Shown here: positions 1-61,394 of the stretch, one piece after another
Position numbering within the stretch: the stretch's first letter is position 1
How the letters are laid out: every line of letters begins with the position of its first letter
Assembly: GCA_025435355.1 (NCBI GenBank)
Contig: JANJFQ010000001.1
Span: forward strand, 1 to 61,394
From: Candidatus Methanophagales archaeon
GTDB lineage: Archaea > Halobacteriota > Syntropharchaeia > Alkanophagales > Methanospirareceae
Direction of reading: 5' to 3'
DNA length: 61,394 bases
Program-made: the position numbers and the translations under genes
Notes under the pieces: generated by a model
Seen by the model: the letters and a program-made list of their open reading frames with translations, nothing else
What the model was told of the DNA's origin: nothing
Databases searched by the model: none

Positions 1-558
1 GTGGTGGACGGCATTGAATTGGGCTCCATTGAATATGGCGTAGAGCACTGCCACACGCCTGTGCTGGTGGTGCTTGGACATTCGAGTTGCGGCGCGGTTA
101 CCGCGGCTGTTGGAGGCGGTGTCGAAGGAAATATTGGGACCATCATGGCTGAAATCGAGCCCGCACTGGAAACCGCGAAAGAAACCAACAAAACCGGCAC
201 GGAACTGATAGAAGAAACGGTGAATGAAAACGTGAAGTTGGTCATCCAAAACATACTGAATAGAAGCCAGGTTACGAAAGAGCTTGTTGAAAACGGAAAG
301 CTGGAGATAGTGGGCGCCAAATACTTCCTCGATACTGGAGAAGTAGAAGTAATAGAAGTAGTAGATGCTACTTCGCTTGCCGAAGTTACAACGCCAGCAC
401 CTGAGGAAACGCCAGTAGCGACGCCAACGGCAACACCAACGGCTGAAGAACCAACACCAACACCAACACCGACGCAAGCACCAGGCTTTGGGGCTGTCCT
501 CGCCATGGCAGGAATCCTTGTAGTTGCATATTTTGTATTGCTGCGAAGAAGAATGTGA
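1..558 (+). CDS. beta-class carbonic anhydrase, C-terminal part (5' end cut by window edge), with Pro/Thr linker and PGF-CTERM sorting signal
   Basis: ORF is open to base 1. 'VLGHSSCGAV' fits the HxxC zinc-ligand motif of beta-CAs. A PT-rich linker (TPAPEETPVATPTATPTAEEPTPTPTPT) is followed by 'PGFGAVLAMAGILVVAYFVLLRRRM' (PGF + TM + basic tail). Confidence 0.7.
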   Translation: MVDGIELGSIEYGVEHCHTPVLVVLGHSSCGAVTAAVGGGVEGNIGTIMAEIEPALETAKETNKTGTELIEETVNENVKLVIQNILNRSQVTKELVENGKLEIVGAKYFLDTGEVEVIEVVDATSLAEVTTPAPEETPVATPTATPTAEEPTPTPTPTQAPGFGAVLAMAGILVVAYFVLLRRRM

Positions 559-720
559 AACGAAAAAATTAGATTAGGGGATTTATTTTTTATTCCTCTT
601 ATTTTATTTTTTTCGCTTTAAGCAAAAATCGAAAAATTTTTATAACTCCCTTATGCAAAGTGATATGGGTGCCATAAAACGGTACAAAGTAAAGGCGAAA
701 AATAGGGGGTATGTAATAAA

Positions 721-1119
721 ATGGAACTAAACTTGGAAGAAGCAAAGAGGGTTGTAGAGGCGGCAGAAGCAAAAGCGGGAGCGATAGGTGTGCCGATGAA
801 CATTGCAGTTGTGGATGTAGGTGGGAACTTAGTGGCTTTTGAAAGGATGGACAATGCATGGTTAGGGAGCATAAACATAGCCATGAACAAGGCATTTACT
901 GCTGTTGCGTTCAACATGACGACTGAAGATCTGGGTAAAGCGTCACAGCCTGAAAAATCGCTATTTGGCATACATGCGACGAACATGGGTAGATTGGTAA
1001 TATTCGGAGGAGGAATTCCACTGAGGAAAGGTGGTGAGCTTGTAGGTGCAATTGGTGTCAGCGGAGGAGCTGTACCTCAGGATATAGAAGTTGCAGAGGC
1101 TGGCGTAAAGGCATTTTAA
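721..1119 (+). CDS. GlcG/HbpS-like (DUF336) heme-binding family protein
   Basis: 132 aa. 'AIGVPMNIAVVDVGGNLVAFERMD...AIGVSGG' is the typical GlcG/PduO-C pattern. Confidence 0.7.
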   Translation: MELNLEEAKRVVEAAEAKAGAIGVPMNIAVVDVGGNLVAFERMDNAWLGSINIAMNKAFTAVAFNMTTEDLGKASQPEKSLFGIHATNMGRLVIFGGGIPLRKGGELVGAIGVSGGAVPQDIEVAEAGVKAF

Positions 1120-1180
1120 TAGATAAAATATACTCAGCTTCTCCCTTTTTATTTTTTGAATAAATTCCGGAGAAAAGTTT

Positions 1181-1939
1181 ATGGAAACGGAACGAATTCT
1201 TCTAAAGAAGTGTTTGGCAGAGTTGATAGGGACGTTCATCCTCGTGTATATAGGAGCAGGCGCAGCTGCTATCACTATTCTACTTGCAAAAGGAGAGACA
1301 TGGCAATCCGATTTTCTTTGTAAAGGAATAGGTGCTCTCGGCGGTCTTGCCGATTGGCTCTCAATAGGAATCGCTTTTGCTATTGCAGTAGCCGCATCAA
1401 TTTACATCTTTGGGCATATATCAGGATGTCATATCAACCCCGCGGTGACACTAGCTTTATGGGCAGTAAAGAGATTTCCGGGGAAAGAGGTTATTCCTTA
1501 TATTATTTCCCAGTTGATAGGTGCTGCTCTGGCAAGCATTTTATTCGTTATAATAGTGGGTAAACGTGCAGCAACAGATGGATGTTGCGGTGCCACTGCA
1601 TTATTTCCCGGTATCAGCTATGCGCAGGGGATTTTAAATGAGGCAGTGATTACGTTTTTTTTGATGCTCACTATCATGGCATTGGCAGTTGATGAAAGGA
1701 CACCAAAGCAGTTCGCTGGCTTAATCATTGGTCTGGTAGTAGGCGGGGGCATAATCACTACGGGTAACATTACCGGGGCGTCATTTAATCCTGCAAGAAC
1801 ATTTGGACCTTATGTCGGAAACACTTTGTTTGGAGGACCAAATCTTTGGGCTCAGTTCCCAATATATATCATAGGTCCCGTAATTGGAGCGATTATTGCG
1901 GCTTTCTTATATACTTACATAGCTGGACTTAAAACGTAA
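1181..1939 (+). CDS. aqpM: aquaporin / MIP channel (AqpM-like)
   Basis: Two NPA boxes ('HINPAVT', 'SFNPART') in a 6-TM protein of 252 aa. Confidence 0.85.
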   Translation: METERILLKKCLAELIGTFILVYIGAGAAAITILLAKGETWQSDFLCKGIGALGGLADWLSIGIAFAIAVAASIYIFGHISGCHINPAVTLALWAVKRFPGKEVIPYIISQLIGAALASILFVIIVGKRAATDGCCGATALFPGISYAQGILNEAVITFFLMLTIMALAVDERTPKQFAGLIIGLVVGGGIITTGNITGASFNPARTFGPYVGNTLFGGPNLWAQFPIYIIGPVIGAIIAAFLYTYIAGLKT

Positions 1940-2072
1940 ATCTCTGAAGAAAGAGAGTATGCCATCGATGCTGTTTGCGTTTTTAAATTATTTGTCAGTA
2001 GTTGCGTATGTTGCTATCCTAAATTTCTTTCAGAAACGGGGGCGTTCGGAAGTACTGATAAAAAAGAAGGGG

Positions 2073-2994
2073 TTATAACCCCAGTTCCTTCAACTTCTCT
2101 TCCGTAGGATGCCCGTTTTCATCGTAACCCCGCTTCTCATAATACACCGTGAGCATCTTCTCTAAGGGATGCACCTTCCCCTTTGCGGGTCCTTCCGGCA
2201 TCGGCTCCTTTAGCAGTCTCTCAGGCAGCGTGTCATCCTTCCTCCCGAACCCCTCTCGCTTGTTAAACATCCTTTCCAGTGCGAATATCCGCTCACCAGT
2301 CTTTAAAAACTCTTTCTCTCCATAAACCATCCCAGCCCGCTGCACCTGCAATCATGTCCGCATACTCCTCTGCACCCACGGCAAAAGTCAGGAATATGCA
2401 ATTAACCGCGGAATCAATCGCAGCATAGAAGTCCTGGAACAATATCGTCAAGTCCACCCTTTCTTCACTCGCATCAAATGGATCAACCTTCAGCGGCGAC
2501 CTGACTGCCTCAACTGCAATCGTATATCCGCTGACATGACAGCCTCCCCGGTTCGCAGTTGCGAAAATCAATCCTATGCCCATTGCTCCCCTTGGGTCGT
2601 ATGCAGGAAGCTCAAGCCCTTTCACCTGCATCGTATAATAATCTGCGCCTTTTCCTATCTTCTCTGCTGCTTTCCTCGTCCCATCCGCTAAGACATCGCC
2701 AAAACCTTCTCGCTTCGCTATCAGTTCTGTCATACTTACCATCGCTTTATCATCACCGAATTTTAGTTTGAAACCAACATCCTTCTTGGAAATTATCCCT
2801 TTTTCGAAAAGTTCCATCGCAAATCCTATGGTATTGCCCACGGAAATCGTGTCCAGTCCATATTCGTTACATATATAGTTCACTTTCGCAAGCGCACCCA
2901 AATCACTCACGCCGCACTGACCACCGAATGCCCAGCTCGTCTCATATTCGAGATTCTCTCCTTCTATTCCTTTATACTTCCCTTTATCTACAAT
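2073..2994 (-). pseudogene. aldehyde:ferredoxin oxidoreductase (AOR family) remnant, 5'-truncated and frameshifted
   Basis: The reading frame continues upstream of the tracked ORF ('IVDKGKYKGIEGENLEYETSWAFGGQCGVSDLGA...') to an in-frame TGA at 2995-2997, with no start codon. About the N-terminal half of an AOR is missing. The C-terminal part is split between two frames near 2322-2335 ('...AGAAGWD' / 'YGEKEFLKTGERIF...DDTLPERL...YYEKRGYDENGHPT'). Confidence 0.75.
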
Positions 2995-3102
2995 TCACGT
3001 GTAAATAACGCATTGTCAGAGCCATATGAGAAAACAAGTTTCAGCTTAAAGCCATCCCAATATCACACTTTATATACCTGTGTTATATAAAATGGTTGTG
3101 AT

Positions 3103-3675
3103 ATGAAAATGAATGTGAAACTATTCCCGGTAGCGGTAACGGCACTCGTGATGCTTTCGGCTTTCGCCGGTGCCTGTATGCAAAACGTATTTGCCTATAA
3201 TCACGCATCAGGTAATGCAACGCATAGTATAGCAATCGTTCCTAATCCCAACCAAATAACCCATGTGAACATCGTTGTTGAAGAGACAAAACGAATGATT
3301 GAATCCAAATCCGAAGATGTCACTTTACTGGATGTGAGAACAGCGGATGAGTATCACACAGCGCATATAGAGGACGCAACATTGATTCCAGTCGCAGAGT
3401 TAAGTAATCGAACGGAGGAGTTGAACAAGAGCAAGAAAATCATTGTTTATTGTCGAAGTGGTAAGCGGAGTGTTACAGCCAGCGGTATTCTTATAGAGCA
3501 TGGGTTCGACAGGGTTTACAACGTGCTTGGTGGAATAAACGCATGGGAAGAAAGTGGTTATGCCGTTGTTCCTTCCACAACTCCTGAACAGCCAGGATTC
3601 GAATCAGTTCTTGCAATTGCTGGTTTGCTTGCCGTTGCCTGTTGGATAAGGTGCAAGAAGGTATCGTTTAAGTGA
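3103..3675 (+). CDS. secreted single-domain rhodanese (sulfurtransferase) with signal peptide and PGF-CTERM anchor
   Basis: N-terminal hydrophobic signal sequence, active-site loop 'VYCRSGKRS', and C-terminal 'PGFESVLAIAGLLAVACWIRCKK'. Confidence 0.75.
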   Translation: MKMNVKLFPVAVTALVMLSAFAGACMQNVFAYNHASGNATHSIAIVPNPNQITHVNIVVEETKRMIESKSEDVTLLDVRTADEYHTAHIEDATLIPVAELSNRTEELNKSKKIIVYCRSGKRSVTASGILIEHGFDRVYNVLGGINAWEESGYAVVPSTTPEQPGFESVLAIAGLLAVACWIRCKKVSFK

Positions 3676-3787
3676 CCCGGGAAATGTAAGGACAAAATCG
3701 TATGCACGTAAATTATTGACATAGCTTTTCATATCCTTTTTATATAAACAGTAACAAGTATATATAACTAAAATAGGTGGTGATAAT

Positions 3788-4051
3788 ATGCAGGAAAAGG
3801 TAAACGAGGTTATAGAAAAGGAGATAAGACCGCTTTTGGCGATGGACGGCGGCAGTATCGAACTAGTAAGCGTGGAGAACGGCGTGGTGAAAGTGAGGTT
3901 GAGTGGTGCATGTGCGGGATGTCCGATGAGTCAATACACACTGGTGAACTTCGTTGAAGCGACGTTGAAGGAAAAGGTCCCTGAGGTGAAGGAAGTAATT
4001 GCGGTTGATGACTTCAAGGACCGGTTTGGACCAGGGCGGAGTTGCTATTAA
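3788..4051 (+). CDS. NifU-like (Nfu C-terminal domain) Fe-S scaffold/carrier protein
   Basis: 'IRPLLAMDGGSIELVSVENGVVKVRLSGACAGCPMS' is the canonical Nfu CxxC domain. Confidence 0.75.
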   Translation: MQEKVNEVIEKEIRPLLAMDGGSIELVSVENGVVKVRLSGACAGCPMSQYTLVNFVEATLKEKVPEVKEVIAVDDFKDRFGPGRSCY

Positions 4052-4055
4052 ATTG

Positions 4056-4796
4056 GTGGATGAGGATGTTTCTCTAAGTGAATCCGAATTGAGGAGATAC
4101 GAGAGACAGATACGGCTATTTGGAGAGGAAGGGCAGAAGAGTCTTAAAAAGACGAAAGTTACAATTGCTGGCGCTGGTGGACTCGGTTCTGTCTCAGCAG
4201 CATATTTAACGGTTGCAGGAGTTGGAAGGATAAGAGTCGTGGATAATGATGTAGTAGAATTGAGCAATTTAAATCGTCAGATATTGCATTGGGAAAAGGA
4301 TATAGGACGGAGGAAAGCGGAATCGTTTGAGGGAAAACTCTCGCAGATGAATCCGGAGGTGGAAGTGGCGGTACTGAACGAGAAGATAGTAGAGGATAAT
4401 GTTGCTGAGATTGTTTGCGATTCTGATTTGATAGTGGATGCGATGGACAACTTTCAAACGAGATACTTGCTGAACAGGGTTGCTTTAGAGAAGAATATGC
4501 TTTTTTTTCATGGAGGCGTGTATGGATTTGAGGGTCAGGTGACAACGATAATTCCGGGTGAGACAGCTTGTTTAAGGTGCATATTCCCTGAAGCACCTGC
4601 TCCAGAAACTTTTCCCGTAATAGGCGCTACGTGTGGTGTGATAGGTGGTATTCAAGCAACAGAAGTGGTGAAATATATTGTGGGTGTGGGGGAGCTGCTA
4701 ACAAACAGGCTTTTGGTATGGGATGGATTGGATGCGAGGATAGAGGAGTTTGCAGTTGAGAGGAACCCGGCGTGTGTGGAGTGCGGTGATTTTTAG
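4056..4796 (+). CDS. ThiF/MoeB/HesA-family E1-like adenylyltransferase
   Basis: 'LRRYERQIRLFG', the nucleotide loop 'IAGAGGLGS', and Cys pairs 'CLRC' / 'CVEC'. I set the start at GTG 4056, just after the NifU stop. The ORF-track ATG at 3999 would overlap NifU by 53 nt. Confidence 0.8.
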   Translation: MDEDVSLSESELRRYERQIRLFGEEGQKSLKKTKVTIAGAGGLGSVSAAYLTVAGVGRIRVVDNDVVELSNLNRQILHWEKDIGRRKAESFEGKLSQMNPEVEVAVLNEKIVEDNVAEIVCDSDLIVDAMDNFQTRYLLNRVALEKNMLFFHGGVYGFEGQVTTIIPGETACLRCIFPEAPAPETFPVIGATCGVIGGIQATEVVKYIVGVGELLTNRLLVWDGLDARIEEFAVERNPACVECGDF

Positions 4797-4832
4797 TATT
4801 TATAAGTCCACAGGATATTAGCGATTATAGGG

Positions 4833-6311
4833 GTGCCATACGCGATGATAAGCCCTGTGATTAAAATTGCTCCTTCAAGATTTCCAAATGAGATATGCGA
4901 GATTGAGGTTAAAAGGGACGTTTCTAAATGCATAAACTGTGGCACATGCGCTAAGGTATGCCCTTTCGGAGTTCATGAAAGAAAAACGGGTTATAATAGG
5001 ATTTCTAAGCCTTTAAGTCACCTCTGTATGGGCACTTCATGTGAAGATAAACCTTTTTACTGCGTCAATCGCTGCCCCCGAAAAGCGCTTTCCCTGGTCA
5101 TAAGCCCTGAATACAGAACTATTGGGGATTATCGCTGGACTCGTGACCTTATAATCGGAACATGGTGGCATGCAGAAACAGGAATACCGCTTAATGGGAG
5201 AAGATACGAAATTGGGAACTCCGGGGGTGGTTTTGACCGCATAATCTTAAATTTCCCGAAGGATGGCGTAAAAGACGATATTGAAGATGAAGATATAAGC
5301 ACTGAGATAGACCTCAATAAGAGGGGTGATGGGAAGAAAATCAATATTAAAGTACCGTTCTACGGCGGTGGGATGTCTTTTGGCTCTGTCAGTCTATCAG
5401 TAATGCTTGCAAAAGCAAAAGCAGCGAGAGCATGGAGCACATTTACCTGCACGGGTGAGGGTGGCTACCCGGAAGAATTAAAAGAATACGATGATAACGT
5501 GATTACACAGGTTGCAACCGGGTTATTTGGTGTGATGGAAGACACCATTCAACGTGTAAAGATTGTTGAATTAAAATATGCACAGGGTGCAAAGCCGGGT
5601 CTTGGTGGGCATTTACTGAGCGATAAAGTAACAACAGAAGTTGCACGTATGCGAGAAGCTGTTTCAGGGAGTAGCTTGTTTTCTCCTTTCCCATTTCATA
5701 GCGTCTATTCGGTGGAAGACCATAAAAAACATGTAGATTGGATAAAAGAGATAAATCCTGATGCCATTGTCTCTGTAAAGGTTTCAACGCCCACGGATGT
5801 AGATATGGTGGCAGTGGGGAGCTATTACGCGGGTGCAAATATTCTTCATCTTGATGGTAGTTACGGTGGCACGGGAGCGGCACCCGATATTGCGAAGAAG
5901 AATATCGCAATGCCTGTCGAATATGCGATACCGAAGGTGCATGAGTTTCTTAAAGAGGAGGGCATACGAGATAAGATGACGGTTATCGCAAGCGGTGGTA
6001 TAAGAACAGCTTATGATGCGGCAAAAGCGATTGCTCTGGGTGCCGATGGCGTTGTTATCGGCACAGCCGAGCTCGTTGCACTGGGATGTGTCCGGTGCGG
6101 TAACTGTGAGTCCGGGAGGGGATGCTCGCGTGGAATTACAACAACCGACCCGGAACTTTCCAAAGCCGTTGATACCGAATGGGGTGCTCAACGCCTGATT
6201 AATCTATATGCTTCGTGGAGAAGCGAGATTGTTGGTATCCTTAAAAGGCTCGAAATGAAGAGTATAAAGGAATTGGTAGGGAGATACGATTGTTTGTATT
6301 ATCTGGAATGA
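4833..6311 (+). CDS. gltB: archaeal glutamate synthase FMN-binding subunit (GltB domain 2) with N-terminal ferredoxin-like Cys clusters
   Basis: 'CINCGTCAKVCPFG'; FMN/synthase core 'ELKYAQGAKPGLGGHL', 'LDGSYGGTGAAP', 'ASGGIRT'; C-terminal 'CVRCGNCESGRGC'. Confidence 0.8.
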   Translation: MPYAMISPVIKIAPSRFPNEICEIEVKRDVSKCINCGTCAKVCPFGVHERKTGYNRISKPLSHLCMGTSCEDKPFYCVNRCPRKALSLVISPEYRTIGDYRWTRDLIIGTWWHAETGIPLNGRRYEIGNSGGGFDRIILNFPKDGVKDDIEDEDISTEIDLNKRGDGKKINIKVPFYGGGMSFGSVSLSVMLAKAKAARAWSTFTCTGEGGYPEELKEYDDNVITQVATGLFGVMEDTIQRVKIVELKYAQGAKPGLGGHLLSDKVTTEVARMREAVSGSSLFSPFPFHSVYSVEDHKKHVDWIKEINPDAIVSVKVSTPTDVDMVAVGSYYAGANILHLDGSYGGTGAAPDIAKKNIAMPVEYAIPKVHEFLKEEGIRDKMTVIASGGIRTAYDAAKAIALGADGVVIGTAELVALGCVRCGNCESGRGCSRGITTTDPELSKAVDTEWGAQRLINLYASWRSEIVGILKRLEMKSIKELVGRYDCLYYLE

Positions 6312-6362
6312 AATTCATATTTTAAACTATAAAAATAATAAGAACAAGAAGGAAACGAAGTC

Positions 6363-8909
6363 ATGAAGCTATACAAATCCGAGGCGGAAGGTGGATGTGG
6401 TGTCGTCGGTTTCGCATCCACGATTCCAATCAGGGGTAAGCACATATTTGAACCCGCTATACAGATGCATAACCGTGGTAACGGAAAGGGAGGCGGTATT
6501 GCCGCAGTTGGTCTCTCTCACGAAGACCTCGGAGTTACAGAATCAATACTTAAAAACGATTATTTGCTACTGATAGCATTACTCAACCCGGAAGCCCGCA
6601 GCGAGATAGAAAAGGCGTTCATAACGCCTTTGATGAACGTTGATAAGTCAGAAAGGATACCAACCGTTTCGGATTATCGCAAGATAAAGGGGTTAGAGAC
6701 AAAACCACCGGATGTATGGCGCTATTTTGTCCGTGTTAAAGAGGATGTGCTTGATAGGTTCATAATGGGAAATAAATTAGAGGATAGAGACCGAAGAAGA
6801 GCAGAAGACGAGTTCATCTATCAAAACAGTTTCAAAATCAATACGAAGTTCTACGCTTCGCTCGGCGAAAAGAGTGCGTTTGTGCTCTCTCATGGCAGGA
6901 ATATGATGATATTGAAGATAGTTGGCTATGCAGAGGACATTGTAAGATACTATGGGCTTGAGGATTTCAGAGCTCATGTCTGGATAGCGCATCAGCGTTA
7001 TCCCACAAAGGGTAGGGTCTGGCATCCGGGCGGTGCACACCCATTCATGGGCATGCATGAAGCTCTCGTTCACAATGGTGATTTCGCTAACTATCATTCC
7101 GTGGTGGAATATCTTGAACAGCGTGGCAGACATCCTCTATTCTTGACCGATACAGAGGTTTCCGTTCTGCTATTTGACCTGTTAAACCGGCAGTATAACT
7201 ATCCGCTGGAGTATATTATAGAGGCAATGGCGCCAACGACCGAGCTTGACTTTGATATGCTACCCGCAGAAAAGCAGAAGATATACCACGCTATACAGAC
7301 TACGCATATACATGGTTCACCTGACGGACCCTGGTTTTTTATAATTGCGAGAACCGAGCCTTACGAGAACTATTTCCAGTTGATTGGGATAACGGATACC
7401 GCTATGCTGAGACCGCAGGTATTTGCACTTGTAGATGGAGAAGATGTCCCGATAGGGCTCATCGCTTCGGAAAAGCAAGCGATAGATGCAACACTTAAGA
7501 GTTTATCTGAGGAGGATAAGAGAGTTCCTTCTGTCGCGGATAAGTACTGGAATGCACGTGGCGGAAGCTATACCGACGGCGGTGCTTTTATATTCACAAT
7601 AAAGGGTGCTGAGAAGAAAACTCTCGTATGCACCAATAAGTTCGGCGAAGTTATAAAAACACCCGAATATCAGACGCACTGCGATTTCACAAAACCTGTC
7701 ACGACACTCCAGAATTGCGATAGGCAAGGAGAAAAGATAAAGGCAGAATTGAAAAGTCCGCTAAACGTATTCGAGTTCTTGAGAAGAGGCGTTAAGGATT
7801 GGGATTGTAACAAACTACGATGGACTGTATCCGAGCTTACAAAGTATGCAAATGAAGATGAGCGGAGCAAGGCGATTGTGGTAGAGGGTTTAACGCTCCT
7901 TAACGACCGCAGGTATGACACAGGTACTAAAAAGAGGAGTTCGGTAGCCCAGATTGTAAAAGAAGCACTTCACATGATATTTGATGAGACACTGGCGATA
8001 GAGGCAAAAAGCGCGGGTATCTATCATTTGATTTGCTGGTCGAATAAGGACCGTTTTAGACCGCCGGAGAGAGAAGACGATATTTTGATAGTAAATGCGG
8101 CGAAATTTCCACCCGAAGGAGAAGAGAGTGATGCGAGGCTTATTGTAAAGGCTTATGAAATGTGCTGGAAGAGGTTTATTGTATATAACGCACATGGGCA
8201 GCGTTTTTGCGGCTCAGGATTAGGTCCTGATACAACAGGTGTGCGGATTGATGTTTATGATAGCCCCGGGGATTATCTCGGCTCATCTATGGATGGTGCG
8301 GAACTTTACGTACACGGAAATGGGCAGGACCAGCTCGGGCAGATATTGAAGAATGGAAAACTCGTTGTCTTCGGTGATGTCGGACAGACGTTCATGTATG
8401 GGGCAAAAGGAGGAGAAGCATACGTGTCGGGAAATGCGGCTGGCAGACCACTTATAAACGCAGTGGGAAAGCCTCGCGTGGTGATAAATGGGACATGTCT
8501 TGATTATTTAGCGGAATCCTTCATGGCTGGTGAACCTCTAAATGGCGGCGGCTTTGTAGTGGTGAATGGGCTCGAACCCGATGAGAAAGGTAATTTTATA
8601 GAACAGGATACGCCATATCCGGGTTCAAACTTGTTTTCACTTGCTTCCGGCGGTGCGATTTATATAAGAGACCCGCATTGTAAGCTGATAGAGGAGCAAT
8701 TAAACGGTGGTGAATTCTCAATCCTTACGGCAGAAGATTGGGCGCTTATTTTACCTTATTTAAAAGAAAACGAGAGGTTTTTTGGTATATCCGTCGAAAA
8801 TGACCTTCTGGTTGTAAATGGCGATAAGAAAACACCGCAAGAGGTGTATAGAAAGGTTAAGCCGGTAAAGACTTCTGTTCTTGTGGAGTGTCATGATGCG
8901 GATGAATAA
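6363..8909 (+). CDS. fusion of glutamate synthase class-II glutamine amidotransferase domain and GXGXG (GltB domain 3) domain
   Basis: N-terminal 'GGCGVVGF' (Ntn Cys) plus 'HQRYPTKG...HPF'. C-terminal 'YNAHGQRFCGSGLG...VHGNGQDQLGQILKNGKLVVFGDVGQTFMYGAKGGEAYVSGNAAGRP'. Confidence 0.75.
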   Translation: MKLYKSEAEGGCGVVGFASTIPIRGKHIFEPAIQMHNRGNGKGGGIAAVGLSHEDLGVTESILKNDYLLLIALLNPEARSEIEKAFITPLMNVDKSERIPTVSDYRKIKGLETKPPDVWRYFVRVKEDVLDRFIMGNKLEDRDRRRAEDEFIYQNSFKINTKFYASLGEKSAFVLSHGRNMMILKIVGYAEDIVRYYGLEDFRAHVWIAHQRYPTKGRVWHPGGAHPFMGMHEALVHNGDFANYHSVVEYLEQRGRHPLFLTDTEVSVLLFDLLNRQYNYPLEYIIEAMAPTTELDFDMLPAEKQKIYHAIQTTHIHGSPDGPWFFIIARTEPYENYFQLIGITDTAMLRPQVFALVDGEDVPIGLIASEKQAIDATLKSLSEEDKRVPSVADKYWNARGGSYTDGGAFIFTIKGAEKKTLVCTNKFGEVIKTPEYQTHCDFTKPVTTLQNCDRQGEKIKAELKSPLNVFEFLRRGVKDWDCNKLRWTVSELTKYANEDERSKAIVVEGLTLLNDRRYDTGTKKRSSVAQIVKEALHMIFDETLAIEAKSAGIYHLICWSNKDRFRPPEREDDILIVNAAKFPPEGEESDARLIVKAYEMCWKRFIVYNAHGQRFCGSGLGPDTTGVRIDVYDSPGDYLGSSMDGAELYVHGNGQDQLGQILKNGKLVVFGDVGQTFMYGAKGGEAYVSGNAAGRPLINAVGKPRVVINGTCLDYLAESFMAGEPLNGGGFVVVNGLEPDEKGNFIEQDTPYPGSNLFSLASGGAIYIRDPHCKLIEEQLNGGEFSILTAEDWALILPYLKENERFFGISVENDLLVVNGDKKTPQEVYRKVKPVKTSVLVECHDADE

Positions 8910-8965
8910 ATAGCACCAAAAAATTTGTAAGATACTTTTTATTTTATTTTAAGAGATGATGTAAT

Positions 8966-9196
8966 ATGGAAGAAGGAATAAGTTTTGAGGAAGCGATGAA
9001 GAGGTTAGAGAGGATAGTGGAAATGCTGGGTGAAGGGAATCTTTCTCTGGAAGAATCACTGAAGATATTTGAGGAGGGTATGGGACTGTGCAAGTTTTGC
9101 AATAAGAAGTTAGACGAGGCAGAATATAAAGTGGAGAAGTTGATGGAGAATGAAGGAGGGGGGATAAGCGTGGAGGAATTCGAGGTGAAGGAGTGA
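8966..9196 (+). CDS. xseB: exodeoxyribonuclease VII small subunit-like
   Basis: 76 aa. 'SFEEAMKRLERIVEMLGEGNLSLEESLKIFEEGMGLCKFCNKKLDEAE' matches the XseB helical hairpin pattern. Confidence 0.6.
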   Translation: MEEGISFEEAMKRLERIVEMLGEGNLSLEESLKIFEEGMGLCKFCNKKLDEAEYKVEKLMENEGGGISVEEFEVKE

Positions 9197-10035
9197 ATAT
9201 GGAAGCTAAGGATGACTTAGAAAGAGCATTGTATTATGCAAAAGAGTTTCGTGACAAAGTGTTTGTGATAAAATTCAGTGGTGAAGTATTGGCAGATGAA
9301 GGCATAATGGACTCAGTAATTTCTGATTTAATCACGTTAAAATACGATGCCGGCATAAACGTAGTCGTCGTGCATGGAGGAAGTAAGAGAATATCTTCTA
9401 TGATGGATAAATTTGGTTTGAAGGCGAGATTTATTGACGGATTAAGAGTTACAGATGAAGATGCGCTTGAGGTTGTCCAGGCAGTCCTATCTGATTTTAA
9501 TCAAAGGATAGTTTGGAATATAAATCAAAGAGGGGGTAAAGCAGTTGGCATTTCTGCCGTTTCTGGCAATTTATTTGCAGCCAGAAAAATACACCCTGAT
9601 TTAGGATTGGTTGGAAGCATTGAAGAGGTTGATGATGAACTTGTTACGTTATTTACACGAAATGGATATATACCCATAATCTATCCAATAGGCTCAGACG
9701 GAGAAGGAAATCTGCTTAACATCAATGCAGACCATGGTGCGAGCGAGCTGGCATGCAGTCTAAATGCGGAGAAACTCATCATTTTAACACCTGTGAAGGG
9801 TGTGCTACGTAATCGCAACGATGAAAACACTCTGATACCGGCACTGACGTTATCAGAGGCAAAAAGCATTCAGGAAGAGAGTTTCATAACCGCGGGTATG
9901 AAGCCGAAGATAGAATCCTGCGTAACTGCGGTAGAGTATGGTGTTAAATGCGCACATATTATTGGGTTGAAAAACCACGCGATATTACAAGAGATATTTA
10001 CCGAAAAAGGCTCTGGAACGATGATAACGAGGTGA
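9193..10035 (+). CDS. argB: acetylglutamate kinase (amino-acid kinase family)
   Basis: 'FVIKFSGEVL', 'VVVHGGS', 'GLRVTDE', 'LNINADHGASELA'. The GTG start overlaps the xseB stop by 4 nt. Confidence 0.8.
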   Translation: MNMEAKDDLERALYYAKEFRDKVFVIKFSGEVLADEGIMDSVISDLITLKYDAGINVVVVHGGSKRISSMMDKFGLKARFIDGLRVTDEDALEVVQAVLSDFNQRIVWNINQRGGKAVGISAVSGNLFAARKIHPDLGLVGSIEEVDDELVTLFTRNGYIPIIYPIGSDGEGNLLNINADHGASELACSLNAEKLIILTPVKGVLRNRNDENTLIPALTLSEAKSIQEESFITAGMKPKIESCVTAVEYGVKCAHIIGLKNHAILQEIFTEKGSGTMITR

Positions 10036-10044
10036 ATCGAATAT

Positions 10045-10926
10045 TCATAAATATTCCACCTCACCACTCGAATAAATTTTTACGGATGCTTTTCGAGCAG
10101 CCCAGCACTGGAAATTTATCGCAACAGGCAAACTTGTTATGTGCGTACCTGCGGTTTCTATATGCACGTCAAGCGCAGTTGTTTTCCCTCCCAAACCCAT
10201 AGGACCTATGCCCGTGTTGTTCACCGCAGCGAGAAGTTCTTCCTCAATTCTCGCTATCCTCACATCTTTGCTCCTCTCGCCTACGGGTCGAAGCAACGCT
10301 GCTTTCGCGAGCCACATCGCTATATCGGCAGAGCCACCCATACCAACACCAATGATTGTGGGCGGGCAAGGTTTCCCGGCAGCGTTGAGCACCGTCTCGA
10401 GAACAAACTTCTTTATCTCTTTCTCTGCTTCCTCTTCCGGCTTAGGAGTAAACATAGTAAAAGCACTGACGTTCTCCGAGCCTCCACCTTTTGGAAATGC
10501 GGTTATCTCAAGTCCGTCAATATCTGCGATTTTATAATTTATATACGGCATTCTATCACCTATGTTCGCTCCCTCGCCCTCTCTTGTTATCGCATCCACC
10601 ACGTTTGGGCGTAACGGGATTATCTTCGTGGCTTCCTTCACGCCCTCGCGTATGCCGCTCTCAACGTCGCCCAAGTTCATGCTTATGATGCCACTTTTGA
10701 GCTTCACGAAAAAAAGCGGGATGCCTGTATCCTGACATAAAGGTCTTTGCATTTCCTCCGCAAGCTTCACATTCTTGAGCATTGCCTTCAACTGCACCTT
10801 CGCTATTTCATTCTCTTCGCACTCGTATGCACGAACCAACGCCTCTTTCACATCGCCCGGAAGTGTTGTCTCTGCCCTCCTCAAAATAGTTATCGTTACT
10901 TCCGTAATCAATTCTTTCGTAATCAT
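10045..10926 (-). CDS. class I (Fe-S) fumarate hydratase / tartrate dehydratase alpha subunit
   Basis: 'PLCQDTGIPLFFV', 'ITAFPKGGGSEN', 'CPPTIIGVGMGGS'. The start is set at MITKELI, 11 codons inside the tracked ORF, which clears the upstream gene's stop at 10937. Confidence 0.75.
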   Translation of the reverse strand: MITKELITEVTITILRRAETTLPGDVKEALVRAYECEENEIAKVQLKAMLKNVKLAEEMQRPLCQDTGIPLFFVKLKSGIISMNLGDVESGIREGVKEATKIIPLRPNVVDAITREGEGANIGDRMPYINYKIADIDGLEITAFPKGGGSENVSAFTMFTPKPEEEAEKEIKKFVLETVLNAAGKPCPPTIIGVGMGGSADIAMWLAKAALLRPVGERSKDVRIARIEEELLAAVNNTGIGPMGLGGKTTALDVHIETAGTHITSLPVAINFQCWAARKASVKIYSSGEVEYL

Positions 10927-10936
10927 TTGGTAAAAA

Positions 10937-12835
10937 CTAAGCCAGCCACCCGTGTACAAGCATAGCGATCAAATATAAAGCGAAAAAGAGAAGCACCAGC
11001 AGCACCCCAGTCCCTATGCTCATTCTTTCCATTGGTTCTTCTACTGGTCGCATCTTTACCTCCTCCAGATCTCGCTCGTAATGCTTATATACTGGTTGTA
11101 TTACCAGGTTGAAAACGAAAACAAAAGGTTTCAACAGCGCTACACCTATCATGTCCATCATCATTCTTGTTCCTCGCAGTGGATTCTTGCTGAACTTGAC
11201 GAAAAAATCCGCTATTCTCAATACTATTTTCTCTACGGCAATCGCAAAACTCACTAATGGGCTCTCGCATAGCCATATGAATCCTCTACCAGCTTTTCTA
11301 TACAGATAATCTACGTCATTCGTTATCTTCTCATGAGGCGCAAAGAACCCTATCATGAAGAACAGAAAAACAGTCATCAGCACCAACTCTACTGTTCCTA
11401 AAGTGTGCCCGAGTTCGTATGCATGGTAATGTAACGCCGCCTCCTTATAAGGCAGTATTCCATAAAGCAACTTTGGGTATAATCCGATAACAATGCAAAG
11501 GAAAGCGGTAACGCACATTGGAACAAGCATTGGTAACGGCGCCTCCTTCGCTTCTATATTCTCATTTTTACTGAAAAAAGCAAAATAGGTGAGTTTTAAG
11601 AATGATATGAGTGTGCCTACTGAACCCAACATCAAAGCTAATTCTAAAATCCCCATTCCTCGTACCCCGTTTAAAGCTGCCTCGTGTGCCGCGTGAATTA
11701 TCATACCCTTGCTCACATATCCATTAAAGCCTATAACGCCGGAGATGGAAAGCGCCGCTATCACGCACGTTATCATCGTTACGGGCATCTTCTTCGCCAG
11801 TCCTCCCAGTTCTGTGAGGTTGTTTTTTCCTGTTCTATATATCACTGCACCCATACACATGAACAGCGTTGTCTTGAACAACAGGTTGTTGAAAAGGTGT
11901 GCAATTGAACCGTTTATAGCTATCTCAGTTGCTACTCCGGCTGCCATTCCCACACCTGCTACCATATAGCCCAATTGACTCACAATGTGATAAGAAAGGA
12001 GTTTTCTCACATCGTTCTGTAATATCGCAAATATAACGCCGTAGAGACACATCGCTCCGCCCAGGTATGCTACCGCTTCTACACCCGAGAAGGTCCTCGC
12101 AAGCACGTATATACCCGTCTTCGTAGTGAATATGGACAAAAAAATGGTGCCTGCTATGGTTGCCTTCGGATACGAATCCGGCAGCCATGTATGCAGTGGA
12201 ATAAATGCTGCGTTTACTCCTATCCCTATAAGCAAAAGGAAATATCCTAGACCCGGCTTTACTGGTCCTACTGCGATAAGACCGGTGTTCATATAATGTA
12301 TTAGTATCCCGCCGAGAAGGGCACAACCACCAAACAGGTGAAACAGAATGTATCGCATTCCCGAATCTCTCGCTCTCCTCGAACCCTCGTACCATATCAA
12401 ACCAAGAGAAGAGAACGCCATCATCTCCCAGAATATGTACAGCGTGAAGAAATCTCCCGCGAATACCGCTCCCAACGCGCTTCCCATGTACAGCAACGCA
12501 CATATATGATGACCATTCTCTTTTACAGTAGATAGAGAATATATTATCGCCGACCCTCCCGCTATGGCAAATATATACCCCATTATAATGCTCAATCTAC
12601 CAAGATATCCACTCTCAACGTGTAAGAATGTCAGCTTCAATCCCGGCAGAACAGAAAATTCCCAGCCGGGTAGTGGTTGTCTTCCTATCAAAGCCACACT
12701 TATCAAACCAAGCGCTGCTAAAAGGATAAGGTAAACGTTCCTCACTCTACCTTTCCCAAAGAGAGGTATTAACACCGCACCAAAGATGAATATAAAAGCC
12801 GGTGGTATGTTCGGTACACTGCTTATATCAATCAT
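10937..12835 (-). CDS. antiporter-like subunit (PF00361-type, NuoL/M/N-MrpA/D superfamily), 'C/X-type' with C-terminal helix+TM tail
   Basis: 632-aa polytopic ORF. Motifs 'LHTWLPDSYPKATIAG', 'LLSYHIVSQLGYMVAG', 'GLAKKMP'. The tail is '...FSKNP...YERDLEEV...IGTGVLLVLLFFALYLIAMLVHGWLA'. Confidence 0.8.
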   Translation of the reverse strand: MIDISSVPNIPPAFIFIFGAVLIPLFGKGRVRNVYLILLAALGLISVALIGRQPLPGWEFSVLPGLKLTFLHVESGYLGRLSIIMGYIFAIAGGSAIIYSLSTVKENGHHICALLYMGSALGAVFAGDFFTLYIFWEMMAFSSLGLIWYEGSRRARDSGMRYILFHLFGGCALLGGILIHYMNTGLIAVGPVKPGLGYFLLLIGIGVNAAFIPLHTWLPDSYPKATIAGTIFLSIFTTKTGIYVLARTFSGVEAVAYLGGAMCLYGVIFAILQNDVRKLLSYHIVSQLGYMVAGVGMAAGVATEIAINGSIAHLFNNLLFKTTLFMCMGAVIYRTGKNNLTELGGLAKKMPVTMITCVIAALSISGVIGFNGYVSKGMIIHAAHEAALNGVRGMGILELALMLGSVGTLISFLKLTYFAFFSKNENIEAKEAPLPMLVPMCVTAFLCIVIGLYPKLLYGILPYKEAALHYHAYELGHTLGTVELVLMTVFLFFMIGFFAPHEKITNDVDYLYRKAGRGFIWLCESPLVSFAIAVEKIVLRIADFFVKFSKNPLRGTRMMMDMIGVALLKPFVFVFNLVIQPVYKHYERDLEEVKMRPVEEPMERMSIGTGVLLVLLFFALYLIAMLVHGWLA

Positions 12836-13022
12836 CCTGCTTTCCTTCCTTTTGTATCAAAGACAATATCTTCGCCATTACCATGAAAAGTCCAACTCCT
12901 ATCGCACCGTATAGAAAGCCTGTAAACTGCTCCGATTGTCTCAAAAACACAAATATTGCTGATATCCCTAATACCACACACACCATCATCAGTAGCAATC
13001 CTTTCAGCACCTTTTTATCCAT
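12828..13022 (-). CDS. small 2-TM membrane protein, translationally coupled to the downstream antiporter-like gene
   Basis: 64 aa with two hydrophobic helices. Its stop overlaps the start of 10937..12835 by 8 nt. A relic of its 3' end is retained at 15848..15877. Confidence 0.5.
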   Translation of the reverse strand: MDKKVLKGLLLMMVCVVLGISAIFVFLRQSEQFTGFLYGAIGVGLFMVMAKILSLIQKEGKQDD

Positions 13023-13186
13023 CTTTCTTCTCCATCATCCCCCCTTCCGATGGCTTCATTACAAATTTTATGGTGTATATAAATAAATATAAGTATTTCT
13101 TAATTTTTTCTTTCGGAAGATAAGATTTTTAGATTACAGAAGTATATCTTAACTGAACACATACCCTAAATAAAAAGAGAAAAGAG

Positions 13187-13612
13187 GTGAAAGAAGAAGC
13201 GATGGCGGCGGAATTATTATTAGAAGTTAGGGATGTAATGACCTATCCAGCTATCACTGAAGATGAAGACGCTTCGGTTGCTATAATATCGAAGGACATG
13301 AAATTGTCGAGAATAGGGAGTGTGGTCATAACAAAAGAAGATAAACCCGTAGGGATAATCACTGACCATGACATAGTGGTAAAAGTTATAATGAAGGATA
13401 GAAACCCAAGTAAGGTAAAAGCGGAAGAAATAATGTCCTCCCCTTTGGTGACCATCGAGGCAGATGCATCTCTTATGGGTGCATGCAAACTCTTGGCAGA
13501 GAAGGGCATAAGAAGACTACCTGTGACTGAGGATGATGCGCTCGTGGGCATCGTAAGTGTTAGAAATATACTGACAAGAGAGCCAGAGCATGTAAGAAAA
13601 TATTTATTTTAA
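13187..13612 (+). CDS. CBS-domain pair protein
   Basis: Two CBS repeats ('IGSVVITKEDKPVGIITDHDI', 'IRRLPVTEDDALVGIVSVRNIL'). Paralog of 21518..21910. Confidence 0.8.
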   Translation: MKEEAMAAELLLEVRDVMTYPAITEDEDASVAIISKDMKLSRIGSVVITKEDKPVGIITDHDIVVKVIMKDRNPSKVKAEEIMSSPLVTIEADASLMGACKLLAEKGIRRLPVTEDDALVGIVSVRNILTREPEHVRKYLF

Positions 13613-13713
13613 TCCCGAGGAATTTAGCAATAGGATTCGGTAAATCGTCCAGCAAAAATCAAAAGTTATTAATACTCTAAAACCTTATAAACATAAGGGG
13701 GTGATGTAAAAAA

Positions 13714-13959
13714 ATGTTGTTTATGACGTGCGTGAGAGTCAATCCGGGCATGGTGGAGAACGCGAGAAAATTCGGTGACAGGATACTTAAAGAGCCGCCC
13801 AAGGGCGTCAAGTTCCTGCAGGTTTATCATACGCTGGGTAGGTATGATGCGATATGGATTTACGAGGCGGAAGACGCAAAAGTGATTGAAGATTTCCTTC
13901 ATCAAAGCCGGGATGTCTCAACAACCGAAACCTGGGTTGCGTTTGCAAGGGAGATGTAG
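13714..13959 (+). CDS. GYD-domain protein
   Basis: 81 aa. 'YHTLGRYDAIWIYEAEDAKVIEDF' carries the GRYD signature. Confidence 0.6.
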   Translation: MLFMTCVRVNPGMVENARKFGDRILKEPPKGVKFLQVYHTLGRYDAIWIYEAEDAKVIEDFLHQSRDVSTTETWVAFAREM

Positions 13960-14022
13960 GTAAGGGGTCTGTCGCCAGCCCCCTCCCTTTTTATTTTTTA
14001 AAAACTTGCCTATTGGTTCCGA

Positions 14023-15855
14023 TTACAACCACAGCAGCCCATGCGTCAGATAAATAATCAGATAGAGCGTGAAAAACACGAGTGCCAGCAACACCCCTGT
14101 TCCTATCGCCACTCTCGGCACTTCTCCCGGATACACCTTCTTGAGCTCCTCCAAATCCCGCTCATATCGCATATACGCGGGATTGAAAGGTCTCATTACC
14201 ACTGCACCCACCATAGCCACCATTATTCTTGACGCCGCCGTTGGGTTCCTGCTGAACCATACGAAAGAATCAGCAATTCTAAGCAATCCTTTATCAATGA
14301 AATTCGCAACTGTCACTAATGGCTGCTCGCAGAACCATATAAACCCTCTCCCTGCCTTCCTGTATAGGTGGTCTATATCATACGTTATTCTTTCATGTGG
14401 TGTAAGTACGATTTTCATTATGAAGAACATAAATGCAGTCATTATCAACAATTCCAGCGTGCCTATCGTATGCCCAAGTGCGTATGGATGAAAATGAACA
14501 ACTTCATAAGGTAGTATTCCGTAAAGCAGCTTTGGATACACACCAATAGCAACGCAAAGGAAAGCAGTAACGCTCATTGCGATTAGCATGGGCAGCGGTG
14601 CTTCTTTCGCTTTTATTTCATCATTTCGCTTGAAAAACGTGAAATAAGTGAGTTTTAAGAAAGACAGGAAAGTGCCTACTGAACCCATTATCAAAGCAAG
14701 TGCAAGGATATGCATCCCGTCCAGTTCCGCAGCTTGAATCACCATACTTTTGCTTATGTATCCGTTAAAGCCCATAACGCCTGAAATAGAAAGAGCTGCT
14801 ATCACGCACGTTATCATCGTCACCGGCATCTTCTTCGCTAATCCACCAAGTTCTGTAAGGTTGTTCCTTCCTGTCGCATATATCACTGCACCCATACACA
14901 TAAACAGCAGTGCCTTATACAAAATATGGTTGAAAACGTGTGCGATTCCTCCGTTTATCCCTATATAAGTCCCTATCCCTATACCAGCAACCATGTAGCC
15001 TACCTGACTCACAATATGGTAAGAAAGGAGTTTCCTTACATCGTTTTGCATCAGTGCAAACACAACACCATAGAGGCACATCGCTCCGCCTATGTATGCT
15101 ACCGCCTCTACACCAGGAAAAGTCCTCGCAAGCACATATACGCCCGTCTTTGTCGTATATACAGACAAAAATACAGCTCCTGCTATCGTTGCTTTTGGAT
15201 ATGAATCCGGTAACCAGGTATGCAGTGGAATAAATGCCACGTTCACACCTATTCCGATAAGCATAAGGAGATATCCTAAAATACCTGCTTCATTTATATT
15301 TATAGACGCCACCAGTACAGAACCTGTGTTCATGTAATGTATCAGTATTCCACCAAGAAGGGCACAACCACCAAACAAGTGAAACAGGATATATCGCATC
15401 CCCGCGTTTGTCGCCCTCTCTGTCCGGCTGTACCAGATTAACCCGAGCGAAGAGAAAGCCATTATCTCCCAGAAGATGTACAAAGTGAAGAAATCGCCGG
15501 CAAATACCACACCAAGGGCGCTTCCTAAATATAGCAATCCACATACAAACTCGCCGCTCTCTTTCACTATATTTACTGAATATAATATCGCAGCACCGCC
15601 TATCAGAGCAAATATGTAGCCCATTATAAGGCTCAAACTATCGGCATGCAAGAACGTCAGCTCAAATCCGGGGAGAACTGTAAATCCCCATGTTGTCTGT
15701 GGTTTTATTAAAGCTACACTGATTAACCCAAGCGCAGCTAAGACGATAAGATAAATCTTCCTCCCCTTTCCCTTTCCGAGCAAGGGTATTAATGCAGCTC
15801 CTGCAAGGTAAATAAGAGCAGGAGGCACATTCGGTATGCTACTTATATCAATCAT
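14023..15855 (-). CDS. antiporter-like subunit (PF00361-type), 'C/X-type' with C-terminal helix+TM tail
   Basis: Close paralog of 10937..12835 ('MIDISSIPNVPPALI...', 'LHTWLPDSYPKATIAG'). The tail is 'FSRNPTAASRIMV...RPFNPAYMRYERDLEELKK...IGTGVLLALVFFTLYLIIYLTHGLLWL'. Confidence 0.8.
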   Translation of the reverse strand: MIDISSIPNVPPALIYLAGAALIPLLGKGKGRKIYLIVLAALGLISVALIKPQTTWGFTVLPGFELTFLHADSLSLIMGYIFALIGGAAILYSVNIVKESGEFVCGLLYLGSALGVVFAGDFFTLYIFWEIMAFSSLGLIWYSRTERATNAGMRYILFHLFGGCALLGGILIHYMNTGSVLVASININEAGILGYLLMLIGIGVNVAFIPLHTWLPDSYPKATIAGAVFLSVYTTKTGVYVLARTFPGVEAVAYIGGAMCLYGVVFALMQNDVRKLLSYHIVSQVGYMVAGIGIGTYIGINGGIAHVFNHILYKALLFMCMGAVIYATGRNNLTELGGLAKKMPVTMITCVIAALSISGVMGFNGYISKSMVIQAAELDGMHILALALIMGSVGTFLSFLKLTYFTFFKRNDEIKAKEAPLPMLIAMSVTAFLCVAIGVYPKLLYGILPYEVVHFHPYALGHTIGTLELLIMTAFMFFIMKIVLTPHERITYDIDHLYRKAGRGFIWFCEQPLVTVANFIDKGLLRIADSFVWFSRNPTAASRIMVAMVGAVVMRPFNPAYMRYERDLEELKKVYPGEVPRVAIGTGVLLALVFFTLYLIIYLTHGLLWL

Positions 15856-15904
15856 CCTGCTTACCCTCCTTTTGTATTAGTATCGGGCAACGCTTATCAT
15901 TTAC

Positions 15905-16171
15905 CTAAATCCACACGCCCATATATGTCCAAGAAATAACCAAATATGCCACAGCGAAAGCAAGCGAATAAAACAGCGCAGCCCCTATCGCTAAGGTTCG
16001 GGTATCTCCTATACATTCTTTTGACATTTCTAATCCCTTCGCATAGCCCATGCGAGCAGGACTAAACGGTCTCAGCACCGTCACACCCACTAAGTTTACC
16101 AGTATCTTCGTTGCAAGCGCCGGATTCTTCCCAAAACATCTCCACGAGCCCAAAATTTTTTTTATTCCCAT
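15905..16171 (-). CDS. free-standing homolog of the antiporter C-terminal tail (amphipathic segment + 1 TM)
   Basis: 88 aa. 'GKNPALATKILVNLVGVTVLRPFSPARMGY...LAIGAALFYSLAFAVAYLVISWTYMGVWI' aligns with the last ~90 aa of 14023..15855 and 16507..18315. Confidence 0.6.
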   Translation of the reverse strand: MGIKKILGSWRCFGKNPALATKILVNLVGVTVLRPFSPARMGYAKGLEMSKECIGDTRTLAIGAALFYSLAFAVAYLVISWTYMGVWI

Positions 16172-16204
16172 GTCCTTTCACCCCCTATTTTTCATCACCC
16201 CTTC

Positions 16205-16275
16205 GGGACACCTTCTTCACCTTCGCTTTTTGTTCCCCTTTAGCCACCTTTTTCACTTGTATCACAAGTGTCCCC
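16205..16275. promoter_or_regulatory. conserved leader/operator element: GGGACAC ... GTATC-N4-GTGTCCCC
   Basis: 'GGGACAC' (16205-16211) is the reverse complement of 'GTGTCCC' (16269-16275). 'gtatcacaagtgtcccc' (16259-16275) matches the motif at 18977-18993, 29199-29214 and 41711-41724. Confidence 0.45.
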
Positions 16276-16397
16276 TATACACTATATGTAACATGAGTAT
16301 TAAAAAGGTTTTCGATTATGGCACGTCGTGCCACCGGTGCCACCCGTGTCACCAATGGCACAAAGATAAGAAAAACATTAGCGAGTTCCTATACTTG

Positions 16398-16472
16398 TTT
16401 ACTGCTGAACCTGCCGAAAACACAGAGAGCCTGGAAAATCATTTACTGGATCTCCGCGATCTCGGCGGTAAA
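16398..16472. repeat. MITE-like short interspersed repeat, copy 1 (shorter)
   Basis: 'TTTACTGCTGAAC...GAAAACACAGAGAG...TCTCCGCGATCTCGGCGGTAAA' aligns with 51102..51203. The ends are inverted repeats (TTTACyGCTGA / TCGGCGGTAAA). Confidence 0.5.
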
Positions 16473-16506
16473 CAAATACAAATTTTCCATTGGCTATTGG
16501 CTCCAA

Positions 16507-18315
16507 TTACGCCCATAGCACCCCGTACGTCAGATACATAAACAGGTATAGCGTGAAAAACATGATTACCAGCAGCACGCCTGTTCCAATCGCCACCCTG
16601 TGCACCTCTCCGGGATACAACCTCCTGAGCTCCTCTAAATCTTGCTCATATCGCATATACCCTGGATTAAATGGTTTCAAAAGCACCATGCTTGCCGTAA
16701 GCACCATTATTCGTGAGGCTACTGCCGGGTTCTTGCTGAACCAAACGAAGGAATCAGCAATTCTCAACAGGGTTTTGTCAATGGAATCCGCAAAATTTAA
16801 CAACGGTTTCTCGCAGAACCATATAAATTTCTTCCCCGCTATTCGATAGAACCAGTCGGTATCAAGCGTGATTGTTCGTTCCCCGCGAAGCATCCCTTTC
16901 AGCATCCAAAATGCTAAAAATGTAAACAGAAGTAGTTGACTCATTCCTATTACATGCGATGCGGTGTAAGGAGCATAATCAACTGCATAAGGAAGCATCT
17001 TGTAAAGGGCTTGTGGATACACGCCGATAAATACGCAAAGAAAAGCAGTAACACCCATCGCTGCGAGCATATTTTTAGGTGGCTCTCTTGCCTCAACGAC
17101 CGACTTCTTTCTCCCAAACCATGTAAGATATGGGAGTTTTAGACATGTGACGAGGAATGTTCCTATTGCAGCTCCTTCGAGCAACAACCATACAATGGGC
17201 AGATGTGCCGCCGCTTCCACAACCATTGTTTTACTCACAAATCCACTGAACAGAGGGAATCCGGAAATGGAGAAAGCGCCAATCATGTAAAGCCCGAAAG
17301 TGAGGGGCATGTATTTGTACATACCGCCCAATTCAGTGAACTTACTTCTCCCCGTCATCTCAAGCACTGCACCTGCACCCATGAATAGCAACGCCGTATA
17401 AAGAATGCAGCTTAAAGCATGTGCAGTTGAACCATTTATTGCCATCCCGATTCCTATTCCAACACCTGCTACCATGTATCCTCCCTGACCGATGATAGAA
17501 TAGGCGAGAAGTCTTCTTATATCATTCTCAAGCACAGCGAAAATAACTCCATACACTGCCATTATCGCTCCCAACCATATCAAAAGCTCAACACCCGGGA
17601 AACCCCGGATCAACACATATATCGCACTTTTTGTCGTGAACGCGGTCAAAAATACGGCTCCAGTAACCGTGGCTTCCGGGTAAGCATCAGACAACCAGGC
17701 ATGCAATGGAGGAACCGCGGCGTTTATAATAAAACCAACGAATATAAAGTAAGAGGACAAGTAACCCCAACCCGTTCCCCAACTAAAAGGGTTAAAAGCA
17801 ATGGAGCCTGTGTTTTGCATGTGTAAAATAATGCCTGCTAATAGGCATATACCACCAAAAATATGCACCATGATATATCGGAATCCCGCTTCAGAAGATG
17901 CCTTCGTCTTGCGATACCAGATAAGGAAAAGCGAAGAAAAAGCCATCACTTCCCAAAATAAGTACAGAGTAAAAAGGTCCCCTGCGAAAACTATTCCCAG
18001 TGCGCTTCCAACGTAGAGGAAGGCAGATATATGTTGCCCGTCCTCTTTTACATGCAGTGCATAAAGAGTGGCACAAAAAGCTACAATAACAAATATATAA
18101 CCGAAAACCAAACTCAATTGGTCAACCCTGCCAAAAACGAGCTCATATTCCAAAAGAGGAATACTCCAGAATACACCTTCCGACATATACAGAAGGTCTA
18201 TAAGCGCCGCTATCGGCAACAGAAGCAGATATATCTTTTTCCAGTTTCCTTTTAGGACCGGTATTAGAAGAGCGCCTAAGATAAATATAAGTCCCGGATG
18301 CAGCCACTCAATCAT
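16507..18315 (-). CDS. antiporter-like subunit (PF00361-type), 'C-type' with C-terminal helix+TM tail
   Basis: 'LHAWLSDAYPEATVTGAVF', 'LLAYSIIGQGGYMVAG', 'GGMYKYMP'. The tail is 'FSKNPAVASRIMV...KPFNPGYMRYEQDLEELRR...IGTGVLLVIMFFTLYLFMYLTYGVLWA'. The start is set at MIEWLHPGLIF by analogy with 36409..38229 (the ORF track starts at 18366). Confidence 0.8.
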   Translation of the reverse strand: MIEWLHPGLIFILGALLIPVLKGNWKKIYLLLLPIAALIDLLYMSEGVFWSIPLLEYELVFGRVDQLSLVFGYIFVIVAFCATLYALHVKEDGQHISAFLYVGSALGIVFAGDLFTLYLFWEVMAFSSLFLIWYRKTKASSEAGFRYIMVHIFGGICLLAGIILHMQNTGSIAFNPFSWGTGWGYLSSYFIFVGFIINAAVPPLHAWLSDAYPEATVTGAVFLTAFTTKSAIYVLIRGFPGVELLIWLGAIMAVYGVIFAVLENDIRRLLAYSIIGQGGYMVAGVGIGIGMAINGSTAHALSCILYTALLFMGAGAVLEMTGRSKFTELGGMYKYMPLTFGLYMIGAFSISGFPLFSGFVSKTMVVEAAAHLPIVWLLLEGAAIGTFLVTCLKLPYLTWFGRKKSVVEAREPPKNMLAAMGVTAFLCVFIGVYPQALYKMLPYAVDYAPYTASHVIGMSQLLLFTFLAFWMLKGMLRGERTITLDTDWFYRIAGKKFIWFCEKPLLNFADSIDKTLLRIADSFVWFSKNPAVASRIMVLTASMVLLKPFNPGYMRYEQDLEELRRLYPGEVHRVAIGTGVLLVIMFFTLYLFMYLTYGVLWA

Positions 18316-18538
18316 AATAATCCTCCCCCCTTTGAAGCCAGTGATGCCCCAGGGCTTTTGAGACAACGATGATCAGAATACAGCCAATAAACCCACATAT
18401 TGCACTAAATCCCGGGATTGCCTGCCATAAGAAGGCAGCGTGAGCATGCTCGTGGAAATTAACGAGCACACCAGCTAATACAGTCACCGCAAGGCATACA
18501 TAAAGCATACAAACCAAATACTTCTTTTCTATCCCCAC
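18308..18538 (-). CDS. small His-rich 2-TM membrane protein (family of 3 in this window)
   Basis: 76 aa. 'NFHEHAHAAFLWQAIPGFSAICGFIGCILIIVVSKALGHHWLQRGEDYYD'. Paralogs at 25857..26087 and 38278..38514. Its stop overlaps the start of the downstream C-type gene. Confidence 0.65.
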   Translation of the reverse strand: MGIEKKYLVCMLYVCLAVTVLAGVLVNFHEHAHAAFLWQAIPGFSAICGFIGCILIIVVSKALGHHWLQRGEDYYD

Positions 18539-18618
18539 TTCATACGACCTCCAAATTTACAACTAACCTGTTATTCGCAACCTCTGCAAACCTTTTCGCC
18601 TCCGCTTTTTATTTTTAC

Positions 18619-18894
18619 CTAAACCCACGCCTTCCCATACGTCAGATAAAGGAACAAATACATCATGCTGAAGGCAAGCGACATCATTACCACAGTCCAA
18701 ATCGTCAAGCCTTGGAGCTGTTCTTCGGGGCATCTACCCTTCATCGCTTCTTCTAAATCACGCTCATAGCGCACATACGTATGATTAAATGGTTTCAGCA
18801 GTGTCGCTCCTACCACGTCTATCAATATCCTTGTTGCAAGTGCCGGATTTTTGCTAAGACATCTCCACGGGCCAAAAATATTTTTTATTCTCAT
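18619..18894 (-). CDS. free-standing homolog of the antiporter C-terminal tail (amphipathic segment + 1 TM)
   Basis: 91 aa. 'SKNPALATRILIDVVGATLLKPFNHTYVRYERDLEEA...LAFSMMYLFLYLTYGKAWV' aligns with the fused tails. Confidence 0.6.
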   Translation of the reverse strand: MRIKNIFGPWRCLSKNPALATRILIDVVGATLLKPFNHTYVRYERDLEEAMKGRCPEEQLQGLTIWTVVMMSLAFSMMYLFLYLTYGKAWV

Positions 18895-18931
18895 TTCCTT
18901 TTTCCTTCACCTCCTACTTTTATCCTTCTGA

Positions 18932-18993
18932 GGACACCGCCTTACTTGCACCTCGCTTTTCTCCCCCGTGACTTTGGTGTCACCAGTGTCCCC
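18932..18993. promoter_or_regulatory. conserved leader/operator element: GGACAC ... GTGTC-N4-GTGTCCCC
   Basis: 'ggacac' (18932-18937) is the reverse complement of 'gtgtcc' (18986-18991). 'gtgtcaccagtgtcccc' spans 18977-18993. The region is homologous to 16205..16275. Confidence 0.45.
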
Positions 18994-19054
18994 AATTAAT
19001 TATATGTCACAGGTGCCTTATAAAACTTTCGGTTTCGCGCAAAGAAACATCGAG

Positions 19055-19083
19055 GATGTAAAAATCGAAATGTATTTATATAC
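19055..19083 (+). promoter_or_regulatory. putative archaeal promoter (TATA box region) of 19125..20063, conserved with 29276..29304
   Basis: 'GATGTAAAAATCGAAATGTATTTATATAC' versus 'GATGTAAAAACCGAAATATATTTATACAC' upstream of the paralog. The region just before the ATG is also shared ('TCAGATAAAGATGGGC'). Confidence 0.5.
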
Positions 19084-19124
19084 CCTCTATAAATAGGTGA
19101 TAATTGTAGAGTCTTCAGATAAAG

Positions 19125-20063
19125 ATGGGCGTAAAAGAATCCTTAGAAAAAGCGATAATGGATAAAAGAACGCTGGTTGTGGTAATAGTTATAGCGATTT
19201 TGTGGCGGACGGCTATAAGCCTTGACAAAGAGATAGCGCTTTGGGAAAGTATGTGCTCAGGTGTTGCTCTTTTCATCATGGGCTGGACTCTCTTCGGTTA
19301 CCTGTATCACATGTCCCTGAAAGAGACGAGCTGGTTAATTTCGAATAAGATGTTTCAGGGGATTGCCGTTAGCCTATGCACCTTAAATGCTTACGTTCTT
19401 GTTTACTATGGGATGAGATGGTATAGATTAATGAGTGAAACGGAAGCTTATATGCCAATGGATTACCTTCTTAGAAATATGAGATACGCCATGTTAGTGC
19501 TGGCTTATTGTGGCATAATATGGTCGGCGGGTTACCTGAAAAAGATGCACGATAATTATATGCTGATAACCAAAGAAATTCCAGAGATGCATAAAGGAGT
19601 CATAAGAGACGCATTATTCAAAATTATAACTGATGAGCGAACGGTGATAGTGATAATAGGCATAGCGTTTTTATGGCGAACCGCTGTAAGCCTTGACAAA
19701 GAGATAATGCTTTGGGAAAGTATGTGCTCAGGTGTTGCTCTTTTCATCATGGGCTGGGTTCTCTTCGGTTACATAAGTTCATTGACCCTGAGGGTGACCA
19801 GACCAAGCATGATGAAGATCTACCAGGGGATTGCCATTGCTCTATGCGCTATAAACATTTATTCTATTGTTTACTACGGAATGAGATGGTATAGAGTGAT
19901 AAGCATGGGAGAGGAAGTCTTAATGCCGCTGGATTTTCTCTTTAGAGACGTAAGATATTTTATGTTAGTGATATTTTATTGCACGGCAATAGTGCTATCG
20001 AAGTATTTAGAAAAAGCATCTGAGGAGTGTGAGTTCCTGATTAAGAAAGAATCGGAGGCTTAA
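19125..20063 (+). CDS. polytopic membrane protein of unknown family with internal tandem duplication (2 x ~155 aa)
   Basis: Both halves share 'ILWRTAxSLDKEIxLWESMCSGVALFIMGWxLFGY ... YQGIAxxLCxxNxYxxVYYGMRWYR ... RYxMLVxxYC'. An 85-nt stretch (19217-19301) is nearly identical to 19688-19772. Confidence 0.65.
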   Translation: MGVKESLEKAIMDKRTLVVVIVIAILWRTAISLDKEIALWESMCSGVALFIMGWTLFGYLYHMSLKETSWLISNKMFQGIAVSLCTLNAYVLVYYGMRWYRLMSETEAYMPMDYLLRNMRYAMLVLAYCGIIWSAGYLKKMHDNYMLITKEIPEMHKGVIRDALFKIITDERTVIVIIGIAFLWRTAVSLDKEIMLWESMCSGVALFIMGWVLFGYISSLTLRVTRPSMMKIYQGIAIALCAINIYSIVYYGMRWYRVISMGEEVLMPLDFLFRDVRYFMLVIFYCTAIVLSKYLEKASEECEFLIKKESEA

Positions 20064-20128
20064 AATAGAGAAATCCCAATAATTACCAAATCCCAAAAAT
20101 TTGGTAGTATTTGTAGTATTGGTATGTA

Positions 20129-21088
20129 TTGGGGTTTTCTAAGATGAGCATGAGAGCATTCACATTTAAGGCACTAACAGATGAACGGATATTAATAGTA
20201 ATAATAGGTGTAGCGTTTTTATGGCGAACCGTCGTACGCCTCGACAGTAAGATAGCACTTTGGGAATGTATCTGCTCCGGTATTACTCTTCTCATAATGG
20301 GCTGGCTTCTCTTCGTTTACCTATATTCCATGTCTTTAAAACCGACACGCTGGCCGGTATCGAATAAGATTTATCACGGTATTGCCCTTAGCCTTCTCGT
20401 TATAAATATTTATGTGGTTATTTACTATGGGATGAGATGGTTTGGATTACCGCTTGTAGAAGTTTCCATGCCGCGTGATTACATTTTCAGAGATGTAAGA
20501 TATGTGATGTTCGTGACGTTTTATTGTGCGGTAATATGGTCGACCCGGTATCTCAGAGGGATGCACGAGAATTACAGACTACTAATCAAAGAAAGACCGA
20601 AGAAGTCTGCAAAGAGCATGAAAAAATTTTTATTCAGAGTAATAACGAATGAACGAACATTAATAGCGATAATAGTAGCAGCGATTCTGTGGCGAATAGC
20701 CATAAGCTTTGACTACATTATAACCTTTTGGGAAAGTACGTGCTCATGTATTACTCTGCTCATGATAGGCTGGTTTCTCTTCGGTTACATAAGTGCATTA
20801 ACCGTGAAAGTGAAGGCAACGTTAGAATTAGCTAAAGTCTGCTATGGGCTTGCCCTTGGTCTATGCGCTGTAAACATTTATGCTATTTTTTACTATGGTA
20901 TGAGATGGTATGAAGTGATAGGCATAGTCATGGGAAATGTGCCGGGAATTTATGTGCCTCAGCCACTGGATTTGGTCTTTAGTGGTGTAAGGTATGTCAC
21001 GTTAGTGATATTTTATTGCACAGCAATAGTGTTATCAAAGTATTTAGAAAAGGCATACGAGGACTATACGGTGCCGGTCAAAATGTAA
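20129..21088 (+). CDS. polytopic membrane protein, same internally duplicated family
   Basis: 'FLWRTVVRLDSKIALWECICSG...YYGMRWF' and 'ILWRIAISFDYIITFWESTCSC...YYGMRWY'. It lies in tandem after 19125..20063. Confidence 0.65.
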   Translation: MGFSKMSMRAFTFKALTDERILIVIIGVAFLWRTVVRLDSKIALWECICSGITLLIMGWLLFVYLYSMSLKPTRWPVSNKIYHGIALSLLVINIYVVIYYGMRWFGLPLVEVSMPRDYIFRDVRYVMFVTFYCAVIWSTRYLRGMHENYRLLIKERPKKSAKSMKKFLFRVITNERTLIAIIVAAILWRIAISFDYIITFWESTCSCITLLMIGWFLFGYISALTVKVKATLELAKVCYGLALGLCAVNIYAIFYYGMRWYEVIGIVMGNVPGIYVPQPLDLVFSGVRYVTLVIFYCTAIVLSKYLEKAYEDYTVPVKM

Positions 21089-21137
21089 AATGCAAAACGA
21101 GGTTCTTTTGGTAAAGCTTTTCTTTCTAAGAAAAGGT

Positions 21138-21386
21138 TTAAATGCGCAATATGCCTATGTTGTAAAGCAGCGACAATATATATGCCATCACGCAGAAAGC
21201 AAGAAAGGTAATCGCCAGGAAAAGGCCTACATAAAATCCTAAACTCTCCACCTCTACTCCAGGGCAATGCGCCTTTATTGAGTCCACCGCTCTCGGTTCA
21301 TACGAACCTAAACTCAGCGTGAGCCTCATTGTGTCCGCTGGACATTTAACAAAACATTTCAATGCAGTAATGAATTTACTCTCCAT
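21138..21386 (-). CDS. small Cys-containing protein with C-terminal TM anchor (family of 2)
   Basis: 82 aa. 'KCFVKCPADTMRL...HCPGVEVESLGFYVGLFLAITFLAFCVMAY'. Paralog at 34594..34860. Confidence 0.55.
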   Translation of the reverse strand: MESKFITALKCFVKCPADTMRLTLSLGSYEPRAVDSIKAHCPGVEVESLGFYVGLFLAITFLAFCVMAYILSLLYNIGILRI

Positions 21387-21517
21387 CCCCTTTCACCTGT
21401 CCTCATATTCGTAACTTATGACTTATAAATATTTCGATATTTATGATATGTATATAAATGAGATATAGAGAAAAAAACGAAAAAATAATATATTTAAATC
21501 TCTAAGAGAAAAGAAAG

Positions 21518-21910
21518 ATGAAAGTAAGAGAAATAATGAGCCGTCCAATCATCGCTGAAGATGAAGACACGTTGGTCACTAAAATAGCGGAAGATATGGA
21601 CGAGTTGGGAATTGGGAGTGTAGTGATAACAAAGGAAAATAAACCTGCGGGAATTATTACTGAGCGCGACATAGCATTAAAAGTTCTATTAAAGAATAGG
21701 TGGGTAAGCGAGGTGAAAGCAAAAGAAATAATGGCATTCCCTTTGGTCACCATCGAGCCGGAAGCATCAATAGACGAAGCGTGCCGGCTCGCAGCGAGGA
21801 AGCGCATAAAAAGACTGCCGGTGGTTGAAAATGGGATGCTCATAGGCATTGTAAGCATTCGGGACCTATTGACGAGGAAGCCAGAGTATGTAAGAGAATT
21901 CTATTTCTAA
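21518..21910 (+). CDS. CBS-domain pair protein
   Basis: Paralog of 13187..13612 ('GIGSVVITKENKPAGIITERDI', 'IKRLPVVENGMLIGIVSIRDLL'). Confidence 0.8.
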   Translation: MKVREIMSRPIIAEDEDTLVTKIAEDMDELGIGSVVITKENKPAGIITERDIALKVLLKNRWVSEVKAKEIMAFPLVTIEPEASIDEACRLAARKRIKRLPVVENGMLIGIVSIRDLLTRKPEYVREFYF

Positions 21911-22018
21911 AGTTGGAGGAATATGCTTATACAGATTTAAAGAAAGGTTTTTTAATTATACAAAGTCTTAAATAAAGATGAAACGAAAAAGTGCCTCAGT
22001 TGATAACATGATGTTGCT

Positions 22019-22300
22019 ATGAACAAAAAAAAAACGGTTGTAAAAAATGATAAAATGGCTGATAAAGAGCCTGGGGGAAAAGAGAAAAAGATTGTCGAGC
22101 TTATAGCTTCCGTCCAGAGAGCGGGAGATGAAAGAGGAAAGCGGATTTATTTCGACAGTAAGAGCATAGAAGAGATAAGAGAGAAATGCGGCGATGACTT
22201 CTTCTTGCTCAATGAAAGGACTTTACTTGTCTTCGTTGACCCCGCGGAGGAGAAGATCACGCTCACTTCGCTCAAGGGCGTTTACAAGAAGTACCTTTAA
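22019..22300 (+). CDS. hypothetical Lys-rich protein (uncertain; 3' end overlaps an antisense ORF)
   Basis: 93-aa ORF with an ATG start. No motif recognised. Confidence 0.3.
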   Translation: MNKKKTVVKNDKMADKEPGGKEKKIVELIASVQRAGDERGKRIYFDSKSIEEIREKCGDDFFLLNERTLLVFVDPAEEKITLTSLKGVYKKYL

Positions 22301-22393
22301 TTTCTCCGCTTGCTCCTTCGTTAATTCGATGTCCACCCTGCCAAAAGTGATGATTATGTTGCTGCCCACCATTACCTGCACGTCTATCTCCAT
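22223..22393 (-). CDS. hypothetical small protein downstream of the KaiC-like gene (uncertain)
   Basis: 'MEIDVQVMVGSNIIITFGRVDIELTKEQAEKLKVLLVNALE...'. The tracked ORF (to 22414) overlaps the KaiC-like stop by 8 nt. It is antisense to the end of 22019..22300. Confidence 0.3.
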   Translation of the reverse strand: MEIDVQVMVGSNIIITFGRVDIELTKEQAEKLKVLLVNALERSERDLLLRGVNEDK

Positions 22394-22406
22394 ATTTCTT
22401 CTCCCC

Positions 22407-23795
22407 CTATACAATAGCAGTAAGCTTTATCTTGAGACTATCATTACTAACAAAGTTCTCCAAGCAATGCAGCTTGGTATCAGGGCGATTGCAATAAAGG
22501 ATAACACTTCTATCGAGCACGGTCAACTTCAGGTGCACTGACGACAGGTGAATCAGCTCACTGCTCAGCACAAGCTCTGGAGTCACTCCAAATACACCTA
22601 CATTGTCCACCTCCCTTGTATCTACCATCAACTGGGATAACATCCCCACCATTTCACCTACTTTCCCTCTCTCCTTCAGTTGGTAGGGATACACCAGCGT
22701 ATCCGCCCCGATAATTACCATGACCGGCGGCTCCAAATCAGAAATGAAGTCCCGGAATTTGAAAATGTCCTCATTCATCAAGTCTCCTTTCAATATTTTC
22801 ACATTATCTCTCTCTCCTTCCTCCTTTTCTGGACCTATCTCGAAGACCGTGAAGAACTTAGTATAATCCTCTTCGCTTACAAAAGGCAATATCCCTCTTC
22901 TCAATCTCCTCTCATCCCACCCACAACACGGGATACATACACAATGATTCTCTTGCTGGATACTGTTTATAATCATGTGTGCGATAATGGACTGGTAACC
23001 CAAAATGGACATGTCATTCCCGGCTTCTATAATATTAAAGCTTCCCTTTCTGAATCCCCCACCCAGGATTTTATCTAACTCTATTATCCCGGTAGACAGG
23101 TAAGTGCGGGTATTTGGCACAACCGCTACTCTTCTCGGCTTCTCTATTCTCCGCCGCTGGTAAGGTTTTAAATAGGTAAATCTACCCCCATCTAAGCTGA
23201 ATGCGTATTTCGGCTGGTCTATTCGAACACCCCTTAATTTTTCTATCTCTAATTCCCTTGCCCTCCGGTACTCCATTGTTAGGCGCCTGAGCGTTACTAT
23301 CCCATCCACCATGTAATCAAGCGAAGAAATCCCAAGACTTTCTGACACGAGTATCAATTTCATTTCGACATGCCTTGCTAATTCCGTTATTGCCGCTTCC
23401 AGTGCTTCAGTCTTTTCCTTATCCATCTGAGATGTTATCGCTTCCCAGCTATCAATTACAACGGTAGCGGGTTTTTCTATTTTACCCAACCTCGTGTAAA
23501 GAATATCGGGGAAAGATTGCACTCCAGGAATTATATCCGAAGATACGTAGAACTTCGTCGCATCTATCAGGTTCAGTGGGCTGACACATTCGTCCAGCCA
23601 GGGGAATTGGTCATAAAGGGCGTGCGTGGAGACCCTGGCTGAAAGATAAACGGCGTTAGCTTCACCCAATTCGCCAAGCATCTCAAGTGCGAATATTGTT
23701 TTACCCGTGCCCGGCTCCCCCTTTATCAGCAGGGAATAACCCCTTCCCACAGACTGCGCCACTACCAACTCAGGAGGTATTTTTGATTCCATCAT
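22407..23795 (-). CDS. KaiC/GvpD/RAD55-type RecA-superfamily ATPase, two-domain, second domain without Walker A
   Basis: Domain 1 has 'LLIKGEPGTGKTIFALEML' and 'TVVIDSWEAI'. Domain 2 ('GIIELDKILGGGFRKGSFNIIEAGNDMS') has no GxxGxGKT. Paralog of 33151..34554. Confidence 0.75.
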   Translation of the reverse strand: MMESKIPPELVVAQSVGRGYSLLIKGEPGTGKTIFALEMLGELGEANAVYLSARVSTHALYDQFPWLDECVSPLNLIDATKFYVSSDIIPGVQSFPDILYTRLGKIEKPATVVIDSWEAITSQMDKEKTEALEAAITELARHVEMKLILVSESLGISSLDYMVDGIVTLRRLTMEYRRARELEIEKLRGVRIDQPKYAFSLDGGRFTYLKPYQRRRIEKPRRVAVVPNTRTYLSTGIIELDKILGGGFRKGSFNIIEAGNDMSILGYQSIIAHMIINSIQQENHCVCIPCCGWDERRLRRGILPFVSEEDYTKFFTVFEIGPEKEEGERDNVKILKGDLMNEDIFKFRDFISDLEPPVMVIIGADTLVYPYQLKERGKVGEMVGMLSQLMVDTREVDNVGVFGVTPELVLSSELIHLSSVHLKLTVLDRSVILYCNRPDTKLHCLENFVSNDSLKIKLTAIV

Positions 23796-23995
23796 GATTA
23801 TAATAGTAAATAGTACATTTATATAAAAGTAGGTAGCGTCCGTTGGTCAAATGTTTCCTCAAACGCTTTTTTAAATTTCTGATATGAAAAGGCTCTTTGG
23901 TGATTTCAATGGAAGAAGCGAGGAAGTTTCGGGTAACGAGAACAGCAGATAACCAAAATCCTCTCTGGCAGACCGTCGCAAACCCGCCCATGTAG

Positions 23996-25864
23996 TCATT
24001 TTATAAGCCACCCATGTATAAACATAGCTATCAAATACAAAGCGATAAAGATAAGCACCAGTAGCATTGCATTCCCTATGTTCAATCTTACCATTGGTTC
24101 TTCTGCCGGTTGCCTCTTCTTCACCTCCTCCAAATCTCGCTCATATTCCGCAGCCCTTTCTGCAGTAGCAATAGGTTTCTCCACCTTTAGCCTTGCTTCT
24201 TCTCCCTTTATTCTCAACGCAGCCATTGGATTCCTGCTGACCCAGACAAAAAACCCTGCCATTCTCATTACATTATGGTCAATGTAGTTTGCAAACGCCA
24301 TCAGCGGTCCTTCGCAGAACCATATAACTCTTTTCCCCGTTATCCGGTAGAACCAGTCGGTATCAAGCGTAATTGTCGGCGTACCATGAAGCATTCCCCT
24401 TAGCAGCCAAAACGCTACAAATGTGAACAGAAGGAGCTGGCTCATTGCTACCACATGACCCGCCGCAAAGGGTTCATAATGAACTGGATACGGAAGCATG
24501 TTGTAAAGTATTTTTGGATACACACCGAGAAGTGTGCACAAAAACGCGGTTATGCCCATTGCCGCGAGCATATTCTTAGGTGGCTCTCTTGCCTCGCATA
24601 CTGGCTCCTCTCTTGCAAACCACGCGCCCCAGGGAAGTTTTAGACCTGTATGCAGGAAGGTTCCTATTGAGGCGCCTTCGAGCATCAGCCATATAATTGA
24701 ATAATGCCACATCGCAGAGGCAGTAACAATCATTGTCTTACTCACGAATCCGTTGAATAGAGGAAATCCTGAAATCGAAAATGCACCTATCATGTAAAGC
24801 CAAAAAGTGATGGGCATGTATTTGTATATGCCACCCAGTTCGGTCAGTTTGCTTCTTCCCGTTACCTCTATTATTGCACCCATGCCCATGAAAAGTAACG
24901 CCTTATACAAAATATGACAGAAAGCATGTGCAGCCGCACCGTTTAGCGCCATTTCTCCAGCCGCAGTGCCAAAAACACCCATTCCCACTCCACACACCAT
25001 GTATCCTACCTGGGAGATGATGTGATAAGCTAAAAGTCTTCTTATATCATTCTCAAGCACTGCGTAAACAACCCCGTACACCGCCATTATCGCTCCTAAC
25101 CATATCAGAATCTCAACACCCGGGAAACCCCTTATCAGCACGTATATCGCACTCTTTGTGGTAAATGCGGTTAGAAACACCGCACCGGTAACAGTCGCTT
25201 CTGGATACGCATCAGCCAGCCACGCGTGTAAAGGTGGCACGGCGGCATTTATGATAAAGGCGGTAAACACGAGGTAAGAAGCCAGATACTCACTCCCCAG
25301 CCCCCATCCAAAAGCTTCAAAGGCGATGGAACCCGTGTTTTGCAGTTGTAAAACTACTCCCCCTAACAGACATATACCACCGAAAAAGTGCACCATGATG
25401 TATCGGAACCCCGCACCATAAGCTGCTTTTGTCCTTCGATACCAGATGAGGAATAGCGAAGACCATGCCATCACCTCCCAGAAGAAGAACAGAACAAAAA
25501 GGTCACCTGCGAAAACCACGCCCAGCGTGCTCCCAACGTAGAAGAAAGCGGCTACATGCTGCCAATTCTCCTTTATGTGAATTGCATAAAGAATCATGCA
25601 AAAGGATGCAATCACAAATATATATGCAAAAACCATGCTCAGCCGGTCTATTCTGCCGAAGGTAAGTTCATATCCTAAGAAAGAAAGGAACCATGTTTTC
25701 CCTTCTGACAGAAGCACGCCTCTCGACATGAGCAGAAGGTTTATAAATGCTACTGCCGGGAGTAAGAGCAGATATGCCTGTTTCACTCTCATTTTTCCCC
25801 GTAAAACGGGTATTAGCAGTGACCCAAAGATGTATATGAGTCCCGGGTGAAACCACTCAATCAT
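23996..25864 (-). CDS. antiporter-like subunit (PF00361-type), 'C-type' with C-terminal helix+TM tail
   Basis: 'LHAWLADAYPEATVTGAVF', 'LLAYHIISQVGYMVCG', 'GGIYKYMP'. The tail is 'SRNPMAALRI...YERDLEEVKKRQ...IGNAMLLVLIFIALYLIAMFIHGWLIK'. The start is set at MIEWFHPGLIY (ORF track 25915). Confidence 0.8.
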   Translation of the reverse strand: MIEWFHPGLIYIFGSLLIPVLRGKMRVKQAYLLLLPAVAFINLLLMSRGVLLSEGKTWFLSFLGYELTFGRIDRLSMVFAYIFVIASFCMILYAIHIKENWQHVAAFFYVGSTLGVVFAGDLFVLFFFWEVMAWSSLFLIWYRRTKAAYGAGFRYIMVHFFGGICLLGGVVLQLQNTGSIAFEAFGWGLGSEYLASYLVFTAFIINAAVPPLHAWLADAYPEATVTGAVFLTAFTTKSAIYVLIRGFPGVEILIWLGAIMAVYGVVYAVLENDIRRLLAYHIISQVGYMVCGVGMGVFGTAAGEMALNGAAAHAFCHILYKALLFMGMGAIIEVTGRSKLTELGGIYKYMPITFWLYMIGAFSISGFPLFNGFVSKTMIVTASAMWHYSIIWLMLEGASIGTFLHTGLKLPWGAWFAREEPVCEAREPPKNMLAAMGITAFLCTLLGVYPKILYNMLPYPVHYEPFAAGHVVAMSQLLLFTFVAFWLLRGMLHGTPTITLDTDWFYRITGKRVIWFCEGPLMAFANYIDHNVMRMAGFFVWVSRNPMAALRIKGEEARLKVEKPIATAERAAEYERDLEEVKKRQPAEEPMVRLNIGNAMLLVLIFIALYLIAMFIHGWLIK

Positions 25865-26087
25865 AGTAATCCTCCTCCTTCTGAAGCCAGTGATGTCCAA
25901 GCGCTTTTGACGCAACGATGATGATGATACAGCCGATAAAGCCGTAGATTGCGCTGAAAACGGGTAATTTCTCCCACCAGAAATGCGGATGGAGAAGGTG
26001 TAAATGATAAACGAGAACGCCTGCTAATACACCCGCCGCGAGACTGACATAAAGCATCAAAAACAAATGCCTCATCGTTATTTTCAT
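25857..26087 (-). CDS. small His-rich 2-TM membrane protein
   Basis: 'MKITMRHLFLMLYVSLAAGVLAGVLVYHLHLLHPHFWWEKLPVFSAIYGFIGCIIIIVASKALGHHWLQKEEDYYD'. The start is chosen to match the paralog at 38278..38514 (ORF track 26105). Confidence 0.65.
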   Translation of the reverse strand: MKITMRHLFLMLYVSLAAGVLAGVLVYHLHLLHPHFWWEKLPVFSAIYGFIGCIIIIVASKALGHHWLQKEEDYYD

Positions 26088-26097
26088 CTTTGTCTCT

Positions 26098-27615
26098 TTA
26101 CACACCTCCTAAATTGCTGACTGCCATCTCTGCAAGATTTAAGATTACGTCTGTAACAGGATTTGGGAAACAAAAAATGATGGCGAAGATTGCGGTTATT
26201 GTTAAGGGAACGACCATGAACATAGAAGATTCTTTTATTTTTGGTTTTCCATCGCTCAAACCAGATTCTGATCCTTCCGACTTGCCAAAGAACGCGGTAT
26301 ATATAATAGGGAAAAAATAAACGACATCGAGCAGGGAACTTATCAGGATAACAGCTAAGAAAATCAGCTCGCCGGCTTCCAATGTTCCCAGACAAAGGAA
26401 CCATTTACTTACGAATCCACACGCCGGTGGCGCTCCGCACATTCCAAGCGCACCCACGGTAAATGCAAACATTGTTACTGGCATCGTTCGTCCTATGCCG
26501 CCCATCTCGCTTATGTTCCTCTTTCCCGATGCTACCATTATGGAACCCGCACACATAAAGAGGGTTATCTTCATGAATCCATGAAAGGGGATGTGAATCA
26601 TTGCCCCTGTTATACCCATGGGACCTAATAACGCCACACCGAAGATGATGTAAGACAACTGGCTTATCGTGGAATACGCAAGTCTTCTTTTCAGGTTGTC
26701 CTGTGCAATCGCAAACAGAGAAGCGACAATCATCGTAAAAGATGCTAAACAAGCGAGTATCACGCCAAGACCTAGTTCGCTCATCAAATCCACGCCATAT
26801 ATGTAACACACCAGCCGCACAATTCCAAATACGCCCGCCTTTACCACTGCTACCGCATGTAAAAGCGCACTTACAGGCGTTGGTGCCGCCATTGCAGTGG
26901 GAAGCCACGAGTGGAAAGGCATCCACGCTGCTTTCATGAACCCCAGCAGGAATAACATGAACAATACCATCAGTGCCGCTCGTGATGCTTCAGAAGCAAG
27001 GTTTGGTATTCCTCCACTCACAAAATCCGTCGTTCCTGCAAAATGGTAGGTTAAAACCACAGCAGCTAAGAAGAAACAGCCTGAGGAAAGCAGATACGCT
27101 AAATATTTACGACCTGCAAATAGCGCTTCCGGTGTCTGGTCATGCGCCACTAACGGATACGTTGAGACCGTTAATATCTCATAAAAGACGAACATCGTGA
27201 GCAGGTTCCCGGAGAGAGCCACACCCACCGCACCGAAAATGGCGAAAGCGAAGCAGAAGTAGTATCGTGTTTGGGCATGCTCGTGCAGCGACCTCATATA
27301 TCCGATGGAGTAAGAGGATACTAGAATCCACAAGAAAGAAGAAGTAATGGCGAAAATAAGCCCAAAGGCATCTACTTCGAAGCCAAAATCAACAGCCGGA
27401 AATGCAGTGAAGAACGTGTATTTGATGACGCCTCCCCCGATAATTGCGGGTATCATGGAGATGATGATAAGAAATTGCATTATGCTTGCGAACATCGTCC
27501 AGCTCTCTCTTATGTTCGGTCGCTTGCCAGATAATACTATAAAGATAGAGGCAATTGCAGGGCATAAGATTGCTAACACCGGTCTATACGATATAGATAT
27601 TAATTCCTCTATCAT
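26098..27615 (-). CDS. antiporter-like subunit, 'B-type' (MrpA N-terminal/NuoL-like or second MrpD-like)
   Basis: 'VDAFGLIFAITSSFLWILVSSYSIGYM', 'FYEILTVSTYPLV', 'FHSWLPTAMAAPTPVSALLHAVAVVKAG', 'LAYSTISQLSYI'. Confidence 0.8.
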   Translation of the reverse strand: MIEELISISYRPVLAILCPAIASIFIVLSGKRPNIRESWTMFASIMQFLIIISMIPAIIGGGVIKYTFFTAFPAVDFGFEVDAFGLIFAITSSFLWILVSSYSIGYMRSLHEHAQTRYYFCFAFAIFGAVGVALSGNLLTMFVFYEILTVSTYPLVAHDQTPEALFAGRKYLAYLLSSGCFFLAAVVLTYHFAGTTDFVSGGIPNLASEASRAALMVLFMLFLLGFMKAAWMPFHSWLPTAMAAPTPVSALLHAVAVVKAGVFGIVRLVCYIYGVDLMSELGLGVILACLASFTMIVASLFAIAQDNLKRRLAYSTISQLSYIIFGVALLGPMGITGAMIHIPFHGFMKITLFMCAGSIMVASGKRNISEMGGIGRTMPVTMFAFTVGALGMCGAPPACGFVSKWFLCLGTLEAGELIFLAVILISSLLDVVYFFPIIYTAFFGKSEGSESGLSDGKPKIKESSMFMVVPLTITAIFAIIFCFPNPVTDVILNLAEMAVSNLGGV

Positions 27616-29147
27616 GGTGCTGCATACACCCCCAATCCAAACATTGAATTGACCTGGTCTAATAAGGGTATAGGTATCTCAGTGAGCCAGAGAATACCCA
27701 TGATGATGCAGAGCAAAGCAAGTGTTAATACCGGGATGAGCATGCTAGGTGGTATTTCATCTTTACCTGAACCAGATGGGTGAGAATGACTCTCTTCTCT
27801 CTTCATGTACATCATTTCTATCACGCGCCAGAAATAAACGAGGTTGAGGAGCGTGCTGAGCAGCATAACCGCTACAAATATGAATTTCCCGGATTCCAAA
27901 GAAGCAAGTATTATATACACCTTCGACACAAATCCCACGCTCGGCGGCACACCTATCATTGAAATCGCCGCTAACGTAAACGCTGCACAGGTATAGGGCA
28001 TTTTCCTACCCAAACCCTGAAAATCTGCTATATTCCACAATTCCGCCTTGTAAATAAAAGCACCGGCAACCAGAAACAAACATCCCTTCATCAATGCGTG
28101 GTTCAATATGTGCATCAATGCCGGGGTCAGCCCACCCCAAAGGGGTGAGTGTGTGGAAATGGCAAGACCAACCGCAAGCATGATGTAGCCCATTTGCGAA
28201 ACTGAGGAATAAGCAAGCATCCGTTTCAAATTATACTGCGCTATTGCAAGTATAGAACCCACGATTATGCCTATCGCCGCTATCCAGCAAAGAAAATCGA
28301 ATATGATGGGTACGTAATCTGTGATAAATTTCAGCGTGAATACGGAAAAACAGACCCTTATGAATGCGTATGTGGAGACCTCGATGATTATACCGGAAAG
28401 TAGTGCGCTTATCTCCGAAGGTGCAAAGGCATGTGCATCTGGTAACCACGTATGAAGCGGGAATAGCGCCATTTTTATGCTTAGCCCAACCATGAAAAAA
28501 GCAAAAGCCGCCTGAACTACCTTATTCCCATATAAAGAAGGCAATAAGAGCGATAGGTCGTGCATGTTCAGCGAACCCGTTACCGAATATAAAAATCCTA
28601 TCCCCAGCAAGAAGAAACAAGCACCAATAGAACCCAGCACAAGATAAGTGAAGCTCGCTTTCAGCGCTATTTTACCCCTCGATGCTATTAACGCATACGA
28701 AGATAGGGACGTTATCTCGATGAACACGTACATGTTAAATATATCGCCGGTCACGGTTATACCGCACAGACCAGTAATGAGGAGTTGATAAATGACATAA
28801 AAAGGGACAATTTTATGAGGCAGTTCGTGCTCTATGCTCCTCTTTGAATACGTGACACATATCAAAGCTAAGAATAGAAGTATGACCAATGCATAAGCAT
28901 TCAAAGCATCCACGACATATTCTATACCCCATGGCGGGCTCCATCCTCCAAGCCAGTAACGTATAGTTCCTACGGTACGGACATAATGCAGGATAAAAAC
29001 AGCCATGACGAATTGAACGAGAATGGTTGCGATGGAGATAAAACAGCACGATTTCTTGTTCAGCCGGCCAGCAATCAAGATAGTGAATGCGGAAAACAGA
29101 GATATTACAATCACAAGCACCGGGAAATGTTCAACTGCTGTCAGCAT
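27612..29147 (-). CDS. antiporter-like subunit, 'A-type' (MrpD-like)
   Basis: 'YWLGGWSPPWGIEYVVDALNA', 'TGDIFNMYVFIEITSLSSYALIA', 'LHTWLPDAHAFAPSEISALLSG', 'LAYSSVSQMGYI'. Confidence 0.8.
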   Translation of the reverse strand: MLTAVEHFPVLVIVISLFSAFTILIAGRLNKKSCCFISIATILVQFVMAVFILHYVRTVGTIRYWLGGWSPPWGIEYVVDALNAYALVILLFLALICVTYSKRSIEHELPHKIVPFYVIYQLLITGLCGITVTGDIFNMYVFIEITSLSSYALIASRGKIALKASFTYLVLGSIGACFFLLGIGFLYSVTGSLNMHDLSLLLPSLYGNKVVQAAFAFFMVGLSIKMALFPLHTWLPDAHAFAPSEISALLSGIIIEVSTYAFIRVCFSVFTLKFITDYVPIIFDFLCWIAAIGIIVGSILAIAQYNLKRMLAYSSVSQMGYIMLAVGLAISTHSPLWGGLTPALMHILNHALMKGCLFLVAGAFIYKAELWNIADFQGLGRKMPYTCAAFTLAAISMIGVPPSVGFVSKVYIILASLESGKFIFVAVMLLSTLLNLVYFWRVIEMMYMKREESHSHPSGSGKDEIPPSMLIPVLTLALLCIIMGILWLTEIPIPLLDQVNSMFGLGVYAAP

Positions 29148-29170
29148 CAGAATTGTTTATAGGAAACAAA

Positions 29171-29214
29171 ATATATAAAGATATCCCTTTTTCTCCACGG
29201 GACACCGGTGACAC
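29171..29214 (-). promoter_or_regulatory. putative BRE/TATA promoter plus upstream conserved operator (GTGTC-ACCG-GTGTCCC, core CACCGGTG)
   Basis: The minus strand reads 'GTGTCACCGGTGTCCCGTGGAGAAAAAGGGATATCTTTATATAT'. About 40 of 47 nt are shared with 41680..41728, upstream of the paralogous operon. Confidence 0.55.
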
Positions 29215-29275
29215 GCTGAAAACTGCAAGAAATTTCTCTTGCTTTTTGCGTTACACCCCAGCTCGAAATGGCGAA

Positions 29276-29304
29276 GATGTAAAAACCGAAATATATTTAT
29301 ACAC
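29276..29304 (+). promoter_or_regulatory. putative promoter (TATA region) of 29354..30349, conserved with 19055..19083
   Basis: See 19055..19083. Confidence 0.5.
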
Positions 29305-29353
29305 TCATTCAAATTAAAATAATAGCCGGAAGGATAGGAGTTTTCAGATAAAG

Positions 29354-30349
29354 ATGGGCATAAAAGAATCCATAGGCAAAGTGATAATGGATGGGCGAAC
29401 ATTAGTAGCAGTAATATTTGTAGCGATTTTGTGGCGAGCGGTCATTAGTCTTGATGGCGAGATAGCGCTTTGGGAAAGTATGTGTTCGGGTATTGCTCTT
29501 TTCATTTTTGGCTGGGTTCTCTTTGCTTACATGTATCTCAAGTCCAAGAACCTGGAGGGCTGGGTAATGTCGAACTGGATTTATCAAGGGATTGCCGTTA
29601 GCATGGTCTCAATAAACATTTACGTTGTTATTTACTATTCGATGAGATGGTTCGAGTTACTGCATGTAGAAGCTTATCCGCAAATGGATTACCTTTTCAG
29701 AAATATAAGATATATCGCATTAGTGGTGTTTTATTGCGCTGTAATATGGTCAGCGATATATCTAAAAAAGATGCACGAGGATTATATATCGCTATCCAGA
29801 GAGAAGGGTCTTCTGCGTCTCCTATCTCCCTATTTATACGTAAGGGGTAAAAAGCTGAGAGAAATGGGCATTAAAGAGTTGATAGGCACGGTGATAACTG
29901 ATGAACGAACATTATTAGTGATAGTAGGGTTAGCGTTTTTATGGCGAACAGTCATAAGCATTGACTATAATATAGCGCTTTGGGAAAGTATGTGTTCAGG
30001 TATCGCGCTCTTCATCATGGGCTGGCTTTTTTTCGCCTACATATATTCTATGTCTAAGAAACAGGAAGACTGGTTGGATTTGATTAAAGTCTATCATGGA
30101 ATTGCCATTGGTCTAACCGCTATAAACATTTATGTTCTCGTTTACTATGGAATGAGGTGGTATAGCTTAGCGGGCTTAGTAGAAGAAGTTTTTGTGCCAC
30201 TGGATTACCTTTTCAGAGATGCAAGATTTTTCGCATTAGCGATATTCTACTGTGCATCAATAGTGCTATCGAAATTTCTAAAAAGGGCGTATGAGGAATA
30301 TCGGTTGCTATCCGCGGAAGCGGAGAGCAGTAAATTATCCTCGCAGTAA
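29354..30349 (+). CDS. polytopic membrane protein, internally duplicated family (third gene)
   Basis: 'ILWRAVISLDGEIALWESMCSGIALFIFGW...YYSMRWF' and 'FLWRTVISIDYNIALWESMCSGIALFIMGW...YYGMRWY'. It is divergent from the antiporter module that starts at 29147. Confidence 0.65.
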   Translation: MGIKESIGKVIMDGRTLVAVIFVAILWRAVISLDGEIALWESMCSGIALFIFGWVLFAYMYLKSKNLEGWVMSNWIYQGIAVSMVSINIYVVIYYSMRWFELLHVEAYPQMDYLFRNIRYIALVVFYCAVIWSAIYLKKMHEDYISLSREKGLLRLLSPYLYVRGKKLREMGIKELIGTVITDERTLLVIVGLAFLWRTVISIDYNIALWESMCSGIALFIMGWLFFAYIYSMSKKQEDWLDLIKVYHGIAIGLTAINIYVLVYYGMRWYSLAGLVEEVFVPLDYLFRDARFFALAIFYCASIVLSKFLKRAYEEYRLLSAEAESSKLSSQ

Positions 30350-30376
30350 TTGCTCAATATCGATTTGCTTGTGATG

Positions 30377-33046
30377 CTAAAATTCTGCCTTCACAGTAAC
30401 TATCTCAAAAGGTTTCATCTTCAATTCTATTCTTTTACCATTTTTTTTCAACTTTTTTACCACACCCTCGTCCTCTTCCTCCAGCAGGTTCACCGCCTTG
30501 ACAGTCTTTGGCTCTCTGAACAGAGTTATTTCAGCATTCGTTTTTTCTCCCTTCGTCTCATAGAATCTTAGAATTGCTCCCTCTCCGTCCTCTGCCCTCT
30601 TAAGTGCGGATAAAACCACACTTTCCGGTTCCATTTTCAAAAAATACCGCTTCAAAGGCATTTTTTTGCCCTTCGGTAACTGCAATGCATCCAAAATGAA
30701 ATTGAATTCAAGAGCTTGCTTGTATGATGCGGCTTCTCTCCAATCTCCTCTGTGCGGATAAATGGAATATCTAAATACGTATCTTTTAAACTCCTGCGCA
30801 TCTGGAACAGGTATTGCAGGTCCTGTCCTACCATCCGAGGACAGCATTGAAACACTTCTGAGCAACGTCAAATAGATGTCTCCATCTCTTACCATGTTTT
30901 CCGGCGTACCCATGTGCATCACGGTCAAGCCCTTCTTTCCGTCAGAATAATCAAGCCACCTCAGCGATGGAAATACACCGCAGGGCCTCTCAACCCACTT
31001 CCCTTCCGGCTTACTTCTAAATTGGCATGTCGGACGGGAAACAACACCAAATTGTGTTCCGCATGCGTAATCAGAAGATTTTATGTCCGTGGAGAACCTG
31101 ACCCTGAGTCGTGCCCTCGGATGCTGGTCTTCTATATTCGTGATGAAATCTATTCTTGGGATGTCCTTATAAACTATAATTTTTTTCCCGCACGCTAGGT
31201 ATTTATGCTCCCATATAAGTGGTTCCAGCTTCTCCGTCAATCTGTACGGCCATCTCAGTGAAAAATAATCGGTTTTGACATTGATAACTCGTCTCAAAGG
31301 ACTTTCATTTATCCAGAAGTTCTTTACCCTGAACGAGCCGTACTTAACACCCTCGCCCGTTTCTGTTTTCACAGGGATATACAATTTTTGCAGATGGTAG
31401 TATAGGTCACCGGTTTCTTCCTCCAGCACAAGCTCATTCGCCATGCAAATCCTCTCGCCTTCTTGAATCACGTCAATTAACCCGGTGGCAGGGTCCGTCT
31501 CAACCCCAAAGAATCCATTTTCTATGGTGTTCCCCCTTATCAGGATATAATTCGGGTCATAACGATAATGTTTAGGCTCCCGCTCAAGGATCTTATAGAC
31601 CTTATATCCCAGTCCAGGAACAGTGGGAACAAATCCTATCCTCGCATATCTCAACGAGTCATCTTCATACCTCACAAACCGTATGACCTCTACATCTATT
31701 TCCTCTTCACCACTCATTAATCCTTTAATCGCTACTACTTCCCCTTTTTCAAAATTCAAATCCATCTCTACCCAGTCCTTCACTTCCCACGACAGCGAGT
31801 TAAATACTATTATATCCCCACTTTCAACTTCCCTTCCACCTTCTTCAGATTCCTGCTCTACTATTAAAGGGAACATGCGAGGGCAGAGGGTGCGCATTTT
31901 GGTCCTGAGGAAATGCAGATATTCTCTCACATCATCATAACCCCTGTCCATCCCTGTTCCCGGAACTACATCATGAAACGCGATGTACAAGATTTTTCGC
32001 CAGCAGTCTCTCAACTCATCAGAGGGATAGTAGCCATTCAGGATAGAGGATATTGTACACCATCGCTCGCAAGACAACAACCAACTTTCGTGGCTGCAAA
32101 GTCCCTGTTTTATCCACATCCTGCTCGAGCAGCAATCAGGAAAAACCGCGGAGTACTTCCCTGAATACATCTCCCCCTTCCTTACCTCCATCTTAAGATT
32201 CTTTTCCTCTATTTCCTTCTCCAGTGCTTCAAAGAATTCACTTGGCGTTGCAATCTTCATCTTCGCTACTTCTCCTTTATTCTCTTTCCATGCCTTCACA
32301 ACCTCCGGTGTTTCTGGTTGCGGCATCGTAACTCCGCTCCCGGAAGGCATCAAGATATGAGAGGTTGCTGCCACTTCCTTGAGTTTCTCATAGCTTTCTT
32401 CCAGCTTTGTCAAGTCCAACCCTGCCCTGTATCCTAAAGGCATCCAGTGAGCTAAAATTATCGTTTCATCCAAACCCTTCCAGAAGAATTCCGAGGGCTT
32501 TCTCTTCGATGCCCCCCTTCTGAATGCAACATATTTGTAGCCGGATTTTTTGTATATCTGCGGGAGCTGGGCATTCAAACCAAAACTGTCTGCCTGCCAC
32601 ATTACCGGAACATCAACCCCGAACTTTGCCCTTATATATCTCTTACCCATCAAGATTTCTCTTATCAGTGTCTCTCCTTCCGGGAGCATTGTATCTGCCA
32701 TCAGGTATTCTCCGTCAGCAATCTCTATCTTGCCTTCCTTTATGCACTTCGCAATCTTTGAGAACAGTTCTGGATACCTTTTCTCCATCTCCTCCAGCAG
32801 AAAGGTTTGCTCTATCAAGAACTTGTAATCTGTCTTCTCAACAAGCCCAACCACTTCCTTCAGAATGAGCAGCATATTGATATAAAAATAATTCTCCTTC
32901 GTGAAGACCCAGATGGCATCGTAATGCGTGTGTGGGACGAGGTAAATCGTGTCTTTTTCTTTTTTCTTCCCGTTTGTCATATCTTTCATTTCAGCTTGTG
33001 TCAATACTTTCAAAAAAAATCCATATCTCTTTAGGCTTGAGAGCAC
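30377..33046 (-). CDS. GH38-family alpha-mannosidase
   Basis: N-terminal 'LVPHTHYDAIWVF' (HxHxDxxW metal site), 'QADSFGL', size ~870-890 aa. The true start may be the internal Met at 32989. Confidence 0.7.
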   Translation of the reverse strand: MLSSLKRYGFFLKVLTQAEMKDMTNGKKKEKDTIYLVPHTHYDAIWVFTKENYFYINMLLILKEVVGLVEKTDYKFLIEQTFLLEEMEKRYPELFSKIAKCIKEGKIEIADGEYLMADTMLPEGETLIREILMGKRYIRAKFGVDVPVMWQADSFGLNAQLPQIYKKSGYKYVAFRRGASKRKPSEFFWKGLDETIILAHWMPLGYRAGLDLTKLEESYEKLKEVAATSHILMPSGSGVTMPQPETPEVVKAWKENKGEVAKMKIATPSEFFEALEKEIEEKNLKMEVRKGEMYSGKYSAVFPDCCSSRMWIKQGLCSHESWLLSCERWCTISSILNGYYPSDELRDCWRKILYIAFHDVVPGTGMDRGYDDVREYLHFLRTKMRTLCPRMFPLIVEQESEEGGREVESGDIIVFNSLSWEVKDWVEMDLNFEKGEVVAIKGLMSGEEEIDVEVIRFVRYEDDSLRYARIGFVPTVPGLGYKVYKILEREPKHYRYDPNYILIRGNTIENGFFGVETDPATGLIDVIQEGERICMANELVLEEETGDLYYHLQKLYIPVKTETGEGVKYGSFRVKNFWINESPLRRVINVKTDYFSLRWPYRLTEKLEPLIWEHKYLACGKKIIVYKDIPRIDFITNIEDQHPRARLRVRFSTDIKSSDYACGTQFGVVSRPTCQFRSKPEGKWVERPCGVFPSLRWLDYSDGKKGLTVMHMGTPENMVRDGDIYLTLLRSVSMLSSDGRTGPAIPVPDAQEFKRYVFRYSIYPHRGDWREAASYKQALEFNFILDALQLPKGKKMPLKRYFLKMEPESVVLSALKRAEDGEGAILRFYETKGEKTNAEITLFREPKTVKAVNLLEEEDEGVVKKLKKNGKRIELKMKPFEIVTVKAEF

Positions 33047-33150
33047 AGCCTCTACAATGCTTCATAACTGTTTTTTTCTTTTAATTGCAAGAATACTGCA
33101 GGAAACGTTTTAAAATAAGGGATAGCTATACAAATACATGTAAATTATCA

Positions 33151-34554
33151 TCATACAAAAGGGATGAGCTTTAATTTAAGAGCCTCTTCGGTGATAATAT
33201 TCTCCAAGCAATGTAACTTGGTATCAGGGCGATTGCAATAAAGGATAACACTCCTGTCGAGCACGGTCACCTTAAAGCGATTTGTTACCATGTGACCCAG
33301 CTCTTCGCCCAATGCGCCTCCGGTAGGCATTCCAAATACTGCTACATTTCCCGCCTCTCTTATCTCCATTACCCAGTATGAGAATAACTCCGCCATTCTC
33401 TCAAGGTTGCCCGGCATTTTCAAGCGATATTGGTACTCTAACAAATCAGTTCCGATGATAACCATGACTGGGGGTTCTAAACCGGAAATGAAATCCGTGA
33501 ACAACGGAAAATCTTCCTCCATTGATTCTCCTTTCAAAACTTTCACGTTCTCTCTTACTTCTTTCCTCTCCTTTCTTATCTCAAAGACTGTGAAATACTT
33601 CATATAATCCTCTTCCTTCACGAAGGGCAATATCCCCCTCCTTAACCTCCTCTCGTCCCATCCACTGCTCGGAATCTTCACGCAATGGTTCCCTTGCTGT
33701 ATATTGTTTATAATCATGTGAGCGACGATGGATTGGTATCCTAAAAGGGATAAATCATCTCCATATTCTACTATCGTGGTACTTCCCTTGCTTAATCCGC
33801 CTTCCACAATCCTATCCAATTCCACGCAACCCGTAGATATATTTGTGGCGGTATTTGGCACAATCTCTACCCTTCTCGGCTTCTCTATTTTCCTCCTCTG
33901 GAAAGAACGGAAAAAACGGAATCTGCCACCATCTAAGGTAAAACCATATTTGTGCTGGTCTATTCGGATACCTCTTAATTTCTTTAGCACCATTTCCCTT
34001 GCCCTCCGATAGTCTATGGTCATGCGGCTTAGCTCTACTATTCCATCAACTATATAATCAAGCGGAGTGGTGTCAGTTGTTTCCGATATGAGTATCAAAT
34101 TCATTTTGTATTGCGTTGCATAATTCCTTACCAGGTCGGTTATTGCAGCTTCCAGCACTTCCCTCTTATCCTCTTTTCCCCCCGATATTATCGCCTCCCA
34201 GCTATCAATTACGAGTGTAGCGGGTTTTCCTGCCTCTACCATTTTCACGTGAAGAATATCAGAAATAGGGGGCGCTCTTGGAAACGCCTTTGATGAAATA
34301 TACAACTTAGTTGCATCTACCACGCTAAAACCGACACGTTCTTCCAACCATGGAAATTGGTTGTAAAGAGCAGGAAGTGAAACCCTCGCTGAAAGATATA
34401 CGGCATTCTCGCCTCCGAACTCGTCGAGCATTTCAAATGCAAGCATTGTCTTCCCCGTGCCCGGCTCCCCCTTTATCAGCAGCGAATACCCTTCCCCTGC
34501 TGATAGCGCCGCCCTCAATTCAGGTGGTATTCTGCTATTCATATCATTCAACAT
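33151..34554 (-). CDS. KaiC/GvpD/RAD55-type RecA-superfamily ATPase, two-domain, second domain without Walker A
   Basis: 'LLIKGEPGTGKTMLAFEML', 'TLVIDSWEAI'. The C-terminal 'VLDRSVILYCNRPDTKLHCLEN' is identical to that of 22407..23795. Confidence 0.75.
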   Translation of the reverse strand: MLNDMNSRIPPELRAALSAGEGYSLLIKGEPGTGKTMLAFEMLDEFGGENAVYLSARVSLPALYNQFPWLEERVGFSVVDATKLYISSKAFPRAPPISDILHVKMVEAGKPATLVIDSWEAIISGGKEDKREVLEAAITDLVRNYATQYKMNLILISETTDTTPLDYIVDGIVELSRMTIDYRRAREMVLKKLRGIRIDQHKYGFTLDGGRFRFFRSFQRRKIEKPRRVEIVPNTATNISTGCVELDRIVEGGLSKGSTTIVEYGDDLSLLGYQSIVAHMIINNIQQGNHCVKIPSSGWDERRLRRGILPFVKEEDYMKYFTVFEIRKERKEVRENVKVLKGESMEEDFPLFTDFISGLEPPVMVIIGTDLLEYQYRLKMPGNLERMAELFSYWVMEIREAGNVAVFGMPTGGALGEELGHMVTNRFKVTVLDRSVILYCNRPDTKLHCLENIITEEALKLKLIPFV

Positions 34555-34593
34555 AAGCGATTCATAAATAAAAAACCTTTCGGTTTTTTGAAT

Positions 34594-34860
34594 TTATGGA
34601 GGGAAAAGCATTTCCCGGTACAGGATAACGGCTTTAAGCGCGTAAAAAAATAGATACGCCATCACACAAAGAACAACGAAAAGAACACCCATGAAAAGAC
34701 CGAAGTAATAACCTAAACTCTCCACTTCTACTTCAGGGCAATTTTCCTTTATTAATTCCAATGTCTCAGGGTCACATGAACCCAAACCACGGATGAGCCT
34801 AATGGTGCATGCGGGACATCTAATAAAACATTTAATTGCACTGCCGAATTTACTTCCCAT
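34594..34860 (-). CDS. small Cys-containing protein with C-terminal TM anchor
   Basis: 'KCFIRCPACTIRL...NCPEVEVESLGYYFGLFMGVLFVVLCVMAY'. It ends 39 nt upstream of the KaiC-like gene. Confidence 0.55.
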   Translation of the reverse strand: MGSKFGSAIKCFIRCPACTIRLIRGLGSCDPETLELIKENCPEVEVESLGYYFGLFMGVLFVVLCVMAYLFFYALKAVILYREMLFPP

Positions 34861-34915
34861 CTCCTTTACCTCCTTTTATACTTATGATCTATAAATATTT
34901 CGTTATTTATCGCCA

Positions 34916-36412
34916 TTATAATAGTCCTATTACAGAGTGGAGGAGATCCATGATGGGTTCAGGATACAAGCCTATGATGAAAGATATAACTGCCAGGATG
35001 AGAAGAGGAATACTCATCGTTAATGGCGGGTCCCTAATCTTAGCGTTATTTGCTAGTTCGGGCTTTAAGGGACCAAAGAATATTCTATGCGCAGCCCAGA
35101 ATGTATAAGCACCCGTTAATATGGTTGAGAGGATACCCAGACTTGCAATTACCAGTCCTATGGAAGTTGGATTTGCACTGAAAATGCCGGTAAACAATAT
35201 CCATTTTCCTGTAAATCCACTTGTGAGAGGAACACCTGTGAGTATTACTGCGCCTGCTATCCAGAGCGTAGCGGATATTGGCATCTTATGTATAAGTCCA
35301 CCCATCTTACTCATATTCCTGATCCCCGTTACATAAACTATTATACCGGCAGTTGAAAAGAGAATGGCTTTACCCAGGATATGACTCAGGAAGTAATAGA
35401 CTCCGCCTTCAATACTCCAGATTGTGAGTGCTCCCAGCCCAATGAGCGAGTATGATATCTGACCGATAGTTGAGCACGCACAGAGTCGCTTCACGTCATC
35501 TTGAGCCAGCGTGAGAAGAGCGCCATATACTATGGTTATCAGAGCCATTATCATAATAGGTATGCCGAACACTTTGAGGTCATTATGGAGTGGCAGGATG
35601 AGAACCCTAACAATCACATACGCAGCTATATTAGCATAAACGGCAAGCAATCCCGCTATGCAGGTGGGATGCTCTGCGTGAACCGAGGGCATCCAAACGT
35701 GAAGCGGAAATACTGCCATCTTGGTAAATAGACCGAGAAAGATAAGTAATGCAATCCAAAAAGCCATTGGATTCCCTGCAAGAGCATGTAACTCTGAGAT
35801 TTCAAAGGTACCCATCTGAGAGTAAACTAATACAGACCCAAATAAGACGAATGTTCCACCAACAATTCCCCATAGGAAACACATTACGGCAACTCTAAAG
35901 CGCTCTACATAGCCAAAGTAACTCATGATGAAGTAAAGGGGAATAACGAGTAATTCTATAAAGAGGTATATTATTATGAGGTTTGTAGCAAAGCAAATAC
36001 CAAGGAAACTTATGGGGAAGAGGAGGTAGAGCCAGAAATAGGTGGTGTAATACGCAAGCCGTGTCTTTTCATCTTCGTCTTCATATATTACCTCTAATCG
36101 GTGTTCTACATAGTGCAGTGAGTAAAACGAAAGAGCGGTGCATATTATATTTATTATCAATGCAACAGGTAGACTCAAACCGTCAGCCAAAAGCCCAAAG
36201 GTCACATAGGGCCCCCACACATATTCCTCGCGAATCACCGTACCCTGATAAACGCGGATGCCCGCTATGAAGAGAAGAGCAGTAGTGTATAGTAGAGCCA
36301 TAATGGGTATCCATCCAGCTCTTCTTCCTATTTTGCGCCTGGTTAAAAGTATGACCAGAGCGGCTATAACTGGCACGAGCATTGTTTGCAGGAGAATATA
36401 GGGTATCATCAT
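34916..36412 (-). CDS. antiporter-like subunit, 'D-type' (NuoM/ND4-like)
   Basis: 'LLADGLSLPVALIINIIC', 'FIELLVIPLYFI', 'LHVWMPSVHAEHPTCIAGLLA', 'CSTIGQISY', 'GGLIHKMP'. The start overlaps the upstream stop by 4 nt. Confidence 0.75.
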   Translation of the reverse strand: MMIPYILLQTMLVPVIAALVILLTRRKIGRRAGWIPIMALLYTTALLFIAGIRVYQGTVIREEYVWGPYVTFGLLADGLSLPVALIINIICTALSFYSLHYVEHRLEVIYEDEDEKTRLAYYTTYFWLYLLFPISFLGICFATNLIIIYLFIELLVIPLYFIMSYFGYVERFRVAVMCFLWGIVGGTFVLFGSVLVYSQMGTFEISELHALAGNPMAFWIALLIFLGLFTKMAVFPLHVWMPSVHAEHPTCIAGLLAVYANIAAYVIVRVLILPLHNDLKVFGIPIMIMALITIVYGALLTLAQDDVKRLCACSTIGQISYSLIGLGALTIWSIEGGVYYFLSHILGKAILFSTAGIIVYVTGIRNMSKMGGLIHKMPISATLWIAGAVILTGVPLTSGFTGKWILFTGIFSANPTSIGLVIASLGILSTILTGAYTFWAAHRIFFGPLKPELANNAKIRDPPLTMSIPLLILAVISFIIGLYPEPIMDLLHSVIGLL

Positions 36413-38229
36413 TCCACCACCACCGTAAATAGTATATAGACGAGAAGGACGAACATAGCAAGAAGTATGTAGAGTAAATTATACGACAACTCTCTATCCT
36501 TAATTTGCTTTATTTTGTCATGGATCTCTTTGAAATTGAGTAGTTCCGGAAGTCTCACGTGAAACGCTTTATCCAGTGGATTCTCAACATACGTAACTAC
36601 GAGGGGCCAAAAATCATTGCCGAAAAAACCTGCCATTCTCATTACATTACGGTCAACGTAGTTCGCGAACGCCATTAACGGCTTCTCGCAGAACCATATA
36701 ACCCTCTTCCCCGGTATTCGATAGAACCAGTCGGTATCAAGCGTGATTGTTGGCGTACCATGAAGCATTCCCTTTAGCAGCCAAAACGCTACGAATGTGA
36801 ACAGAAGGAGCTGGCTCATTGCTACCACATGACCAGCCGCATAAGGAACGTAATCAACTGGATAAGGAAGCATGTTGTAAAGTATTTTTGGATACACACC
36901 GAGAAGTGTGCACAAAAACGCGGTTATGCCCATTGCGGCAAGCATATTCTTAGGTGGCTCCCTTGCCTCGCATACTGGCTCCTTTCTTGCAAACCACGCG
37001 CCCCACGGAAGTTTCAAACCGGTATGCAGGAAGGTTCCAATCGAAGCGCCTTCGAGCATCAGCCATATAATTGAATAATGCCACATCGCAGAGGCAGTGA
37101 CAACCATTGTCTTGCTCACGAATCCGTTGAATAGAGGAAATCCGGAAATCGAAAATGCGCCGATCATATAAAGCCAAAAAGTGATGGGCATGTATTTGTA
37201 GATACCACCCAATTCGGTCAGTTTGCTTCTTCCCGTTACCTCTATTATTGCACCCATACCCATGAAAAGGAGCGCTTTGTAAAGGATATGGCAGAAAGCA
37301 TGCGCAGCCGCACCATTTATTGCCATTTCTCCAGCCGCAGTGCCAAAAACGCCCATCCCCACCCCGCATACCATGTATCCCACCTGGGAGATGATATGAT
37401 ATGCAAGAAGTCTTCTTATATCATTCTCAAGTACTGCAAATACAACCCCATACAGCGCCATGATCGCTCCTAACCATATCAGAACCTCAACACCCGGAAA
37501 GCCTCTTATCAGCACGTATATCGCACTCTTCGTGGTAAATGCAGTTAAAAACACCGCTCCGGTAACCGTCGCTTCCGGATACGCATCCGCCAGCCAAGCA
37601 CCTAAAGGAGGCACGGCAGCATTTATGATAAATGCGAGAAATATAAGATAAGAAGCCAGATACTCACTTCCTAATCCCCATTCAAAACTTTCAAATGCGA
37701 TAGAACCCGTAGCTTGCAACTGTAACACAACACCTGCTAATAGGCATATACCGCCAAACATGTGCACCATGATAAACCTGAATCCCGCACCGTATGCTGC
37801 CTTCGTTTTACGATACCAAATTAAGAGCATTGATGACCATGCCATCACTTCCCAGAAGAAGAATAGAGTAAAGAGGTCGCCTGCGAATACCACTCCCAGC
37901 GTGCTGCCGACGTAGAAGAAAGCGGCTAAATGCTGCCCCGTCTCGCTTACATGAAGTGCATAAATCGTCATGCAAAAGGATGCAATCACGAATACGTATG
38001 CGAATACCATGCTCAGCCGGTCCACTCTCCCGAGGGTAAGCTCGTATCCCATGAAGGAGAGCTGCCAGAAAGGGCCAGTCCCGAATACGCCCTTTGATAT
38101 GAGTATGAGGTCAATAAACGCTACTGCGGGCAACAGAAGCAAATACACCTGCCTCCCTTTACCCTTTAACACGGGTATCAAAAGGGCTCCTAAGAGAAAT
38201 ATAAGTCCTGGGTGCAACCATTCAATCAC
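36409..38229 (-). CDS. antiporter-like subunit, 'C-type', with a different C-terminal tail
   Basis: The core is near-identical to 23996..25864 up to 'NVMRMAGFF'. It then diverges into 'GNDFWPLVVTYVENPLDKAFHVRLPELLNFKEIHDKIKQIKDRELSYNLLYILLAMFVLLVYILFTVVVE'. Confidence 0.8.
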   Translation of the reverse strand: MIEWLHPGLIFLLGALLIPVLKGKGRQVYLLLLPAVAFIDLILISKGVFGTGPFWQLSFMGYELTLGRVDRLSMVFAYVFVIASFCMTIYALHVSETGQHLAAFFYVGSTLGVVFAGDLFTLFFFWEVMAWSSMLLIWYRKTKAAYGAGFRFIMVHMFGGICLLAGVVLQLQATGSIAFESFEWGLGSEYLASYLIFLAFIINAAVPPLGAWLADAYPEATVTGAVFLTAFTTKSAIYVLIRGFPGVEVLIWLGAIMALYGVVFAVLENDIRRLLAYHIISQVGYMVCGVGMGVFGTAAGEMAINGAAAHAFCHILYKALLFMGMGAIIEVTGRSKLTELGGIYKYMPITFWLYMIGAFSISGFPLFNGFVSKTMVVTASAMWHYSIIWLMLEGASIGTFLHTGLKLPWGAWFARKEPVCEAREPPKNMLAAMGITAFLCTLLGVYPKILYNMLPYPVDYVPYAAGHVVAMSQLLLFTFVAFWLLKGMLHGTPTITLDTDWFYRIPGKRVIWFCEKPLMAFANYVDRNVMRMAGFFGNDFWPLVVTYVENPLDKAFHVRLPELLNFKEIHDKIKQIKDRELSYNLLYILLAMFVLLVYILFTVVVE

Positions 38230-38277
38230 TATCTATCACCTCCAGAGCGCACGGCGCTCATTTTCAAGGTGCATTTT

Positions 38278-38514
38278 TCAGTGCTTCTCATAGTAATCCT
38301 CCTCCTTCTGAAGCCAGTGATGTCCAAGCGCTTTCGACGCAACGATGATGATAATACAACCGATAAAGCCGTATATAGCACTGAAAACGGGTAATTTCTC
38401 CCACCAGAAATGAGGATGAAGAAGGTGTAAATGGTAAACGAGAATGCCAGCTAAGACACTCGCCGCAAGACTTACATAAAGCATCAAAAACAAATGTCTC
38501 ATTTTTATTTCCAT
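38278..38514 (-). CDS. small His-rich 2-TM membrane protein
   Basis: Near-identical to 25857..26087 ('...YHLHLLHPHFWWEKLPVFSAIYGFIGC...SKALGHHWLQKEEDYYEKH'). Confidence 0.65.
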   Translation of the reverse strand: MEIKMRHLFLMLYVSLAASVLAGILVYHLHLLHPHFWWEKLPVFSAIYGFIGCIIIIVASKALGHHWLQKEEDYYEKH

Positions 38515-38517
38515 TTT

Positions 38518-40074
38518 TTATATTCCCCCTACTAAACCTGCAACTGCGATTTTTGCAAGCTCTAATATGTAAAACGTATTCGGGCGCAAACAGAAAATAA
38601 TGGAGATAATTGCCGTTAGGGTCAAAGGAACGAGCATGAAAAGCGGAGCTTCTTTTATCTTCGTCTTTTTATTCTTATTCTCACTATCAGTCCACTCTCT
38701 GGATTTACCAAAGAACGCAGTAAATATGATAGGGAAAAAATAAACGATATCGAGCAAGGAACTTACCAGGATAACAGCCAAGAAAATCAGCTCGCCGGCT
38801 TCCAGTGTACCCATGCAAAGATACCATTTACTTATAAATCCTGACACCGGGGGGATACCACTCATTCCAAGCGCACCTACGGTAAATGCTAACATCGTTA
38901 CCGGCATCGTTCGTCCTATGCCCGCCATTTCGCTTATGTTCTTCTTTCCCGATGCCACCACTATGGAACCTGCACACATAAAGAGGGTTATCTTCATGAA
39001 CCCGTGAAAGGGAATGTGAATCATTGCCCCTGTTACACCCATAGGACCCAATAGCGCAACGCCAAAGATTATATAGGATAGCTGGCTTATGGTGGAATAT
39101 GCAAGCCTTCTTTTAAGGTTATCTTGCGCGATGGCAAACAAAGAAGCGACAATCATAGTAAACGCCGCCAGGGAAGCGAGTATTATCCCCAGTCCAAGCG
39201 CACTCATCAAATCCACGCCATATATGTAACACACAATTCTGACGATTACAAACACCCCTGCCTTCACCACTGCTACGGCATGCAAAAGCGCACTCACCGG
39301 CGTTGGCGCAGCCATTGCCGTCGGCAACCAACTGTGGAAAGGCATCCATGCTGCTTTCATGGAGCCCATCAAGAATAGCGCAAATAACATCATCAACGTC
39401 AAGCGTGATGCGGAATCGAGATTTAATATTCCACTGTTCTCAAAATCAGTCGTCCCGGTAAGGTAAAACGTTAACACTATCGCGACAAAAAAGCACCAAC
39501 CCGAAAAAAGCAAATATGCTAAGTATTTACGACCCGCAAATCGTGCTTCCCGTGCCTTATCAGACTCCTCTGCCTTGTGACCCCACGCGGGTAAGCCATC
39601 GTGAGCCACTAAGGGATATGTTGCTATCGTTAATGCTTCATAAAAAAAGTACATCGTGATCAGGTTCTTAGACATTGCTATACCTACCGCACCGAAAATG
39701 GCTAAAGCGAAACAGGCGTAGTATCGCGTTTGGGCGTGTTCGTGCAATGACCTCATATATCCTATGGAGTAGGACGACACAAGAATCCACAGGAAGGAAG
39801 AAGTAATCGCGAAAATAAGACCAAAAGCATCTATTTTGAATATAAAAACAATCCCGGTAAATACCGTAAAGAGAGGGCATTCAATTACGTTTCCTTCCAC
39901 AACAATTGGTACCATGGAACCGATAATCAAAAACTGTAGTATACTGGCGAACATCGTGCAGCTCTCTCTTATGTTCGGTCGCTTGCTAAATAGTAATATG
40001 AGAAAAACACAAATAAAGGGGCATGAAATTGCTAACAACGGTCTTATGGATTCTACTATCGCCAATTCATCCAC
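38518..40074 (-). CDS. antiporter-like subunit, 'B-type'
   Basis: Paralog of 26098..27615, with an extra loop 'GLPAWGHKAEESDKAREARF'. Confidence 0.8.
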   Translation of the reverse strand: MDELAIVESIRPLLAISCPFICVFLILLFSKRPNIRESCTMFASILQFLIIGSMVPIVVEGNVIECPLFTVFTGIVFIFKIDAFGLIFAITSSFLWILVSSYSIGYMRSLHEHAQTRYYACFALAIFGAVGIAMSKNLITMYFFYEALTIATYPLVAHDGLPAWGHKAEESDKAREARFAGRKYLAYLLFSGWCFFVAIVLTFYLTGTTDFENSGILNLDSASRLTLMMLFALFLMGSMKAAWMPFHSWLPTAMAAPTPVSALLHAVAVVKAGVFVIVRIVCYIYGVDLMSALGLGIILASLAAFTMIVASLFAIAQDNLKRRLAYSTISQLSYIIFGVALLGPMGVTGAMIHIPFHGFMKITLFMCAGSIVVASGKKNISEMAGIGRTMPVTMLAFTVGALGMSGIPPVSGFISKWYLCMGTLEAGELIFLAVILVSSLLDIVYFFPIIFTAFFGKSREWTDSENKNKKTKIKEAPLFMLVPLTLTAIISIIFCLRPNTFYILELAKIAVAGLVGGI

Positions 40075-41608
40075 CTCCTAAAATTGTAAGTGATGCCCTA
40101 ACGGCTAATCTAATGAGTGAAATGGGGAATAAGCCCCCTATAAGGCAGAAGAACGCAAAAACAACAACTGAGAATACCATTGGAAAAGGTGCCTCGTGGG
40201 TTCTAACAGCACCGCTTTCTATCATTAAAACCTTTGTCACTTTGAGATAATATGCAGCGGCGTATATAACATTAAATAAGAGAAGGATAAAAGTCGTAAG
40301 TATCACCACACCGCCAACAGACCGAAGTGCCATTGCCACAGACATTATTATTAGAAATTTACTCCAAAAACCAATTAAAGGCGGCAAACCTAATAATGAG
40401 AGCAAGCCTACCGTCATTGAGTAACCGGAATAGGGCATGTCCCTTCCAATGCCTCCCATTTTCGAGAGCTCCCTCGTATGGATACTGGAATGAATGTTGC
40501 CAGAACCCAGGAACACCATCGCTTTGGCTACACCATGACTCAAAATATGGAGTAAGGCACCAGCCATAGCTAAAGATGCCGCTTCAGGAGGGGTTTTTGA
40601 TGGTTCAGCTACGGTTGAGAGAATATAAGCGGCAACTCCTACACCTGTGGCTATAATACCTATGTTGACAATGCTTGAGTAGGCGAGAAGTCTTTTCAAG
40701 TCATTTTGGAAGTAGGCAAAGAGGTTTGCCACTGTCATTGACAGGAGACCCAGGATAAGCAAGATGAGACCATAATTGTAATACAAGGGAAAGAGTGTGA
40801 AAAGCACTCTAATTAACGCGTAAAATCCAACCATTATCATTATTCCACTCAGCATTGCTGAGATCGAACTGGGTGCGGCTGGGTGTGCTTCTGGTAACCA
40901 CGTATGAAGCGGAAAGACAGCCATCTTTATACCCAATCCCACGATGAAGAAAATAAAAGCCGCTTGAACTACTCTATTTCCATATAAAGGCGGCAATAAA
41001 AGCGAAAGGTCCTGTATGTTCAGCGAACCCGTTACTGAATACAGGAAACCGATGCCAAGCAAGAAGAAACAAGCACCGATAGAACCCATTACGAGGTAGG
41101 TAAAACTTGCCCTCAGTGCCATTCCCCCTTTCGAACCTACTAATGCATACGCAGCTAAAGACAATATCTCGAGAAACACGTACATGTTAAATATATCGCC
41201 GGTCACGGTTACACCGCATAAACCCGCTATAAAGAGTTGATAAATGGTATAAAAAGGAACAATTTTATGTGATAATTCTGGTAGTTCGTGCTCTATACTA
41301 CTTTTTGCATGTAGTGCGCATAGCAAGCCTAAAAACAGAATGATGACTAATACATAAGCGTTTAACACATCCACGAGATATTCTATGCCCCAGGGCGGCT
41401 TCCATCCTCCGAGCCAGTAATGTATGGTTCCTTTAGTAAGGACATGATTCAGGATAAAAAAAGACATGACGAGCTGAACGAGAATGGCTGCGATAGAAAT
41501 GAAACAGCAAGATTTCTTGTTCAGCTGGCCAGCAATCAGAATGGTGAATGCAGAAAACAGCGATATTGCAACTACAAGAACCGGGAATTGTTCAACTGGA
41601 CTTAACAT
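40067..41608 (-). CDS. antiporter-like subunit, 'A-type' (MrpD-like)
   Basis: 'YWLGGWKPPWGIEYLVDVLNA', 'TGDIFNMYVFLEILSLAAYALVG', 'LHTWLPEAHPAAPSSISAMLSG'. Confidence 0.8.
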   Translation of the reverse strand: MLSPVEQFPVLVVAISLFSAFTILIAGQLNKKSCCFISIAAILVQLVMSFFILNHVLTKGTIHYWLGGWKPPWGIEYLVDVLNAYVLVIILFLGLLCALHAKSSIEHELPELSHKIVPFYTIYQLFIAGLCGVTVTGDIFNMYVFLEILSLAAYALVGSKGGMALRASFTYLVMGSIGACFFLLGIGFLYSVTGSLNIQDLSLLLPPLYGNRVVQAAFIFFIVGLGIKMAVFPLHTWLPEAHPAAPSSISAMLSGIMIMVGFYALIRVLFTLFPLYYNYGLILLILGLLSMTVANLFAYFQNDLKRLLAYSSIVNIGIIATGVGVAAYILSTVAEPSKTPPEAASLAMAGALLHILSHGVAKAMVFLGSGNIHSSIHTRELSKMGGIGRDMPYSGYSMTVGLLSLLGLPPLIGFWSKFLIIMSVAMALRSVGGVVILTTFILLLFNVIYAAAYYLKVTKVLMIESGAVRTHEAPFPMVFSVVVFAFFCLIGGLFPISLIRLAVRASLTILGGG

Positions 41609-41679
41609 CTGCCCTTACTTCCCCCCCTTTATTCTTTATTTGTTTAAAAATTCCTTAATATATGTAGAAAAAACCATAA

Positions 41680-41724
41680 TATATAAAAGGTATCACTTTT
41701 TCTCCGACGAGACACCGGTGGCAT
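41680..41724 (-). promoter_or_regulatory. putative BRE/TATA promoter plus upstream conserved operator (core CACCGGTG)
   Basis: The minus strand reads 'ATGCCACCGGTGTCTCGTCGGAGAAAAAGTGATACCTTTTATATAT', homologous to 29171..29214. Confidence 0.55.
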
Positions 41725-41745
41725 GCTTTTCCTCTCTTGCACAGC

Positions 41746-41753
41746 AAAAAAAA
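41746..41753 (-). terminator. oligo-T (T8) archaeal-type terminator after the canonical mrp operon
   Basis: An A8 run on the plus strand is T8 on the coding strand. It starts 3 nt after the TAA of 41757..43298 and is followed by the independent promoter element at 41680..41724. Confidence 0.5.
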
Positions 41754-41756
41754 TTA

Positions 41757-43298
41757 TTACGGAATCACGTTTCCTACCGCTAGTTCCACAAGCTTATAGA
41801 AATACATAGAGATTATGTCCAACCTCAGAATGAAATCAAGGAAAAATATAACCGAGAAAATTGCCGTTATAGATAACGGAACGAGCATAAACAAGGGTGC
41901 CTCTTTTATCTCTTCTCCCACGCCTTCTGGTTTCTTGAAGAATGCAGTATGTATGATAGGGAAGAAATAAACGACATCCAGAAAAGAAGCTATTAAGAGA
42001 ATAAATAAAAAGGCTATCTCTTCTGCCTGTAGTGCACCCTGGCAAAGGAACCATTTACTTATGAATCCACATGCCGGCGGAATTCCGCACATCCCAAATG
42101 CGGTTATGGTGAATGCGAGCATCGTTACCGGCATCGTCTTCCCTACTCCGCTCATCTCACTTATGTTCTTCTTCCCTGTCGCTACCATTATCGCACCCGC
42201 GCAGAGGAACAGCGTTATCTTCATGAATCCATGGAAGGGGATGTGAATCATCGCTCCTCGTATCCCTTCCGTAGTTAACAATCCCGCACCTAAGAGTATA
42301 TACGATAGCTGGTTTATCGTGGAGTATGCAAGTCTTCTTTTCAAGTTGTCCTGCGCGATGGCAAACAAATTGGCTACGATCATTGTAAAACCCGCTATAC
42401 AGGCAAGCGCCAACCCAAGGTCAAGATGTTCGCCCACCAAATATACTTTGCCCATTAAATCCACGCCATAGATATAGCATACAATCCTGACGATTCCAAA
42501 TACGCCCGCCTTCACCACCGCTACTGCGTGTAAAAGCGCACTTACCGGCGTGGGTGCGATCATTGCAGTGGGAAGCCACGAGTGAAATGGCATCCACGCC
42601 GCTTTCAGGAACCCCAACAAGAAACAGAAGAACAGAATCGCCAGTGTCACTGAAGATACAGAACCGGCATCAAAACCTTCTTTTAGTATACCGCCATTCG
42701 TAAAATCGGTGGTCCCCGTAAGATAATAAGTCATCATCACCGCGAACAGGAAGAAAACGCCAGAGGTAAGCAGATAAGCGAAATATTTACGACCCGCACT
42801 CAAAGCTTCTGGTGACTGGTCGTGAATAACCAACGGATACGTTGAGACCGTTAATATCTCATAAAATATAAACAACGTGAGCAGATTTGCTGATAGCGCT
42901 ATGCCTATGGCACCGAATATGGCGATAGCAAAGCAGAAATAGTATCTTGTCTGCGCATGCTCCTTCAAAGACCTCATGTACCCTATGGAATAGAACGATA
43001 CGAGAATCCACAAAAAGGATGCAGTGAGAGCGAAAATAAGACCAAAAGCATCCACTTTAAACCCAAATGCAATTCCCTCGAACATCGTCTGGAAGAACGT
43101 GCATTCTATGACTTTCCTTTCCAAAATAATCGGCACCATGGATGCAACGAGCGAGAACTGCAGTATGCCAGCGATAATCGTCCAGCTCTCTCTTACGTTC
43201 GACCGCTTGCTGGACAACAATATGAGAATCGCAGCAGTGGCAGGGCATAGAATTGCTAACAAAGGTCTGTAACTGTAAACTATTGATTCCTCTATCAT
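41757..43298 (-). CDS. Mrp antiporter large subunit, B-type (MrpA N-terminal/NuoL-like or second MrpD)
   Basis: 'VDAFGLIFALTASFLWILVSFYSIGYM', 'FYEILTVSTYPLV', 'FHSWLPTAMIAPTPVSALLHAVAVVKAG'. It is the last gene of the mrp operon. Confidence 0.8.
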   Translation of the reverse strand: MIEESIVYSYRPLLAILCPATAAILILLSSKRSNVRESWTIIAGILQFSLVASMVPIILERKVIECTFFQTMFEGIAFGFKVDAFGLIFALTASFLWILVSFYSIGYMRSLKEHAQTRYYFCFAIAIFGAIGIALSANLLTLFIFYEILTVSTYPLVIHDQSPEALSAGRKYFAYLLTSGVFFLFAVMMTYYLTGTTDFTNGGILKEGFDAGSVSSVTLAILFFCFLLGFLKAAWMPFHSWLPTAMIAPTPVSALLHAVAVVKAGVFGIVRIVCYIYGVDLMGKVYLVGEHLDLGLALACIAGFTMIVANLFAIAQDNLKRRLAYSTINQLSYILLGAGLLTTEGIRGAMIHIPFHGFMKITLFLCAGAIMVATGKKNISEMSGVGKTMPVTMLAFTITAFGMCGIPPACGFISKWFLCQGALQAEEIAFLFILLIASFLDVVYFFPIIHTAFFKKPEGVGEEIKEAPLFMLVPLSITAIFSVIFFLDFILRLDIISMYFYKLVELAVGNVIP

Positions 43299-44821
43299 GG
43301 CGCTGCTACCACCCCCGTGCCCAACAATGCATTCACTGCATGGTCAACTACCGGTAGTAAAGGTGTCTCCGTACCCGCAAGCCAGAGGATACCAACGATA
43401 ATGCAGAGAGAACCGAGAATTAATGCGGGAAGAACCATGCTCATCGGTGCTTCATCTTTTCTTATCTCTTTTTCTTCCTCTCCTTCACCCTTCACAAAAT
43501 ACATGCGCTCTATAACTCGCCAGAAATAAACGAGGTTGAGAAGCGTGCTGGCAAGTATAACGGCTACAAAGGCATATTCCACAGCTTCTAAAGACGCAGC
43601 CAGCAAGCACAATTTCGTTATAAATCCCACGCTTGGCGGCACCCCTATCATTGATAACGCCGCTATCGTGAAAGCAGCGCAGGTATACGGCATCTTCTTC
43701 CCCAACCCCACGAAATCGTGTATGTTCCACAAACCATAACGGTATATTATGGCACCGGCAACCAGGAACAAGCATCCTTTTGTTAGCGCATGATTCAATA
43801 TATGCATCAACGCACCGTATAGACCCCACTGAGTAGAATAGAGTCCCACGCCAAGCACGATATAGCCTACCTGTGCGACACTGGAGTAAGCAAGCATTCT
43901 CTTCAAATTAGACTGCATTATTGCAATAATCGAGCCCACGATAATGGCTATCGCGGCTATCCAGGAAATGGCAGTGGCGATAGGCACGTAAATCCGGATG
44001 AATTCCGTGGTGAAGACAGAGAAAAAGACCCTTATGAAAGCATAAATGGAAACCTTTGACATCGCCGCGGCTATTATCACGGTAACCGCGGAAGGAGCAT
44101 ACGTATATGCGTCGGGTTGCCATATATGGAGTGGGAAGAGCGCCATTTTTATGCTCATTCCAACAACGAAGAAGACAAAAGCCGCTTGCACTACTTTATT
44201 CTCATACAGTGGTGGCAACAGGTGCGAAAGGTCCGCCATGTTAAGCGAGCCTGTTACGGCATACAGAAAACCAGCACCAAGAAGGTAGAAGCAAGCACCT
44301 ATGGAGCCCATAATTACGTAGTTATAGCTCGCTTTCAACGCTCTCCTTCCTGCAACGGCTATTAACGCATACGCCGCTAAAGAGGCTATCTCCAGGAATA
44401 CATACAGGTTGAATATATCCCCGGTTACCGTTATACCGCATAAACCGGTGATAAGAAGTTGAAAGACCACGTAGAACGGCACGATCCTGTGTGGCTGCTC
44501 GCGCTCTATACTCCTCTTTGCATATATTGCCGTTAACAGGCAGATGAATAGAACTATAACCAACACGTACGCGTTGAATGCGTCTATAACGTATTCTATG
44601 CCCCATGGAGGTGCCCATCCACCCAGCCTGTAATGTATCGTGCCACGAGTGATGACCTGGTTTAAAATGAAAAGAGCCATAAATAGCTGCACGGAAATGG
44701 TTGCGATGGAAATAGGCAAACAAGTCTTCTTATTCCACCGTCCTGCAATCAAAATAGTAAATGCAGAAAGCATGGATATTACAATGACAAGCACCGGAAA
44801 ATGTTCAGTTACAATCAACAT
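43295..44821 (-). CDS. mrpD: Mrp antiporter subunit D
   Basis: 'YRLGGWAPPWGIEYVIDAFNA', 'TGDIFNLYVFLEIASLAAYALIA', 'LHIWQPDAYTYAPSAVT', 'LAYSSVAQVGYI'. Confidence 0.8.
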   Translation of the reverse strand: MLIVTEHFPVLVIVISMLSAFTILIAGRWNKKTCLPISIATISVQLFMALFILNQVITRGTIHYRLGGWAPPWGIEYVIDAFNAYVLVIVLFICLLTAIYAKRSIEREQPHRIVPFYVVFQLLITGLCGITVTGDIFNLYVFLEIASLAAYALIAVAGRRALKASYNYVIMGSIGACFYLLGAGFLYAVTGSLNMADLSHLLPPLYENKVVQAAFVFFVVGMSIKMALFPLHIWQPDAYTYAPSAVTVIIAAAMSKVSIYAFIRVFFSVFTTEFIRIYVPIATAISWIAAIAIIVGSIIAIMQSNLKRMLAYSSVAQVGYIVLGVGLYSTQWGLYGALMHILNHALTKGCLFLVAGAIIYRYGLWNIHDFVGLGKKMPYTCAAFTIAALSMIGVPPSVGFITKLCLLAASLEAVEYAFVAVILASTLLNLVYFWRVIERMYFVKGEGEEEKEIRKDEAPMSMVLPALILGSLCIIVGILWLAGTETPLLPVVDHAVNALLGTGVVAAP

Positions 44822-44954
44822 TTATTTACCTCCTTTCTCTTTTCCATTTGGGTTCGCACGTATAATAAAAAATTATTCATGCGCCCCAAAAGGGAATAAA
44901 AAAGAACTCATTATATAAGATTATCCTTTTTTTGGTGGCACATTTTATCTCCTC

Positions 44955-45344
44955 TCACAGCCCCATCTCTCTCTCCTTCTCTATTATCTCCTCTTCTTCC
45001 ATCGTCCCGTATTCCTCATACATTCTTATTACCAGCGCGAGGGCAACCGCAGTCGTGGCAACCGCTACCACTATCGCCGTCAGGATAAGCACGTGAGGTA
45101 ACGGATTCACGTAAACGTAACCCATATGTATTATTTCTTCGCTTACAATTGGCTCGGTTCCTCCTCTTATATCAGCCAGCGAAATGAAGAATAAGAATAT
45201 AGCGGTTTGAAATATGTTCAATCCGATGATTTTCTTTATCAGATTGCCCTTTGCTATCATCGCATAGAAACCGATGAGCATAAGCACAATGGAAACCCAG
45301 TAATTATATTTCGCAAATACTTCCCCGATTAGCCATTCCATCAT
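44955..45344 (-). CDS. mrpC: Mrp antiporter subunit C (NuoK-like)
   Basis: 'NYWVSIVLMLIGFYAMIAKGNLIKKIIGLNIFQTAIFLFFISLA'. The start is set at the internal MM (ORF track 45398) to clear the upstream stop. Confidence 0.75.
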   Translation of the reverse strand: MMEWLIGEVFAKYNYWVSIVLMLIGFYAMIAKGNLIKKIIGLNIFQTAIFLFFISLADIRGGTEPIVSEEIIHMGYVYVNPLPHVLILTAIVVAVATTAVALALVIRMYEEYGTMEEEEIIEKEREMGL

Positions 45345-45346
45345 TT

Positions 45347-45847
45347 CTATTCCTGTTCCTCCTTTTCTCCTACCTCTTCTTCGCTTTCTCTTTTCCACAC
45401 GAGGTTAAAAAATATAGAGGTAATTACAGCCATTACGGTTATCCCGATTCCTATTTCTACGAGGTCCATTCCTAAAGCGCGGTTCTCCTCAAAATGGGTT
45501 GTTAATGGAATGAAACCATAGTTTAAATACTGCGCAGCTCCAAAACTGAGGATTACGCACAGGAGTCCAACCCCCGCAAAGATATACACACCAACACTGA
45601 AAAGGTTGGTATTTACAGCCTCCGGGAATCTGTCCCCGGCATCAACGATACCAAAAGCAATAACGAGTAAGATAAAAGAAGCGGCGAATATAACTCCGCC
45701 TTGAAATCCTCCCCCGGGTCCGCCTGCTCCATGAATTATCACATACAATGCAAACAACTGGATAAAAGGTACCATCAGTCTCGATACTGTCTCTACTATG
45801 ACATCTCCACCTTTGCCTTCTCCTGTCGCACTATTTTCCGTGTTCAA
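45347..45847 (-). CDS. mrpB: Mrp antiporter subunit B (MnhB domain)
   Basis: 'HGAGGPGGGFQGGVIFAASFIL' is the MnhB signature. Confidence 0.8.
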   Translation of the reverse strand: MNTENSATGEGKGGDVIVETVSRLMVPFIQLFALYVIIHGAGGPGGGFQGGVIFAASFILLVIAFGIVDAGDRFPEAVNTNLFSVGVYIFAGVGLLCVILSFGAAQYLNYGFIPLTTHFEENRALGMDLVEIGIGITVMAVITSIFFNLVWKRESEEEVGEKEEQE

Positions 45848-45870
45848 AGCTTACCTCGCCTCCCAAAATA

Positions 45871-45948
45871 AACCACGAGATTCCACGAGATTAACACAAG
45901 AAGAGGTTGTTCCTATTTTCTCGTGGAAATCTGTGTAATCTTGTGGTT
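45871..45948. repeat. intercistronic imperfect inverted repeat (nested stems) with direct repeat CCACGAGATT x2
   Basis: 'AACCACGAGATT' (45871-45882) pairs with 'AATCTTGTGGTT' (45937-45948) with one mismatch. The inner 'CCACGAGA' (45883-45890) pairs with 'TCTCGTGG' (45919-45926). Confidence 0.55.
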
Positions 45949-45950
45949 AC

Positions 45951-46514
45951 CTATTCCGGTCTTTTCTCTCGCCTCCGCAATAATAATAATACTCCCACAC
46001 CCGCGGTAAATATAACGGTGACCTCACCAAGCGTATCGTAACCTCTGTAATCAGCGAGGATATAAGTTACCATATTCGGCACTTCTGTCTCATGGTGCCC
46101 TTCCTCTATATACCGTATGATAGGTGCATACCGGTAGACATCCAGCGTATCCCCCTCTCTCTTAATAAAGTAATACTTGGAGCGTTTCTGCTCGAGCTCT
46201 GGAAGGTCTTGATAATACTTCTCCGGTGGAATAACATATGCATCCCATTCGCCTTCTGTTACCGTTTCAACACTCGAAGGTAGTTCGTCTTTCCGGAAAC
46301 CTATGGCTTCAAGTTCACTCACCAACGCCTCAGGAACAATACCCTGATTCAAATCGTCCACTAACTCATCGGCATCCATGCTGATATCCAACTTCACATA
46401 TCTATTAGGAGGGGAATAGGGGTCTCCAAATGCGGGTATATCTTCAGCCACGTATATGAAAAGAGCGCCTAAAAAAATTACGGAAACAAGAGCCATTGCC
46501 GATATTAATTTCAT
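45951..46514 (-). CDS. MbhE-like / MrpB N-terminal-like subunit with a long hydrophilic insertion
   Basis: TM1 is 'MKLISAMALVSVIFLGALFIYV'. The C-terminal 'NMVTYILADYRGYDTLGEVTVIF' is the MbhE/MnhB-N motif. The start is at the internal Met and overlaps the upstream stop by 4 nt (ORF track 46658). Confidence 0.65.
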   Translation of the reverse strand: MKLISAMALVSVIFLGALFIYVAEDIPAFGDPYSPPNRYVKLDISMDADELVDDLNQGIVPEALVSELEAIGFRKDELPSSVETVTEGEWDAYVIPPEKYYQDLPELEQKRSKYYFIKREGDTLDVYRYAPIIRYIEEGHHETEVPNMVTYILADYRGYDTLGEVTVIFTAGVGVLLLLRRREKRPE

Positions 46515-46756
46515 TTCTTCTCCCACCTCGCCGTCCTGGACAAAGCAGCGATTAAGAATGCGGTGGTTGCACCGGCGCCGACGGCAGCTTCTGTAAATGC
46601 CACATCCACCGAATGCATCTGCACCCAGACCACAGCCATCAGAAAACTGTAAGCACACAACAGCATAATCGCACTCAATAAGTCTCTCACGGTTATTGCA
46701 GCTATTGCGATTGCCACAATTAAAAATAACACAATGAGGTCAAGCTGCCATATCAT
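46511..46756 (-). CDS. MbhD-like (DUF4040; MrpA C-terminal-like) subunit
   Basis: 'AIAAITVRDLLSAIMLLCAYSFLMAVVWVQMHSVDVAFTEAAVGAG'. Confidence 0.7.
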   Translation of the reverse strand: MIWQLDLIVLFLIVAIAIAAITVRDLLSAIMLLCAYSFLMAVVWVQMHSVDVAFTEAAVGAGATTAFLIAALSRTARWEKK

Positions 46757-46878
46757 TTTTTTATTTATCTCCTACTTCTGCTGTTCATATTTAAAATATA
46801 TTATATAAAACTGTCGCTTTTTACCCGTAACTTTAACTTTTGCGCTTTTCATTTTTCATTGCCGCCGTCAGGCGATTA

Positions 46879-47385
46879 TCACCCTTCCATATACACATCA
46901 GCTACTTTCTTTTGCATCGTCTTATCCACTAAGAGCGCGTCAGCGGGTTTTTTCGCGATTGCATGCACCCAAAACTTACCTTTTTCACGGTCTACCAATA
47001 TGGTTATCGTTCCGGGGGTTAAGGTGATGGAATTAGCTAAGGTAACGAGAGCGAAATCGCTTCGCACGGAAGTTTCAAATTCTATTATTCGAGGGTCTAT
47101 CGGCATCTTCGGATGGAGAACTCGATATGCAACGTCGAAGTTTGCCAGTAATATCTGCCACAATTCCCAACCGAGGTAAATAACGAATCTAAAGGACTTC
47201 AAAAGCATCTTCTCGCCTTTTCCCTTTACCAGCAGGTCATGAGAAATCAACGCCACAATCGCACTGCATATTATACCGGCTGTGAGATGGAAGGTGTCGA
47301 AGTGTCCGGATAAGAGAAGCCAGAACAAGAACAGGGCACAAAACGTTACGAGTATTCCAAAAGCTTTTCCTGATTTAGCGGTCAT
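46879..47385 (-). CDS. mrpE: Mrp antiporter subunit E
   Basis: 'FWLLLSGHF', 'VLHPKMPIDPRII', 'LANSITLTPGTI'. Confidence 0.8.
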   Translation of the reverse strand: MTAKSGKAFGILVTFCALFLFWLLLSGHFDTFHLTAGIICSAIVALISHDLLVKGKGEKMLLKSFRFVIYLGWELWQILLANFDVAYRVLHPKMPIDPRIIEFETSVRSDFALVTLANSITLTPGTITILVDREKGKFWVHAIAKKPADALLVDKTMQKKVADVYMEG

Positions 47386-47404
47386 CTACTCTTCTTCCTC
47401 CTCT

Positions 47405-47737
47405 TCACATCCTTGCATCCCCTTTCTTCCAGGGCTTTACGCCTGTATTATAAGCAGCTTTCATTATCGCATGTGTCGCCGTTGGATTGGCGAGGAAAAT
47501 GAATATTATTAAAAATAGAAGTTTCACAGGTACGAGAGGTGTTTCAGGATAATGAAATAAATGGTATAACAACAAACCAGCGATTATAAGGACTTCTCCA
47601 AGCGTGTCGCACTTACCGGTTGCATGCAGTCTCGTGTAAAAGTCAGGCAATCTCAGTAATCCAACTACGCCGGTGAACATAAAGAAAATTCCAGCAGCTA
47701 GGAATATCATTACGATTATCTCGATTATTTCGACCAT
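47405..47737 (-). CDS. mrpG: Mrp antiporter subunit G
   Basis: 'GVVGLLRLPDFYTRLHATGKCDTLG'. Confidence 0.8.
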   Translation of the reverse strand: MVEIIEIIVMIFLAAGIFFMFTGVVGLLRLPDFYTRLHATGKCDTLGEVLIIAGLLLYHLFHYPETPLVPVKLLFLIIFIFLANPTATHAIMKAAYNTGVKPWKKGDARM

Positions 47738-47994
47738 ACTTCACCCCTCTCCAAATATTTCGCGAAGGCTAAAGTGCCTATGAAATTCAGCACTGCATAG
47801 AGAAGCGAGATGTCAAAGAACAGAGGTCTTTCGAAATAATAGCCTATGATAACTAAAAGAACGATTGTTTTTGTCCCTATTACGTTCACCGCCGTCACGC
47901 GATTAAATACGCCGGGTCCAAGCGCTGCTCGGTATAAACTCAACAATATCGTGAGTGCAATTAACAGCCCGATTGCTAAAAATACTTCTATCAT
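47725..47994 (-). CDS. mrpF: Mrp antiporter subunit F
   Basis: 89 aa, 3 TM. 'LYRAALGPGVFNRVTAVNVIGTKTIVLL' is MnhF-like. Confidence 0.75.
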   Translation of the reverse strand: MIEVFLAIGLLIALTILLSLYRAALGPGVFNRVTAVNVIGTKTIVLLVIIGYYFERPLFFDISLLYAVLNFIGTLAFAKYLERGEVWSK

Positions 47995-48110
47995 TTTTCG
48001 CGGGTTTTGATTAATTTATAGTATGTTGGTTGTTGAGGAAATATAAATAACTTTTGGAATTTTTCTGTGGTATGTAAAAAAGCAAAGGTCTCGTAGCGGT
48101 GTCAATGTAA

Positions 48111-48683
48111 ATGTCTGTATTTGAAGCAGCGAAGAAGAGGGCGATGGAGAGATTGCGGATAGGGGGAGCGGACGAAGAAGTAGCGGGAATAATAGAAAGG
48201 CTAAACAGTTTTGAAGGGTTTTTCACGACGAGCAGTTGCTCCGGAAGAATCGCTTTGATTTGTTTACCGGAGATAGGGGCGAAGCGAGAAGCGGAATTTA
48301 TTGGTAAATGGCATCGTTCAGTGACGAAGGAAGAAGTGTTAGAGGCGATAAAGACTTCAGAGAAAGGTGAGATCTGGCTATTATCGCAATCGCCGATATT
48401 GCACGTGGCGTGCAGAAGTTTGGAGAAGGCAAAGGCGTTGTTAAGGATAGCGATTGAGTCCGGCTTTAAATACAGCAGTATAAAAGCGATTTCAAAGGAT
48501 AATGAAAAAGTGGTGGTGGAGATAATGAGCACGGAAAGGATGGACGTTCCGTTGGGTAAAGATGGCGTGATGTTTTGCAGCGAATCGCACCTGGATTTTA
48601 TCTTGTCGAAGGCGAATTTCATGCTCGAAAGGGTGAAAGAGAAGTTGAAGCGGTTTTGTTATGGGTTGAAGGAGCTTAAGTAG
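48111..48683 (+). CDS. taw3: tRNA wyosine-derivative methyltransferase Taw3 (TYW3 family)
   Basis: 'FFTTSSCSGRIAL' (SSCSGRI motif), 'ILHVACRSLEKAKALL', ~190 aa. Confidence 0.75.
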   Translation: MSVFEAAKKRAMERLRIGGADEEVAGIIERLNSFEGFFTTSSCSGRIALICLPEIGAKREAEFIGKWHRSVTKEEVLEAIKTSEKGEIWLLSQSPILHVACRSLEKAKALLRIAIESGFKYSSIKAISKDNEKVVVEIMSTERMDVPLGKDGVMFCSESHLDFILSKANFMLERVKEKLKRFCYGLKELK

Positions 48684-48845
48684 ATTGTTTTCGTTCGATA
48701 GTTTTTATTATAATGCATTTTAGATGGCAAAAAGCGAAAACCATATGTACTCTAATAACACTACAATTAGAGTGTAACGTCGAATAGGGATACCATCAAG
48801 ATACCGCGGGAAGAATAACAAAAAAATTATCAGGAGAAGATAGAA

Positions 48846-49592
48846 ATGGAGATATTGGTGCTTGTGGTCTTTTTGGCTATTTTGATGGAACTTATTGACA
48901 CATCTCTGGGTATGATGTATGGAACCATACTCAGCCCGCTGTTAATCTCGGTAGGATTCGATCCGAAACTTGTTGTCCCTTCTATCCTCATTTCACAGGC
49001 AATTGGTGGCATAATAGGAACTATAAGGCATCATAACTATAATTCCGCTAATTTTAAGGGATGGACAAGGGATACAAGAGTAGTTTCTGCTATCGTATTG
49101 CCGGGAGTTTTTGCTTGTTTGTTAGGCGCTTTTATAGCTGTTTCTATTCCAAGCTGGGCACTGAAAACATATATTGGATTACTTGTGATTCTAATGGGCG
49201 TTTTATGTTTAAAGCCATACTCGTATAAATTCTCATGGGGGAAGATATACGTGATTGGAATAGTGGCTGCATTCAATAAAGCACTATCAGGTGGGGGTTT
49301 TGGTCCGGTAACGTCTACCGGAAAAATTCTCGGAGGCTTGAATCCAAAAGTATCAATAGCCACGACAACTTATGCGGAGGTCCCAATATGTCTGCTGAGT
49401 TTCCTTTTTTGGGTGATGCTAAGAGGCGGTATTGGGATAGCCTTTCCTTTAGCGTTATGCGCGGGAGCAGCTTTTGGAGCCATAATCGGACCATGGATAA
49501 CTTACAAATTGAAATCTGATAAACTTAGGAGTGTTGTTGGAATATTAGCGATAATCACTGGAATTTGGTGCATGACTAAACTTTTTGTATAG
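48846..49592 (+). CDS. TauE/SafE-family anion exporter membrane protein
   Basis: 248 aa, ~7-8 TM, with a duplicated 'GG..G' helix pattern ('ISQAIGGIIGT', 'LSGGGFGPVT'). Confidence 0.55.
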   Translation: MEILVLVVFLAILMELIDTSLGMMYGTILSPLLISVGFDPKLVVPSILISQAIGGIIGTIRHHNYNSANFKGWTRDTRVVSAIVLPGVFACLLGAFIAVSIPSWALKTYIGLLVILMGVLCLKPYSYKFSWGKIYVIGIVAAFNKALSGGGFGPVTSTGKILGGLNPKVSIATTTYAEVPICLLSFLFWVMLRGGIGIAFPLALCAGAAFGAIIGPWITYKLKSDKLRSVVGILAIITGIWCMTKLFV

Positions 49593-50282
49593 CTTCTCAT
49601 CATGTAGATATTCAGTGATGACCTTGTATTCAATCTCAGATAGCGAAGTTTTCAGCCATTCAATTCCTTTCGATTTAAAAGGGATGAGAGAATGAAAAGA
49701 AATGCCATGCTGACTTGCTACCGCAGCCGCTCCTTGCTCGCGATCAAGTAAAACAATTACATCTTTGCATTCGACCTTTAAACCGCTCTTTTTCGCTTCT
49801 GTTTTTATTTGCTCAATAGCAACGAGTTTAGAATCGAATTTTGTCGCTAAATCGTCAATAACTGCTATCCTGTCGCCCGTTTCAAACTCGCCCTCTACCA
49901 GCGTATGCTCACCATAACTTTGAATGTATTTTTTAAATTCGGCTAAAGACCTGACTTCGATTTTTCTCGTCCAGAGAGATGGTATGCCTTCCTGTAACGT
50001 TATTGCGCAGGCAATGGGTATCCCCGTCATTGCTACACCCACCACTTTATTCACAGCTTTGCATTCCTCTTTGAGCATTTTTCCAAGTGCATATCCCACC
50101 TTTCGGAGCAGTTCGGGGTAAGAAGGGAGCGGTCTTAATTGTACGTAGAAAGGGCTCCATAAACCAGAAACGAGCTTCCAACCATCTGGATTATCACGAT
50201 ACCACGTTTTTATCAGCCCATTCTCGTATAATAAACGAGTTATTTCTTTTCCGAGTTCCTCTTTCTCCTCCTCCCATGTCAT
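49545..50282 (-). CDS. orotate phosphoribosyltransferase-like (type I PRTase)
   Basis: 'SPFYVQLRPL', 'VVGVAMTGIPIA', PRPP loop 'DRIAVIDDLATKFDS'. ATG at 50282 (the tracked ORF starts at TTG 50294). Confidence 0.6.
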   Translation of the reverse strand: MTWEEEKEELGKEITRLLYENGLIKTWYRDNPDGWKLVSGLWSPFYVQLRPLPSYPELLRKVGYALGKMLKEECKAVNKVVGVAMTGIPIACAITLQEGIPSLWTRKIEVRSLAEFKKYIQSYGEHTLVEGEFETGDRIAVIDDLATKFDSKLVAIEQIKTEAKKSGLKVECKDVIVLLDREQGAAAVASQHGISFHSLIPFKSKGIEWLKTSLSEIEYKVITEYLHDEKLYKKFSHAPNSSDYR

Positions 50283-50422
50283 TTTATTTTTCAATTAAAA
50301 CCACGCCTATCCCCATTTCACCAGGATTTGGTATTGCTGCACCATCAAAATGTATCTTTTTCATCTTTTACCTCTTGTTCAACATACGAATTCTTTATTA
50401 TTAAATCTTGGTTGGAAAAACC

Positions 50423-51073
50423 ATGAACTGGAATGAACTACAAGAGGAAATAAAGCGATGTAAGAAGTGCAAAGAAGAAGGCAATTGTGAGGTTATATGT
50501 CCTGATGAGCGGGTTCCTATATCAGAGCCACGGAACGTAAAACTTCTTTTTATTTCCGAAGCACCACCTCTGAATAGCCATTACTACTTCTACAACGAAA
50601 ATTCAAATGATAGACTGCGGAATAGCTTATTTGAGTTATTACGAACTGACCTGAGCTATGAAATCAGCGCTATAAGCGATTTTATCGCTGCGGGTTTTTA
50701 CCTTCTGCCGACAGTGAAGTGCCCATCGGCGAGAAATGGGCGAAATGCCGCTCCTCATGGAAAAGTTATAAAACTCTGTGCTGAGTGCCATCTTAAACGA
50801 GAAATAGAGCATATAAAGCCCGAAGGTGTTTGTTTATTGGGAGGGACGGCACTACGGGGTTTTTTAGTCTTACGTAATCTCTGGGACATGCAGGTACAAA
50901 ACCCATGGGAAGTGGGAAGGACATTATCCGAGGCAGCAGGAAAAATGTTAGAAGTGAAGATTTTGGATAAAGGTATCAAGTTTATCCCCTCATACTGGCC
51001 CACGAGAAGACATCGCAAGTTTCACGAAATAAGCGAGCACATAAGGATGTTGATGGAGGGAATAGAGTTTTAG
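50423..51073 (+). CDS. uracil-DNA glycosylase superfamily-like protein
   Basis: N-terminal Cys cluster 'CKKCKEEGNCEVIC', 'LLFISEAPP' (cf. the GEAPG motif A region), 'LLPTVKCP'. The assignment is tentative. Confidence 0.4.
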   Translation: MNWNELQEEIKRCKKCKEEGNCEVICPDERVPISEPRNVKLLFISEAPPLNSHYYFYNENSNDRLRNSLFELLRTDLSYEISAISDFIAAGFYLLPTVKCPSARNGRNAAPHGKVIKLCAECHLKREIEHIKPEGVCLLGGTALRGFLVLRNLWDMQVQNPWEVGRTLSEAAGKMLEVKILDKGIKFIPSYWPTRRHRKFHEISEHIRMLMEGIEF

Positions 51074-51101
51074 AGGATATTGATGATATCTTTTGTACTT
51101 A

Positions 51102-51203
51102 TTTACCGCTGAGCCCGCTGAGCCCGCTGAGCTCGCAGAGAACACAAAGAGTCAGGTAAATCTTTTATCTCATCTCAACGCTCTCCATGATCTCGGCGGT
51201 AAA
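51102..51203. repeat. MITE-like short interspersed repeat, copy 2, with internal 9-bp tandem (GCTGAGCCC)
   Basis: 'TTTACCGCTGAGCCCGCTGAGCCCGCTGAGCTCGCAGAGAACACAAAGAG...TCTCCATGATCTCGGCGGTAAA'. The termini are inverted repeats. Confidence 0.5.
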
Positions 51204-51240
51204 CAAAATTATTTAAATCTTGTATAACAAAGTATCATTC

Positions 51241-51591
51241 ATGGCGGACAATCTATCCCCTTTTGTGTGGGTTCATGACGATATTATAATAAAGGGGAAG
51301 AAAGAGGTGAAGATAGTATGTATATTGGAGCTATCAGACGATTTAAAAGATATAATTGCTGTTTTAATTGAAACCGGTCTTTCTAAGGCGGAGAAGATGA
51401 GAGAGGTATTACAACTAATGGGGGAAATTCTAAGAAGAGATGACCGATTTAAGGATATTGTAGCAGAGATGAAAATCTACCGTGAAACAGTTTTTAGTCG
51501 CAGCATACCATTCACAATGATAAAAGCGAGAGCAATCTTAAGCAAGCTTAGGAAATGGCAGAATGCCATAGAGAGGAGGTTGGGAACATAA
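51241..51591 (+). CDS. hypothetical protein, tightly linked to the downstream glucan-phosphorylase-like gene
   Basis: ATG at 51241 (the tracked ORF starts at TTG 51220, inside the repeat flank). Its stop lies 1 nt before the ATG at 51593. Confidence 0.4.
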   Translation: MADNLSPFVWVHDDIIIKGKKEVKIVCILELSDDLKDIIAVLIETGLSKAEKMREVLQLMGEILRRDDRFKDIVAEMKIYRETVFSRSIPFTMIKARAILSKLRKWQNAIERRLGT

Positions 51592-51592
51592 G

Positions 51593-54136
51593 ATGGTAGC
51601 TGCAATTCCCCAGATGAATGAAGAAGCATCGAAGTTAGCAGCAGAGATTTCGACTTTGGCTGTGGAAGTAGAAAATCTTGGAGCACTTTCACCAGAATGG
51701 TATCTTTTGAATTTACTCAGTCAGACAATGGTTAATATGAAGGAGCAGTTTGGAGGAGAAGCACTTATTGACGAAGAAAGAATTGCAGCGGTTTTAACAG
51801 ATGAGTTCATCGCACGTGGTTTTAAGCTAAATGAAGGGCAGATAAAAGAATTACTGTATAAGCCGAAGAAAAGATTTGAGGAGCTGGCTATTTTAACCAG
51901 TGATTATAAATGGATTATCCATAATTTAAGAGAAAGATTAAACAACTATAATGCCTTACTCAATTTTCTTAAGATACTCTCCTGGGCAACCCGTATAAAG
52001 TCTTCACATCCCGTTGAAGCACGCTGGCCGGTATTAAAAGCGGTAGCACTCTTAGAAAAGGAAGAGCAGAAGGGTTTGGTCTCTATTCTTGAAGATACAG
52101 GCGTTTTCTTGCAAACAGACCCTCTAATCAACTCCATTTTGCTAATGTTTGGTAAAGTATCTGATAATTGGCTGAAAGAGAACGTTCCTTTACTTACTGC
52201 CCGTCGTATCTATCAGATTGCCTGTGAGATTTGGCATCCCGGAAGAGAAGGAGGAGGGTTAAAGAGGGTCATGCGCAACCACGGTAAAGCGATAAAGAGA
52301 CTAATCGGCGAAGATGCAGAACTTATTCATATCGAGCCTTATTTCCCTTGCGGGCTAAATAGAGAAGGCAAAGTGGTAGAGGTGGAATGGGAGAAGTCAA
52401 TAAAGAATATACGAGAATTTATAAGGTTTGCAGTAGAGGTAGGGGGAAAGCCAGTCGAGGTTGTTGTTTACACAGGAAAGACCAGAGAGGAGGATATACC
52501 TATATTTTTAATCAGGGATAAAGAAGCCTACTATGTGAAGATGTTGTATTTTTATGGTGGGGACTACACGAATTGGGCAGATTTTACTGAATTTTTCTCA
52601 AGAGCAGCCTTAGAGTTAATCTGTACTCTGGAAGAAAGAACTTTAGAAAGACTTGGGGAAGGCTATAAATCTCCGGTTATCCACACTAATGATGCTCAGA
52701 CTGCACCTCTAAATGTATTTAGATTTTTTGGTGAGTATCGTAATAGAGCGGTATTAAATGATGCCTTATTTTGGTTTACTACCCATACTTACGGTAATCG
52801 TGGGATATATGACTATGAGGAAGGAAATAGGATTTTATCCCGGTGGAAGCTTCCGGAAGAAGTAAAATGGTGGTTTATGCGGTCAGAAGCAAGAGTTATA
52901 GATATAAGCAGTGTAGGGATTCGTTCTGCTGAGGGTGTCAACGGAGTAAGTGAAATTCAGGTAGAGGAGGTTAAGGAGTATGATAAAGGTGTGCCTCTGA
53001 TTTCTATTACCAATGGAGATGACAGGAGCTTTTCAGCAAAGGTGTTCCGGGGAATTTTGACGGATACTTTTAAAGATGTAGATGTAGAATTTCTTGAGCC
53101 ACAGCAAATAGAAATAGCAAAAAGAATTGCTAAGGTCAGATTAGGGCTGAATCCTTATCAGCCAGTAATTTCTTATTCGGGTCGTTTGGTTGATGAGAAA
53201 GTTGGACTCAAGCGAGCATTTACAGATGAAAATATTGAGGAATTAGTCAAGATGGGTGCACAGGTAGTCATCTTTGGCAATGTTCAACCTGGCGCAGGGA
53301 GTCAAAAGCTTTATGAAGGATTAATAGCGCTTCTTAACAGGCTCGAAGCAAAGAGATACGCTGGAAAGTTAATAGTAGTCAATAACTTTACCTTGGAAGA
53401 GCAGATTGCACTTTTAGCCGCTACCGATATTCAGGTTCAGGATTCAGACAGAGGAACAGAGGGGGCAGGGTATACTGAAGCAGATATTAGTGCAAATGCC
53501 GGACTTCAAGTAGGTCCACCATATAAAGAAGGAATTATTCAGGCTCATGGTGCAATCGTTAATTTTGCTGTCCCTGGAGAGGGGAATACGATAATCCCAG
53601 CTAATCCTACACCTCAAAGCTATCTTGCCATACTTAAAAGGCTGATAGAGATGAATCCTGCGGATTTTGCAAAATACCAGGCGACTTCTGTAAGACTTAG
53701 CCGCATCTTAGGGGCTGGACTGACTGCTGCTGGATACTTAAGGCAGTGGAATAAAGCTCTTAAGTGTAAAGGGGTTATTTCGGTTGAAGATAGCCAGCCT
53801 GTTAAAGAAATAGGAACTATTGGATTATATGAGTATTTACCCGTTATTGCAAAGGTGGGTTTAAGTGAGGGTGTCCCCTTAGAGGAAGTGCTTGTTCAGA
53901 TTTGGACGAATGCAACTGAGGATGGAAGATGGATACCTGTAAACATGCATCTTACTGAAAAAGAAGAAGATAAATATGTATATAGTGGCGAAATAGAGCC
54001 CCCGAAAGAGGGTAAATTTGAATACACTTTAAGGGTTTCTCCGGATTTTGGTAAGACCTGGAAGTGGGCAGGTAAACCGGGAGAAAATAGGGTATTTTCT
54101 TGCATTGCTTATGCTCCTTCCACGATGGTTTTCTAA
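51593..54136 (+). CDS. GT-B fold alpha-glucan phosphorylase / glycogen-synthase-like protein with N-terminal helical extension
   Basis: 'GREGGGLKRV' (GGLG-like), 'VIHTNDAQTAPL', 'ISITNGDD', 'VISYSGRLVDEKVGL', 'RGTEGAGYTEADISANAGLQ'. The C-terminal 'YVYSGEIEPPKEGKFEYTLRVSPD' resembles the tail of the TIGR02094-type phosphorylases. Confidence 0.45.
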   Translation: MVAAIPQMNEEASKLAAEISTLAVEVENLGALSPEWYLLNLLSQTMVNMKEQFGGEALIDEERIAAVLTDEFIARGFKLNEGQIKELLYKPKKRFEELAILTSDYKWIIHNLRERLNNYNALLNFLKILSWATRIKSSHPVEARWPVLKAVALLEKEEQKGLVSILEDTGVFLQTDPLINSILLMFGKVSDNWLKENVPLLTARRIYQIACEIWHPGREGGGLKRVMRNHGKAIKRLIGEDAELIHIEPYFPCGLNREGKVVEVEWEKSIKNIREFIRFAVEVGGKPVEVVVYTGKTREEDIPIFLIRDKEAYYVKMLYFYGGDYTNWADFTEFFSRAALELICTLEERTLERLGEGYKSPVIHTNDAQTAPLNVFRFFGEYRNRAVLNDALFWFTTHTYGNRGIYDYEEGNRILSRWKLPEEVKWWFMRSEARVIDISSVGIRSAEGVNGVSEIQVEEVKEYDKGVPLISITNGDDRSFSAKVFRGILTDTFKDVDVEFLEPQQIEIAKRIAKVRLGLNPYQPVISYSGRLVDEKVGLKRAFTDENIEELVKMGAQVVIFGNVQPGAGSQKLYEGLIALLNRLEAKRYAGKLIVVNNFTLEEQIALLAATDIQVQDSDRGTEGAGYTEADISANAGLQVGPPYKEGIIQAHGAIVNFAVPGEGNTIIPANPTPQSYLAILKRLIEMNPADFAKYQATSVRLSRILGAGLTAAGYLRQWNKALKCKGVISVEDSQPVKEIGTIGLYEYLPVIAKVGLSEGVPLEEVLVQIWTNATEDGRWIPVNMHLTEKEEDKYVYSGEIEPPKEGKFEYTLRVSPDFGKTWKWAGKPGENRVFSCIAYAPSTMVF

Positions 54137-54159
54137 TAAAGTTTCTTTTGAGTTAAATT

Positions 54160-54879
54160 CTACAAAAACTCCATCGCCTCGCTGCAAAATCTCCTCGCCG
54201 CACCTTCTACATCCCTGCTTTTATATATCGCAGACCCTATAATGGCATACGCCGCTTTACCTTTTACTGCTTCAAACGCTTTCCTTATCTCCCCTCCTTG
54301 CGAACCAATCCCTGGCATGCAAAACTTTGGCTCTTTCACAGTCCCCGATATGAGCGTGTTGTATTCGCAAATAATATCGGGTTTGTTCCCGGGGACTACA
54401 AAATACTCCACACCGTATTTCGCACCGATTTTATACATCTCTTTTGGCGCATCATCCACGAGAAATCCGCCTTCTCTATGCAGATACTTTTCATGCGTCA
54501 TCTCTCCCCCTACCCACGGAACCAACCCTCTCCGGAATAACGCTTTAATAAATGCTTTCTCTGTTTCTGAACCTGCCATTGGGAAAATAATAACGGCTTT
54601 CATACCTGCTTTTGAGCAGACCTCTGCGAATTTATCGCCCATCTGCGGTATATCCGTGCCTGCTTTTTGGTGGTCGTAAATCAGCGGCAAGTCTGTCTGT
54701 TCGGCTACTATCTCCGTCAGCCTTGATAGACTATAACTCAATGCGAGTGTGCATCCCACCTTATAACCCACGATTCCCTCAATCGGGCACGTCCTCTCAA
54801 TTAATGTTTTGAAATCTTCGATCGTGGCTACGTCACAGGCGGGGATTACTCCATGCGTCAGGTGAAATAGTTTTTCCAT
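54160..54879 (-). CDS. orotidine-5'-phosphate decarboxylase family protein (PyrF-like)
   Basis: 'VIPACDV', 'IYDHQKAGTDIPQMG' (DxKxxDIP), 'CMPGIGSQGG', 'AIIGSAIY'. Confidence 0.55.
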   Translation of the reverse strand: MEKLFHLTHGVIPACDVATIEDFKTLIERTCPIEGIVGYKVGCTLALSYSLSRLTEIVAEQTDLPLIYDHQKAGTDIPQMGDKFAEVCSKAGMKAVIIFPMAGSETEKAFIKALFRRGLVPWVGGEMTHEKYLHREGGFLVDDAPKEMYKIGAKYGVEYFVVPGNKPDIICEYNTLISGTVKEPKFCMPGIGSQGGEIRKAFEAVKGKAAYAIIGSAIYKSRDVEGAARRFCSEAMEFL

Positions 54880-54945
54880 TTTATTTAAACTTTACCCGCC
54901 AGTCAAGTAAAGTTAAAGGAATACACTTCAAAGCTTGCGTAAACG

Positions 54946-55701
54946 TCACACGCCGGACACCAAATCCAGCAATGCTTCCCTCGGGTCCTTCGCCTTCACT
55001 ACGCCTGAAGCCAGCAACACGCCATCTGCACCCAACTCTATCGCCGCTCTCACATCCTCACCATCTGTAACTCCCGCACCGCAGAGCACAACACTTTCTT
55101 TATCCACTCGCCTCACCTCTTTCACCGTGTTTTCCACTATCTCCGGGTCCACCTTTGATACTGACCTCCCGGTTCCTATCAACTCTGGCGGTTCAACCGC
55201 GATTGCATACGGCTTCAATTCTGCAACTGCCTTACTTACTGCGATATTATTCGTGCAAACAATCATTAAGAGGTTTAAGCTCGCAGCCTTTTTTATGATA
55301 TAGTCTATTTCCGCTATTTTCAGCCGGTGCTCAGAGTGATTTACAAGCGACCCCGTTGCTCCTGCCTCCTTTATCGTCTCCAGCGTTACGAAGCCGGTAT
55401 GACTTCCCGGTTCTATGGCATCAACGTGCTGTGCGAAGCAAGGTATGTTTACCATAGACGCTATCAGCGCAAGCTCGACCTGTTGAGGGCAGATAGCAAT
55501 GTTTACCCCTTTCTCATCCGCAACCTCCTCACATATCTCGGCGAGTTCAAACCCTTTTTCACCCATTGACTCCGCATACGCCTTCACATTCAACACAATC
55601 ACAGGTGTTTCTATTTTTGCCCCCATTCCTGTTCCTGCTCTTGTCTCTGCTCCTATTCCCATCCTTTCTTCTCTTCTTTCCTCCACAGCCATCATATTCA
55701 T
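54946..55701 (-). CDS. tpiA: triosephosphate isomerase (archaeal type)
   Basis: 'VIVLNVKAY', 'GSLVNHSEHR', 'AIAVEPPELIGTG', 'LCGAGV'. The true start is probably the internal Met at ~55626. Confidence 0.85.
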   Translation of the reverse strand: MNMMAVEERREERMGIGAETRAGTGMGAKIETPVIVLNVKAYAESMGEKGFELAEICEEVADEKGVNIAICPQQVELALIASMVNIPCFAQHVDAIEPGSHTGFVTLETIKEAGATGSLVNHSEHRLKIAEIDYIIKKAASLNLLMIVCTNNIAVSKAVAELKPYAIAVEPPELIGTGRSVSKVDPEIVENTVKEVRRVDKESVVLCGAGVTDGEDVRAAIELGADGVLLASGVVKAKDPREALLDLVSGV

Positions 55702-55702
55702 C

Positions 55703-56413
55703 TCACAAAATCCTCCTTAATTCCCCTATATCCTTCACTAAAAACGTTGGCTTATAATTATCTCTTACCTCCCTTTCCCCATTATAAATAAACACAGATT
55801 CTATACCTGCCCTCTTAGCTGCTAATACCCCAACCAAGCTATCATCTACCAATATCGCCTCCCTCTTACTCATGCTCAATCCGCTCAACACTTTATTTAT
55901 GTAAAAAGGATTTGGTTTCCTGTTAGTCAGACATTCCAATTCGCTCCTCCTACCATACCATATCTTGAAGTACGGTTTCAAATTAAAATGTTCTACCGCG
56001 TAATCCACGCATTCTTGTTGCGAATCGCTTACCACCGCAAGATAAGATTTCTTACTAAGATATTTTATTACTGCCTCAGAACCTTTGCATAGTTTTATCT
56101 CACCATTTCGCATCGCTTCTATCTTCGCTTCTATGACGCCCCTCTCCCTTCTGCTCCAAAAGTCCTCACAATCCAGGTCAAATCTATCACAAAATCTTCT
56201 CACCCCTTCTTCTCCATCAGAATGCAGAGGAGCGAGGAAAAGATTATTCATTTCCTCTATGGTAAGATTTATTCCGTAAAGACTCAAAGTTTTTCTGAAT
56301 GCTTCGTATGCCCACTCATGTGCTATATCTCCTTCTCCTCTCGAATCCAGAAACGTTCCGTCCATATCAAAGATGACCAGCTTATATTCTTTTTCCATAT
56401 ATTTACTCAACAT
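55703..56413 (-). CDS. HAD-superfamily hydrolase
   Basis: Motif I 'VIFDMDGTFLDS'; 'AVVSDS'; motif IV 'ILVDDSLVGVLAAKRAG'. Confidence 0.7.
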   Translation of the reverse strand: MLSKYMEKEYKLVIFDMDGTFLDSRGEGDIAHEWAYEAFRKTLSLYGINLTIEEMNNLFLAPLHSDGEEGVRRFCDRFDLDCEDFWSRRERGVIEAKIEAMRNGEIKLCKGSEAVIKYLSKKSYLAVVSDSQQECVDYAVEHFNLKPYFKIWYGRRSELECLTNRKPNPFYINKVLSGLSMSKREAILVDDSLVGVLAAKRAGIESVFIYNGEREVRDNYKPTFLVKDIGELRRIL

Positions 56414-56481
56414 ATATATTGAAAGGGGGGTTATAAATATCCCTTACCCCAAACTGAAGAAAGGGATAGGGGGGTGGAAAA

Positions 56482-56898
56482 ATGAGCGTTGTTACGAAGG
56501 AACTTCACTTCGATACAAAAGGAGAAGTAGAAATTGTAGATATAACAGAAAAGGTGGACGGCAAGCTAAGAGAATCAAGCATTGAGGATGGTATTGTAAC
56601 TATCTTCGTGCCCGGTTCGACTGGTGCGGTCACGACCATAGAATACGAACCGGGACTGTTGCTGGATTTACCCAGGGCATTAGAGAGGTTGTTCCCGAAG
56701 GGAATAGGCTATGAGCATGAGTATAGATGGCACGACGGTAACGGGCATTCGCATGTAAGAGCTTCTTTTTTGGGCCCTTCATTAACGGTGCCGTTTAGAA
56801 ATAAAAAGATGTTGTTAGGGACGTGGCAGCAGGTTGTGTTTATCGAGTTGGACAATAAGAGAAGGTCGAGAAGAATAATTCTTCAGATCTTGGGATAA
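56482..56898 (+). CDS. YjbQ/UPF0047 family (secondary thiamine-phosphate synthase-like)
   Basis: 'IVTIFVPGSTGAVTTIEYEPGL', 'NGHSHVRASFLGPSLTVPF'. Confidence 0.7.
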   Translation: MSVVTKELHFDTKGEVEIVDITEKVDGKLRESSIEDGIVTIFVPGSTGAVTTIEYEPGLLLDLPRALERLFPKGIGYEHEYRWHDGNGHSHVRASFLGPSLTVPFRNKKMLLGTWQQVVFIELDNKRRSRRIILQILG

Positions 56899-56932
56899 TT
56901 CATATTCATTACTGACCTTTCTACACAATACG

Positions 56933-57562
56933 TTATAAATTTCTCAGACGGATATTCGTACCCATTTCTATTTCTCTAAGGCACATTTTTACTTTACTTA
57001 CAATTTCGTCGAGTTTCTCTTGTGGAACATCCGCATTTCTCACAATGCCCGTCACGATGCCCATGACTTTACCCGGCGTCTCGCCTTCATTATTTCTCGT
57101 GCTTACCCCTATTTGCTCGAAATCTTTGAATGTTACCGGGCACTGGCAAAGAATGATAGCAGGTATCGCCACCTTTTTCAACTCAAACCTCACTTTGTAG
57201 ATGAAATGCGGTTTTACGTTACCGTGATGCAATATGGCGAGTTTATGCTGTCCAATTATATCTATCTCCCTTGGTTCCAATCCAAAGGCTACGCCATGCC
57301 CTCCCCCTGATGGTGCATCTGCTGGTGTCCCATCCCCGGCATTCAATATTATTTCTCCTGTGTTTATACCCCTACTCCTTAATTCTGTGGTTATCTGACA
57401 TACTGGCTTTGGCACATGCCTGATCCCCGGAGACATCGCAACTGCTATTACATCATTCCGCCACGCTTTCGCAAATGTCCCTCTCTGCGCAATACCACCA
57501 CCTAAGCCAAGCGCCTGCCCCTTCCTACAGGCTACAACCTGTGTTTCTCTCCCAACGCCCAT
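56933..57562 (-). CDS. mcrC: methyl-coenzyme M reductase operon protein C
   Basis: 'GLGGGIAQRGTFA', 'IAVAMSPGIRHVPKPVCQIT', 'NAGDGTPADAPS', 'PQEKLDEIVSKVK' align along the whole length with McrC of methanogens. Confidence 0.85.
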   Translation of the reverse strand: MGVGRETQVVACRKGQALGLGGGIAQRGTFAKAWRNDVIAVAMSPGIRHVPKPVCQITTELRSRGINTGEIILNAGDGTPADAPSGGGHGVAFGLEPREIDIIGQHKLAILHHGNVKPHFIYKVRFELKKVAIPAIILCQCPVTFKDFEQIGVSTRNNEGETPGKVMGIVTGIVRNADVPQEKLDEIVSKVKMCLREIEMGTNIRLRNL

Positions 57563-57574
57563 TTTTTTACATTT

Positions 57575-59173
57575 TCACGCGGTCCGCAATACCTCTATCT
57601 TCGTTATTTTACCATCCTTCATATGCGCTACTCTATCGCAAACCATTTCAACAAAATCAAGGTCATGAGAGACAATTAAGAAAGTTATCCCTAAATTCTC
57701 CCTCGCCGCCCTTATAGACTCTGCAACGAATTTCTTTGTTATTGGGTCCATTGTTCCTGTTGGCTCATCAAGTATCGCTATCGCAGGCTCCTTCATCAAT
57801 ATCTGAGCAAGAACTACCCGCTGTCTTTCTCCAACGCTTAGTTGAGTATGGTCCTTCGGGAGTATCTCCACCGCTTCTTCTTCGCTAAATCCTATCCCCT
57901 GCAAGATAAAGATTGCCTTCATCCTCGCAAGCTCTTCTGGTATCTTCAAACCTATGCAGCTCGTGAGATTCTCTAACACCGTCTTCTCAGGATATAATGA
58001 ATACTCTTGGTGTAACATAGCTACGTGCGTCGCTGCTTGTTCGCCTACTCCTGGCGTAGTCGCTCCCCATGCAATCCACACACCGGTTTCTGCTACCCTT
58101 CCCACCTCTATCCACCTATCTCCTGCTCTTATCTTAATTGAGCCACCAGTTAGTGCGTCTATTTGGCATATAATTCGCGATAAACTCGTTTTCCCCGCTC
58201 CACTCTTCCCTAATAGCCCAAATATCTCGTTCTCATAGATTGTAAGCGAAACATCATCTACCGCTTTCACCATCCCTCTCCATATAGAGTAATAATACTT
58301 CTTACAATGGTCAATTTCTATCTTCGGCTCCCCGAGCTTCACATATTCTTCTCGCTCTATTTCTCCCACCTGCTTCTTAAAATCTTCCACTACTTTCTTT
58401 GAGTCGCCATACTCGACAATTTCACCATGATCCAGCCATAATGCTTTTTCTGTTAGTTCTTCAATGACGTAAGGCCAGTGGGAAGTGACAATAAGGGTCA
58501 TTCCTGCCTTCATGCTATCTACCAGTGCTTTATGCACAAGTTTTGCCGTTTCGAAGTCTAACGTCCCCGTAGGCTCATCCGCCAACAGTAACAGGGGGTC
58601 CAATGCCAGTTGTCTTGCAAGCACTACTCTTTGTTTTTCCCCTCCACTAAGGTCGCTTGCTGGAAAGGTTATGCGGTGAATCATTTTCACTGCTTTCAGC
58701 AGCTCATAAGCTCTTCTAAACTTCTTCTCCGCGGGATACTTTCTGCTCTCCAATGCCTGTAATACATTATACATCACTGTATCATCCCCGTATAACCCGA
58801 AAGTACGCTGCAACATAATAGCAACAGCCCTTTTTACTTTCCTCCTCACTTTAGCGTCCTTCCAGTAATTTACTTCCTTTAACTCTAATTCCGCCTCGCA
58901 CTTAATGCACACATTGCCTGCTTTGCTTGGTGCCTCTATCCACGAACAAGCCGGGCACATCGCCACCCTGAGAATTACCTCGCCTGAGGTAGGTGCGTAT
59001 TCCTCACTACCTCGCAACATGTGAAGCAAAACAGATTTCCCCGACCCGCTCTTTCCAAGCAAACCTAAAGGCTCTCCTTCCCATATATCCACGCTCACGT
59101 TTTTCAAGACTTCTTTGCCGTCGAACTCCTTGCTCACCCCGGAAACTTTTATAAATGGCTTCTCTTCACTCAT
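57575..59173 (-). CDS. atwA: methyl-coenzyme M reductase system component A2 (double ABC ATPase)
   Basis: 532 aa with two ABC cassettes ('GKSGSGKS', 'LSGGEKQRV', 'GKSGAGKT', 'LSVGERQRV') and the Cys-rich insert 'CPACSW...CIKC' typical of AtwA. Confidence 0.8.
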   Translation of the reverse strand: MSEEKPFIKVSGVSKEFDGKEVLKNVSVDIWEGEPLGLLGKSGSGKSVLLHMLRGSEEYAPTSGEVILRVAMCPACSWIEAPSKAGNVCIKCEAELELKEVNYWKDAKVRRKVKRAVAIMLQRTFGLYGDDTVMYNVLQALESRKYPAEKKFRRAYELLKAVKMIHRITFPASDLSGGEKQRVVLARQLALDPLLLLADEPTGTLDFETAKLVHKALVDSMKAGMTLIVTSHWPYVIEELTEKALWLDHGEIVEYGDSKKVVEDFKKQVGEIEREEYVKLGEPKIEIDHCKKYYYSIWRGMVKAVDDVSLTIYENEIFGLLGKSGAGKTSLSRIICQIDALTGGSIKIRAGDRWIEVGRVAETGVWIAWGATTPGVGEQAATHVAMLHQEYSLYPEKTVLENLTSCIGLKIPEELARMKAIFILQGIGFSEEEAVEILPKDHTQLSVGERQRVVLAQILMKEPAIAILDEPTGTMDPITKKFVAESIRAARENLGITFLIVSHDLDFVEMVCDRVAHMKDGKITKIEVLRTA

Positions 59174-59236
59174 TCCTCCACACTCTCCTCACTCTTCGTT
59201 ATTTATCTCTATTTTTAAAAAATGTTTCTATATTTT

Positions 59237-59608
59237 TCATCTCTTCTTTTTCTTTAACACCATTATGTCGGGTCTTGGAGGTGCTTTAGAACCTGCAAAC
59301 TCTCTTTTACACCTCTCACACAGTTCCCTCGCCGTAAGCGTAACCACTTCTTCACTCCCCGGTAGCTTCCTCGCATATACAAACTCTGGCTCTACACCAA
59401 CAGACTTGCTTATTTCTTCCAGCAGCGCATTTATCCTATCCTTGAATACCTCCACATCATCGCTCTGCAATCCTCGGAGGTCAGAAGTGAAGCCTACACA
59501 GCCACAAGTCATCTCGAAAACTTTCGCCTCCGGCACAAATAGGTTCCCTGTCAGAGCTTTCAGTTCCTCTTCCAACTTTCTCCTGCCTTCTCCTATTTCC
59601 TTCTTCAC
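59237..59608 (-). CDS. hypothetical protein (123 aa), start overlaps the U32 gene stop
   Basis: 4-nt overlap with 59605..60627. Contains 'CGC' and 'CERC'. No family recognised. Confidence 0.45.
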   Translation of the reverse strand: MKKEIGEGRRKLEEELKALTGNLFVPEAKVFEMTCGCVGFTSDLRGLQSDDVEVFKDRINALLEEISKSVGVEPEFVYARKLPGSEEVVTLTARELCERCKREFAGSKAPPRPDIMVLKKKKR

Positions 59609-60627
59609 TTTTTTATTTCACCCACAACCTTACTTGTTAGTTCATCACAATACCGGCATTCTTCACATATCTTTTTGCACCCTTTCCACTGTTTTATAGC
59701 CCCTGCCAAATCTGCATTGTCTATAAAGAACATATCTTTAAGTTCGGCGGGGCAATCTAAAAGGTCGAGCAAATTACCTTCATACGCCCTGCTCGAATAC
59801 GCTTGCATGCCGTTCAGTATCCAATTAACTGTATTCGCTCGCCCGGAAATCTTGAAATCTTCTATGCCTATCGCCTCATATTCCCTCATGTCCTCAGGTC
59901 TTATCCACGGCGACCTTATGATTTGCGATGGGTCTCGCACCCGGATGGAGATGCACTTGTCAAAATAGTAATCGCCAAAGGTATTCAGAGGCTGAGCTCG
60001 TGCGTTTGAGAAAGAAGCGCGAAAGGTAGTTATGTGGGAGAAGAGGTTAAAATGCGAGTAGCGAAATGGGCACTTATAAAGACAACCTTCATTTACAATT
60101 ACCCTGATGCCACAGTTAACCGCCCTTAATATCGCTTCTAAAACCTTGAAGTTTCTGTTTATGTTTGTATCCACAGTGATTGCATCAGCACCAAGCGCTT
60201 CAAAAAATTCAGCACGTTGCGGCGAATCTACATGTGCCACACATGAAATAACCGTTTCCATCGGGAGATCCCTTAATAGTTCAATAAGATATGGCTCTGC
60301 CACGGTAACGCCATCAACACCTGCCTTGTTAAGTTCGTTGAAATACCACTCAAACATCTTATAACCCTCAAATGTCAGATGATAGCCACCCAGGCAGGAA
60401 GCATTCAGCACGACGTTCATCTTTACGTGGTGCTGGTGCGCATAAGCGGTTTGCTCTTTGATATCTTCAATAAGCGCTGCATGTAATGTCGCTCTCCCGC
60501 TTCCCATCACTTCCGGAGAGCCGGCCATGTAAACTTCTTCCACTTCTTTCAAGCCCTCTGCTTCTTTTGTCTCTATTATCTCCTTCAAAGCGGAGAAATG
60601 TCCTGGGTGTGGAATTATCAATTGCAT
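59605..60627 (-). CDS. peptidase U32 family protein
   Basis: TIM-barrel-like pattern 'YAHQHHVKMNVVLNASC', 'AGVDGVTVAEPYLIELL', 'GADAITVDTN', and Cys cluster 'NEGCLYKCPFRYSHF'. Confidence 0.6.
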   Translation of the reverse strand: MQLIIPHPGHFSALKEIIETKEAEGLKEVEEVYMAGSPEVMGSGRATLHAALIEDIKEQTAYAHQHHVKMNVVLNASCLGGYHLTFEGYKMFEWYFNELNKAGVDGVTVAEPYLIELLRDLPMETVISCVAHVDSPQRAEFFEALGADAITVDTNINRNFKVLEAILRAVNCGIRVIVNEGCLYKCPFRYSHFNLFSHITTFRASFSNARAQPLNTFGDYYFDKCISIRVRDPSQIIRSPWIRPEDMREYEAIGIEDFKISGRANTVNWILNGMQAYSSRAYEGNLLDLLDCPAELKDMFFIDNADLAGAIKQWKGCKKICEECRYCDELTSKVVGEIKK

Positions 60628-60635
60628 TTTCTATC

Positions 60636-61394
60636 TTATTCTATACTACGAGGGTTATAAATATATTTATGAAATGTTTCCAAGTTGCCCAACAAAACAA
60701 CCTCAACGAGGGATGAGGAGAAGATTAAAAAACCAATATTCACAATACCCAGAAGGTATAGTAGTGTAATTAGTATTGGTTGATGAATCAGGTAAATTAG
60801 TAATGAATGCCGCCCTAAAAAGCAAAACAATCTTATAAGAATATAATTAGAAAGGTCACAAAGGTTAAATTGCCGTGTGTAGTCAGGATATAGCAAATTC
60901 CCAAAAAACAATCCAATTAGAATTACTCCAAACCATGGAAAAATCGGGAAATAGTCAACAGTATAGAAGCGCTCTGGCATGAGTCCTAACCACATTAACC
61001 AGGGAAAACCAAAAGTAAGGTTCTTCAAATATATTCCAAGCGATATAAAAGCAATACCTATCAACAGATTCCAGGAACGGAGTTTTAAAAAGGGATATGC
61101 CAGAATAATCGAAATTCCAATAAGATGAAGTATCCCAAATACAATAAACCCCTCTCTCAAAAAGATCCAAGTCGTTAAGGTAATAATTAAACCCCATGAA
61201 AAGACCTTTAAACCTCTTTTGAGATATTTTTGGTATACTTTTTTCCCGGTATTCTGTATTTTCTTAACCCTTGAAAAACTAAGAGTTAGTGATATACCCA
61301 CCAAAAGAATAAAGATTGTGGCGGTCATGCGCCCAAAATATAACCAAAAACCAGAATGTAAATTAAGATTGTATTCACCGAAATAAGTCAGGTC
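60636..61394 (-). CDS. DUF1624 (heparan-alpha-glucosaminide N-acetyltransferase-like) membrane protein, 5' end outside the window
   Basis: The frame stays open upstream of the tracked Met to the window edge ('DLTYFGEYNLNLHSGFWLYFGRMTATIFILLVGISL'). 'FGILHLIGISIILAYPF' is family-typical. Confidence 0.55.
   Translation of the reverse strand, partial: DLTYFGEYNLNLHSGFWLYFGRMTATIFILLVGISLTLSFSRVKKIQNTGKKVYQKYLKRGLKVFSWGLIITLTTWIFLREGFIVFGILHLIGISIILAYPFLKLRSWNLLIGIAFISLGIYLKNLTFGFPWLMWLGLMPERFYTVDYFPIFPWFGVILIGLFFGNLLYPDYTRQFNLCDLSNYILIRLFCFLGRHSLLIYLIHQPILITLLYLLGIVNIGFLIFSSSLVEVVLLGNLETFHKYIYNPRSIE

What the first reader, a model, noticed from the sequence alone, without database searches (positions are those of the whole stretch)
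10937..47994. Twelve antiporter-like (NuoL/M/N-MrpA/D type) genes in 37 kb: one canonical Mrp operon plus iterated accessory modules, with no redox module
Twelve ORFs carry the PF00361-type signature (H-x-WLP ... LAY-x-x-x-SQ-x-GY ... K-x-MP). They start at 10937, 14023, 16507, 23996, 26098, 27612, 34916, 36409, 38518, 40067, 41757 and 43295. By sequence they fall into four types: A (MrpD-like, 3 copies), B (MrpA-N/NuoL-like, 3), C/X (5) and D (NuoM-like, 1). Only 43295 and 41757 sit in a recognisable Mrp operon (mrpF-G-E, MbhD-like, MbhE-like, mrpB, mrpC, D, D/A). That operon ends in a T8 tract. The other ten form modules with their own promoters: A-B-small-C (29147->23996), A-B-small-C-D (41608->34916), tail-small-C (18894->16507), tail-X (16171->14023) and small-X (13022->10937). 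No NuoB/C/D/I-like, [NiFe]-hydrogenase, Fpo/F420, formate dehydrogenase or DabA-like ORF is present anywhere in the window. These are therefore not the membrane arm of an obvious known complex. The modules co-occur with several gene families I cannot assign. An extended multi-subunit ion-translocating array, or several alternative arrays that plug into the Mrp core, is my inference.
Basis: partly seen in the sequence, partly recalled or inferred. Interest (0 to 1): 0.85.

Follow-up and report, generated by a model that had tools for sequence, protein, structure and literature searches.

The report
Multiplied Mrp antiporter modules in ANME-1
A methane-oxidising archaeon (ANME-1 group) encodes one core of an Mrp-type sodium/proton exchanger but twelve copies of its ion-channel subunits, arranged as repeated cassettes; these probably build versions of the exchanger with different ion ratios, though this has not been shown.

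Summary
Twelve minus-strand ORFs at the stated coordinates are PF00361 proteins.

The interpretation needs correcting. "A-B-small-C", extended by D or by small-X, is not an accessory module. It is the normal 3' half of a widespread but uncharacterised Mrp operon: MrpE/F/G, MbhD, MbhE, MrpB, MrpC, A, B, small, C, then optionally D or X. This operon occurs in many anaerobic bacteria and archaea. [quoted passage not shown]

What is unusual here, and conserved across ANME-1 contigs, is the following:
- The antiporter-like half is present in three sets, plus extra terminal C/X subunits, against a single Mrp core in the window.
- A conserved palindromic operator and TATA box lie upstream of two of the sets (A2, A3) and of the tail1-X1 unit.
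- Three paralog lineages have fixed replacements of the TM7 lysine: A2 has Met, A3 has Glu and D has Asn.
- Free-standing "tail" proteins correspond to the lateral-helix anchor of C/X.

My best reading is interchangeable or additive pump cassettes on one Mrp core. The paralogs are too divergent to be an assembly artefact. I rate it a new variant of a known kind.

The parts
47725..47994 (-). MrpF (core)
   Evidence: PF04066, E=4.5e-20
47405..47737 (-). MrpG (core)
   Evidence: PF03334, E=3.1e-27
46879..47385 (-). MrpE (core)
   Evidence: PF01899, E=1.1e-38
46511..46756 (-). MbhD-like piece of the MrpA C-terminal domain (core)
   Evidence: PF13244, E=9.4e-18
45951..46658 (-). MbhE-like protein (core). 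The true start is probably near 46514, just after the MbhD stop.
   Evidence: PF20501, E=2.3e-9. Orthologues are 181-187 aa in L005 and L009.
45347..45847 (-). MrpB/MnhB (core)
   Evidence: PF04039, E=1.9e-24
44955..45398 (-). MrpC/NuoK-like (core)
   Evidence: PF00420, E=1.1e-22
43295..44821 (-). A1, MrpD-like antiporter-like subunit. TM7 Lys is retained. It has its own TATA-like box in the 133-bp gap after MrpC.
   Evidence: PF00361, 5.5e-62. It is the A paralog most similar to the Methanothrix (56%) and ANME-2 Methanocomedens (51%) A subunits and to the A subunits of the bacterial 4-subunit operons L086/L087 (59-60%). 83-95% orthologues are widespread in ANME-1.
41757..43298 (-). B1, MrpA-N/NuoL-like core subunit without a lateral helix. 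It is followed by TAATTTTTTTTG.
   Evidence: PF00361 2.4e-62 and PF00662 7.3e-6; gap sequence
41708..41723 (-). Palindromic operator-like site TGCCACCGGTGTCTCG, upstream of a TATA box and of A2
   Evidence: 6 matches in the window against 0.03 expected. Conserved upstream of A2/A3 orthologues in L005, L008 and L012.
40067..41608 (-). A2, divergent MrpD-like subunit. The TM7 Lys is replaced by Met.
   Evidence: PF00361. Met is present in all 4 orthologues.
38518..40074 (-). B2
   Evidence: PF00361, 2.3e-59
38278..38514 (-). small2, a 78-aa protein with two TM helices (motif ...GHHWLQKEEDYY). It is a conserved partner of B and C.
   Evidence: Homologues lie between B and C in nearly every locus, including S. 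meliloti, where it is annotated 'hypothetical protein'.
36409..38229 (-). C2, terminal-type subunit of family NF009310. Its C-terminal helix region is divergent and shorter.
   Evidence: NF009310, 687 bits against a cutoff of 564; alignment
34916..36412 (-). D, NuoM-like subunit. The TM7 Lys is replaced by Asn.
   Evidence: PF00361 2e-57; TIGR01972 245 bits, below the cutoff of 263.8. Asn is present in all 118 family members aligned, bacterial ones included. D follows C in the bacterial operons L086 and L087.
34594..34860 (-). tail3, an 88-aa protein with an amphipathic N-terminal part and one TM helix. A hairpin and T-run follow it.
   Evidence: Conserved after D in L005-L009. Only weak similarity to tail2 (E=0.005).
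29198..29215 (-). Operator-like palindrome GTGTCACCGGTGTCC, upstream of a TATA box and of A3
27612..29147 (-). A3, MrpD-like subunit. The TM7 Lys is replaced by Glu.
   Evidence: PF00361, 1.2e-62. Glu is present in all 5 orthologues.
26098..27615 (-). B3
   Evidence: PF00361 2.3e-59; PF00662 2.1e-5
25857..26105 (-). small3
23996..25864 (-). C3. The true start is at MIEWFHPG, which gives 622 aa.
   Evidence: NF009310, 693 bits. The 99% homologue P0001 is 622 aa.
21138..21386 (-). Fourth tail-type gene, of the tail3 type
   Evidence: tblastn: 67% to the L003 82-aa protein, which is 47% identical to tail3
18619..18894 (-). tail2, a free-standing copy of the last ~80 aa of C/X (end of the lateral helix plus the TM anchor)
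   Evidence: blastp against the C-termini of X1, C4 and X2: E=1.7e-19, 5.9e-19 and 1.3e-14. Only 15 representative clusters were found in 1.84 billion proteins; 14 of them are 59-158 aa and one weak hit is 982 aa.
18308..18538 (-). small4
16507..18315 (-). C4. The modelled structure has a 14-TM core, TM15-16, about 80 aa of lateral helix and a terminal TM helix.
   Evidence: NF009310, 694 bits. AlphaFold pLDDT 86, pTM 0.81. Top Foldseek hits are MrpA, NdhF and NuoL.
16327..16360 (-). Cluster of operator-like sites upstream of tail1
15905..16171 (-). tail1, a free-standing copy of the C/X C-terminus
   Evidence: blastp against X1, E=1.4e-16
14023..15855 (-). X1, terminal-type subunit of the X clade
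   Evidence: NF009310, 659 bits; tree
12828..13022 (-). small5, a diverged small subunit. Its gene overlaps the X2 start by 8 nt.
   Evidence: Its orthologue precedes X in L003, in L011 and in the Desulfobacterales operons.
10937..12835 (-). X2, terminal-type subunit of the X clade
   Evidence: NF009310, 595 bits. The X clade groups with the second terminal subunit of the Desulfobacterales operons.

Best explanation
The window comes from an ANME-1 (Methanophagales) archaeon. It encodes one membrane core of an Mrp-type (CPA3) cation/proton antiporter. The core has the split-MrpA layout: MrpF, G, E, MbhD-like, MbhE-like, MrpB, MrpC.

It also encodes three paralogous sets of the antiporter-like subunits (APLS) that normally complete this kind of operon:
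- Set 1: A1-B1. In other ANME-1 genomes this pair lies beside the small-C4, small-X and tail genes.
- Set 2: A2-B2-small-C2-D-tail3.
- Set 3: A3-B3-small-C3.

In each set A is the MrpD equivalent and sits next to the core. B is a second pump subunit. C or X is the terminal subunit. Its long C-terminal lateral helix and final TM anchor clamp the row together, as NuoL does in complex I and MrpA does in Mrp. D is a fourth, NuoM-like subunit. The tail proteins are free-standing copies of the clamp.

I infer that the sets are interchangeable or additive distal cassettes that dock on the single core. This would give antiporter isoforms with two to four ion channels and different coupling chemistry (TM7 Lys, Met, Glu or Asn), and hence different H+/Na+ ratios or ion preferences.

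The likely role is converting proton-motive force into sodium-motive force and back. Reverse methanogenesis needs this because Mtr consumes a Na+ gradient (established knowledge of Mtr, not tested here).

Shown: gene content, homology, operon architecture in relatives, conservation, the predicted fold of C, and the conserved promoter element. Inferred: physical assembly on one core, isoform switching, the ions transported and the physiological role.
For: - All Mrp subunit families are present once, against 3 A, 3 B, 5 C/X and 1 D.
- The same gene order (core, A, B, small, C) forms one tight operon in Desulfobacterales, Dehalococcoidia, Nitrospirota, Ignavibacteria, Methanothrix, Geoglobus and ANME-2. 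Variants add D or small-X. No conserved redox genes lie beside these operons.
- C/X proteins reach the curated NCBIfam model NF009310, 'Na+/H+ antiporter subunit D'.
- The C4 model has a NuoL/MrpA-like lateral helix of about 80 residues plus a terminal TM helix. Its best structural matches are MrpA 6z16_A and 7qru_A.
- tail1 and tail2 are homologous to the C/X C-terminus. In L003 and L006 a 140-aa stand-alone C-terminal piece follows A3-B3 in place of a full C.
- The TM5 Glu and TM12 Lys are present in all 12 paralogs. The TM7 Lys replacements are fixed in every orthologue: A2 Met 4/4, A3 Glu 5/5, D Asn in all 118 aligned family members including the window copy. This indicates selection, not decay.
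- A conserved operator and TATA box lie upstream of A2 and A3 here and in L005, L008 and L012.
- The arrangement is conserved on independent ANME-1 contigs.
Against: - No experiment exists on any member of this 3-4-subunit Mrp type, so the ions and the direction of transport are assumed from the family.
- I could not count Mrp core genes in a whole ANME-1 genome, so a second core elsewhere is not excluded.
- In Desulfobacterales C and X are co-transcribed in one operon. This argues for additive rather than alternative use of the terminal subunits. How two helix-bearing subunits would pack together is unknown.
- The B-small-C trio does serve a redox complex in rhizobia.
- In some ANME-1 relatives (L008, L016) a true NuoL-type gene replaces B-small. 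Docking to a redox complex encoded elsewhere therefore remains possible.
Confidence: 0.5

Rival explanations
1. The sets that lack a core of their own (A1-B1 with C4/X, and A3-B3-small-C3) are distal membrane-arm modules of a redox-driven complex encoded elsewhere in the genome. Candidates are the ANME-1 F420H2:quinone oxidoreductase (Fqo) or another complex-I-like enzyme. They would replace or extend its L subunit, as B-small-C replaces NuoL in rhizobial green complex I.
For: - S. meliloti pSymA has nuoJ-nuoK-[B]-[small]-[C]-nuoM-nuoN-nuoA-G. This replacement is described in the literature.
- The complex-I copies of C form a clade nested inside the Mrp C tree.
- In L008 and L016 the position of B-small is taken by a 700-aa NuoL-type protein (TIGR01974 467 bits, above the cutoff of 407.5), followed by D.
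- D is NuoM-like.
Against: - No NuoA/H/J/B/C/D/I or Fpo/Fqo gene lies in the window or in any ANME-1 locus fetched.
- In the closest relatives set 2 is directly downstream of the Mrp core.
- The main ANME comparative-genomics paper never mentions Mrp or an antiporter, so it gives no sign of a link between Fqo and such modules.
Confidence: 0.2
2. Each set works on its own as a core-less transporter. An A-B-C row, or even single C/X subunits with their small partner, would move ions without MrpE/F/G/B/C.
For: - The Ito et al. review reports antiport activity for M. acetivorans MrpA alone and for an MrpA/MrpD subcomplex.
- A Syntrophobacterales genome keeps only small plus C with a B fragment.
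- The pairs tail1-X1 and small5-X2 are isolated transcription units.
Against: - In every bacterial and non-ANME-1 archaeal locus the APLS genes are fused into one operon with the core, or with nuo genes.
- The lateral helix and anchor of C/X only make sense as a clamp across neighbouring subunits.
- The Syntrophobacterales copy looks like a decaying transfer remnant.
Confidence: 0.15
3. All twelve antiporter-like subunits assemble into one giant linear array on the Mrp core.
For: - All the genes lie within 37 kb on one strand.
- Bacterial operons show that at least four APLS can be encoded for one complex.
Against: - The predicted lateral helix of C4 has about 80 helical residues. From my own knowledge of NuoL, that should span about two neighbouring subunits, not eleven.
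- Five subunits are of the terminal type.
- The transcription units have different promoters.
- Set content varies between ANME-1 genomes: C3 is reduced to a 140-aa piece, B-small is replaced by NuoL, and A1-B1 sits elsewhere.
Confidence: 0.07
4. The repeats are an assembly artefact or decaying pseudogenes.
For: It is a repeat-rich region in a metagenome-derived contig.
Against: - Paralogs are at most 81% identical in protein and at most 91% in DNA over 300 nt.
- All the ORFs are intact and carry the conserved catalytic residues.
- Each paralog has 74-95% orthologues on independent contigs from other samples, in the same order.
Confidence: 0.02

Closest known systems
Group 3 Mrp antiporters with irregular gene order and duplicated mrpD, for example Aphanothece halophytica Ah-Mrp (mrpCD1D2EFGAB). 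Described in Ito, Morino & Krulwich 2017 (PMC5703873).
   Same: CPA3 family. MrpA is split into small pieces. There is more than one MrpD-like subunit in one cluster. There is no redox module. Ah-Mrp has shown Na+/H+ antiport.
   Different: Here, and in the widespread operon found, there are three to four large subunits. These include a distinct terminal subunit (NF009310) with a lateral helix and a conserved 2-TM small partner. In ANME-1 the large-subunit half is multiplied against one core. None of these has been characterised.
Canonical Mrp complexes with solved structures (Anoxybacillus flavithermus 6Z16, Bacillus pseudofirmus 7QRU, Dietzia 7D3U)
   Same: The same subunit families are present. 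The C4 model matches MrpA best by fold. C2 has MrpA (6z16_A) as its best sequence hit in the PDB.
   Different: Canonical Mrp has two APLS (MrpA-N and MrpD), and MrpA carries both the helix and the C-terminal domain. Here those parts are separate genes and there are three or four APLS per set.
'Green' complex I of rhizobia (S. meliloti pSymA nuo2), in which two MrpD-like subunits replace NuoL. Described by Degli Esposti & Martinez-Romero 2016 and Chadwick et al. 2018, as cited in PMC9040806.
   Same: The same B-small-C trio, at 45-59% identity. C corresponds to 'MrpD2' with the C-terminal amphipathic helix.
   Different: There the trio sits between nuoJK and nuoMN of an NADH dehydrogenase. Here it follows Mrp core genes or stands alone, with no nuo genes.
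Cyanobacterial NDH-1 isoforms (NDH-1L, NDH-1MS and others), built from alternative NdhD/NdhF paralogs on a common core (own knowledge)
   Same: This is a precedent for paralogous antiporter-like subunit pairs being swapped on one core to give functionally different complexes.
   Different: NDH-1 is redox-driven and uses Cup proteins. No such partners are present here. This is an analogy of logic only, not of membership.
MBH/MBS respiratory complexes of Thermococcales (6CFW, 6U8Y)
   Same: They share the MbhD/MbhE/MrpB/MrpC/MrpE-G type module. From my own knowledge, a small separate subunit (MbhI) carries the lateral helix, as the tail proteins would.
   Different: MBH and MBS carry a hydrogenase or sulfane reductase module and have one or two APLS.
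2M complex I and 'Ca. Manganitrophus' Complex_I_3, which has five pumping subunits (PMC9040806)
   Same: Extra pump subunits are added to a complex-I-type membrane row, with matching changes in the lateral helix.
   Different: Those are single redox complexes with one extra or two extra subunits. They are not multiplied cassettes beside an antiporter core.

Membership tests
PF00361 antiporter-like subunits (NuoL/M/N, MrpA/D) | Significant match to the PF00361 profile above the gathering score | tested here: met
   All 12 score 135-212 bits against a cutoff of 21.5.
PF00361 antiporter-like subunits (NuoL/M/N, MrpA/D) | Conserved charged residues of the ion path: TM5 Glu, TM7 Lys, TM12 Lys/Glu | tested here: inconclusive
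   The TM5 Glu and TM12 Lys are present in 12/12. The TM7 Lys is present in 9/12 and is replaced by Met (A2), Glu (A3) and Asn (D). These replacements are fixed in the orthologues.
Mrp (CPA3) multisubunit cation/proton antiporter | Full set of subunit families MrpA(N and C parts), B, C, D, E, F, G encoded together | tested here: met
   PF04066, PF03334, PF01899, PF13244, PF20501, PF04039, PF00420 and PF00361 are all found at 47994-41757.
Mrp (CPA3) multisubunit cation/proton antiporter | No attached redox or catalytic module | tested here: met
   No such Pfam family is present in the window. There are no conserved redox neighbours in 20 related operons.
Mrp (CPA3) multisubunit cation/proton antiporter | Na+(K+)/H+ antiport activity | not testable with these tools
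   Needs expression in an antiporter-deficient host or proteoliposomes.
NCBIfam NF009310 'Na(+)/H(+) antiporter subunit D' (C/X type) | Whole-protein score above the curated cutoff of 564 bits | tested here: met
   Scores are 594.8, 658.8, 694.1, 692.8 and 687.4 bits for the five C/X proteins.
NuoL/MrpA-type terminal subunit | C-terminal extension with a long lateral amphipathic helix ending in a TM anchor | tested here: met
   In the AlphaFold model of C4, helices 487-528, 530-546 and 553-566 are followed by TM helix 576-596. pLDDT is 62-73 in this part. Foldseek aligns the full length to MrpA, NdhF and NuoL. This is a prediction only.
Complex I / Fpo / group 4 hydrogenase membrane arm | Adjacent NuoH-type and NuoB/NuoD-type (Q-module or hydrogenase) genes | tested here: not met
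   Absent from the window and from all ANME-1 loci fetched. Present only in the rhizobial-type loci.
Green complex I distal module | B - small - C gene trio | tested here: met
   There are two complete trios (38518/38278/36409 and 26098/25857/23996). The small-C pair 18308/16507 has no adjacent B. Identity to the rhizobial trio is 45-59%.
Green complex I distal module | Trio embedded between nuoJ/K and nuoM/N | tested here: not met
   The window has no nuoJ/K/M/N in that arrangement. Instead, A-type genes lie upstream, and D or nothing lies downstream.
DAB (DabA/DabB) CO2 uptake | DabA (PF10070) gene next to the PF00361 gene | tested here: not met
   No such Pfam hit among the window ORFs scanned.

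The most novel reading that the evidence does not exclude
ANME-1 archaea run a 'gearbox' Mrp. One antiporter core accepts several interchangeable pump cassettes with two, three or four channels. Some cassettes have the TM7 lysine changed to Met, Glu or Asn. Free-standing lateral-helix clamps hold them in place. The cassettes are switched by a shared operator. In this way the cell would tune the H+/Na+ exchange ratio to the very small energy yield of anaerobic methane oxidation.
Probability: 0.3. Interest if true: 0.85.

Novelty: new variant of a known kind. Interest (0 to 1): 0.6.

Why it matters
Complex-I-type machines are thought to be built from reusable pump modules, but natural cases where modules are swapped on one core are few.

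This locus, and its conserved relatives across ANME-1, offers several things:
- Three diverged cassettes, with natural variants of the key TM7 lysine.
- The lateral-helix clamp encoded as a separate gene.
- Clear bacterial counterparts with three or four pump subunits, some in cultivable organisms (Methanothrix, Geoglobus, Desulfobacterales) that could be purified.

It also points to an overlooked part of ANME-1 bioenergetics. The main comparative-genomics paper on ANME never mentions Mrp or an antiporter. Yet reverse methanogenesis needs a sodium gradient for Mtr.

Finally, it suggests where the NuoL replacement of rhizobial green complex I came from. It appears to derive from this Mrp type, although that rests on a single rough NJ tree without support values.

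Tried and rejected
**Literature**
- Searches for ANME-1 with Mrp, MrpD or antiporter-like terms found nothing describing this array.
- Chadwick et al. 2018 (ISME J) is not held. I used it only through papers that cite it.

**Look-ups that gave nothing**
- The exact-sequence look-up of B2 was not on record, probably because the start codon was called differently.
- The look-up of X1 gave only a 3-kb contig.
- There are no tRNA genes and no Rfam families in the window.
- tblastn found no homologues in the window of the EarA regulators or the histidine kinase/response regulator that flank the cluster in L003 and L089. The factor that binds the operator is therefore unknown.

**Structure**
- AlphaFold of the unk312 family gave pLDDT 64 from a 3-sequence alignment. 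That is too poor for a fold search, so I did not run one.
- No solved structure contains a B-small-C arrangement.

**Readings rejected**
- DAB or Cup-type CO2 uptake: no DabA or Cup gene is present, and the carbonic anhydrase at 1-558 is about 10 kb from the nearest of these genes (X2, 10937) and unrelated.
- A hydrogenase, Fpo or FDH arm: no such genes are present.
- 'unk203' as part of the operon: it is a shadow ORF of the TYW3 gene on the other strand.
- Assembly duplication.

**Other**
- The operator motif is absent upstream of the A1 orthologues in L088 and L089. It is therefore not common to all sets.

Full report
**1. Observation**

Each matches PF00361 with E-values between 3e-39 and 1e-62.
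- A: 43295, 27612, 40067 (47-67% identity).
- B: 41757, 26098, 38518 (64-74%, with weak NuoL-type N-terminal PF00662 hits).
- C/X: 23996, 36409, 16507, 14023, 10937 (45-81%, 602-632 aa after start correction).
- D: 34916.
Identity between groups is 24-33%.

The Mrp core genes are confirmed by Pfam: MrpF, MrpG, MrpE, MbhD, MbhE, MnhB and NuoK-like MrpC, at 47994-44955.

Small 64-82-aa membrane proteins precede four of the C/X genes. "Tail" proteins of 88-91 aa lie at 15905, 18619 and 34594. A fourth tail-type gene is at 21138-21386.

Pfam scans of the ORFs that look like genes across the window found no complex-I Q-module, hydrogenase, Fpo, FDH or DabA family. The flanks are ordinary archaeal housekeeping genes with PGF-CTERM and McrC-like markers.

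DNA identity between paralogous blocks is at most 91% over 300 nt, and mostly 60-87%. Assembly duplication is therefore excluded.

**2. Organism**

Homologues of C, D and A1 at 75-99% identity are annotated as ANME-1 or Methanophagales. The nearest genome loci are Methanophagales MAGs. The window is a whole 61,394-bp NCBI contig.

**3. What the modules are**

I scanned one genome per species with the C/X alignment. I then mapped every ORF of the 80 loci against the window's proteins. A single operon architecture recurs in Desulfobacterales, Desulfatiglandales, Dehalococcoidia, Nitrospirota, Ignavibacteria, Methanothrix, Geoglobus, Ferroglobus and ANME-2 (Methanocomedens). It is MrpE/F/G, MbhD/E, MrpB, MrpC, A, B, small, C.
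- In some Desulfobacterales it continues with small-X.
- In other Desulfobacterales and in Nitrospinota it continues with D, as one tightly packed operon.
- No redox genes are conserved beside these operons.

A-B-small-C(-D or -small-X) is therefore the standard large-subunit half of a widespread Mrp variant with three or four antiporter-like subunits. This variant resembles what the Mrp literature calls group 3. I found no experimental work on this particular type.

The five C/X proteins exceed the curated cutoff of NCBIfam NF009310, "Na(+)/H(+) antiporter subunit D".

A second context appears in rhizobia, Aromatoleum, Acidobacteriota and others: B-small-C-NuoM-NuoN. The annotated S. meliloti pSymA record shows nuoJ, nuoK, B, a hypothetical small protein, C, nuoM, nuoN and nuoA-G. 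This is the "green" complex I, in which two MrpD-like subunits replace NuoL and the second carries the amphipathic helix HL. In a neighbour-joining tree these complex-I copies nest inside the Mrp C clade. The tree is rough and has no support values.

**4. Architecture of C/X and the tails**

An AlphaFold model of C4 (pLDDT 86, pTM 0.81) shows:
- the 14-TM core,
- two further TM helices,
- about 80 residues of consecutive helix (487-566),
- a terminal TM helix (576-596).

The helix region has pLDDT 62-73. Foldseek ranks MrpA (6z16_A, 7qru_A), NdhF and NuoL first, with full-length alignments. C/X is therefore the terminal, clamp-bearing subunit. From my own knowledge of NuoL, a helix of this length should span about two neighbouring subunits, which here would be B and A.

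tail1 and tail2 are homologous to the last ~80 residues of C/X (E=1e-16 to 1e-19). In L003 and L006 a stand-alone 140-aa copy of the C3 C-terminus follows A3-B3 where the full C3 gene would be. Free-standing clamps therefore exist. From my own knowledge, MbhI plays this role in MBH.

The tail2 family is rare. Only 15 representative clusters were found in 1.84 billion proteins; 14 of them are 59-158 aa and one weak hit is 982 aa.

**5. What is special in ANME-1**

*Multiplication against one core.*
- In the closest relatives (L005, L009) the Mrp core is followed directly by the orthologues of A2-B2-small-C2-D-tail3. This is then followed by GvpD-like ATPase, GH38, the unk331 gene and A3, exactly as in the window but without A1-B1.
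- A1-B1 is nevertheless widely conserved in ANME-1 at 83-95%.
- On other contigs A1-B1 lies away from any core, convergent with the C4, small-X and tail cluster.
- A1 is the A paralog most like the Methanothrix and ANME-2 (Methanocomedens) A subunits and the A subunits of the bacterial 4-subunit operons L086/L087.
- ANME-1 therefore carries three sets. Set 1 is A1-B1 with C4 and X types, resembling the Desulfobacterales A-B-small-C-small-X operon. Set 2 resembles the bacterial A-B-small-C-D operon. Set 3 is A3-B3-small-C3.
- Core genes were seen only once, next to set 2, or next to A1-B1 in this window.

*Plastic set content.* Content varies between genomes. C3 is reduced to its clamp in L003 and L006. 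B-small is replaced by a 700-aa true NuoL-type protein plus D and tail in L008 and L016.

*Fixed residue changes.*
- All twelve proteins keep the TM5 Glu and the TM12 Lys.
- The TM7 Lys is Met in A2 and its 4 orthologues.
- It is Glu in A3 and its 5 orthologues.
- It is Asn in D and in all 118 aligned family members, bacterial ones included.
- A1, all B and all C/X keep Lys.
From my own knowledge, the TM7 Lys is essential in NuoL/M/N and MrpA/D. These are therefore functional divergences under selection, not decay.

*Regulation.*
- Within each set the genes overlap or are less than 60 bp apart. Gaps of 133 bp and 148 bp precede A1 and A2. B1 ends in TAATTTTTTTTG.
- Upstream of A2 and A3 lies a near-identical element, TG(Y)CACCGGTGTC...GAGAAAAAG.GATA.CTTTATATAT. 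Related sites lie upstream of tail1.
- The 16-nt pattern occurs 6 times in the window against 0.03 expected.
- The same element precedes the A2/A3 orthologues in L005, L008 and L012. It does not precede the A1 orthologues.
- Even where set 2 follows the core directly, it therefore has its own regulated promoter.

**6. Mechanism proposed**

*Shown.* One Mrp core. Three diverged sets of large subunits with separate promoters. Terminal subunits with a predicted lateral-helix clamp. Free-standing clamp proteins. Fixed TM7 variants.

*Inferred.* The sets dock on the single core as alternative or additive cassettes. This would give antiporters with two to four channels and different H+/cation ratios or ion preferences. 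The likely use is to interconvert proton and sodium gradients. ANME must drive Mtr in reverse with a Na+ gradient while Fqo-type complexes pump protons (established methanogen bioenergetics, not tested here).

The co-transcription of C and X in Desulfobacterales argues that at least some combinations are additive.

Confidence is 0.5. The rivals are:
- docking to a redox complex encoded elsewhere (0.2),
- autonomous core-less transporters (0.15),
- one giant array (0.07),
- artefact (0.02).

**7. Comparison with what is known, and novelty**

This is an Mrp-type system by gene content. It is closest to group 3 Mrp and shares its B-small-C trio with green complex I. It is not a hydrogenase, Fpo or complex-I arm by the test of adjacent Q-module genes.

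The 3-4-subunit operon type is annotated in databases. Its distal trio has been discussed for complex I. That part is therefore known.

I found no description of the following, and the main ANME comparative-genomics paper never mentions Mrp or an antiporter:
- the ANME-1 multiplication of cassettes against one core,
- the conserved TM7 replacements,
- the stand-alone clamps,
- the shared operator.

I rate it a new variant of a known kind, with interest 0.6.

Noticed in passing
window 19125-20063 (+), 20129-21088 (+), 29354-30349 (+): Three paralogous membrane proteins of unknown family (48-54% identity). Each is an internal duplication of a ~155-aa unit with about four TM helices. There is no Pfam hit beyond a weak DUF7555 match. 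They are transcribed divergently from tail2 and from A3, with homologous intergenic DNA. They are conserved beside the modules in ANME-1 loci L003, L005, L006, L008, L012 and L016; two unannotated 315-317-aa genes in the same position in L088 may also be members (not compared). The AlphaFold model is too poor (pLDDT 64) to classify the fold.
   Followed up: partly
window 22407-23795 (-) and 33151-34554 (-): Two GvpD/KaiC-like P-loop ATPases, each immediately downstream of a module (after C3 and after tail3). The same position is conserved in L005-L009 and L016. Their role is unknown; regulation or assembly is possible.
   Followed up: no
window 13187-13612 (+), 21518-21910 (+), 13714-13959 (+); also L003, L088, L089, L085: CBS-pair proteins and a GYD-domain protein recur next to these clusters in ANME-1. 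A CBS protein also sits beside the green complex I genes of S. meliloti and of several Acidobacteriota loci.
   Followed up: no
L002 (Syntrophobacterales CP070774.1, locus 9333-11854); P0022, P0038, P0041, P0187, P0188, P0205: Inter-domain similarity is very high. C3 is 77-78% identical to proteins of Syntrophobacterales and Syntrophaceae. D is 63-67% identical to proteins of Desulfobacterales, Nitrospirota and Nitrospinota. The Syntrophobacterales genome keeps only a B fragment (134 aa, 82% to B3), small and C, which looks like a remnant of a transfer from an ANME-1-like archaeon. In the NJ tree it nests inside the ANME-1 C2/C3 clade.
   Followed up: partly
window 48011-48622 (-) versus 48111-48683 (+): The 203-aa ORF just upstream of mrpF is a shadow ORF. 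The real gene is a TYW3 methyltransferase on the plus strand (PF02676, 6.6e-45), divergent from mrpF.
   Followed up: yes
window 2073-2351 and 2293-2910 (-): An aldehyde:ferredoxin oxidoreductase gene is split into two overlapping ORFs (AFOR_C positions 300-385 and 110-302) and lacks its N-terminal domain. It is a frameshifted pseudogene or a sequencing error.
   Followed up: no
window 16507-18315 (C4) and 10937-12835 (X2): The TM11 motif HxxxHxxxK is typical of NuoL/MrpA and is present in C2, C3 and X1. In C4 it is HxxxCxxxT and in X2 it is HxxxNxxxK. I did not check whether these changes are conserved in orthologues.
   Followed up: no
L008 5895-7997 and L016 9723-11834: In two related archaeal MAGs the B-small position of set 3 is occupied by a 700-aa NuoL-type protein (TIGR01974, 467 bits), followed by D, tail and a split C3. 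This shows that cassettes exchange parts with complex-I-type genes.
   Followed up: partly
window 34594-34860 and 21138-21386 (-): The tail3-type proteins carry conserved cysteines (KCFxxCP...CP) in the part that aligns with the 'RCLSKNPA' segment of tail1, tail2 and C/X. This may be a metal or disulfide site. It is unexplained.
   Followed up: no
window 1-558 (+) and 3103-3675 (+): A beta-carbonic anhydrase and a rhodanese both carry PGF-CTERM archaeal surface-anchor signals. They are unrelated to the finding.
   Followed up: no

What the first reader, a model, noticed from the sequence alone, without database searches (positions are those of the whole stretch)
15905..18894. A C-terminal amphipathic-helix + TM 'tail' occurs both fused to antiporter-like subunits and as two free-standing genes
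Four C/X-type proteins (10937, 14023, 16507, 23996) end with a ~110-aa extension beyond the transporter core. The extension reads '...F(V/S)(K/R)NP-x-A-x-(S/R)-I-M-V...(K/R)PF-N-P-x-Y-M-R-YE(R/Q)DLEE...IGTGVLL-x-x-x-FF-x-LYL...G-x-LW'. It is a long charged or amphipathic stretch followed by one terminal TM. Two short ORFs (15905..16171, 88 aa; 18619..18894, 91 aa) encode only this segment ('KNPALAT(K/R)IL...(R/K)PF...YERDLEE...TM'). Each is the first gene of a module. By analogy with established structures, NuoL and MrpA carry a long lateral helix plus a terminal TM that clamps neighbouring antiporter-like subunits. A detachable version of such a clamp is not something I know to be described.
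Basis: partly seen in the sequence, partly recalled or inferred. Interest (0 to 1): 0.7.

Follow-up and report, generated by a model that had tools for sequence, protein, structure and literature searches.

The report
Free-standing lateral-helix anchor genes in ANME-1
Two small genes in this methane-oxidising archaeon encode stand-alone copies of the C-terminal "clamp" tail of neighbouring ion-pump subunits; they are real, conserved genes, but a separately encoded clamp is already known from a related enzyme, so this is a new variant, not a new principle.

Summary
ORFs 15905-16171 (88 aa) and 18619-18894 (91 aa) are homologous to the last ~85 residues of the long antiporter-like proteins at 10937, 14023, 16507 and 23996. 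The protein at 36409 has a diverged version of the same tail.

The long proteins are full-length members of NCBIfam NF009310. AlphaFold2 with Foldseek gives them a NuoL/MrpA/MbsH'-type end: an extra TM, segmented long helices, then a terminal TM.

The small ORFs are real genes:
- Each has a Shine-Dalgarno site and its own BRE/TATA-like promoter.
- Relatives lie in the same place (tail ORF x1-3, then a 2-TM ORF, then the long gene) in at least 25 other ANME-1-type loci.
- dN/dS is 0.12-0.5.
- They form one clade apart from the fused tails (bootstrap 87/100).

Two more shortened copies sit at 21138-21386 and 34594-34860. Relatives show further detachments: a 111-aa tail created by a 1.76-kb in-frame deletion, and 139-166-aa TM15-HL-TM16 genes after short subunits.

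The novelty claim fails in principle. MbhI of the membrane-bound hydrogenase is a published separate lateral-helix subunit equivalent to the MbsH' C-terminus.

What is new is an unannotated ANME-1 family carrying only the distal helices plus the anchor, and coexisting with fused tails. The docking role is inferred, not shown.

The parts
18619..18894 (-). Free-standing tail gene (91 aa): short N-terminal helix, NP hinge, hydrophobic helix, PF hinge, charged YERDLEE helix, one C-terminal TM
   Evidence: ORF. Homology to fused tails. Shine-Dalgarno AGGAGGTGA and a BRE/TATA-like box at 19034. Present in NCBI, JGI and Logan as 'hypothetical protein'. AlphaFold2 helices 3-15, 17-33, 40-54 and 65-90, pLDDT 63.
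15905..16171 (-). Second free-standing tail gene (88 aa); more diverged (YAKGLEM in place of YERDLEE)
   Evidence: ORF. tblastn E 3e-13 to the B14023 tail. Shine-Dalgarno GGGGGTGA and a BRE/TATA-like box at 16317 after a T-rich stretch that follows the upstream gene's stop. A close relative, P0145, exists elsewhere.
21138..21386 (-). Third free-standing copy, shortened subtype (82 aa; KCFVKCPA...CPGVEVESLG + TM)
   Evidence: HMM of the free-standing family E 3e-5, positions 45-85. Sequence. Shine-Dalgarno AGGTGA.
34594..34860 (-). Fourth free-standing copy, shortened subtype (88 aa); lies after the 498-aa short subunit and 40 nt upstream of a KaiC/GvpD-like ATPase gene
   Evidence: HMM E 3e-7. 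Belongs to a 25-member 90% cluster that includes ANME-1 GoMg1 proteins. Shine-Dalgarno AGGAGGTAA.
16507..17007 (-). Fused TM15-HL-TM16 tail of the long antiporter-like protein 16507-18315 (602 aa from MIEWLHPG)
   Evidence: C-terminal HMM positions 1-165. AlphaFold2 secondary structure. NF009310 full-length match, 694 bits against a cutoff of 564.
14023..14526 (-). Fused tail of the long protein 14023-15855 (610 aa)
10937..11467 (-). Fused tail of the long protein 10937-12835 (632 aa; 8-aa insertion after the PF motif)
23996..24508 (-). Fused tail of the long protein 23996-25864
36409..36882 (-). Diverged fused tail of the long protein 36409-38229 (606 aa)
   Evidence: C-terminal HMM positions 1-165, E 2e-56 for the whole ORF. 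The free-family HMM does not reach it.
18308..18538 (-). 2-TM small ORF (76 aa) between the tail gene and the long gene; its stop overlaps the long gene's start. Paralogues at 12828-13022, 25857-26105 and 38278-38514
   Evidence: Conserved position in related loci. No Pfam family.

Best explanation
The two ORFs, and two shorter copies elsewhere in the window, are translated, tail-anchored membrane proteins. They are stand-alone paralogues of the distal part of the TM15-lateral helix-TM16 module that ends the long, NuoL/MrpA/MbsH'-like antiporter-like subunits of an ANME-1 group-3 Mrp-type gene cluster.

Each keeps the NP hinge, the hydrophobic helix, the PF(N)P hinge, the acidic YERDLEE helix and the terminal TM with its conserved Gly and Tyr. 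I therefore infer that they dock on the same receptor surface as the distal end of a fused tail: the cytoplasmic face and the TM16 slot of an antiporter-like subunit. There they would act as separately expressed staples or caps for sites that no fused tail occupies, such as short 500-aa subunits or the end of a chain.

The precedent is MbhI, the separate lateral-helix subunit of the membrane-bound hydrogenase.

Shown here: homology, gene reality, conservation, synteny, single origin of the main family, and helical plus single-TM architecture.
Inferred: N-in topology, docking site, and the clamp or cap function.
For: Homology to fused tails.

The fused proteins are functional-looking L-type subunits:
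- NF009310 matches over the full length, tail included.
- The channel residues E122, K229, H299, K362 and K393 are invariant in 83 homologues.
- AlphaFold2 gives TM15, three helices and TM16.
- Foldseek ranks MrpA, NdhF, NuoL and MbsH' first, with whole-length alignments.

The small ORFs are real genes:
- A Shine-Dalgarno site precedes all four, and a shared BRE/TATA-like box precedes the two main ones.
- 87-97-aa homologues were found in 10 loci from 8 GTDB species genomes and in 15 metagenome contigs.
- Wherever context exists, these homologues lie upstream of the 2-TM ORF and long gene, or of a KaiC-like gene, often as 2-3 tandem copies.
- Pairwise dN/dS is 0.12-0.5.
- The free versus fused split appears in an NJ tree with bootstrap 87/100.

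The tail has been detached repeatedly:
- A 111-aa gene in L028/L029 arose by an in-frame 1.76-kb deletion. It joins the 2-TM start codon to the A-type tail, and dN/dS against the fused tail is 0.14.
- 139-166-aa TM15-HL-TM16 genes follow short subunits in L023-L025.

Literature precedent for split versus fused lateral helices: MbhI vs MbsH'.
Against: - No structure of a complex could be computed, and the tools return no coordinates. The lateral position of the helix and any interface are therefore untested.
- The tail region of the AlphaFold2 model has only pLDDT 55-74, and the small-ORF model only 63.
- The small ORFs lack the strongly amphipathic proximal helix. The helix they keep (NPALATRILIDVVGATLL) is hydrophobic (KD 1.3, muH 0.16), so it could be membrane-embedded rather than lateral.
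- They coexist with fused tails in the same operon, so they are not simple replacements.
- No tail-to-subunit stoichiometry rule emerged across loci.
- 15905-16171 has lost the YERDLEE motif.
- No sequence similarity to MbhI, MbsH', NuoL or MrpA tails is detectable.
- No expression data are available.
Confidence: 0.5

Rival explanations
1. The small proteins are membrane anchors or adaptors for the KaiC/GvpD-like ATPases that accompany these modules. The cytoplasmic ~55 residues would bind the ATPase, and the TM would tether it next to the antiporter-like array.
For: - KaiC/GvpD-like genes (PF07088/PF06745) recur beside the modules in the window and in L005, L007, L010, L021, L023-25 and L030.
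- The short-type copy 34594-34860 and the P0152-type copies in L023-25 lie directly upstream of a KaiC-like gene on the same strand.
- L021 and L030 have two tail genes and two KaiC-like genes in one operon.
Against: - The conserved residues are the same ones conserved in the fused tails, which have no separate ATPase-binding role documented.
- L001-L004 and L012 have tail genes but no adjacent KaiC-like gene within the stretch read.
- The numbers of tails and ATPases do not match in the window (4 vs 2).
Confidence: 0.15
2. They are competitive regulators. A free distal tail would occupy the docking slot of a fused tail and so limit, terminate or remodel the oligomerisation of long subunits, acting as an assembly-control factor rather than a permanent subunit.
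For: - They have their own promoter and sit first in the operon.
- Copy number varies (1-3 tandem copies), and they coexist with fused tails of the same type.
- Selection is somewhat more relaxed than on fused tails: 0.12-0.5 against 0.11-0.14.
Against: - There is no direct evidence.
- It shares every untested assumption of the main hypothesis (same docking site) and adds another (competition).
Confidence: 0.15
3. They are non-functional leftovers of partial duplications or deletions of the long genes that happen to stay open.
For: - The cluster is highly paralogous.
- One free tail in a relative clearly arose by deletion.
- 15905-16171 has a degraded acidic motif.
Against: - dN/dS is well below 1 across many pairs.
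- The ORFs are intact, with Shine-Dalgarno sites and a promoter, in at least 25 loci.
- The family has its own conserved N-terminal signature, WRCFGK(N/D)P(A/V)LAT, and forms one clade.
Confidence: 0.05

Closest known systems
MbhI, small subunit of the Pyrococcus furiosus membrane-bound hydrogenase (PDB 6CFW)
   Same: It is a separately encoded small membrane protein that carries the lateral helix HL spanning an antiporter-like subunit. The literature equates it with the fused TM15-HL-TM16 end of MbsH' (PMC7684303, PMC8165549, PMC8415708 Table 2). The 139-166-aa genes after short subunits in L023-25 have the same TM-HL-TM layout.
   Different: - MbhI has two TMs and a loop that reaches the hydrogenase active site. 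It is also the only HL in its complex.
- The window's ORFs have one TM and only the distal helices, and they coexist with fused tails.
- No hydrogenase module is present in the window.
- No sequence similarity to any PDB chain was detected.
MbsH' of the membrane-bound sulfane sulfur reductase (PDB 6U8Y chain X)
   Same: It is the best PDB sequence match of the long proteins (E 9e-53). Its length is similar (618 aa), with a 14-TM core plus TM15, HL and TM16. It ranks 12th by fold over 614 aligned columns.
   Different: The sequence alignment covers the core only (residues 61-446), so the tail is not alignable. The MbsH' loop between TM15 and HL contacts a redox arm that is absent here.
NuoL/ND5/NdhF of complex I and MrpA of Mrp antiporters
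   Same: They have the same C-terminal TM15, long lateral helix and TM16 that clamp neighbouring antiporter-like subunits. They are the top Foldseek hits (7qru_A, 6z16_A, 6khj_F, 8qby_L).
   Different: - The tail is always fused in these families.
- MrpA carries a further MrpB-like domain.
- The tails show no sequence similarity to those here.
NCBIfam NF009310 (PRK12668) 'Na(+)/H(+) antiporter subunit D'
   Same: All five long proteins match over the full length above the curated cutoff, and for four of them the match reaches to within a few residues of the C-terminus (36409-38229 aligns only to residue 568 of 606). Homologues occur in Methanophagales, Methermicoccaceae, Hydrothermarchaeota and Syntrophobacterales.
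   Different: The family model describes only the fused form. The free-standing ORFs match no NCBIfam or Pfam model.

Membership tests
NF009310 / PRK12668 long MrpD-like subunit (the fused proteins) | Whole-protein score above the curated cutoff (564 bits) with end-to-end coverage of the 584-position model | tested here: met
   Scores are 595, 659, 694, 693 and 687 bits. Model coverage is 2/6 to 581/583 for four proteins and 3-555 for 36409.
L-type antiporter-like subunit (NuoL / MrpA / MbsH') | Proton_antipo_M core with conserved channel Glu, Lys and His residues | tested here: met
   PF00361 at E 1e-39 to 1e-47. E122, K229, H299, K362 and K393 are invariant in 83 homologues.
L-type antiporter-like subunit (NuoL / MrpA / MbsH') | C-terminal extra TM, long helix and terminal TM | tested here: met
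   AlphaFold2 gives H452-476, H488-528/530-546/553-566 and H577-600, with tail pLDDT only 55-74. L-type chains rank first in Foldseek, with 610-680 aligned columns.
L-type antiporter-like subunit (NuoL / MrpA / MbsH') | The helix lies laterally across neighbouring subunits and TM16 anchors beyond them | not testable with these tools
   No multimer prediction is offered and no model coordinates are returned.
L-type antiporter-like subunit (NuoL / MrpA / MbsH') | Sequence similarity of the tail itself to solved L-type tails | tested here: not met
   The tail profile against all PDB sequences gives only chance hits at E >= 1. The phmmer alignment to 6u8y_X stops at residue 446.
MbhI-type separate lateral-helix subunit (the free-standing ORFs) | A small, separately encoded membrane protein homologous to the C-terminal HL module of an antiporter-like subunit | tested here: met
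   Gene reality is shown.
MbhI-type separate lateral-helix subunit (the free-standing ORFs) | TM-loop-HL-TM layout (two TMs flanking the helix) | tested here: not met
   The window ORFs have a single C-terminal TM and lack TM15 and the proximal helix. Only the 139-166-aa genes of L023-25 have both TMs.
MbhI-type separate lateral-helix subunit (the free-standing ORFs) | Sequence relationship to MbhI, and association with a [NiFe]-hydrogenase module | tested here: not met
   No PDB chain, 6CFW included, matches at E <= 10 except chance hits. No hydrogenase or NuoBCD-like genes are in the window.
Group 3 Mrp cluster (no mrpA, one or more mrpD) | MrpE, MrpG, MnhB and MrpC-like genes with mrpD paralogues and no MrpA | tested here: met
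   PF01899, PF03334, PF20501, PF04039 and PF00420 at 44955-47737. There are 12 Proton_antipo_M genes, and none matches an MrpA model above its cutoff. Definition from PMC8415708.

The most novel reading that the evidence does not exclude
ANME-1 archaea build variable-length arrays of antiporter-like subunits from interchangeable modules. The lateral-helix/TM16 staple would be a separately transcribed, copy-number-variable part (fused, half-detached or fully detached) that sets which modules are joined or capped, possibly under control of the co-encoded KaiC/GvpD-like ATPases. That would be a regulated, reconfigurable ion-translocating membrane arm working without any redox module.
Probability: 0.15. 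Interest if true: 0.7.

Novelty: new variant of a known kind. Interest (0 to 1): 0.45.

Why it matters
The lateral helix of complex I-type machines is usually treated as a fixed structural strap on one subunit. Here one lineage shows it in every state within related operons:
- fused;
- fully split (TM15-HL-TM16 genes);
- half-split (distal helices plus TM16);
- freshly detached by an in-frame deletion.

That gives a natural series for asking what the strap and its anchor contribute to assembly, as opposed to coupling.

It also gives names and a likely role to a set of "hypothetical proteins". And it flags an unusual ANME-1 gene cluster: 12 antiporter-like genes, conserved 2-TM partners, KaiC-like ATPases and no redox arm. 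Its physiological role in methane-oxidising consortia is unknown.

Tried and rejected
- The word-indexed homologue search with the 91-aa ORF found only itself and one relative. The exhaustive profile search was needed.
- Several short hits of that search are C-terminal fragments of long genes at contig ends, or start at internal Met residues (P0151, P0153, P0158; P0170 sits at a contig edge; P0167 was uninformative). I did not count them as free-standing genes.
I replaced it with a hand-made degenerate DNA pattern specific for (N/D)P(A/V)LAT...YE(R/Q)DL.
- The tail profile against PDB sequences gave only chance hits.
- Foldseek with the low-confidence small-ORF model gave no hits.
- Rfam found nothing in the window.
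- I checked whether the small ORFs are the ends of decayed long genes. There is no core homology, and stop codons occur in all upstream frames, so I rejected this.
- I considered a linker-fused chimera (small ORF plus long subunit) for AlphaFold2.
- I looked for a simple stoichiometry rule between free tails and subunits across loci. None held.
- The context of a bacterial homologue (Syntrophobacterales, L017) shows short subunit, 2-TM ORF and long subunit without a free tail.
Full report
**What is in the sequence.** The window is a contig of an ANME-1 (Methanophagales-type) archaeon. Identical or near-identical proteins are filed under ANME-1 and Methanophagales MAGs.

On the minus strand between about 10.9 and 47.7 kb lie 12 genes with the Proton_antipo_M domain:
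- Seven are short, MrpD/NuoM-like subunits of 498-518 aa.
- Five are long proteins of 602-632 aa, at 10937, 14023, 16507, 23996 and 36409.

There is a single set of MrpG, MrpE, MbhE-like, MnhB and MrpC/NuoK-like genes at 44955-47737. The window has no hydrogenase or other redox arm. In the published classification this is a group-3 Mrp-type cluster: no mrpA and several mrpD copies (PMC8415708).

**The observation.** ORFs 15905-16171 (88 aa) and 18619-18894 (91 aa) exist as described. The evidence that they are homologous to the C-terminal ~85 residues of the long proteins:
- tblastn E-values reach 8e-16.
- A seven-sequence alignment has nine invariant positions, including the NP hinge, the PF motif, the Y..LE acidic helix and residues in the terminal TM.
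- An HMM built from the last 165 residues of more than 100 family members matches the small ORFs over its second half only.
- Upstream of each ATG there is no trace of the transporter core.

The same HMM shows that the fifth long protein (36409) carries the tail too, in diverged form. A profile of the free-standing proteins picks up two further shortened copies in the window, at 21138-21386 and 34594-34860.

**What the fused tail is.** All five long proteins match NCBIfam NF009310 ("Na+/H+ antiporter subunit D", PRK12668) above its curated cutoff. For four of them the alignment runs to within a few residues of the C-terminus; the 36409 protein aligns only to residue 568 of 606. The tail is thus a defining part of an already catalogued family. 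That family also occurs in other archaea and in Syntrophobacterales.

An AlphaFold2 model of the 16507 protein (83-sequence alignment, pLDDT 87, pTM 0.82) shows:
- a confident core;
- an extra TM at 452-476;
- three consecutive helices at 488-528, 530-546 and 553-566, about 70 helical residues in total;
- a terminal TM at 577-600.

The tail itself has only pLDDT 55-74. Foldseek against the PDB ranks MrpA, NdhF, NuoL/ND5 and MbsH' first, with alignments of 610-680 columns. Tail-less M/N/D-type subunits align over about 510 columns. The closest PDB sequence is MbsH' (6u8y_X, 618 aa), but only the core aligns. The tail profile finds nothing in the PDB by sequence.

The reading "TM15, lateral helix, TM16" is therefore supported at the level of architecture. 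It is not supported at the level of sequence or of a demonstrated lateral position.

**Are the small ORFs genes?** Yes, on five counts.
1. *Translation and transcription signals.* All four have Shine-Dalgarno-like sites (AGGAGGTGA, GGGGGTGA, AGGTGA, AGGAGGTAA) a few bases upstream of the ATG. The two main ones are preceded, about 130-145 nt upstream, by a BRE/TATA-like box (AACCGAAAGTTTTATAA at 19034; AATCGAAAACCTTTTTAA at 16317). This box is conserved upstream of homologues in other genomes.
2. *Exhaustive search.* A profile search of 1.84 billion representative proteins returned 34 hits. Several are 76-108-aa proteins with their own N-terminal signature, WRCFGK(N/D)P(A/V)LAT, which fused tails lack.
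3. *Conserved synteny.* A DNA pattern specific for that signature found 10 loci in 8 GTDB species genomes and 15 metagenome contigs.
   - Wherever flanks are available, the 87-97-aa gene lies upstream of a conserved 2-TM ORF and a long subunit, often in two or three tandem copies. Examples: L005, three copies; L021 and L030, tail-tail-2TM-long-short-short-KaiC-KaiC.
   - Otherwise it lies directly upstream of a KaiC-like gene.
4. *Selection.* Pairwise dN/dS among these genes is 0.12-0.5. Fused tails give 0.11-0.14.
5. *Single origin.* In a neighbour-joining tree of 22 free and 34 fused tails, the free ones form one group (bootstrap 87/100). The main family arose once and then diversified. It is not a set of recent debris.

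**Other detached forms in relatives.**
- In two metagenome contigs (L028, L029) a 111-aa gene consists of the first four codons of the 2-TM ORF joined in frame to the A-type tail. The DNA aligns to window 13038-13010 and 11252-10937, so about 1.76 kb is missing. dN/dS against the fused tail is 0.14. A similar 110-aa protein (P0142) exists elsewhere.
- In L023-L025 a 139-166-aa gene encoding TM15, helix and TM16 directly follows a short 503-aa subunit. P0157 and P0163 are of the same kind.
- The tail of this family has therefore become a separate gene several times and at different break points.

**Comparison with what is known.**
- The MBS structure paper states that TMH15, helix HL and TMH16 of MbsH' hold MbsH and MbsH' together. 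It also states that in MBH the equivalent element is on MbhI, a separate subunit whose shorter HL spans the single pump MbhH (PMC7684303).
- A review calls HL "universally conserved" (PMC8165549).
- Table 2 of PMC8415708 lists the MbhI N-terminal part as the counterpart of MbsH' C-terminal TM15-16.

A split clamp is thus textbook for this superfamily. Four things differ here:
- The window's small proteins carry only the distal helices and one TM. They lack TM15 and the most amphipathic stretch of the helix (muH 0.5-0.63 in the fused protein, against 0.16 for the retained hydrophobic helix).
- They are supernumerary. They sit in the same operons as long subunits that keep their own tails.
- They occur in one to three copies and have their own promoter.
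- They form an unannotated family (no Pfam or NCBIfam match). So far it has been seen only in ANME-1-type genomes. I found no paper describing it.

**Most likely mechanism.** The residues conserved in the free proteins are those conserved in the fused tails: NP, PF, the acidic helix, and Gly and Tyr in the TM. The simplest inference is that they bind the same receptor, namely the cytoplasmic face and TM16 slot of an antiporter-like subunit.

With basic residues concentrated before the TM, the expected topology is N-terminus in the cytoplasm, as for NuoL TM16. This topology rests on established knowledge of NuoL and is an inference here. In arrays that mix long and short subunits there are more such sites than fused tails. 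A free staple could fill or cap them.

I put this at about 0.5. The rivals are:
- a tether for the co-encoded KaiC/GvpD-like ATPases (0.15);
- a competitive assembly regulator (0.15);
- non-functional remnants (0.05, largely excluded by the selection and synteny data).

**Limits.**
- No multimer prediction, coordinates or expression data were available.
- The tail parts of both models are of modest confidence.
- The retained hydrophobic helix could be membrane-embedded rather than lateral.

**Verdict.** The finding is real and larger than reported: four free copies in the window, and a conserved family with several independent detachments elsewhere. Its principle is already known from MbhI. 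I rate it a new variant of a known kind, interest 0.45.

Noticed in passing
window 12828-13022, 18308-18538, 25857-26105, 38278-38514 (all minus strand): Four of the five long antiporter-like genes are immediately preceded, with overlapping stop and start, by an unannotated 64-82-aa 2-TM ORF. These end in ...ALGHHWLQ(K/R)(E/G)EDYY or ...IQKEGKQDD. The 14023 gene has none. The ORFs have no Pfam family and are conserved in all related loci, including a Syntrophobacterales genome (L017 9744-10004).
   Followed up: partly
window 22407-23795 and 33151-34554 (minus strand); L005, L007, L010, L021, L023-25, L030: KaiC/GvpD-like P-loop ATPase genes recur next to the antiporter-like modules in the window and in most related loci. 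L021 and L030 have two of them at the end of a tail-tail-2TM-long-short-short operon. Their role beside an ion-translocating membrane array is unexplained.
   Followed up: partly
window 10937-47737: There are twelve Proton_antipo_M genes (5 long, 7 short) but only one MrpE/MrpG/MbhE-like/MnhB/MrpC set, and no redox module. This is an unusually expanded group-3 Mrp-type cluster made of repeated modules.
   Followed up: partly
window 18895-18995 and 16172-16275 (minus strand): The ~100-nt purine-rich leaders of the two tail genes share a closing stem, GGGGACAC...GGUGUCC(U/C)C. The predicted folds have z-scores of -3.4 and -2.3. The homologous leader in L005 folds differently. There is no Rfam match.
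   Followed up: partly
L028 1945-2280 and L029 3778-4113, compared with window 13038-10937: An in-frame 1.76-kb deletion relative to the window joins the 2-TM ORF's first codons (MDKK) to the tail of the 10937-type gene. The result is a 111-aa free-standing tail. It shows one way such genes arise.
   Followed up: yes
L023 3094-3594, L024 1477-1977, L025 1701-2120: 139-166-aa genes encoding a complete TM15-helix-TM16 module lie directly after a short (503-aa) antiporter-like gene. This is an MbhI-like full split of the tail in ANME-1-type metagenome contigs.
   Followed up: partly
window 19125-20063, 20129-21088, 29354-30349 (plus strand): Three paralogous ~312-331-aa membrane proteins, each an internal tandem duplication, with a weak DUF7555 match. 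They are interleaved with the antiporter modules and with CBS-domain genes (13187-13612, 21518-21910). Homologues accompany the modules in L021 and L030.
   Followed up: no
L017 (Syntrophobacterales bacterium CP070774.1) 9333-12073: A bacterial genome carries a short subunit, a 2-TM ORF and a long subunit that are 66% identical to the ANME-1 proteins, next to housekeeping genes. A 50-aa ORF downstream (11921-12073) resembles the terminal TM of the tail. This suggests transfer between ANME-1 and their syntrophic partners, or a binning artefact.
   Followed up: no

Follow-up and report, generated by a model that had tools for sequence, protein, structure and literature searches.

Several polytopic membrane proteins, such as the MgtE, CorB/CNNM, ClC and OpuA-type proteins, are tethered to or encoded beside cytoplasmic CBS pairs, and in ClC and CNNM the CBS module is located at the C-terminus. 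The small subunits of Mrp (CPA3) and complex I are small polytopic proteins encoded beside PF00361 genes, with conserved intramembrane charges. Fluc/FEX and SMR-type proteins are small membrane transporters of half-size or fused-repeat form; those of SMR-type are 4-TM dimers, and the halves of Fluc and EmrE are antiparallel. ANME-1 archaea carry out much of the marine anaerobic methane oxidation and have no representative in pure culture. The window analysed here, a whole stretch of 61,394 nucleotides from a Candidatus Methanophagales archaeon, contains three genes of a membrane-protein family, here called TM8, which can be compared with each of these systems:

19125..20063, + strand: TM8 paralogue A, 312 aa, ORF with internal repeat
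20144..21088, + strand: TM8 paralogue B, 314 aa from the ATG at 20144, ORF with internal repeat
29354..30349, + strand: TM8 paralogue C, 331 aa, single gene divergent from the PF00361 operon at 23996..29147

A, B and C are real paralogous genes, and A and B are the first and second genes of the A-B operon. By sequence comparison each protein contains two modules of four helices, which in A correspond roughly to residues 1-157 and 158-312. The second half of A and the first half of B are 54% identical over 150 aa (E 4e-52), the second half of C aligns with the first half of B with an E-value of 1e-54, and the pairwise identity among the six modules ranges from 37.6 to 59%. The landmarks common to the six modules are LWR, D, WE(S/C), (C)SG, GW and N-x-Y, followed by YYGMRW, D-x-x-FR-x-x-RY and YC. 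The sequence-only reading of this DNA had described three genes of duplicated polytopic proteins with six modules, which these significant repeat alignments confirm, and its repeat motifs are present with small deviations in A1 (DKRT, FQGIA), C1 (YYSMRW, QMD) and B2 (CYGLA, FSGVRY). Its three open reading frames all exist, but the start of B, which the ORF lister placed at the TTG at 20129, is probably wrong; the start is most likely the ATG at 20144, as the product in the public gene calls (P0113) has 314 aa.

A homologue search with A retrieved 247 proteins, and an exhaustive search of 1.84 billion representatives showed only 17 TM8 clusters, essentially from ANME-1/Syntrophoarchaeum-type archaea. 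The family is thus essentially confined to ANME-1/Methanophagales and relatives. Some copies bear non-ANME-1 bin labels, such as one labelled Argoarchaeum, which is 72% identical to an ANME-1 copy. A single-module profile search for distant annotated relatives gave only 22 proteins, all of them without annotation. In Pfam, neither the single proteins nor any of the 71 alignment members showed a match above the gathering threshold. The best match, to DUF7555 (PF24432), reached 20.4 bits where the gathering score is 28. It recurred as no other weak match did, in seven of the 71 members (best E 5.6e-4), but it spans only about 27 residues of one helix, and no stretch passes alone. Membership in DUF7555 was rejected and the match was treated as a compositional match of a TM helix. 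The best NCBIfam match of TM8 was TIGR03580, with 16.5 bits against a cut-off of 301, and searches of the PDB sequences by phmmer and by profile gave no match. None of these three sources matched TM8 to MgtE, CNNM/DUF21 or Voltage_CLC. Comparison by hhalign of the module profile with the 12 PF00361 proteins of the window gave a probability of 0.16%, and with MrpB/C/E/F/G and the neighbouring miniproteins probabilities of 8.8% at most, so homology to either group was rejected. The PADLOC scan showed no match for A, B or C, nor for the neighbouring small82, p93 and CBS proteins described below, and only weak P-loop-level matches for the KaiC-like ATPases; an anti-phage defence role was rejected on this basis. 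The AF2 model of A (pLDDT 80.2, pTM 0.80) shows eight long helices, and a fold match of the full 8-TM model in Foldseek was defined as E ≤1e-3 or a TM-score ≥0.5. This search of the full protein, a check proposed with the sequence-only reading, gave a best E-value of 0.14 and TM-scores of at most 0.35 against the PDB, and a best E-value of 0.36 against the predicted viral folds of BFVD. The family had been called unassigned, and it stays so in Pfam, NCBIfam, PADLOC, the PDB sequences and Foldseek against PDB and BFVD, where all results are below threshold and no confident match to a characterised family was found. In the literature on ANME-1 MrpD, Mrp, Fqo or antiporter-like genes, a description of the locus was not found. 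On these comparisons TM8 is a previously undescribed, lineage-restricted membrane-protein family.

One ANME-1 clade carries B as an in-frame fusion with a four-CBS protein, giving products of 776-784 aa (L013, L054 and P0158-P0160, from four independent assemblies). The fusions are 85-90% identical and thus represent one evolutionary event. They place the C-terminus of TM8 in the cytoplasm and argue for a physical contact between TM8 and Bateman modules. The AF2 model of the fusion shows a pLDDT of 65 and a pTM of 0.48, with about 90 in the TM part; because its soluble part is so poorly predicted, no conclusion on CBS docking is drawn. Foldseek matches of this model are limited to the CBS and beta domains, and the CBS part is similar to MJ1225, a nucleotide-binding protein with four CBS domains (E 1.7e-5). 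In many other genomes a separate gene encoding a 4-CBS protein of about 475 aa, which carries an extra beta-rich domain of about 170 aa, is located directly 3' of B, and a CBS gene is found within 5 kb downstream of A in 15 of 21 loci. A half-size homologue of 154 aa, with a single module, is in an operon DUF2111-TM4-CBS-CBS. The window shows a shorter form:

21518..21910, + strand: CBS-pair protein, 130 aa, Pfam CBS match via the family profile

Its product is orthologous to the final CBS pair of the protein of about 475 aa found 3' of or fused to B elsewhere, and matches the C-terminus of the fusion in sequence. TM8 is, as MgtE, CorB/CNNM, ClC and OpuA-type proteins, a polytopic protein tethered to or encoded beside cytoplasmic CBS pairs, in one clade with the C-terminal position seen in ClC and CNNM, and the covalent or stoichiometric Bateman association that marks CBS-regulated transporters is found in the fusion, the adjacent CBS genes and the single-module operon. 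Unlike in those proteins, its membrane domain has no similarity to theirs in sequence or fold, and its CBS part is usually a separate polypeptide with the extra beta-rich domain. The likeness is one of organisation, an analogy and not membership.

The count of K+R residues, 7.1 in the linker and 2.9 in the N-terminus, favours an N-in/C-in topology and serves as the topology prediction proposed with the sequence-only reading. Given the even number of helices, the predicted cytoplasmic linker and the cytoplasmic CBS fusion, the two modules must be parallel and not antiparallel. Every module shows an invariant Arg in helix 1, an invariant Glu at the start of helix 2 and an Asn that is also invariant within the membrane. 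The invariant Arg and Glu residues include Arg28/Arg185 and Glu41/Glu198. In the predicted topology, helices 3 and 4 bear an Arg/Asp/Tyr/Trp cluster where they end in the outer leaflet, with a layer of Asn/Cys/Trp in between at mid-membrane depth. TM8 does not contain a large extramembrane domain. The 4-TM unit is found both as a stand-alone protein of about 150 aa and as a tandem fusion, as in Fluc/FEX and SMR-type proteins, and this occurrence in two forms points to a dimer as the working unit; the modules differ from the antiparallel halves of Fluc and EmrE in being predicted to lie parallel, and Pfam scans show no similarity to them.

Downstream of the TM8 genes, the window contains a conserved set of neighbours:

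21138..21386, − strand: small82, conserved Cys-containing protein of 82 aa whose C-terminus carries a TM, convergent with the A-B operon
22019..22300, + strand: p93, conserved 93-aa soluble protein, part of the conserved cluster
22407..23795, − strand: KaiC/GvpD-like double-domain P-loop ATPase, 462 aa, conserved in the cluster
33151..34554, − strand: second KaiC/GvpD-like ATPase, which with the small82 paralogue forms 33151..34860
34594..34860, − strand: small82 paralogue, 56% identical to small82 at 21138..21386

The product of 22407..23795 matches the Pfam families GvpD_P-loop (1.1e-17) and KaiC (2.9e-16) and the NCBIfam KaiC model. The unit 33151..34860 is at the 3' end of a long string of Mrp-like/PF00361 genes and is convergent with C; only in this window does a GH38 gene separate the two. 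A KaiC/GvpD-like ATPase is found downstream of C-type genes in 18 of 19 loci, and small82 downstream of A-type genes in 17 of 21 and of C-type genes in 16 of 19. Among the single-module homologues, one of 148 aa overlaps a degenerate KaiC-like gene by 8 nt in three contigs, and another adjoins a Roadblock/LC7 gene. The degenerate KaiC-like gene was rejected as a relative of the window ATPases, as it shows no pairwise similarity to them and only superfamily-level Pfam matches. In two loci (L002 and L003) an HK-RR-EarA operon, encoding a PAS-histidine kinase, a response regulator and EarA, is divergent from A. The sequence-only reading saw the link with antiporter-like genes but missed the CBS and KaiC/GvpD-like proteins, which are the most direct partners.

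That link involves the genes upstream of A and C:

16507..18894, − strand: operon divergent from A, with a 91-aa ORF, a His-rich miniprotein and a 619-aa PF00361 protein
18308..18538, − strand: 76-aa His-rich miniprotein, between the 91-aa ORF and the 619-aa PF00361 gene
18619..18894, − strand: 91-aa ORF, paralogous to the tail at the C-terminus of the long PF00361 proteins, immediately divergent from A
23996..29147, − strand: PF00361 operon divergent from C, with antiporter-like proteins of 511, 505 and 639 aa and a His-rich miniprotein
25857..26105, − strand: 82-aa His-rich miniprotein within operon 23996..29147

As had been claimed, A and C are transcribed divergently from antiporter-like modules, since both adjoin PF00361-containing operons. 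C-type genes keep this association in other genomes: at 24 of 28 species-level loci a PF00361 operon is transcribed away from the C-type gene, with a gap of 61-438 bp in 23 loci and of 1,065 bp in one, and PF00361 is present within 5 kb upstream in all 16 loci whose upstream sequence extends that far. With the A-B pair it is 15 of 20 loci, and a two-component system/EarA operon usually lies between the pair and PF00361. The type of PF00361 operon adjoining C varies among loci, and TM8 genes are never in one transcription unit with PF00361. The window contains 12 PF00361 genes in 61 kb, and the synteny may partly reflect this very high local density in the super-locus. Canonical Mrp small subunits are encoded at 44955..47994; the PF00361 operons adjoining TM8 do not contain them.

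The intergenic regions show the following elements:

18977..18990, no strand assigned: palindrome-centred element GTGTCACCAGTGTC, a candidate operator in the gap that separates A from the 91-aa ORF/PF00361 operon
19060..19084, + strand: BRE/TATA promoter of the A-B operon, AAAAATCGAAATGTATTTATATACC, conserved across genomes
29201..29214, no strand assigned: palindrome element GACACCGGTGACAC with core CACCGGTG, between the PF00361 operon and C, in opposite orientation to 18977..18990
29281..29304, + strand: BRE/TATA promoter of C, AAAAACCGAAATATATTTATACAC

The A-B promoter lies about 40-65 nt upstream of the ATG of A. Near-consensus BRE/TATA sequences are conserved upstream of A- and C-type genes and were found upstream of none of 44 B-type genes. 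The leader TTCAGATAAAGATGGGC is identical upstream of A and C, so the conserved promoter region proposed for both genes is real. The motif GTGTC-N4-GTGTC, proposed together with it, occurs exactly twice in the window (18977..18990 on the + strand and 29201..29214 on the − strand) against 0.05 expected, but in literal form it is absent from five other loci (L001-L005) and was rejected as a family-wide signal in favour of a relaxed palindrome. A palindromic ACACCGGTGNCAC element is conserved upstream of TM8 genes. In 955 kb, ACAC[CT]N?[GA]GTGNCAC occurs 11 times: nine copies lie upstream of a TM8 gene, at 55-203 nt from its start, and two lie a short distance upstream of PF00361 operons at which no TM8 gene is seen. 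The exact motif is, from this comparison, one local spelling of the conserved palindrome. The functional linkage claimed with the antiporter-like system is supported for C at the level of conserved synteny, with its 24 of 28 loci, and of the shared cis-element, and is looser for A-B.

We tentatively favour a reading in which TM8 is a pseudo-dimeric membrane unit that conducts ions, answers to nucleotide-sensing CBS modules and shares its regulation with stand-alone antiporter-like modules. The two 4-TM modules of each protein would lie parallel as a covalent pseudo-dimer, its two termini and the linker between the modules would all be cytoplasmic, and the protein would act as a channel or as a small pore of secondary-transporter type; A would assemble with B in a hetero-oligomer, and C and the half-size homologues would form homo-oligomers. 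The cytoplasmic face would bind Bateman modules, and possibly the KaiC-like ATPase, which would gate TM8 by energy state. Expression would be from a bidirectional control region common to stand-alone MrpD/NuoL-type operons, and TM8 would thus act in the same ion-homeostasis or energy-coupling circuit. Ion conduction is proposed from the conserved intramembrane charged and polar residues and the analogy with CBS-regulated transporters; no channel or transporter similarity was found. It is rather improbable that TM8, the Bateman and KaiC/GvpD-like proteins, the tail-anchored Cys protein and the MrpD/NuoL-type modules form one new energy-coupled membrane machine, in which adenylate/ATP status would act through CBS/KaiC on the TM8 pseudo-dimer and then on ion translocation by the antiporter-like modules, and which only syntrophic alkane- and methane-oxidising archaea would possess.

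The position of C, immediately divergent from PF00361 operons, also fits TM8 as an integral accessory subunit that docks laterally on MrpD/NuoL-type modules with the His-rich and tail-anchored miniproteins and supplies the entry or coupling element given by MrpA-C/B/C/E/F/G in canonical Mrp. We consider this somewhat unlikely. TM8 shares with the Mrp and complex-I small subunits its small size, polytopic form, PF00361 neighbours and intramembrane charges, the adjoining operons are without the small subunits encoded at 44955..47994, and the palindrome also precedes PF00361 operons at which no TM8 gene is seen; but TM8 is a 2 x 4-TM repeat without homology to those subunits (hhalign below 9%) or to PF00361 (0.16%), is transcribed divergently and never in the PF00361 unit, and stands beside varying operon types, while single-module homologues occur without PF00361 neighbours and the A-B pair is often parted from PF00361 by a two-component system. 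Unlikely too is a membrane sensor or scaffold that translocates nothing and controls the antiporter-like operons, relaying a membrane or extracellular cue via CBS, KaiC/GvpD-like proteins and, in some genomes, the PAS-histidine kinase/response regulator/EarA system. The steady association with regulatory-type proteins (CBS, KaiC/GvpD-like, Roadblock/LC7 and, in L002/L003, HK-RR-EarA), the lack of a large extramembrane domain and the clustering of conserved residues on the outer face are consistent with it; however, the combination of three paralogues in each genome, strong near-consensus promoters and invariant intramembrane Arg/Glu/Asn in every module would sooner be expected of abundant transport proteins than of low-copy sensors, and CBS is the only recognisable signalling output domain fused to TM8. 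Very unlikely is a polytopic membrane enzyme or a transporter of non-ionic substrates (lipid, cofactor or quinone-handling) with accidental PF00361 synteny. The conserved Asp/Glu/Arg/Tyr clusters on one face of the membrane could have a catalytic role, the whole island, unrelated genes included, is conserved and may move as a block, and copies such as that of Argoarchaeum, 72% identical to an ANME-1 copy, carry other bin labels; yet no enzyme family was matched by sequence or fold, and the divergent layout and cis-element are kept across species in which TM8 is only 45-55% identical, which argues for selection on the arrangement.

Strongly promoted, lineage-restricted and located amid an unusual PF00361 expansion, TM8 is a lead into the membrane energetics of ANME-1. 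Should TM8 conduct ions or couple modules, archaeal bioenergetics would gain a new component with a new membrane fold, and A/B, C, the CBS partner and the palindromic candidate operator would be targets for heterologous expression, reconstitution and structure determination; the single machine, if it exists, would be an energy-sensing or ATP-coupled Mrp relative with a coupling subunit of novel fold. Even if TM8 is only a regulator, it would define a conserved and testable gene circuit in an environmentally important lineage.

The window, which is one complete NCBI contig of 61,394 bp, contains three paralogous TM8 genes, encoding membrane proteins of two modules:

19125..20063, + strand: gene A, 312 aa
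20129..21088 as listed, + strand: gene B, 319 aa as listed
29354..30349, + strand: gene C, 331 aa

All three ORFs are at the positions given by the sequence-only reading, and the start of B is taken as the ATG at 20144, since its public product (P0113) has 314 aa and begins MSMRAF. Full-length BLASTP matches among A, B and C show 48-54% identity, and off-diagonal matches pair the second half of one protein with the first half of another: A 160-308 with B 8-155 (54% identity, E 4e-52) and C 170-330 with B 5-163 (E 1e-54). The six modules of ~155 aa show pairwise identities of 37.6-59%, and their alignment reproduces in each repeat, with few substitutions, the landmarks LWR, D, WES/WEC, CSG, GW, NxY, YYGMRW, PxDxxFRxxRY and YC; the proposal of three genes with two repeats each is thus borne out. 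The N-modules of A, B and C are 49-50% identical to each other and 38-47% identical to the C-modules, so the duplication inside TM8 predates the A/B/C split. Stand-alone single-module proteins of 148-169 aa (P0124, P0126, P0128, P0152 and others) keep the invariant W-R, D, E-S, S-G, G-W, Y and W positions.

Among 5.8 billion proteins, a word-indexed search picked out 247 relatives, all annotated 'hypothetical' and named as Methanophagales/ANME-1, Candidatus Syntrophoarchaeum or with unspecific, probably mis-binned labels; exhaustive phmmer with C as query found only 17 clusters among 1.84 billion 50%-identity representatives. When each GTDB species was represented by one genome, 74 loci came up, nearly all from ANME-1; one is labelled Syntrophoarchaeum, one Argoarchaeum, and a few carry implausible bin labels (Desulfobacteria, Bacteroidales, Nitrosotalea, Bathyarchaeia). 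Labels outside ANME-1 call for caution, because the copy labelled 'Argoarchaeum' shares 72% identity with one from ANME-1. L012, L037, L050, L051 and P0166 show a typical ANME-1 locus in bins labelled, by record title, Desulfobacteria, Bacteroidales, Bathyarchaeia, Nitrosotalea or WOR-3, probably through contamination in binning from ANME-1 and partner consortia.

TM8 shows no match in NCBIfam, PADLOC or, by phmmer or profile, PDB sequences, and none above threshold in Pfam, where DUF7555 alone appears (20.4 bits, cut-off 28, a single helix). The AF2 model from a 71-sequence alignment, in which 21 columns are invariant and ~70 are conserved at >=90%, is confident (mean pLDDT 80.2, pTM 0.80) and contains eight long helices, four per module, and a short amphipathic helix ahead of each module. 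Foldseek of this model finds nothing significant in PDB (best E 0.14, TM <= 0.35) or BFVD (best E 0.36), and the earlier description as an unassigned family therefore stands. The literature searched gives no description of it either. By hhalign, TM8 reaches a probability of 0.16% against the 12 antiporter-like PF00361 proteins of the window and <=8.8% against MrpB/C/E/F/G, the His-rich miniproteins, small82 and the 91-aa ORF, and its origin as a diverged piece of the antiporter system is rejected on these values. Lys and Arg cluster in the N-terminal segment (2.9) and in the linker between the modules (7.1), and one clade has a cytoplasmic CBS module attached to the C-terminus; taken together, these suggest that N-terminus, linker and C-terminus are cytoplasmic, so that the modules would run parallel. 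Polar positions that never or hardly ever vary would then lie in the vestibule or outer leaflet (W27-R28, D34, E41-S42, S45-G46, Y94-Y95, R98-W99, D113, R117, R120 and their module 2 counterparts) and in a mid-membrane layer (W54, N88, Y128-C129).

ORFs were called in the 74 loci and the window and labelled with HMMs of the window's own proteins; two conserved arrangements appear, C-type and A-type. Of 28 C-type cases, 24 diverge from a PF00361 operon, with a gap of 61-438 bp in 23 and 1,065 bp in one, and two more face a His-rich miniprotein heading a PF00361 operon. Downstream are a convergent KaiC/GvpD-like ATPase (18/19) and the small gene small82 (16/19), which end a PF00361-PF00361-small82-KaiC gene string. 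A-type genes are followed by B in 37 of 39 loci and often then by a ~475-aa four-CBS protein (CBS475); CBS is downstream in 15/21, and a convergent small82 in 17/21 precedes a CBS pair, the small gene p93 and a KaiC-like ATPase. A PF00361 gene lies within 5 kb upstream in 16/16 C-type loci with enough sequence and in 15/20 A-type loci, counts that come from extremely PF00361-dense loci (209 genes in 955 kb, 12 in the window), a density that may contribute to them; the antiporter association proposed from the window clearly extends to other genomes. A-type and PF00361 genes are usually parted by an operon of PAS-histidine kinase, response regulator, two EarA genes and tail ORF. The window shows the compact order A-B-small82-CBS130-p93-KaiC, with tail ORF, miniprotein and PF00361 operon directly divergent from A. 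In L002:5652-9304 and L003:6416-9799 the PAS-HisKA kinase, response regulator, two EarA-family (PF07381) regulators, tail ORF and a 606-aa PF00361 gene form one operon; this regulatory operon is divergent from the A-B pair in several ANME-1 genomes and absent from the window. Between C and the KaiC-like ATPase, the window has an 889-aa GH38 alpha-mannosidase-like gene (30377..33046, - strand) that looks like a local insertion, as elsewhere C and KaiC are adjacent or parted by other genes.

A and C have in common an identical leader, TTCAGATAAAGATGGGC, and a near-consensus archaeal BRE/TATA, AAAAA(T/C)CGAAAT(G/A)TATTTATA:

19060..19084: BRE/TATA of A
29281..29304: BRE/TATA of C

In other genomes this promoter is upstream of 31/42 A-type, 24/30 C-type and 0/44 B-type genes, so A-B is an operon. 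The shared upstream region and GTGTC-N4-GTGTC noticed from the sequence are both present at A and C, and the promoter is kept elsewhere, but the literal motif (2 in the window, 0.05 expected) is absent from five other loci. A relaxed palindrome-centred form, ACAC[CT]N?[GA]GTGNCAC, has 11 matches in 955 kb (about 1 by chance, a rough estimate), nine of them 55-203 nt ahead of the start of an A- or C-type gene and two ~120-140 nt upstream of PF00361 operons, and is a good candidate operator that would co-regulate the divergent units.

In two loci the B-type gene is in frame with CBS475, giving proteins of 778 and 784 aa:

L013:11202-13538: B-CBS fusion
L054:2068-4422: B-CBS fusion
P0158-P0160: B-CBS fusions in the protein database, 776-778 aa

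Window B matches the fusion at residues 1-315 with 67% identity, and the unfused CBS protein of L014 matches it at residues 319-777 with 72%. As the three database fusions come from different assemblies and are 85-90% identical to each other, the fusion is a single retained event and no assembly artefact. In a model of the fusion, the CBS part matches MJ1225, a four-CBS protein that binds nucleotides (E 1.7e-5); outside the membrane domain the model (pTM 0.48) is too weak to show docking. CBS130, the 130-aa CBS protein of the window (21518..21910), matches the last CBS pair of CBS475. In CBS475 and the fusion a ~170-aa beta-rich N-terminal domain precedes the four CBS domains, with only jelly-roll-like Foldseek matches (viral capsid/tail-spike, E ~2e-3 to 8e-3; weak AF2 model). 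Among single-module homologues, a 154-aa protein of AMOR ANME-1 MAGs is in an operon DUF2111-TM4-CBS(262)-CBS(141); P0126 (148 aa) overlaps by 8 nt, on three contigs, a 187-aa degenerate KaiC-like gene (DUF7504 2e-14, KaiC 1.5e-6), whose product resembles none of the KaiC-like ATPases of the window in pairwise comparison; and P0128 is followed by a Roadblock/LC7 gene. The short contigs L081-L083 and L084-L085 carry 148-aa members, one translationally coupled to a KaiC-like protein of DUF7504/DUF835-like type that lacks Walker A and another followed by a Roadblock/LC7 protein.

The 12 PF00361 proteins of the window (10937..47994, - strand) are an extraordinary density for 61 kb. After a canonical-looking Mrp small-subunit set (44955..47994) come, on the same strand, four MrpD-like genes, the His-rich miniprotein at 38278..38514, two more PF00361 genes, small82 and a KaiC/GvpD-like ATPase (33151..34554); such an ATPase closing an Mrp-like string is kept in other ANME-1 loci. 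The His-rich membrane miniproteins of ~76-82 aa (18308..18538, 25857..26105 and 38278..38514, - strand; 19 matches across loci) show HEHAH or HLHLLHPH motifs and, at the C-terminus, a conserved ALGHHWLQ..EDYYD; each is directly 5' of a long PRK12668-type PF00361 gene with slight overlap. The small82 paralogues (21138..21386 and 34594..34860, both - strand; 56% identity), one after the A-B operon and the other after a PF00361 pair, combine a soluble N-terminal part containing Cys (KCFxxCPA...HCP) with a single TM helix at the C-terminus, with 68 matches across loci and no known family. Two small - strand ORFs (18619..18894, 91 aa; 15905..16171, 88 aa) are paralogues of the C-terminal tail of long (~610-640 aa) PF00361 proteins and may be free-standing tail-domain copies or remnants; over 78 aa the 91-aa ORF shares 46% identity with residues 543-618 of the 619-aa PF00361 protein, and its 'tail91' family (26 matches) recurs in many loci. 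A putative 163-aa ORF without Pfam match (16050..16541, + strand), between two opposite-strand PF00361 genes, overlaps the region of the 88-aa ORF.

The evidence supports a conserved module that combines one or more TM8 proteins with one or more Bateman/CBS proteins, a KaiC-like ATPase and a small tail-anchored protein, embedded among stand-alone antiporter-like operons with control regions in common. ClC, CNNM and MgtE-type transporters are organised with a covalent CBS fusion, and the B-CBS fusion is like them in this. Together with the half-size/full-size dimer architecture, the intramembrane Arg, Glu and Asn invariant in every module, and the strong promoters and several paralogues per genome, this fusion leads us to favour, tentatively, TM8 as an ion-conducting pseudo-dimer that would be gated by nucleotide-sensing CBS modules in the same ion/energy circuit as the PF00361 modules. 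That TM8 is instead a genuine accessory subunit of the PF00361 complexes would suit the divergent pairing with PF00361 operons and is rather unlikely. A sensor or scaffold that translocates nothing and serves CBS/KaiC/two-component signalling is consistent with the CBS and KaiC-like partners and with the single-module gene pairs; set against the invariant intramembrane residues, it seems unlikely. That TM8 is an unrelated enzyme or transporter within a conserved island appears, beside the lack of enzyme family and fold matches and the common control regions, very unlikely. Whichever its function, TM8 is a lineage-restricted family that takes a central place in an unusual and conserved island of bioenergetic genes in a globally important methane oxidiser.
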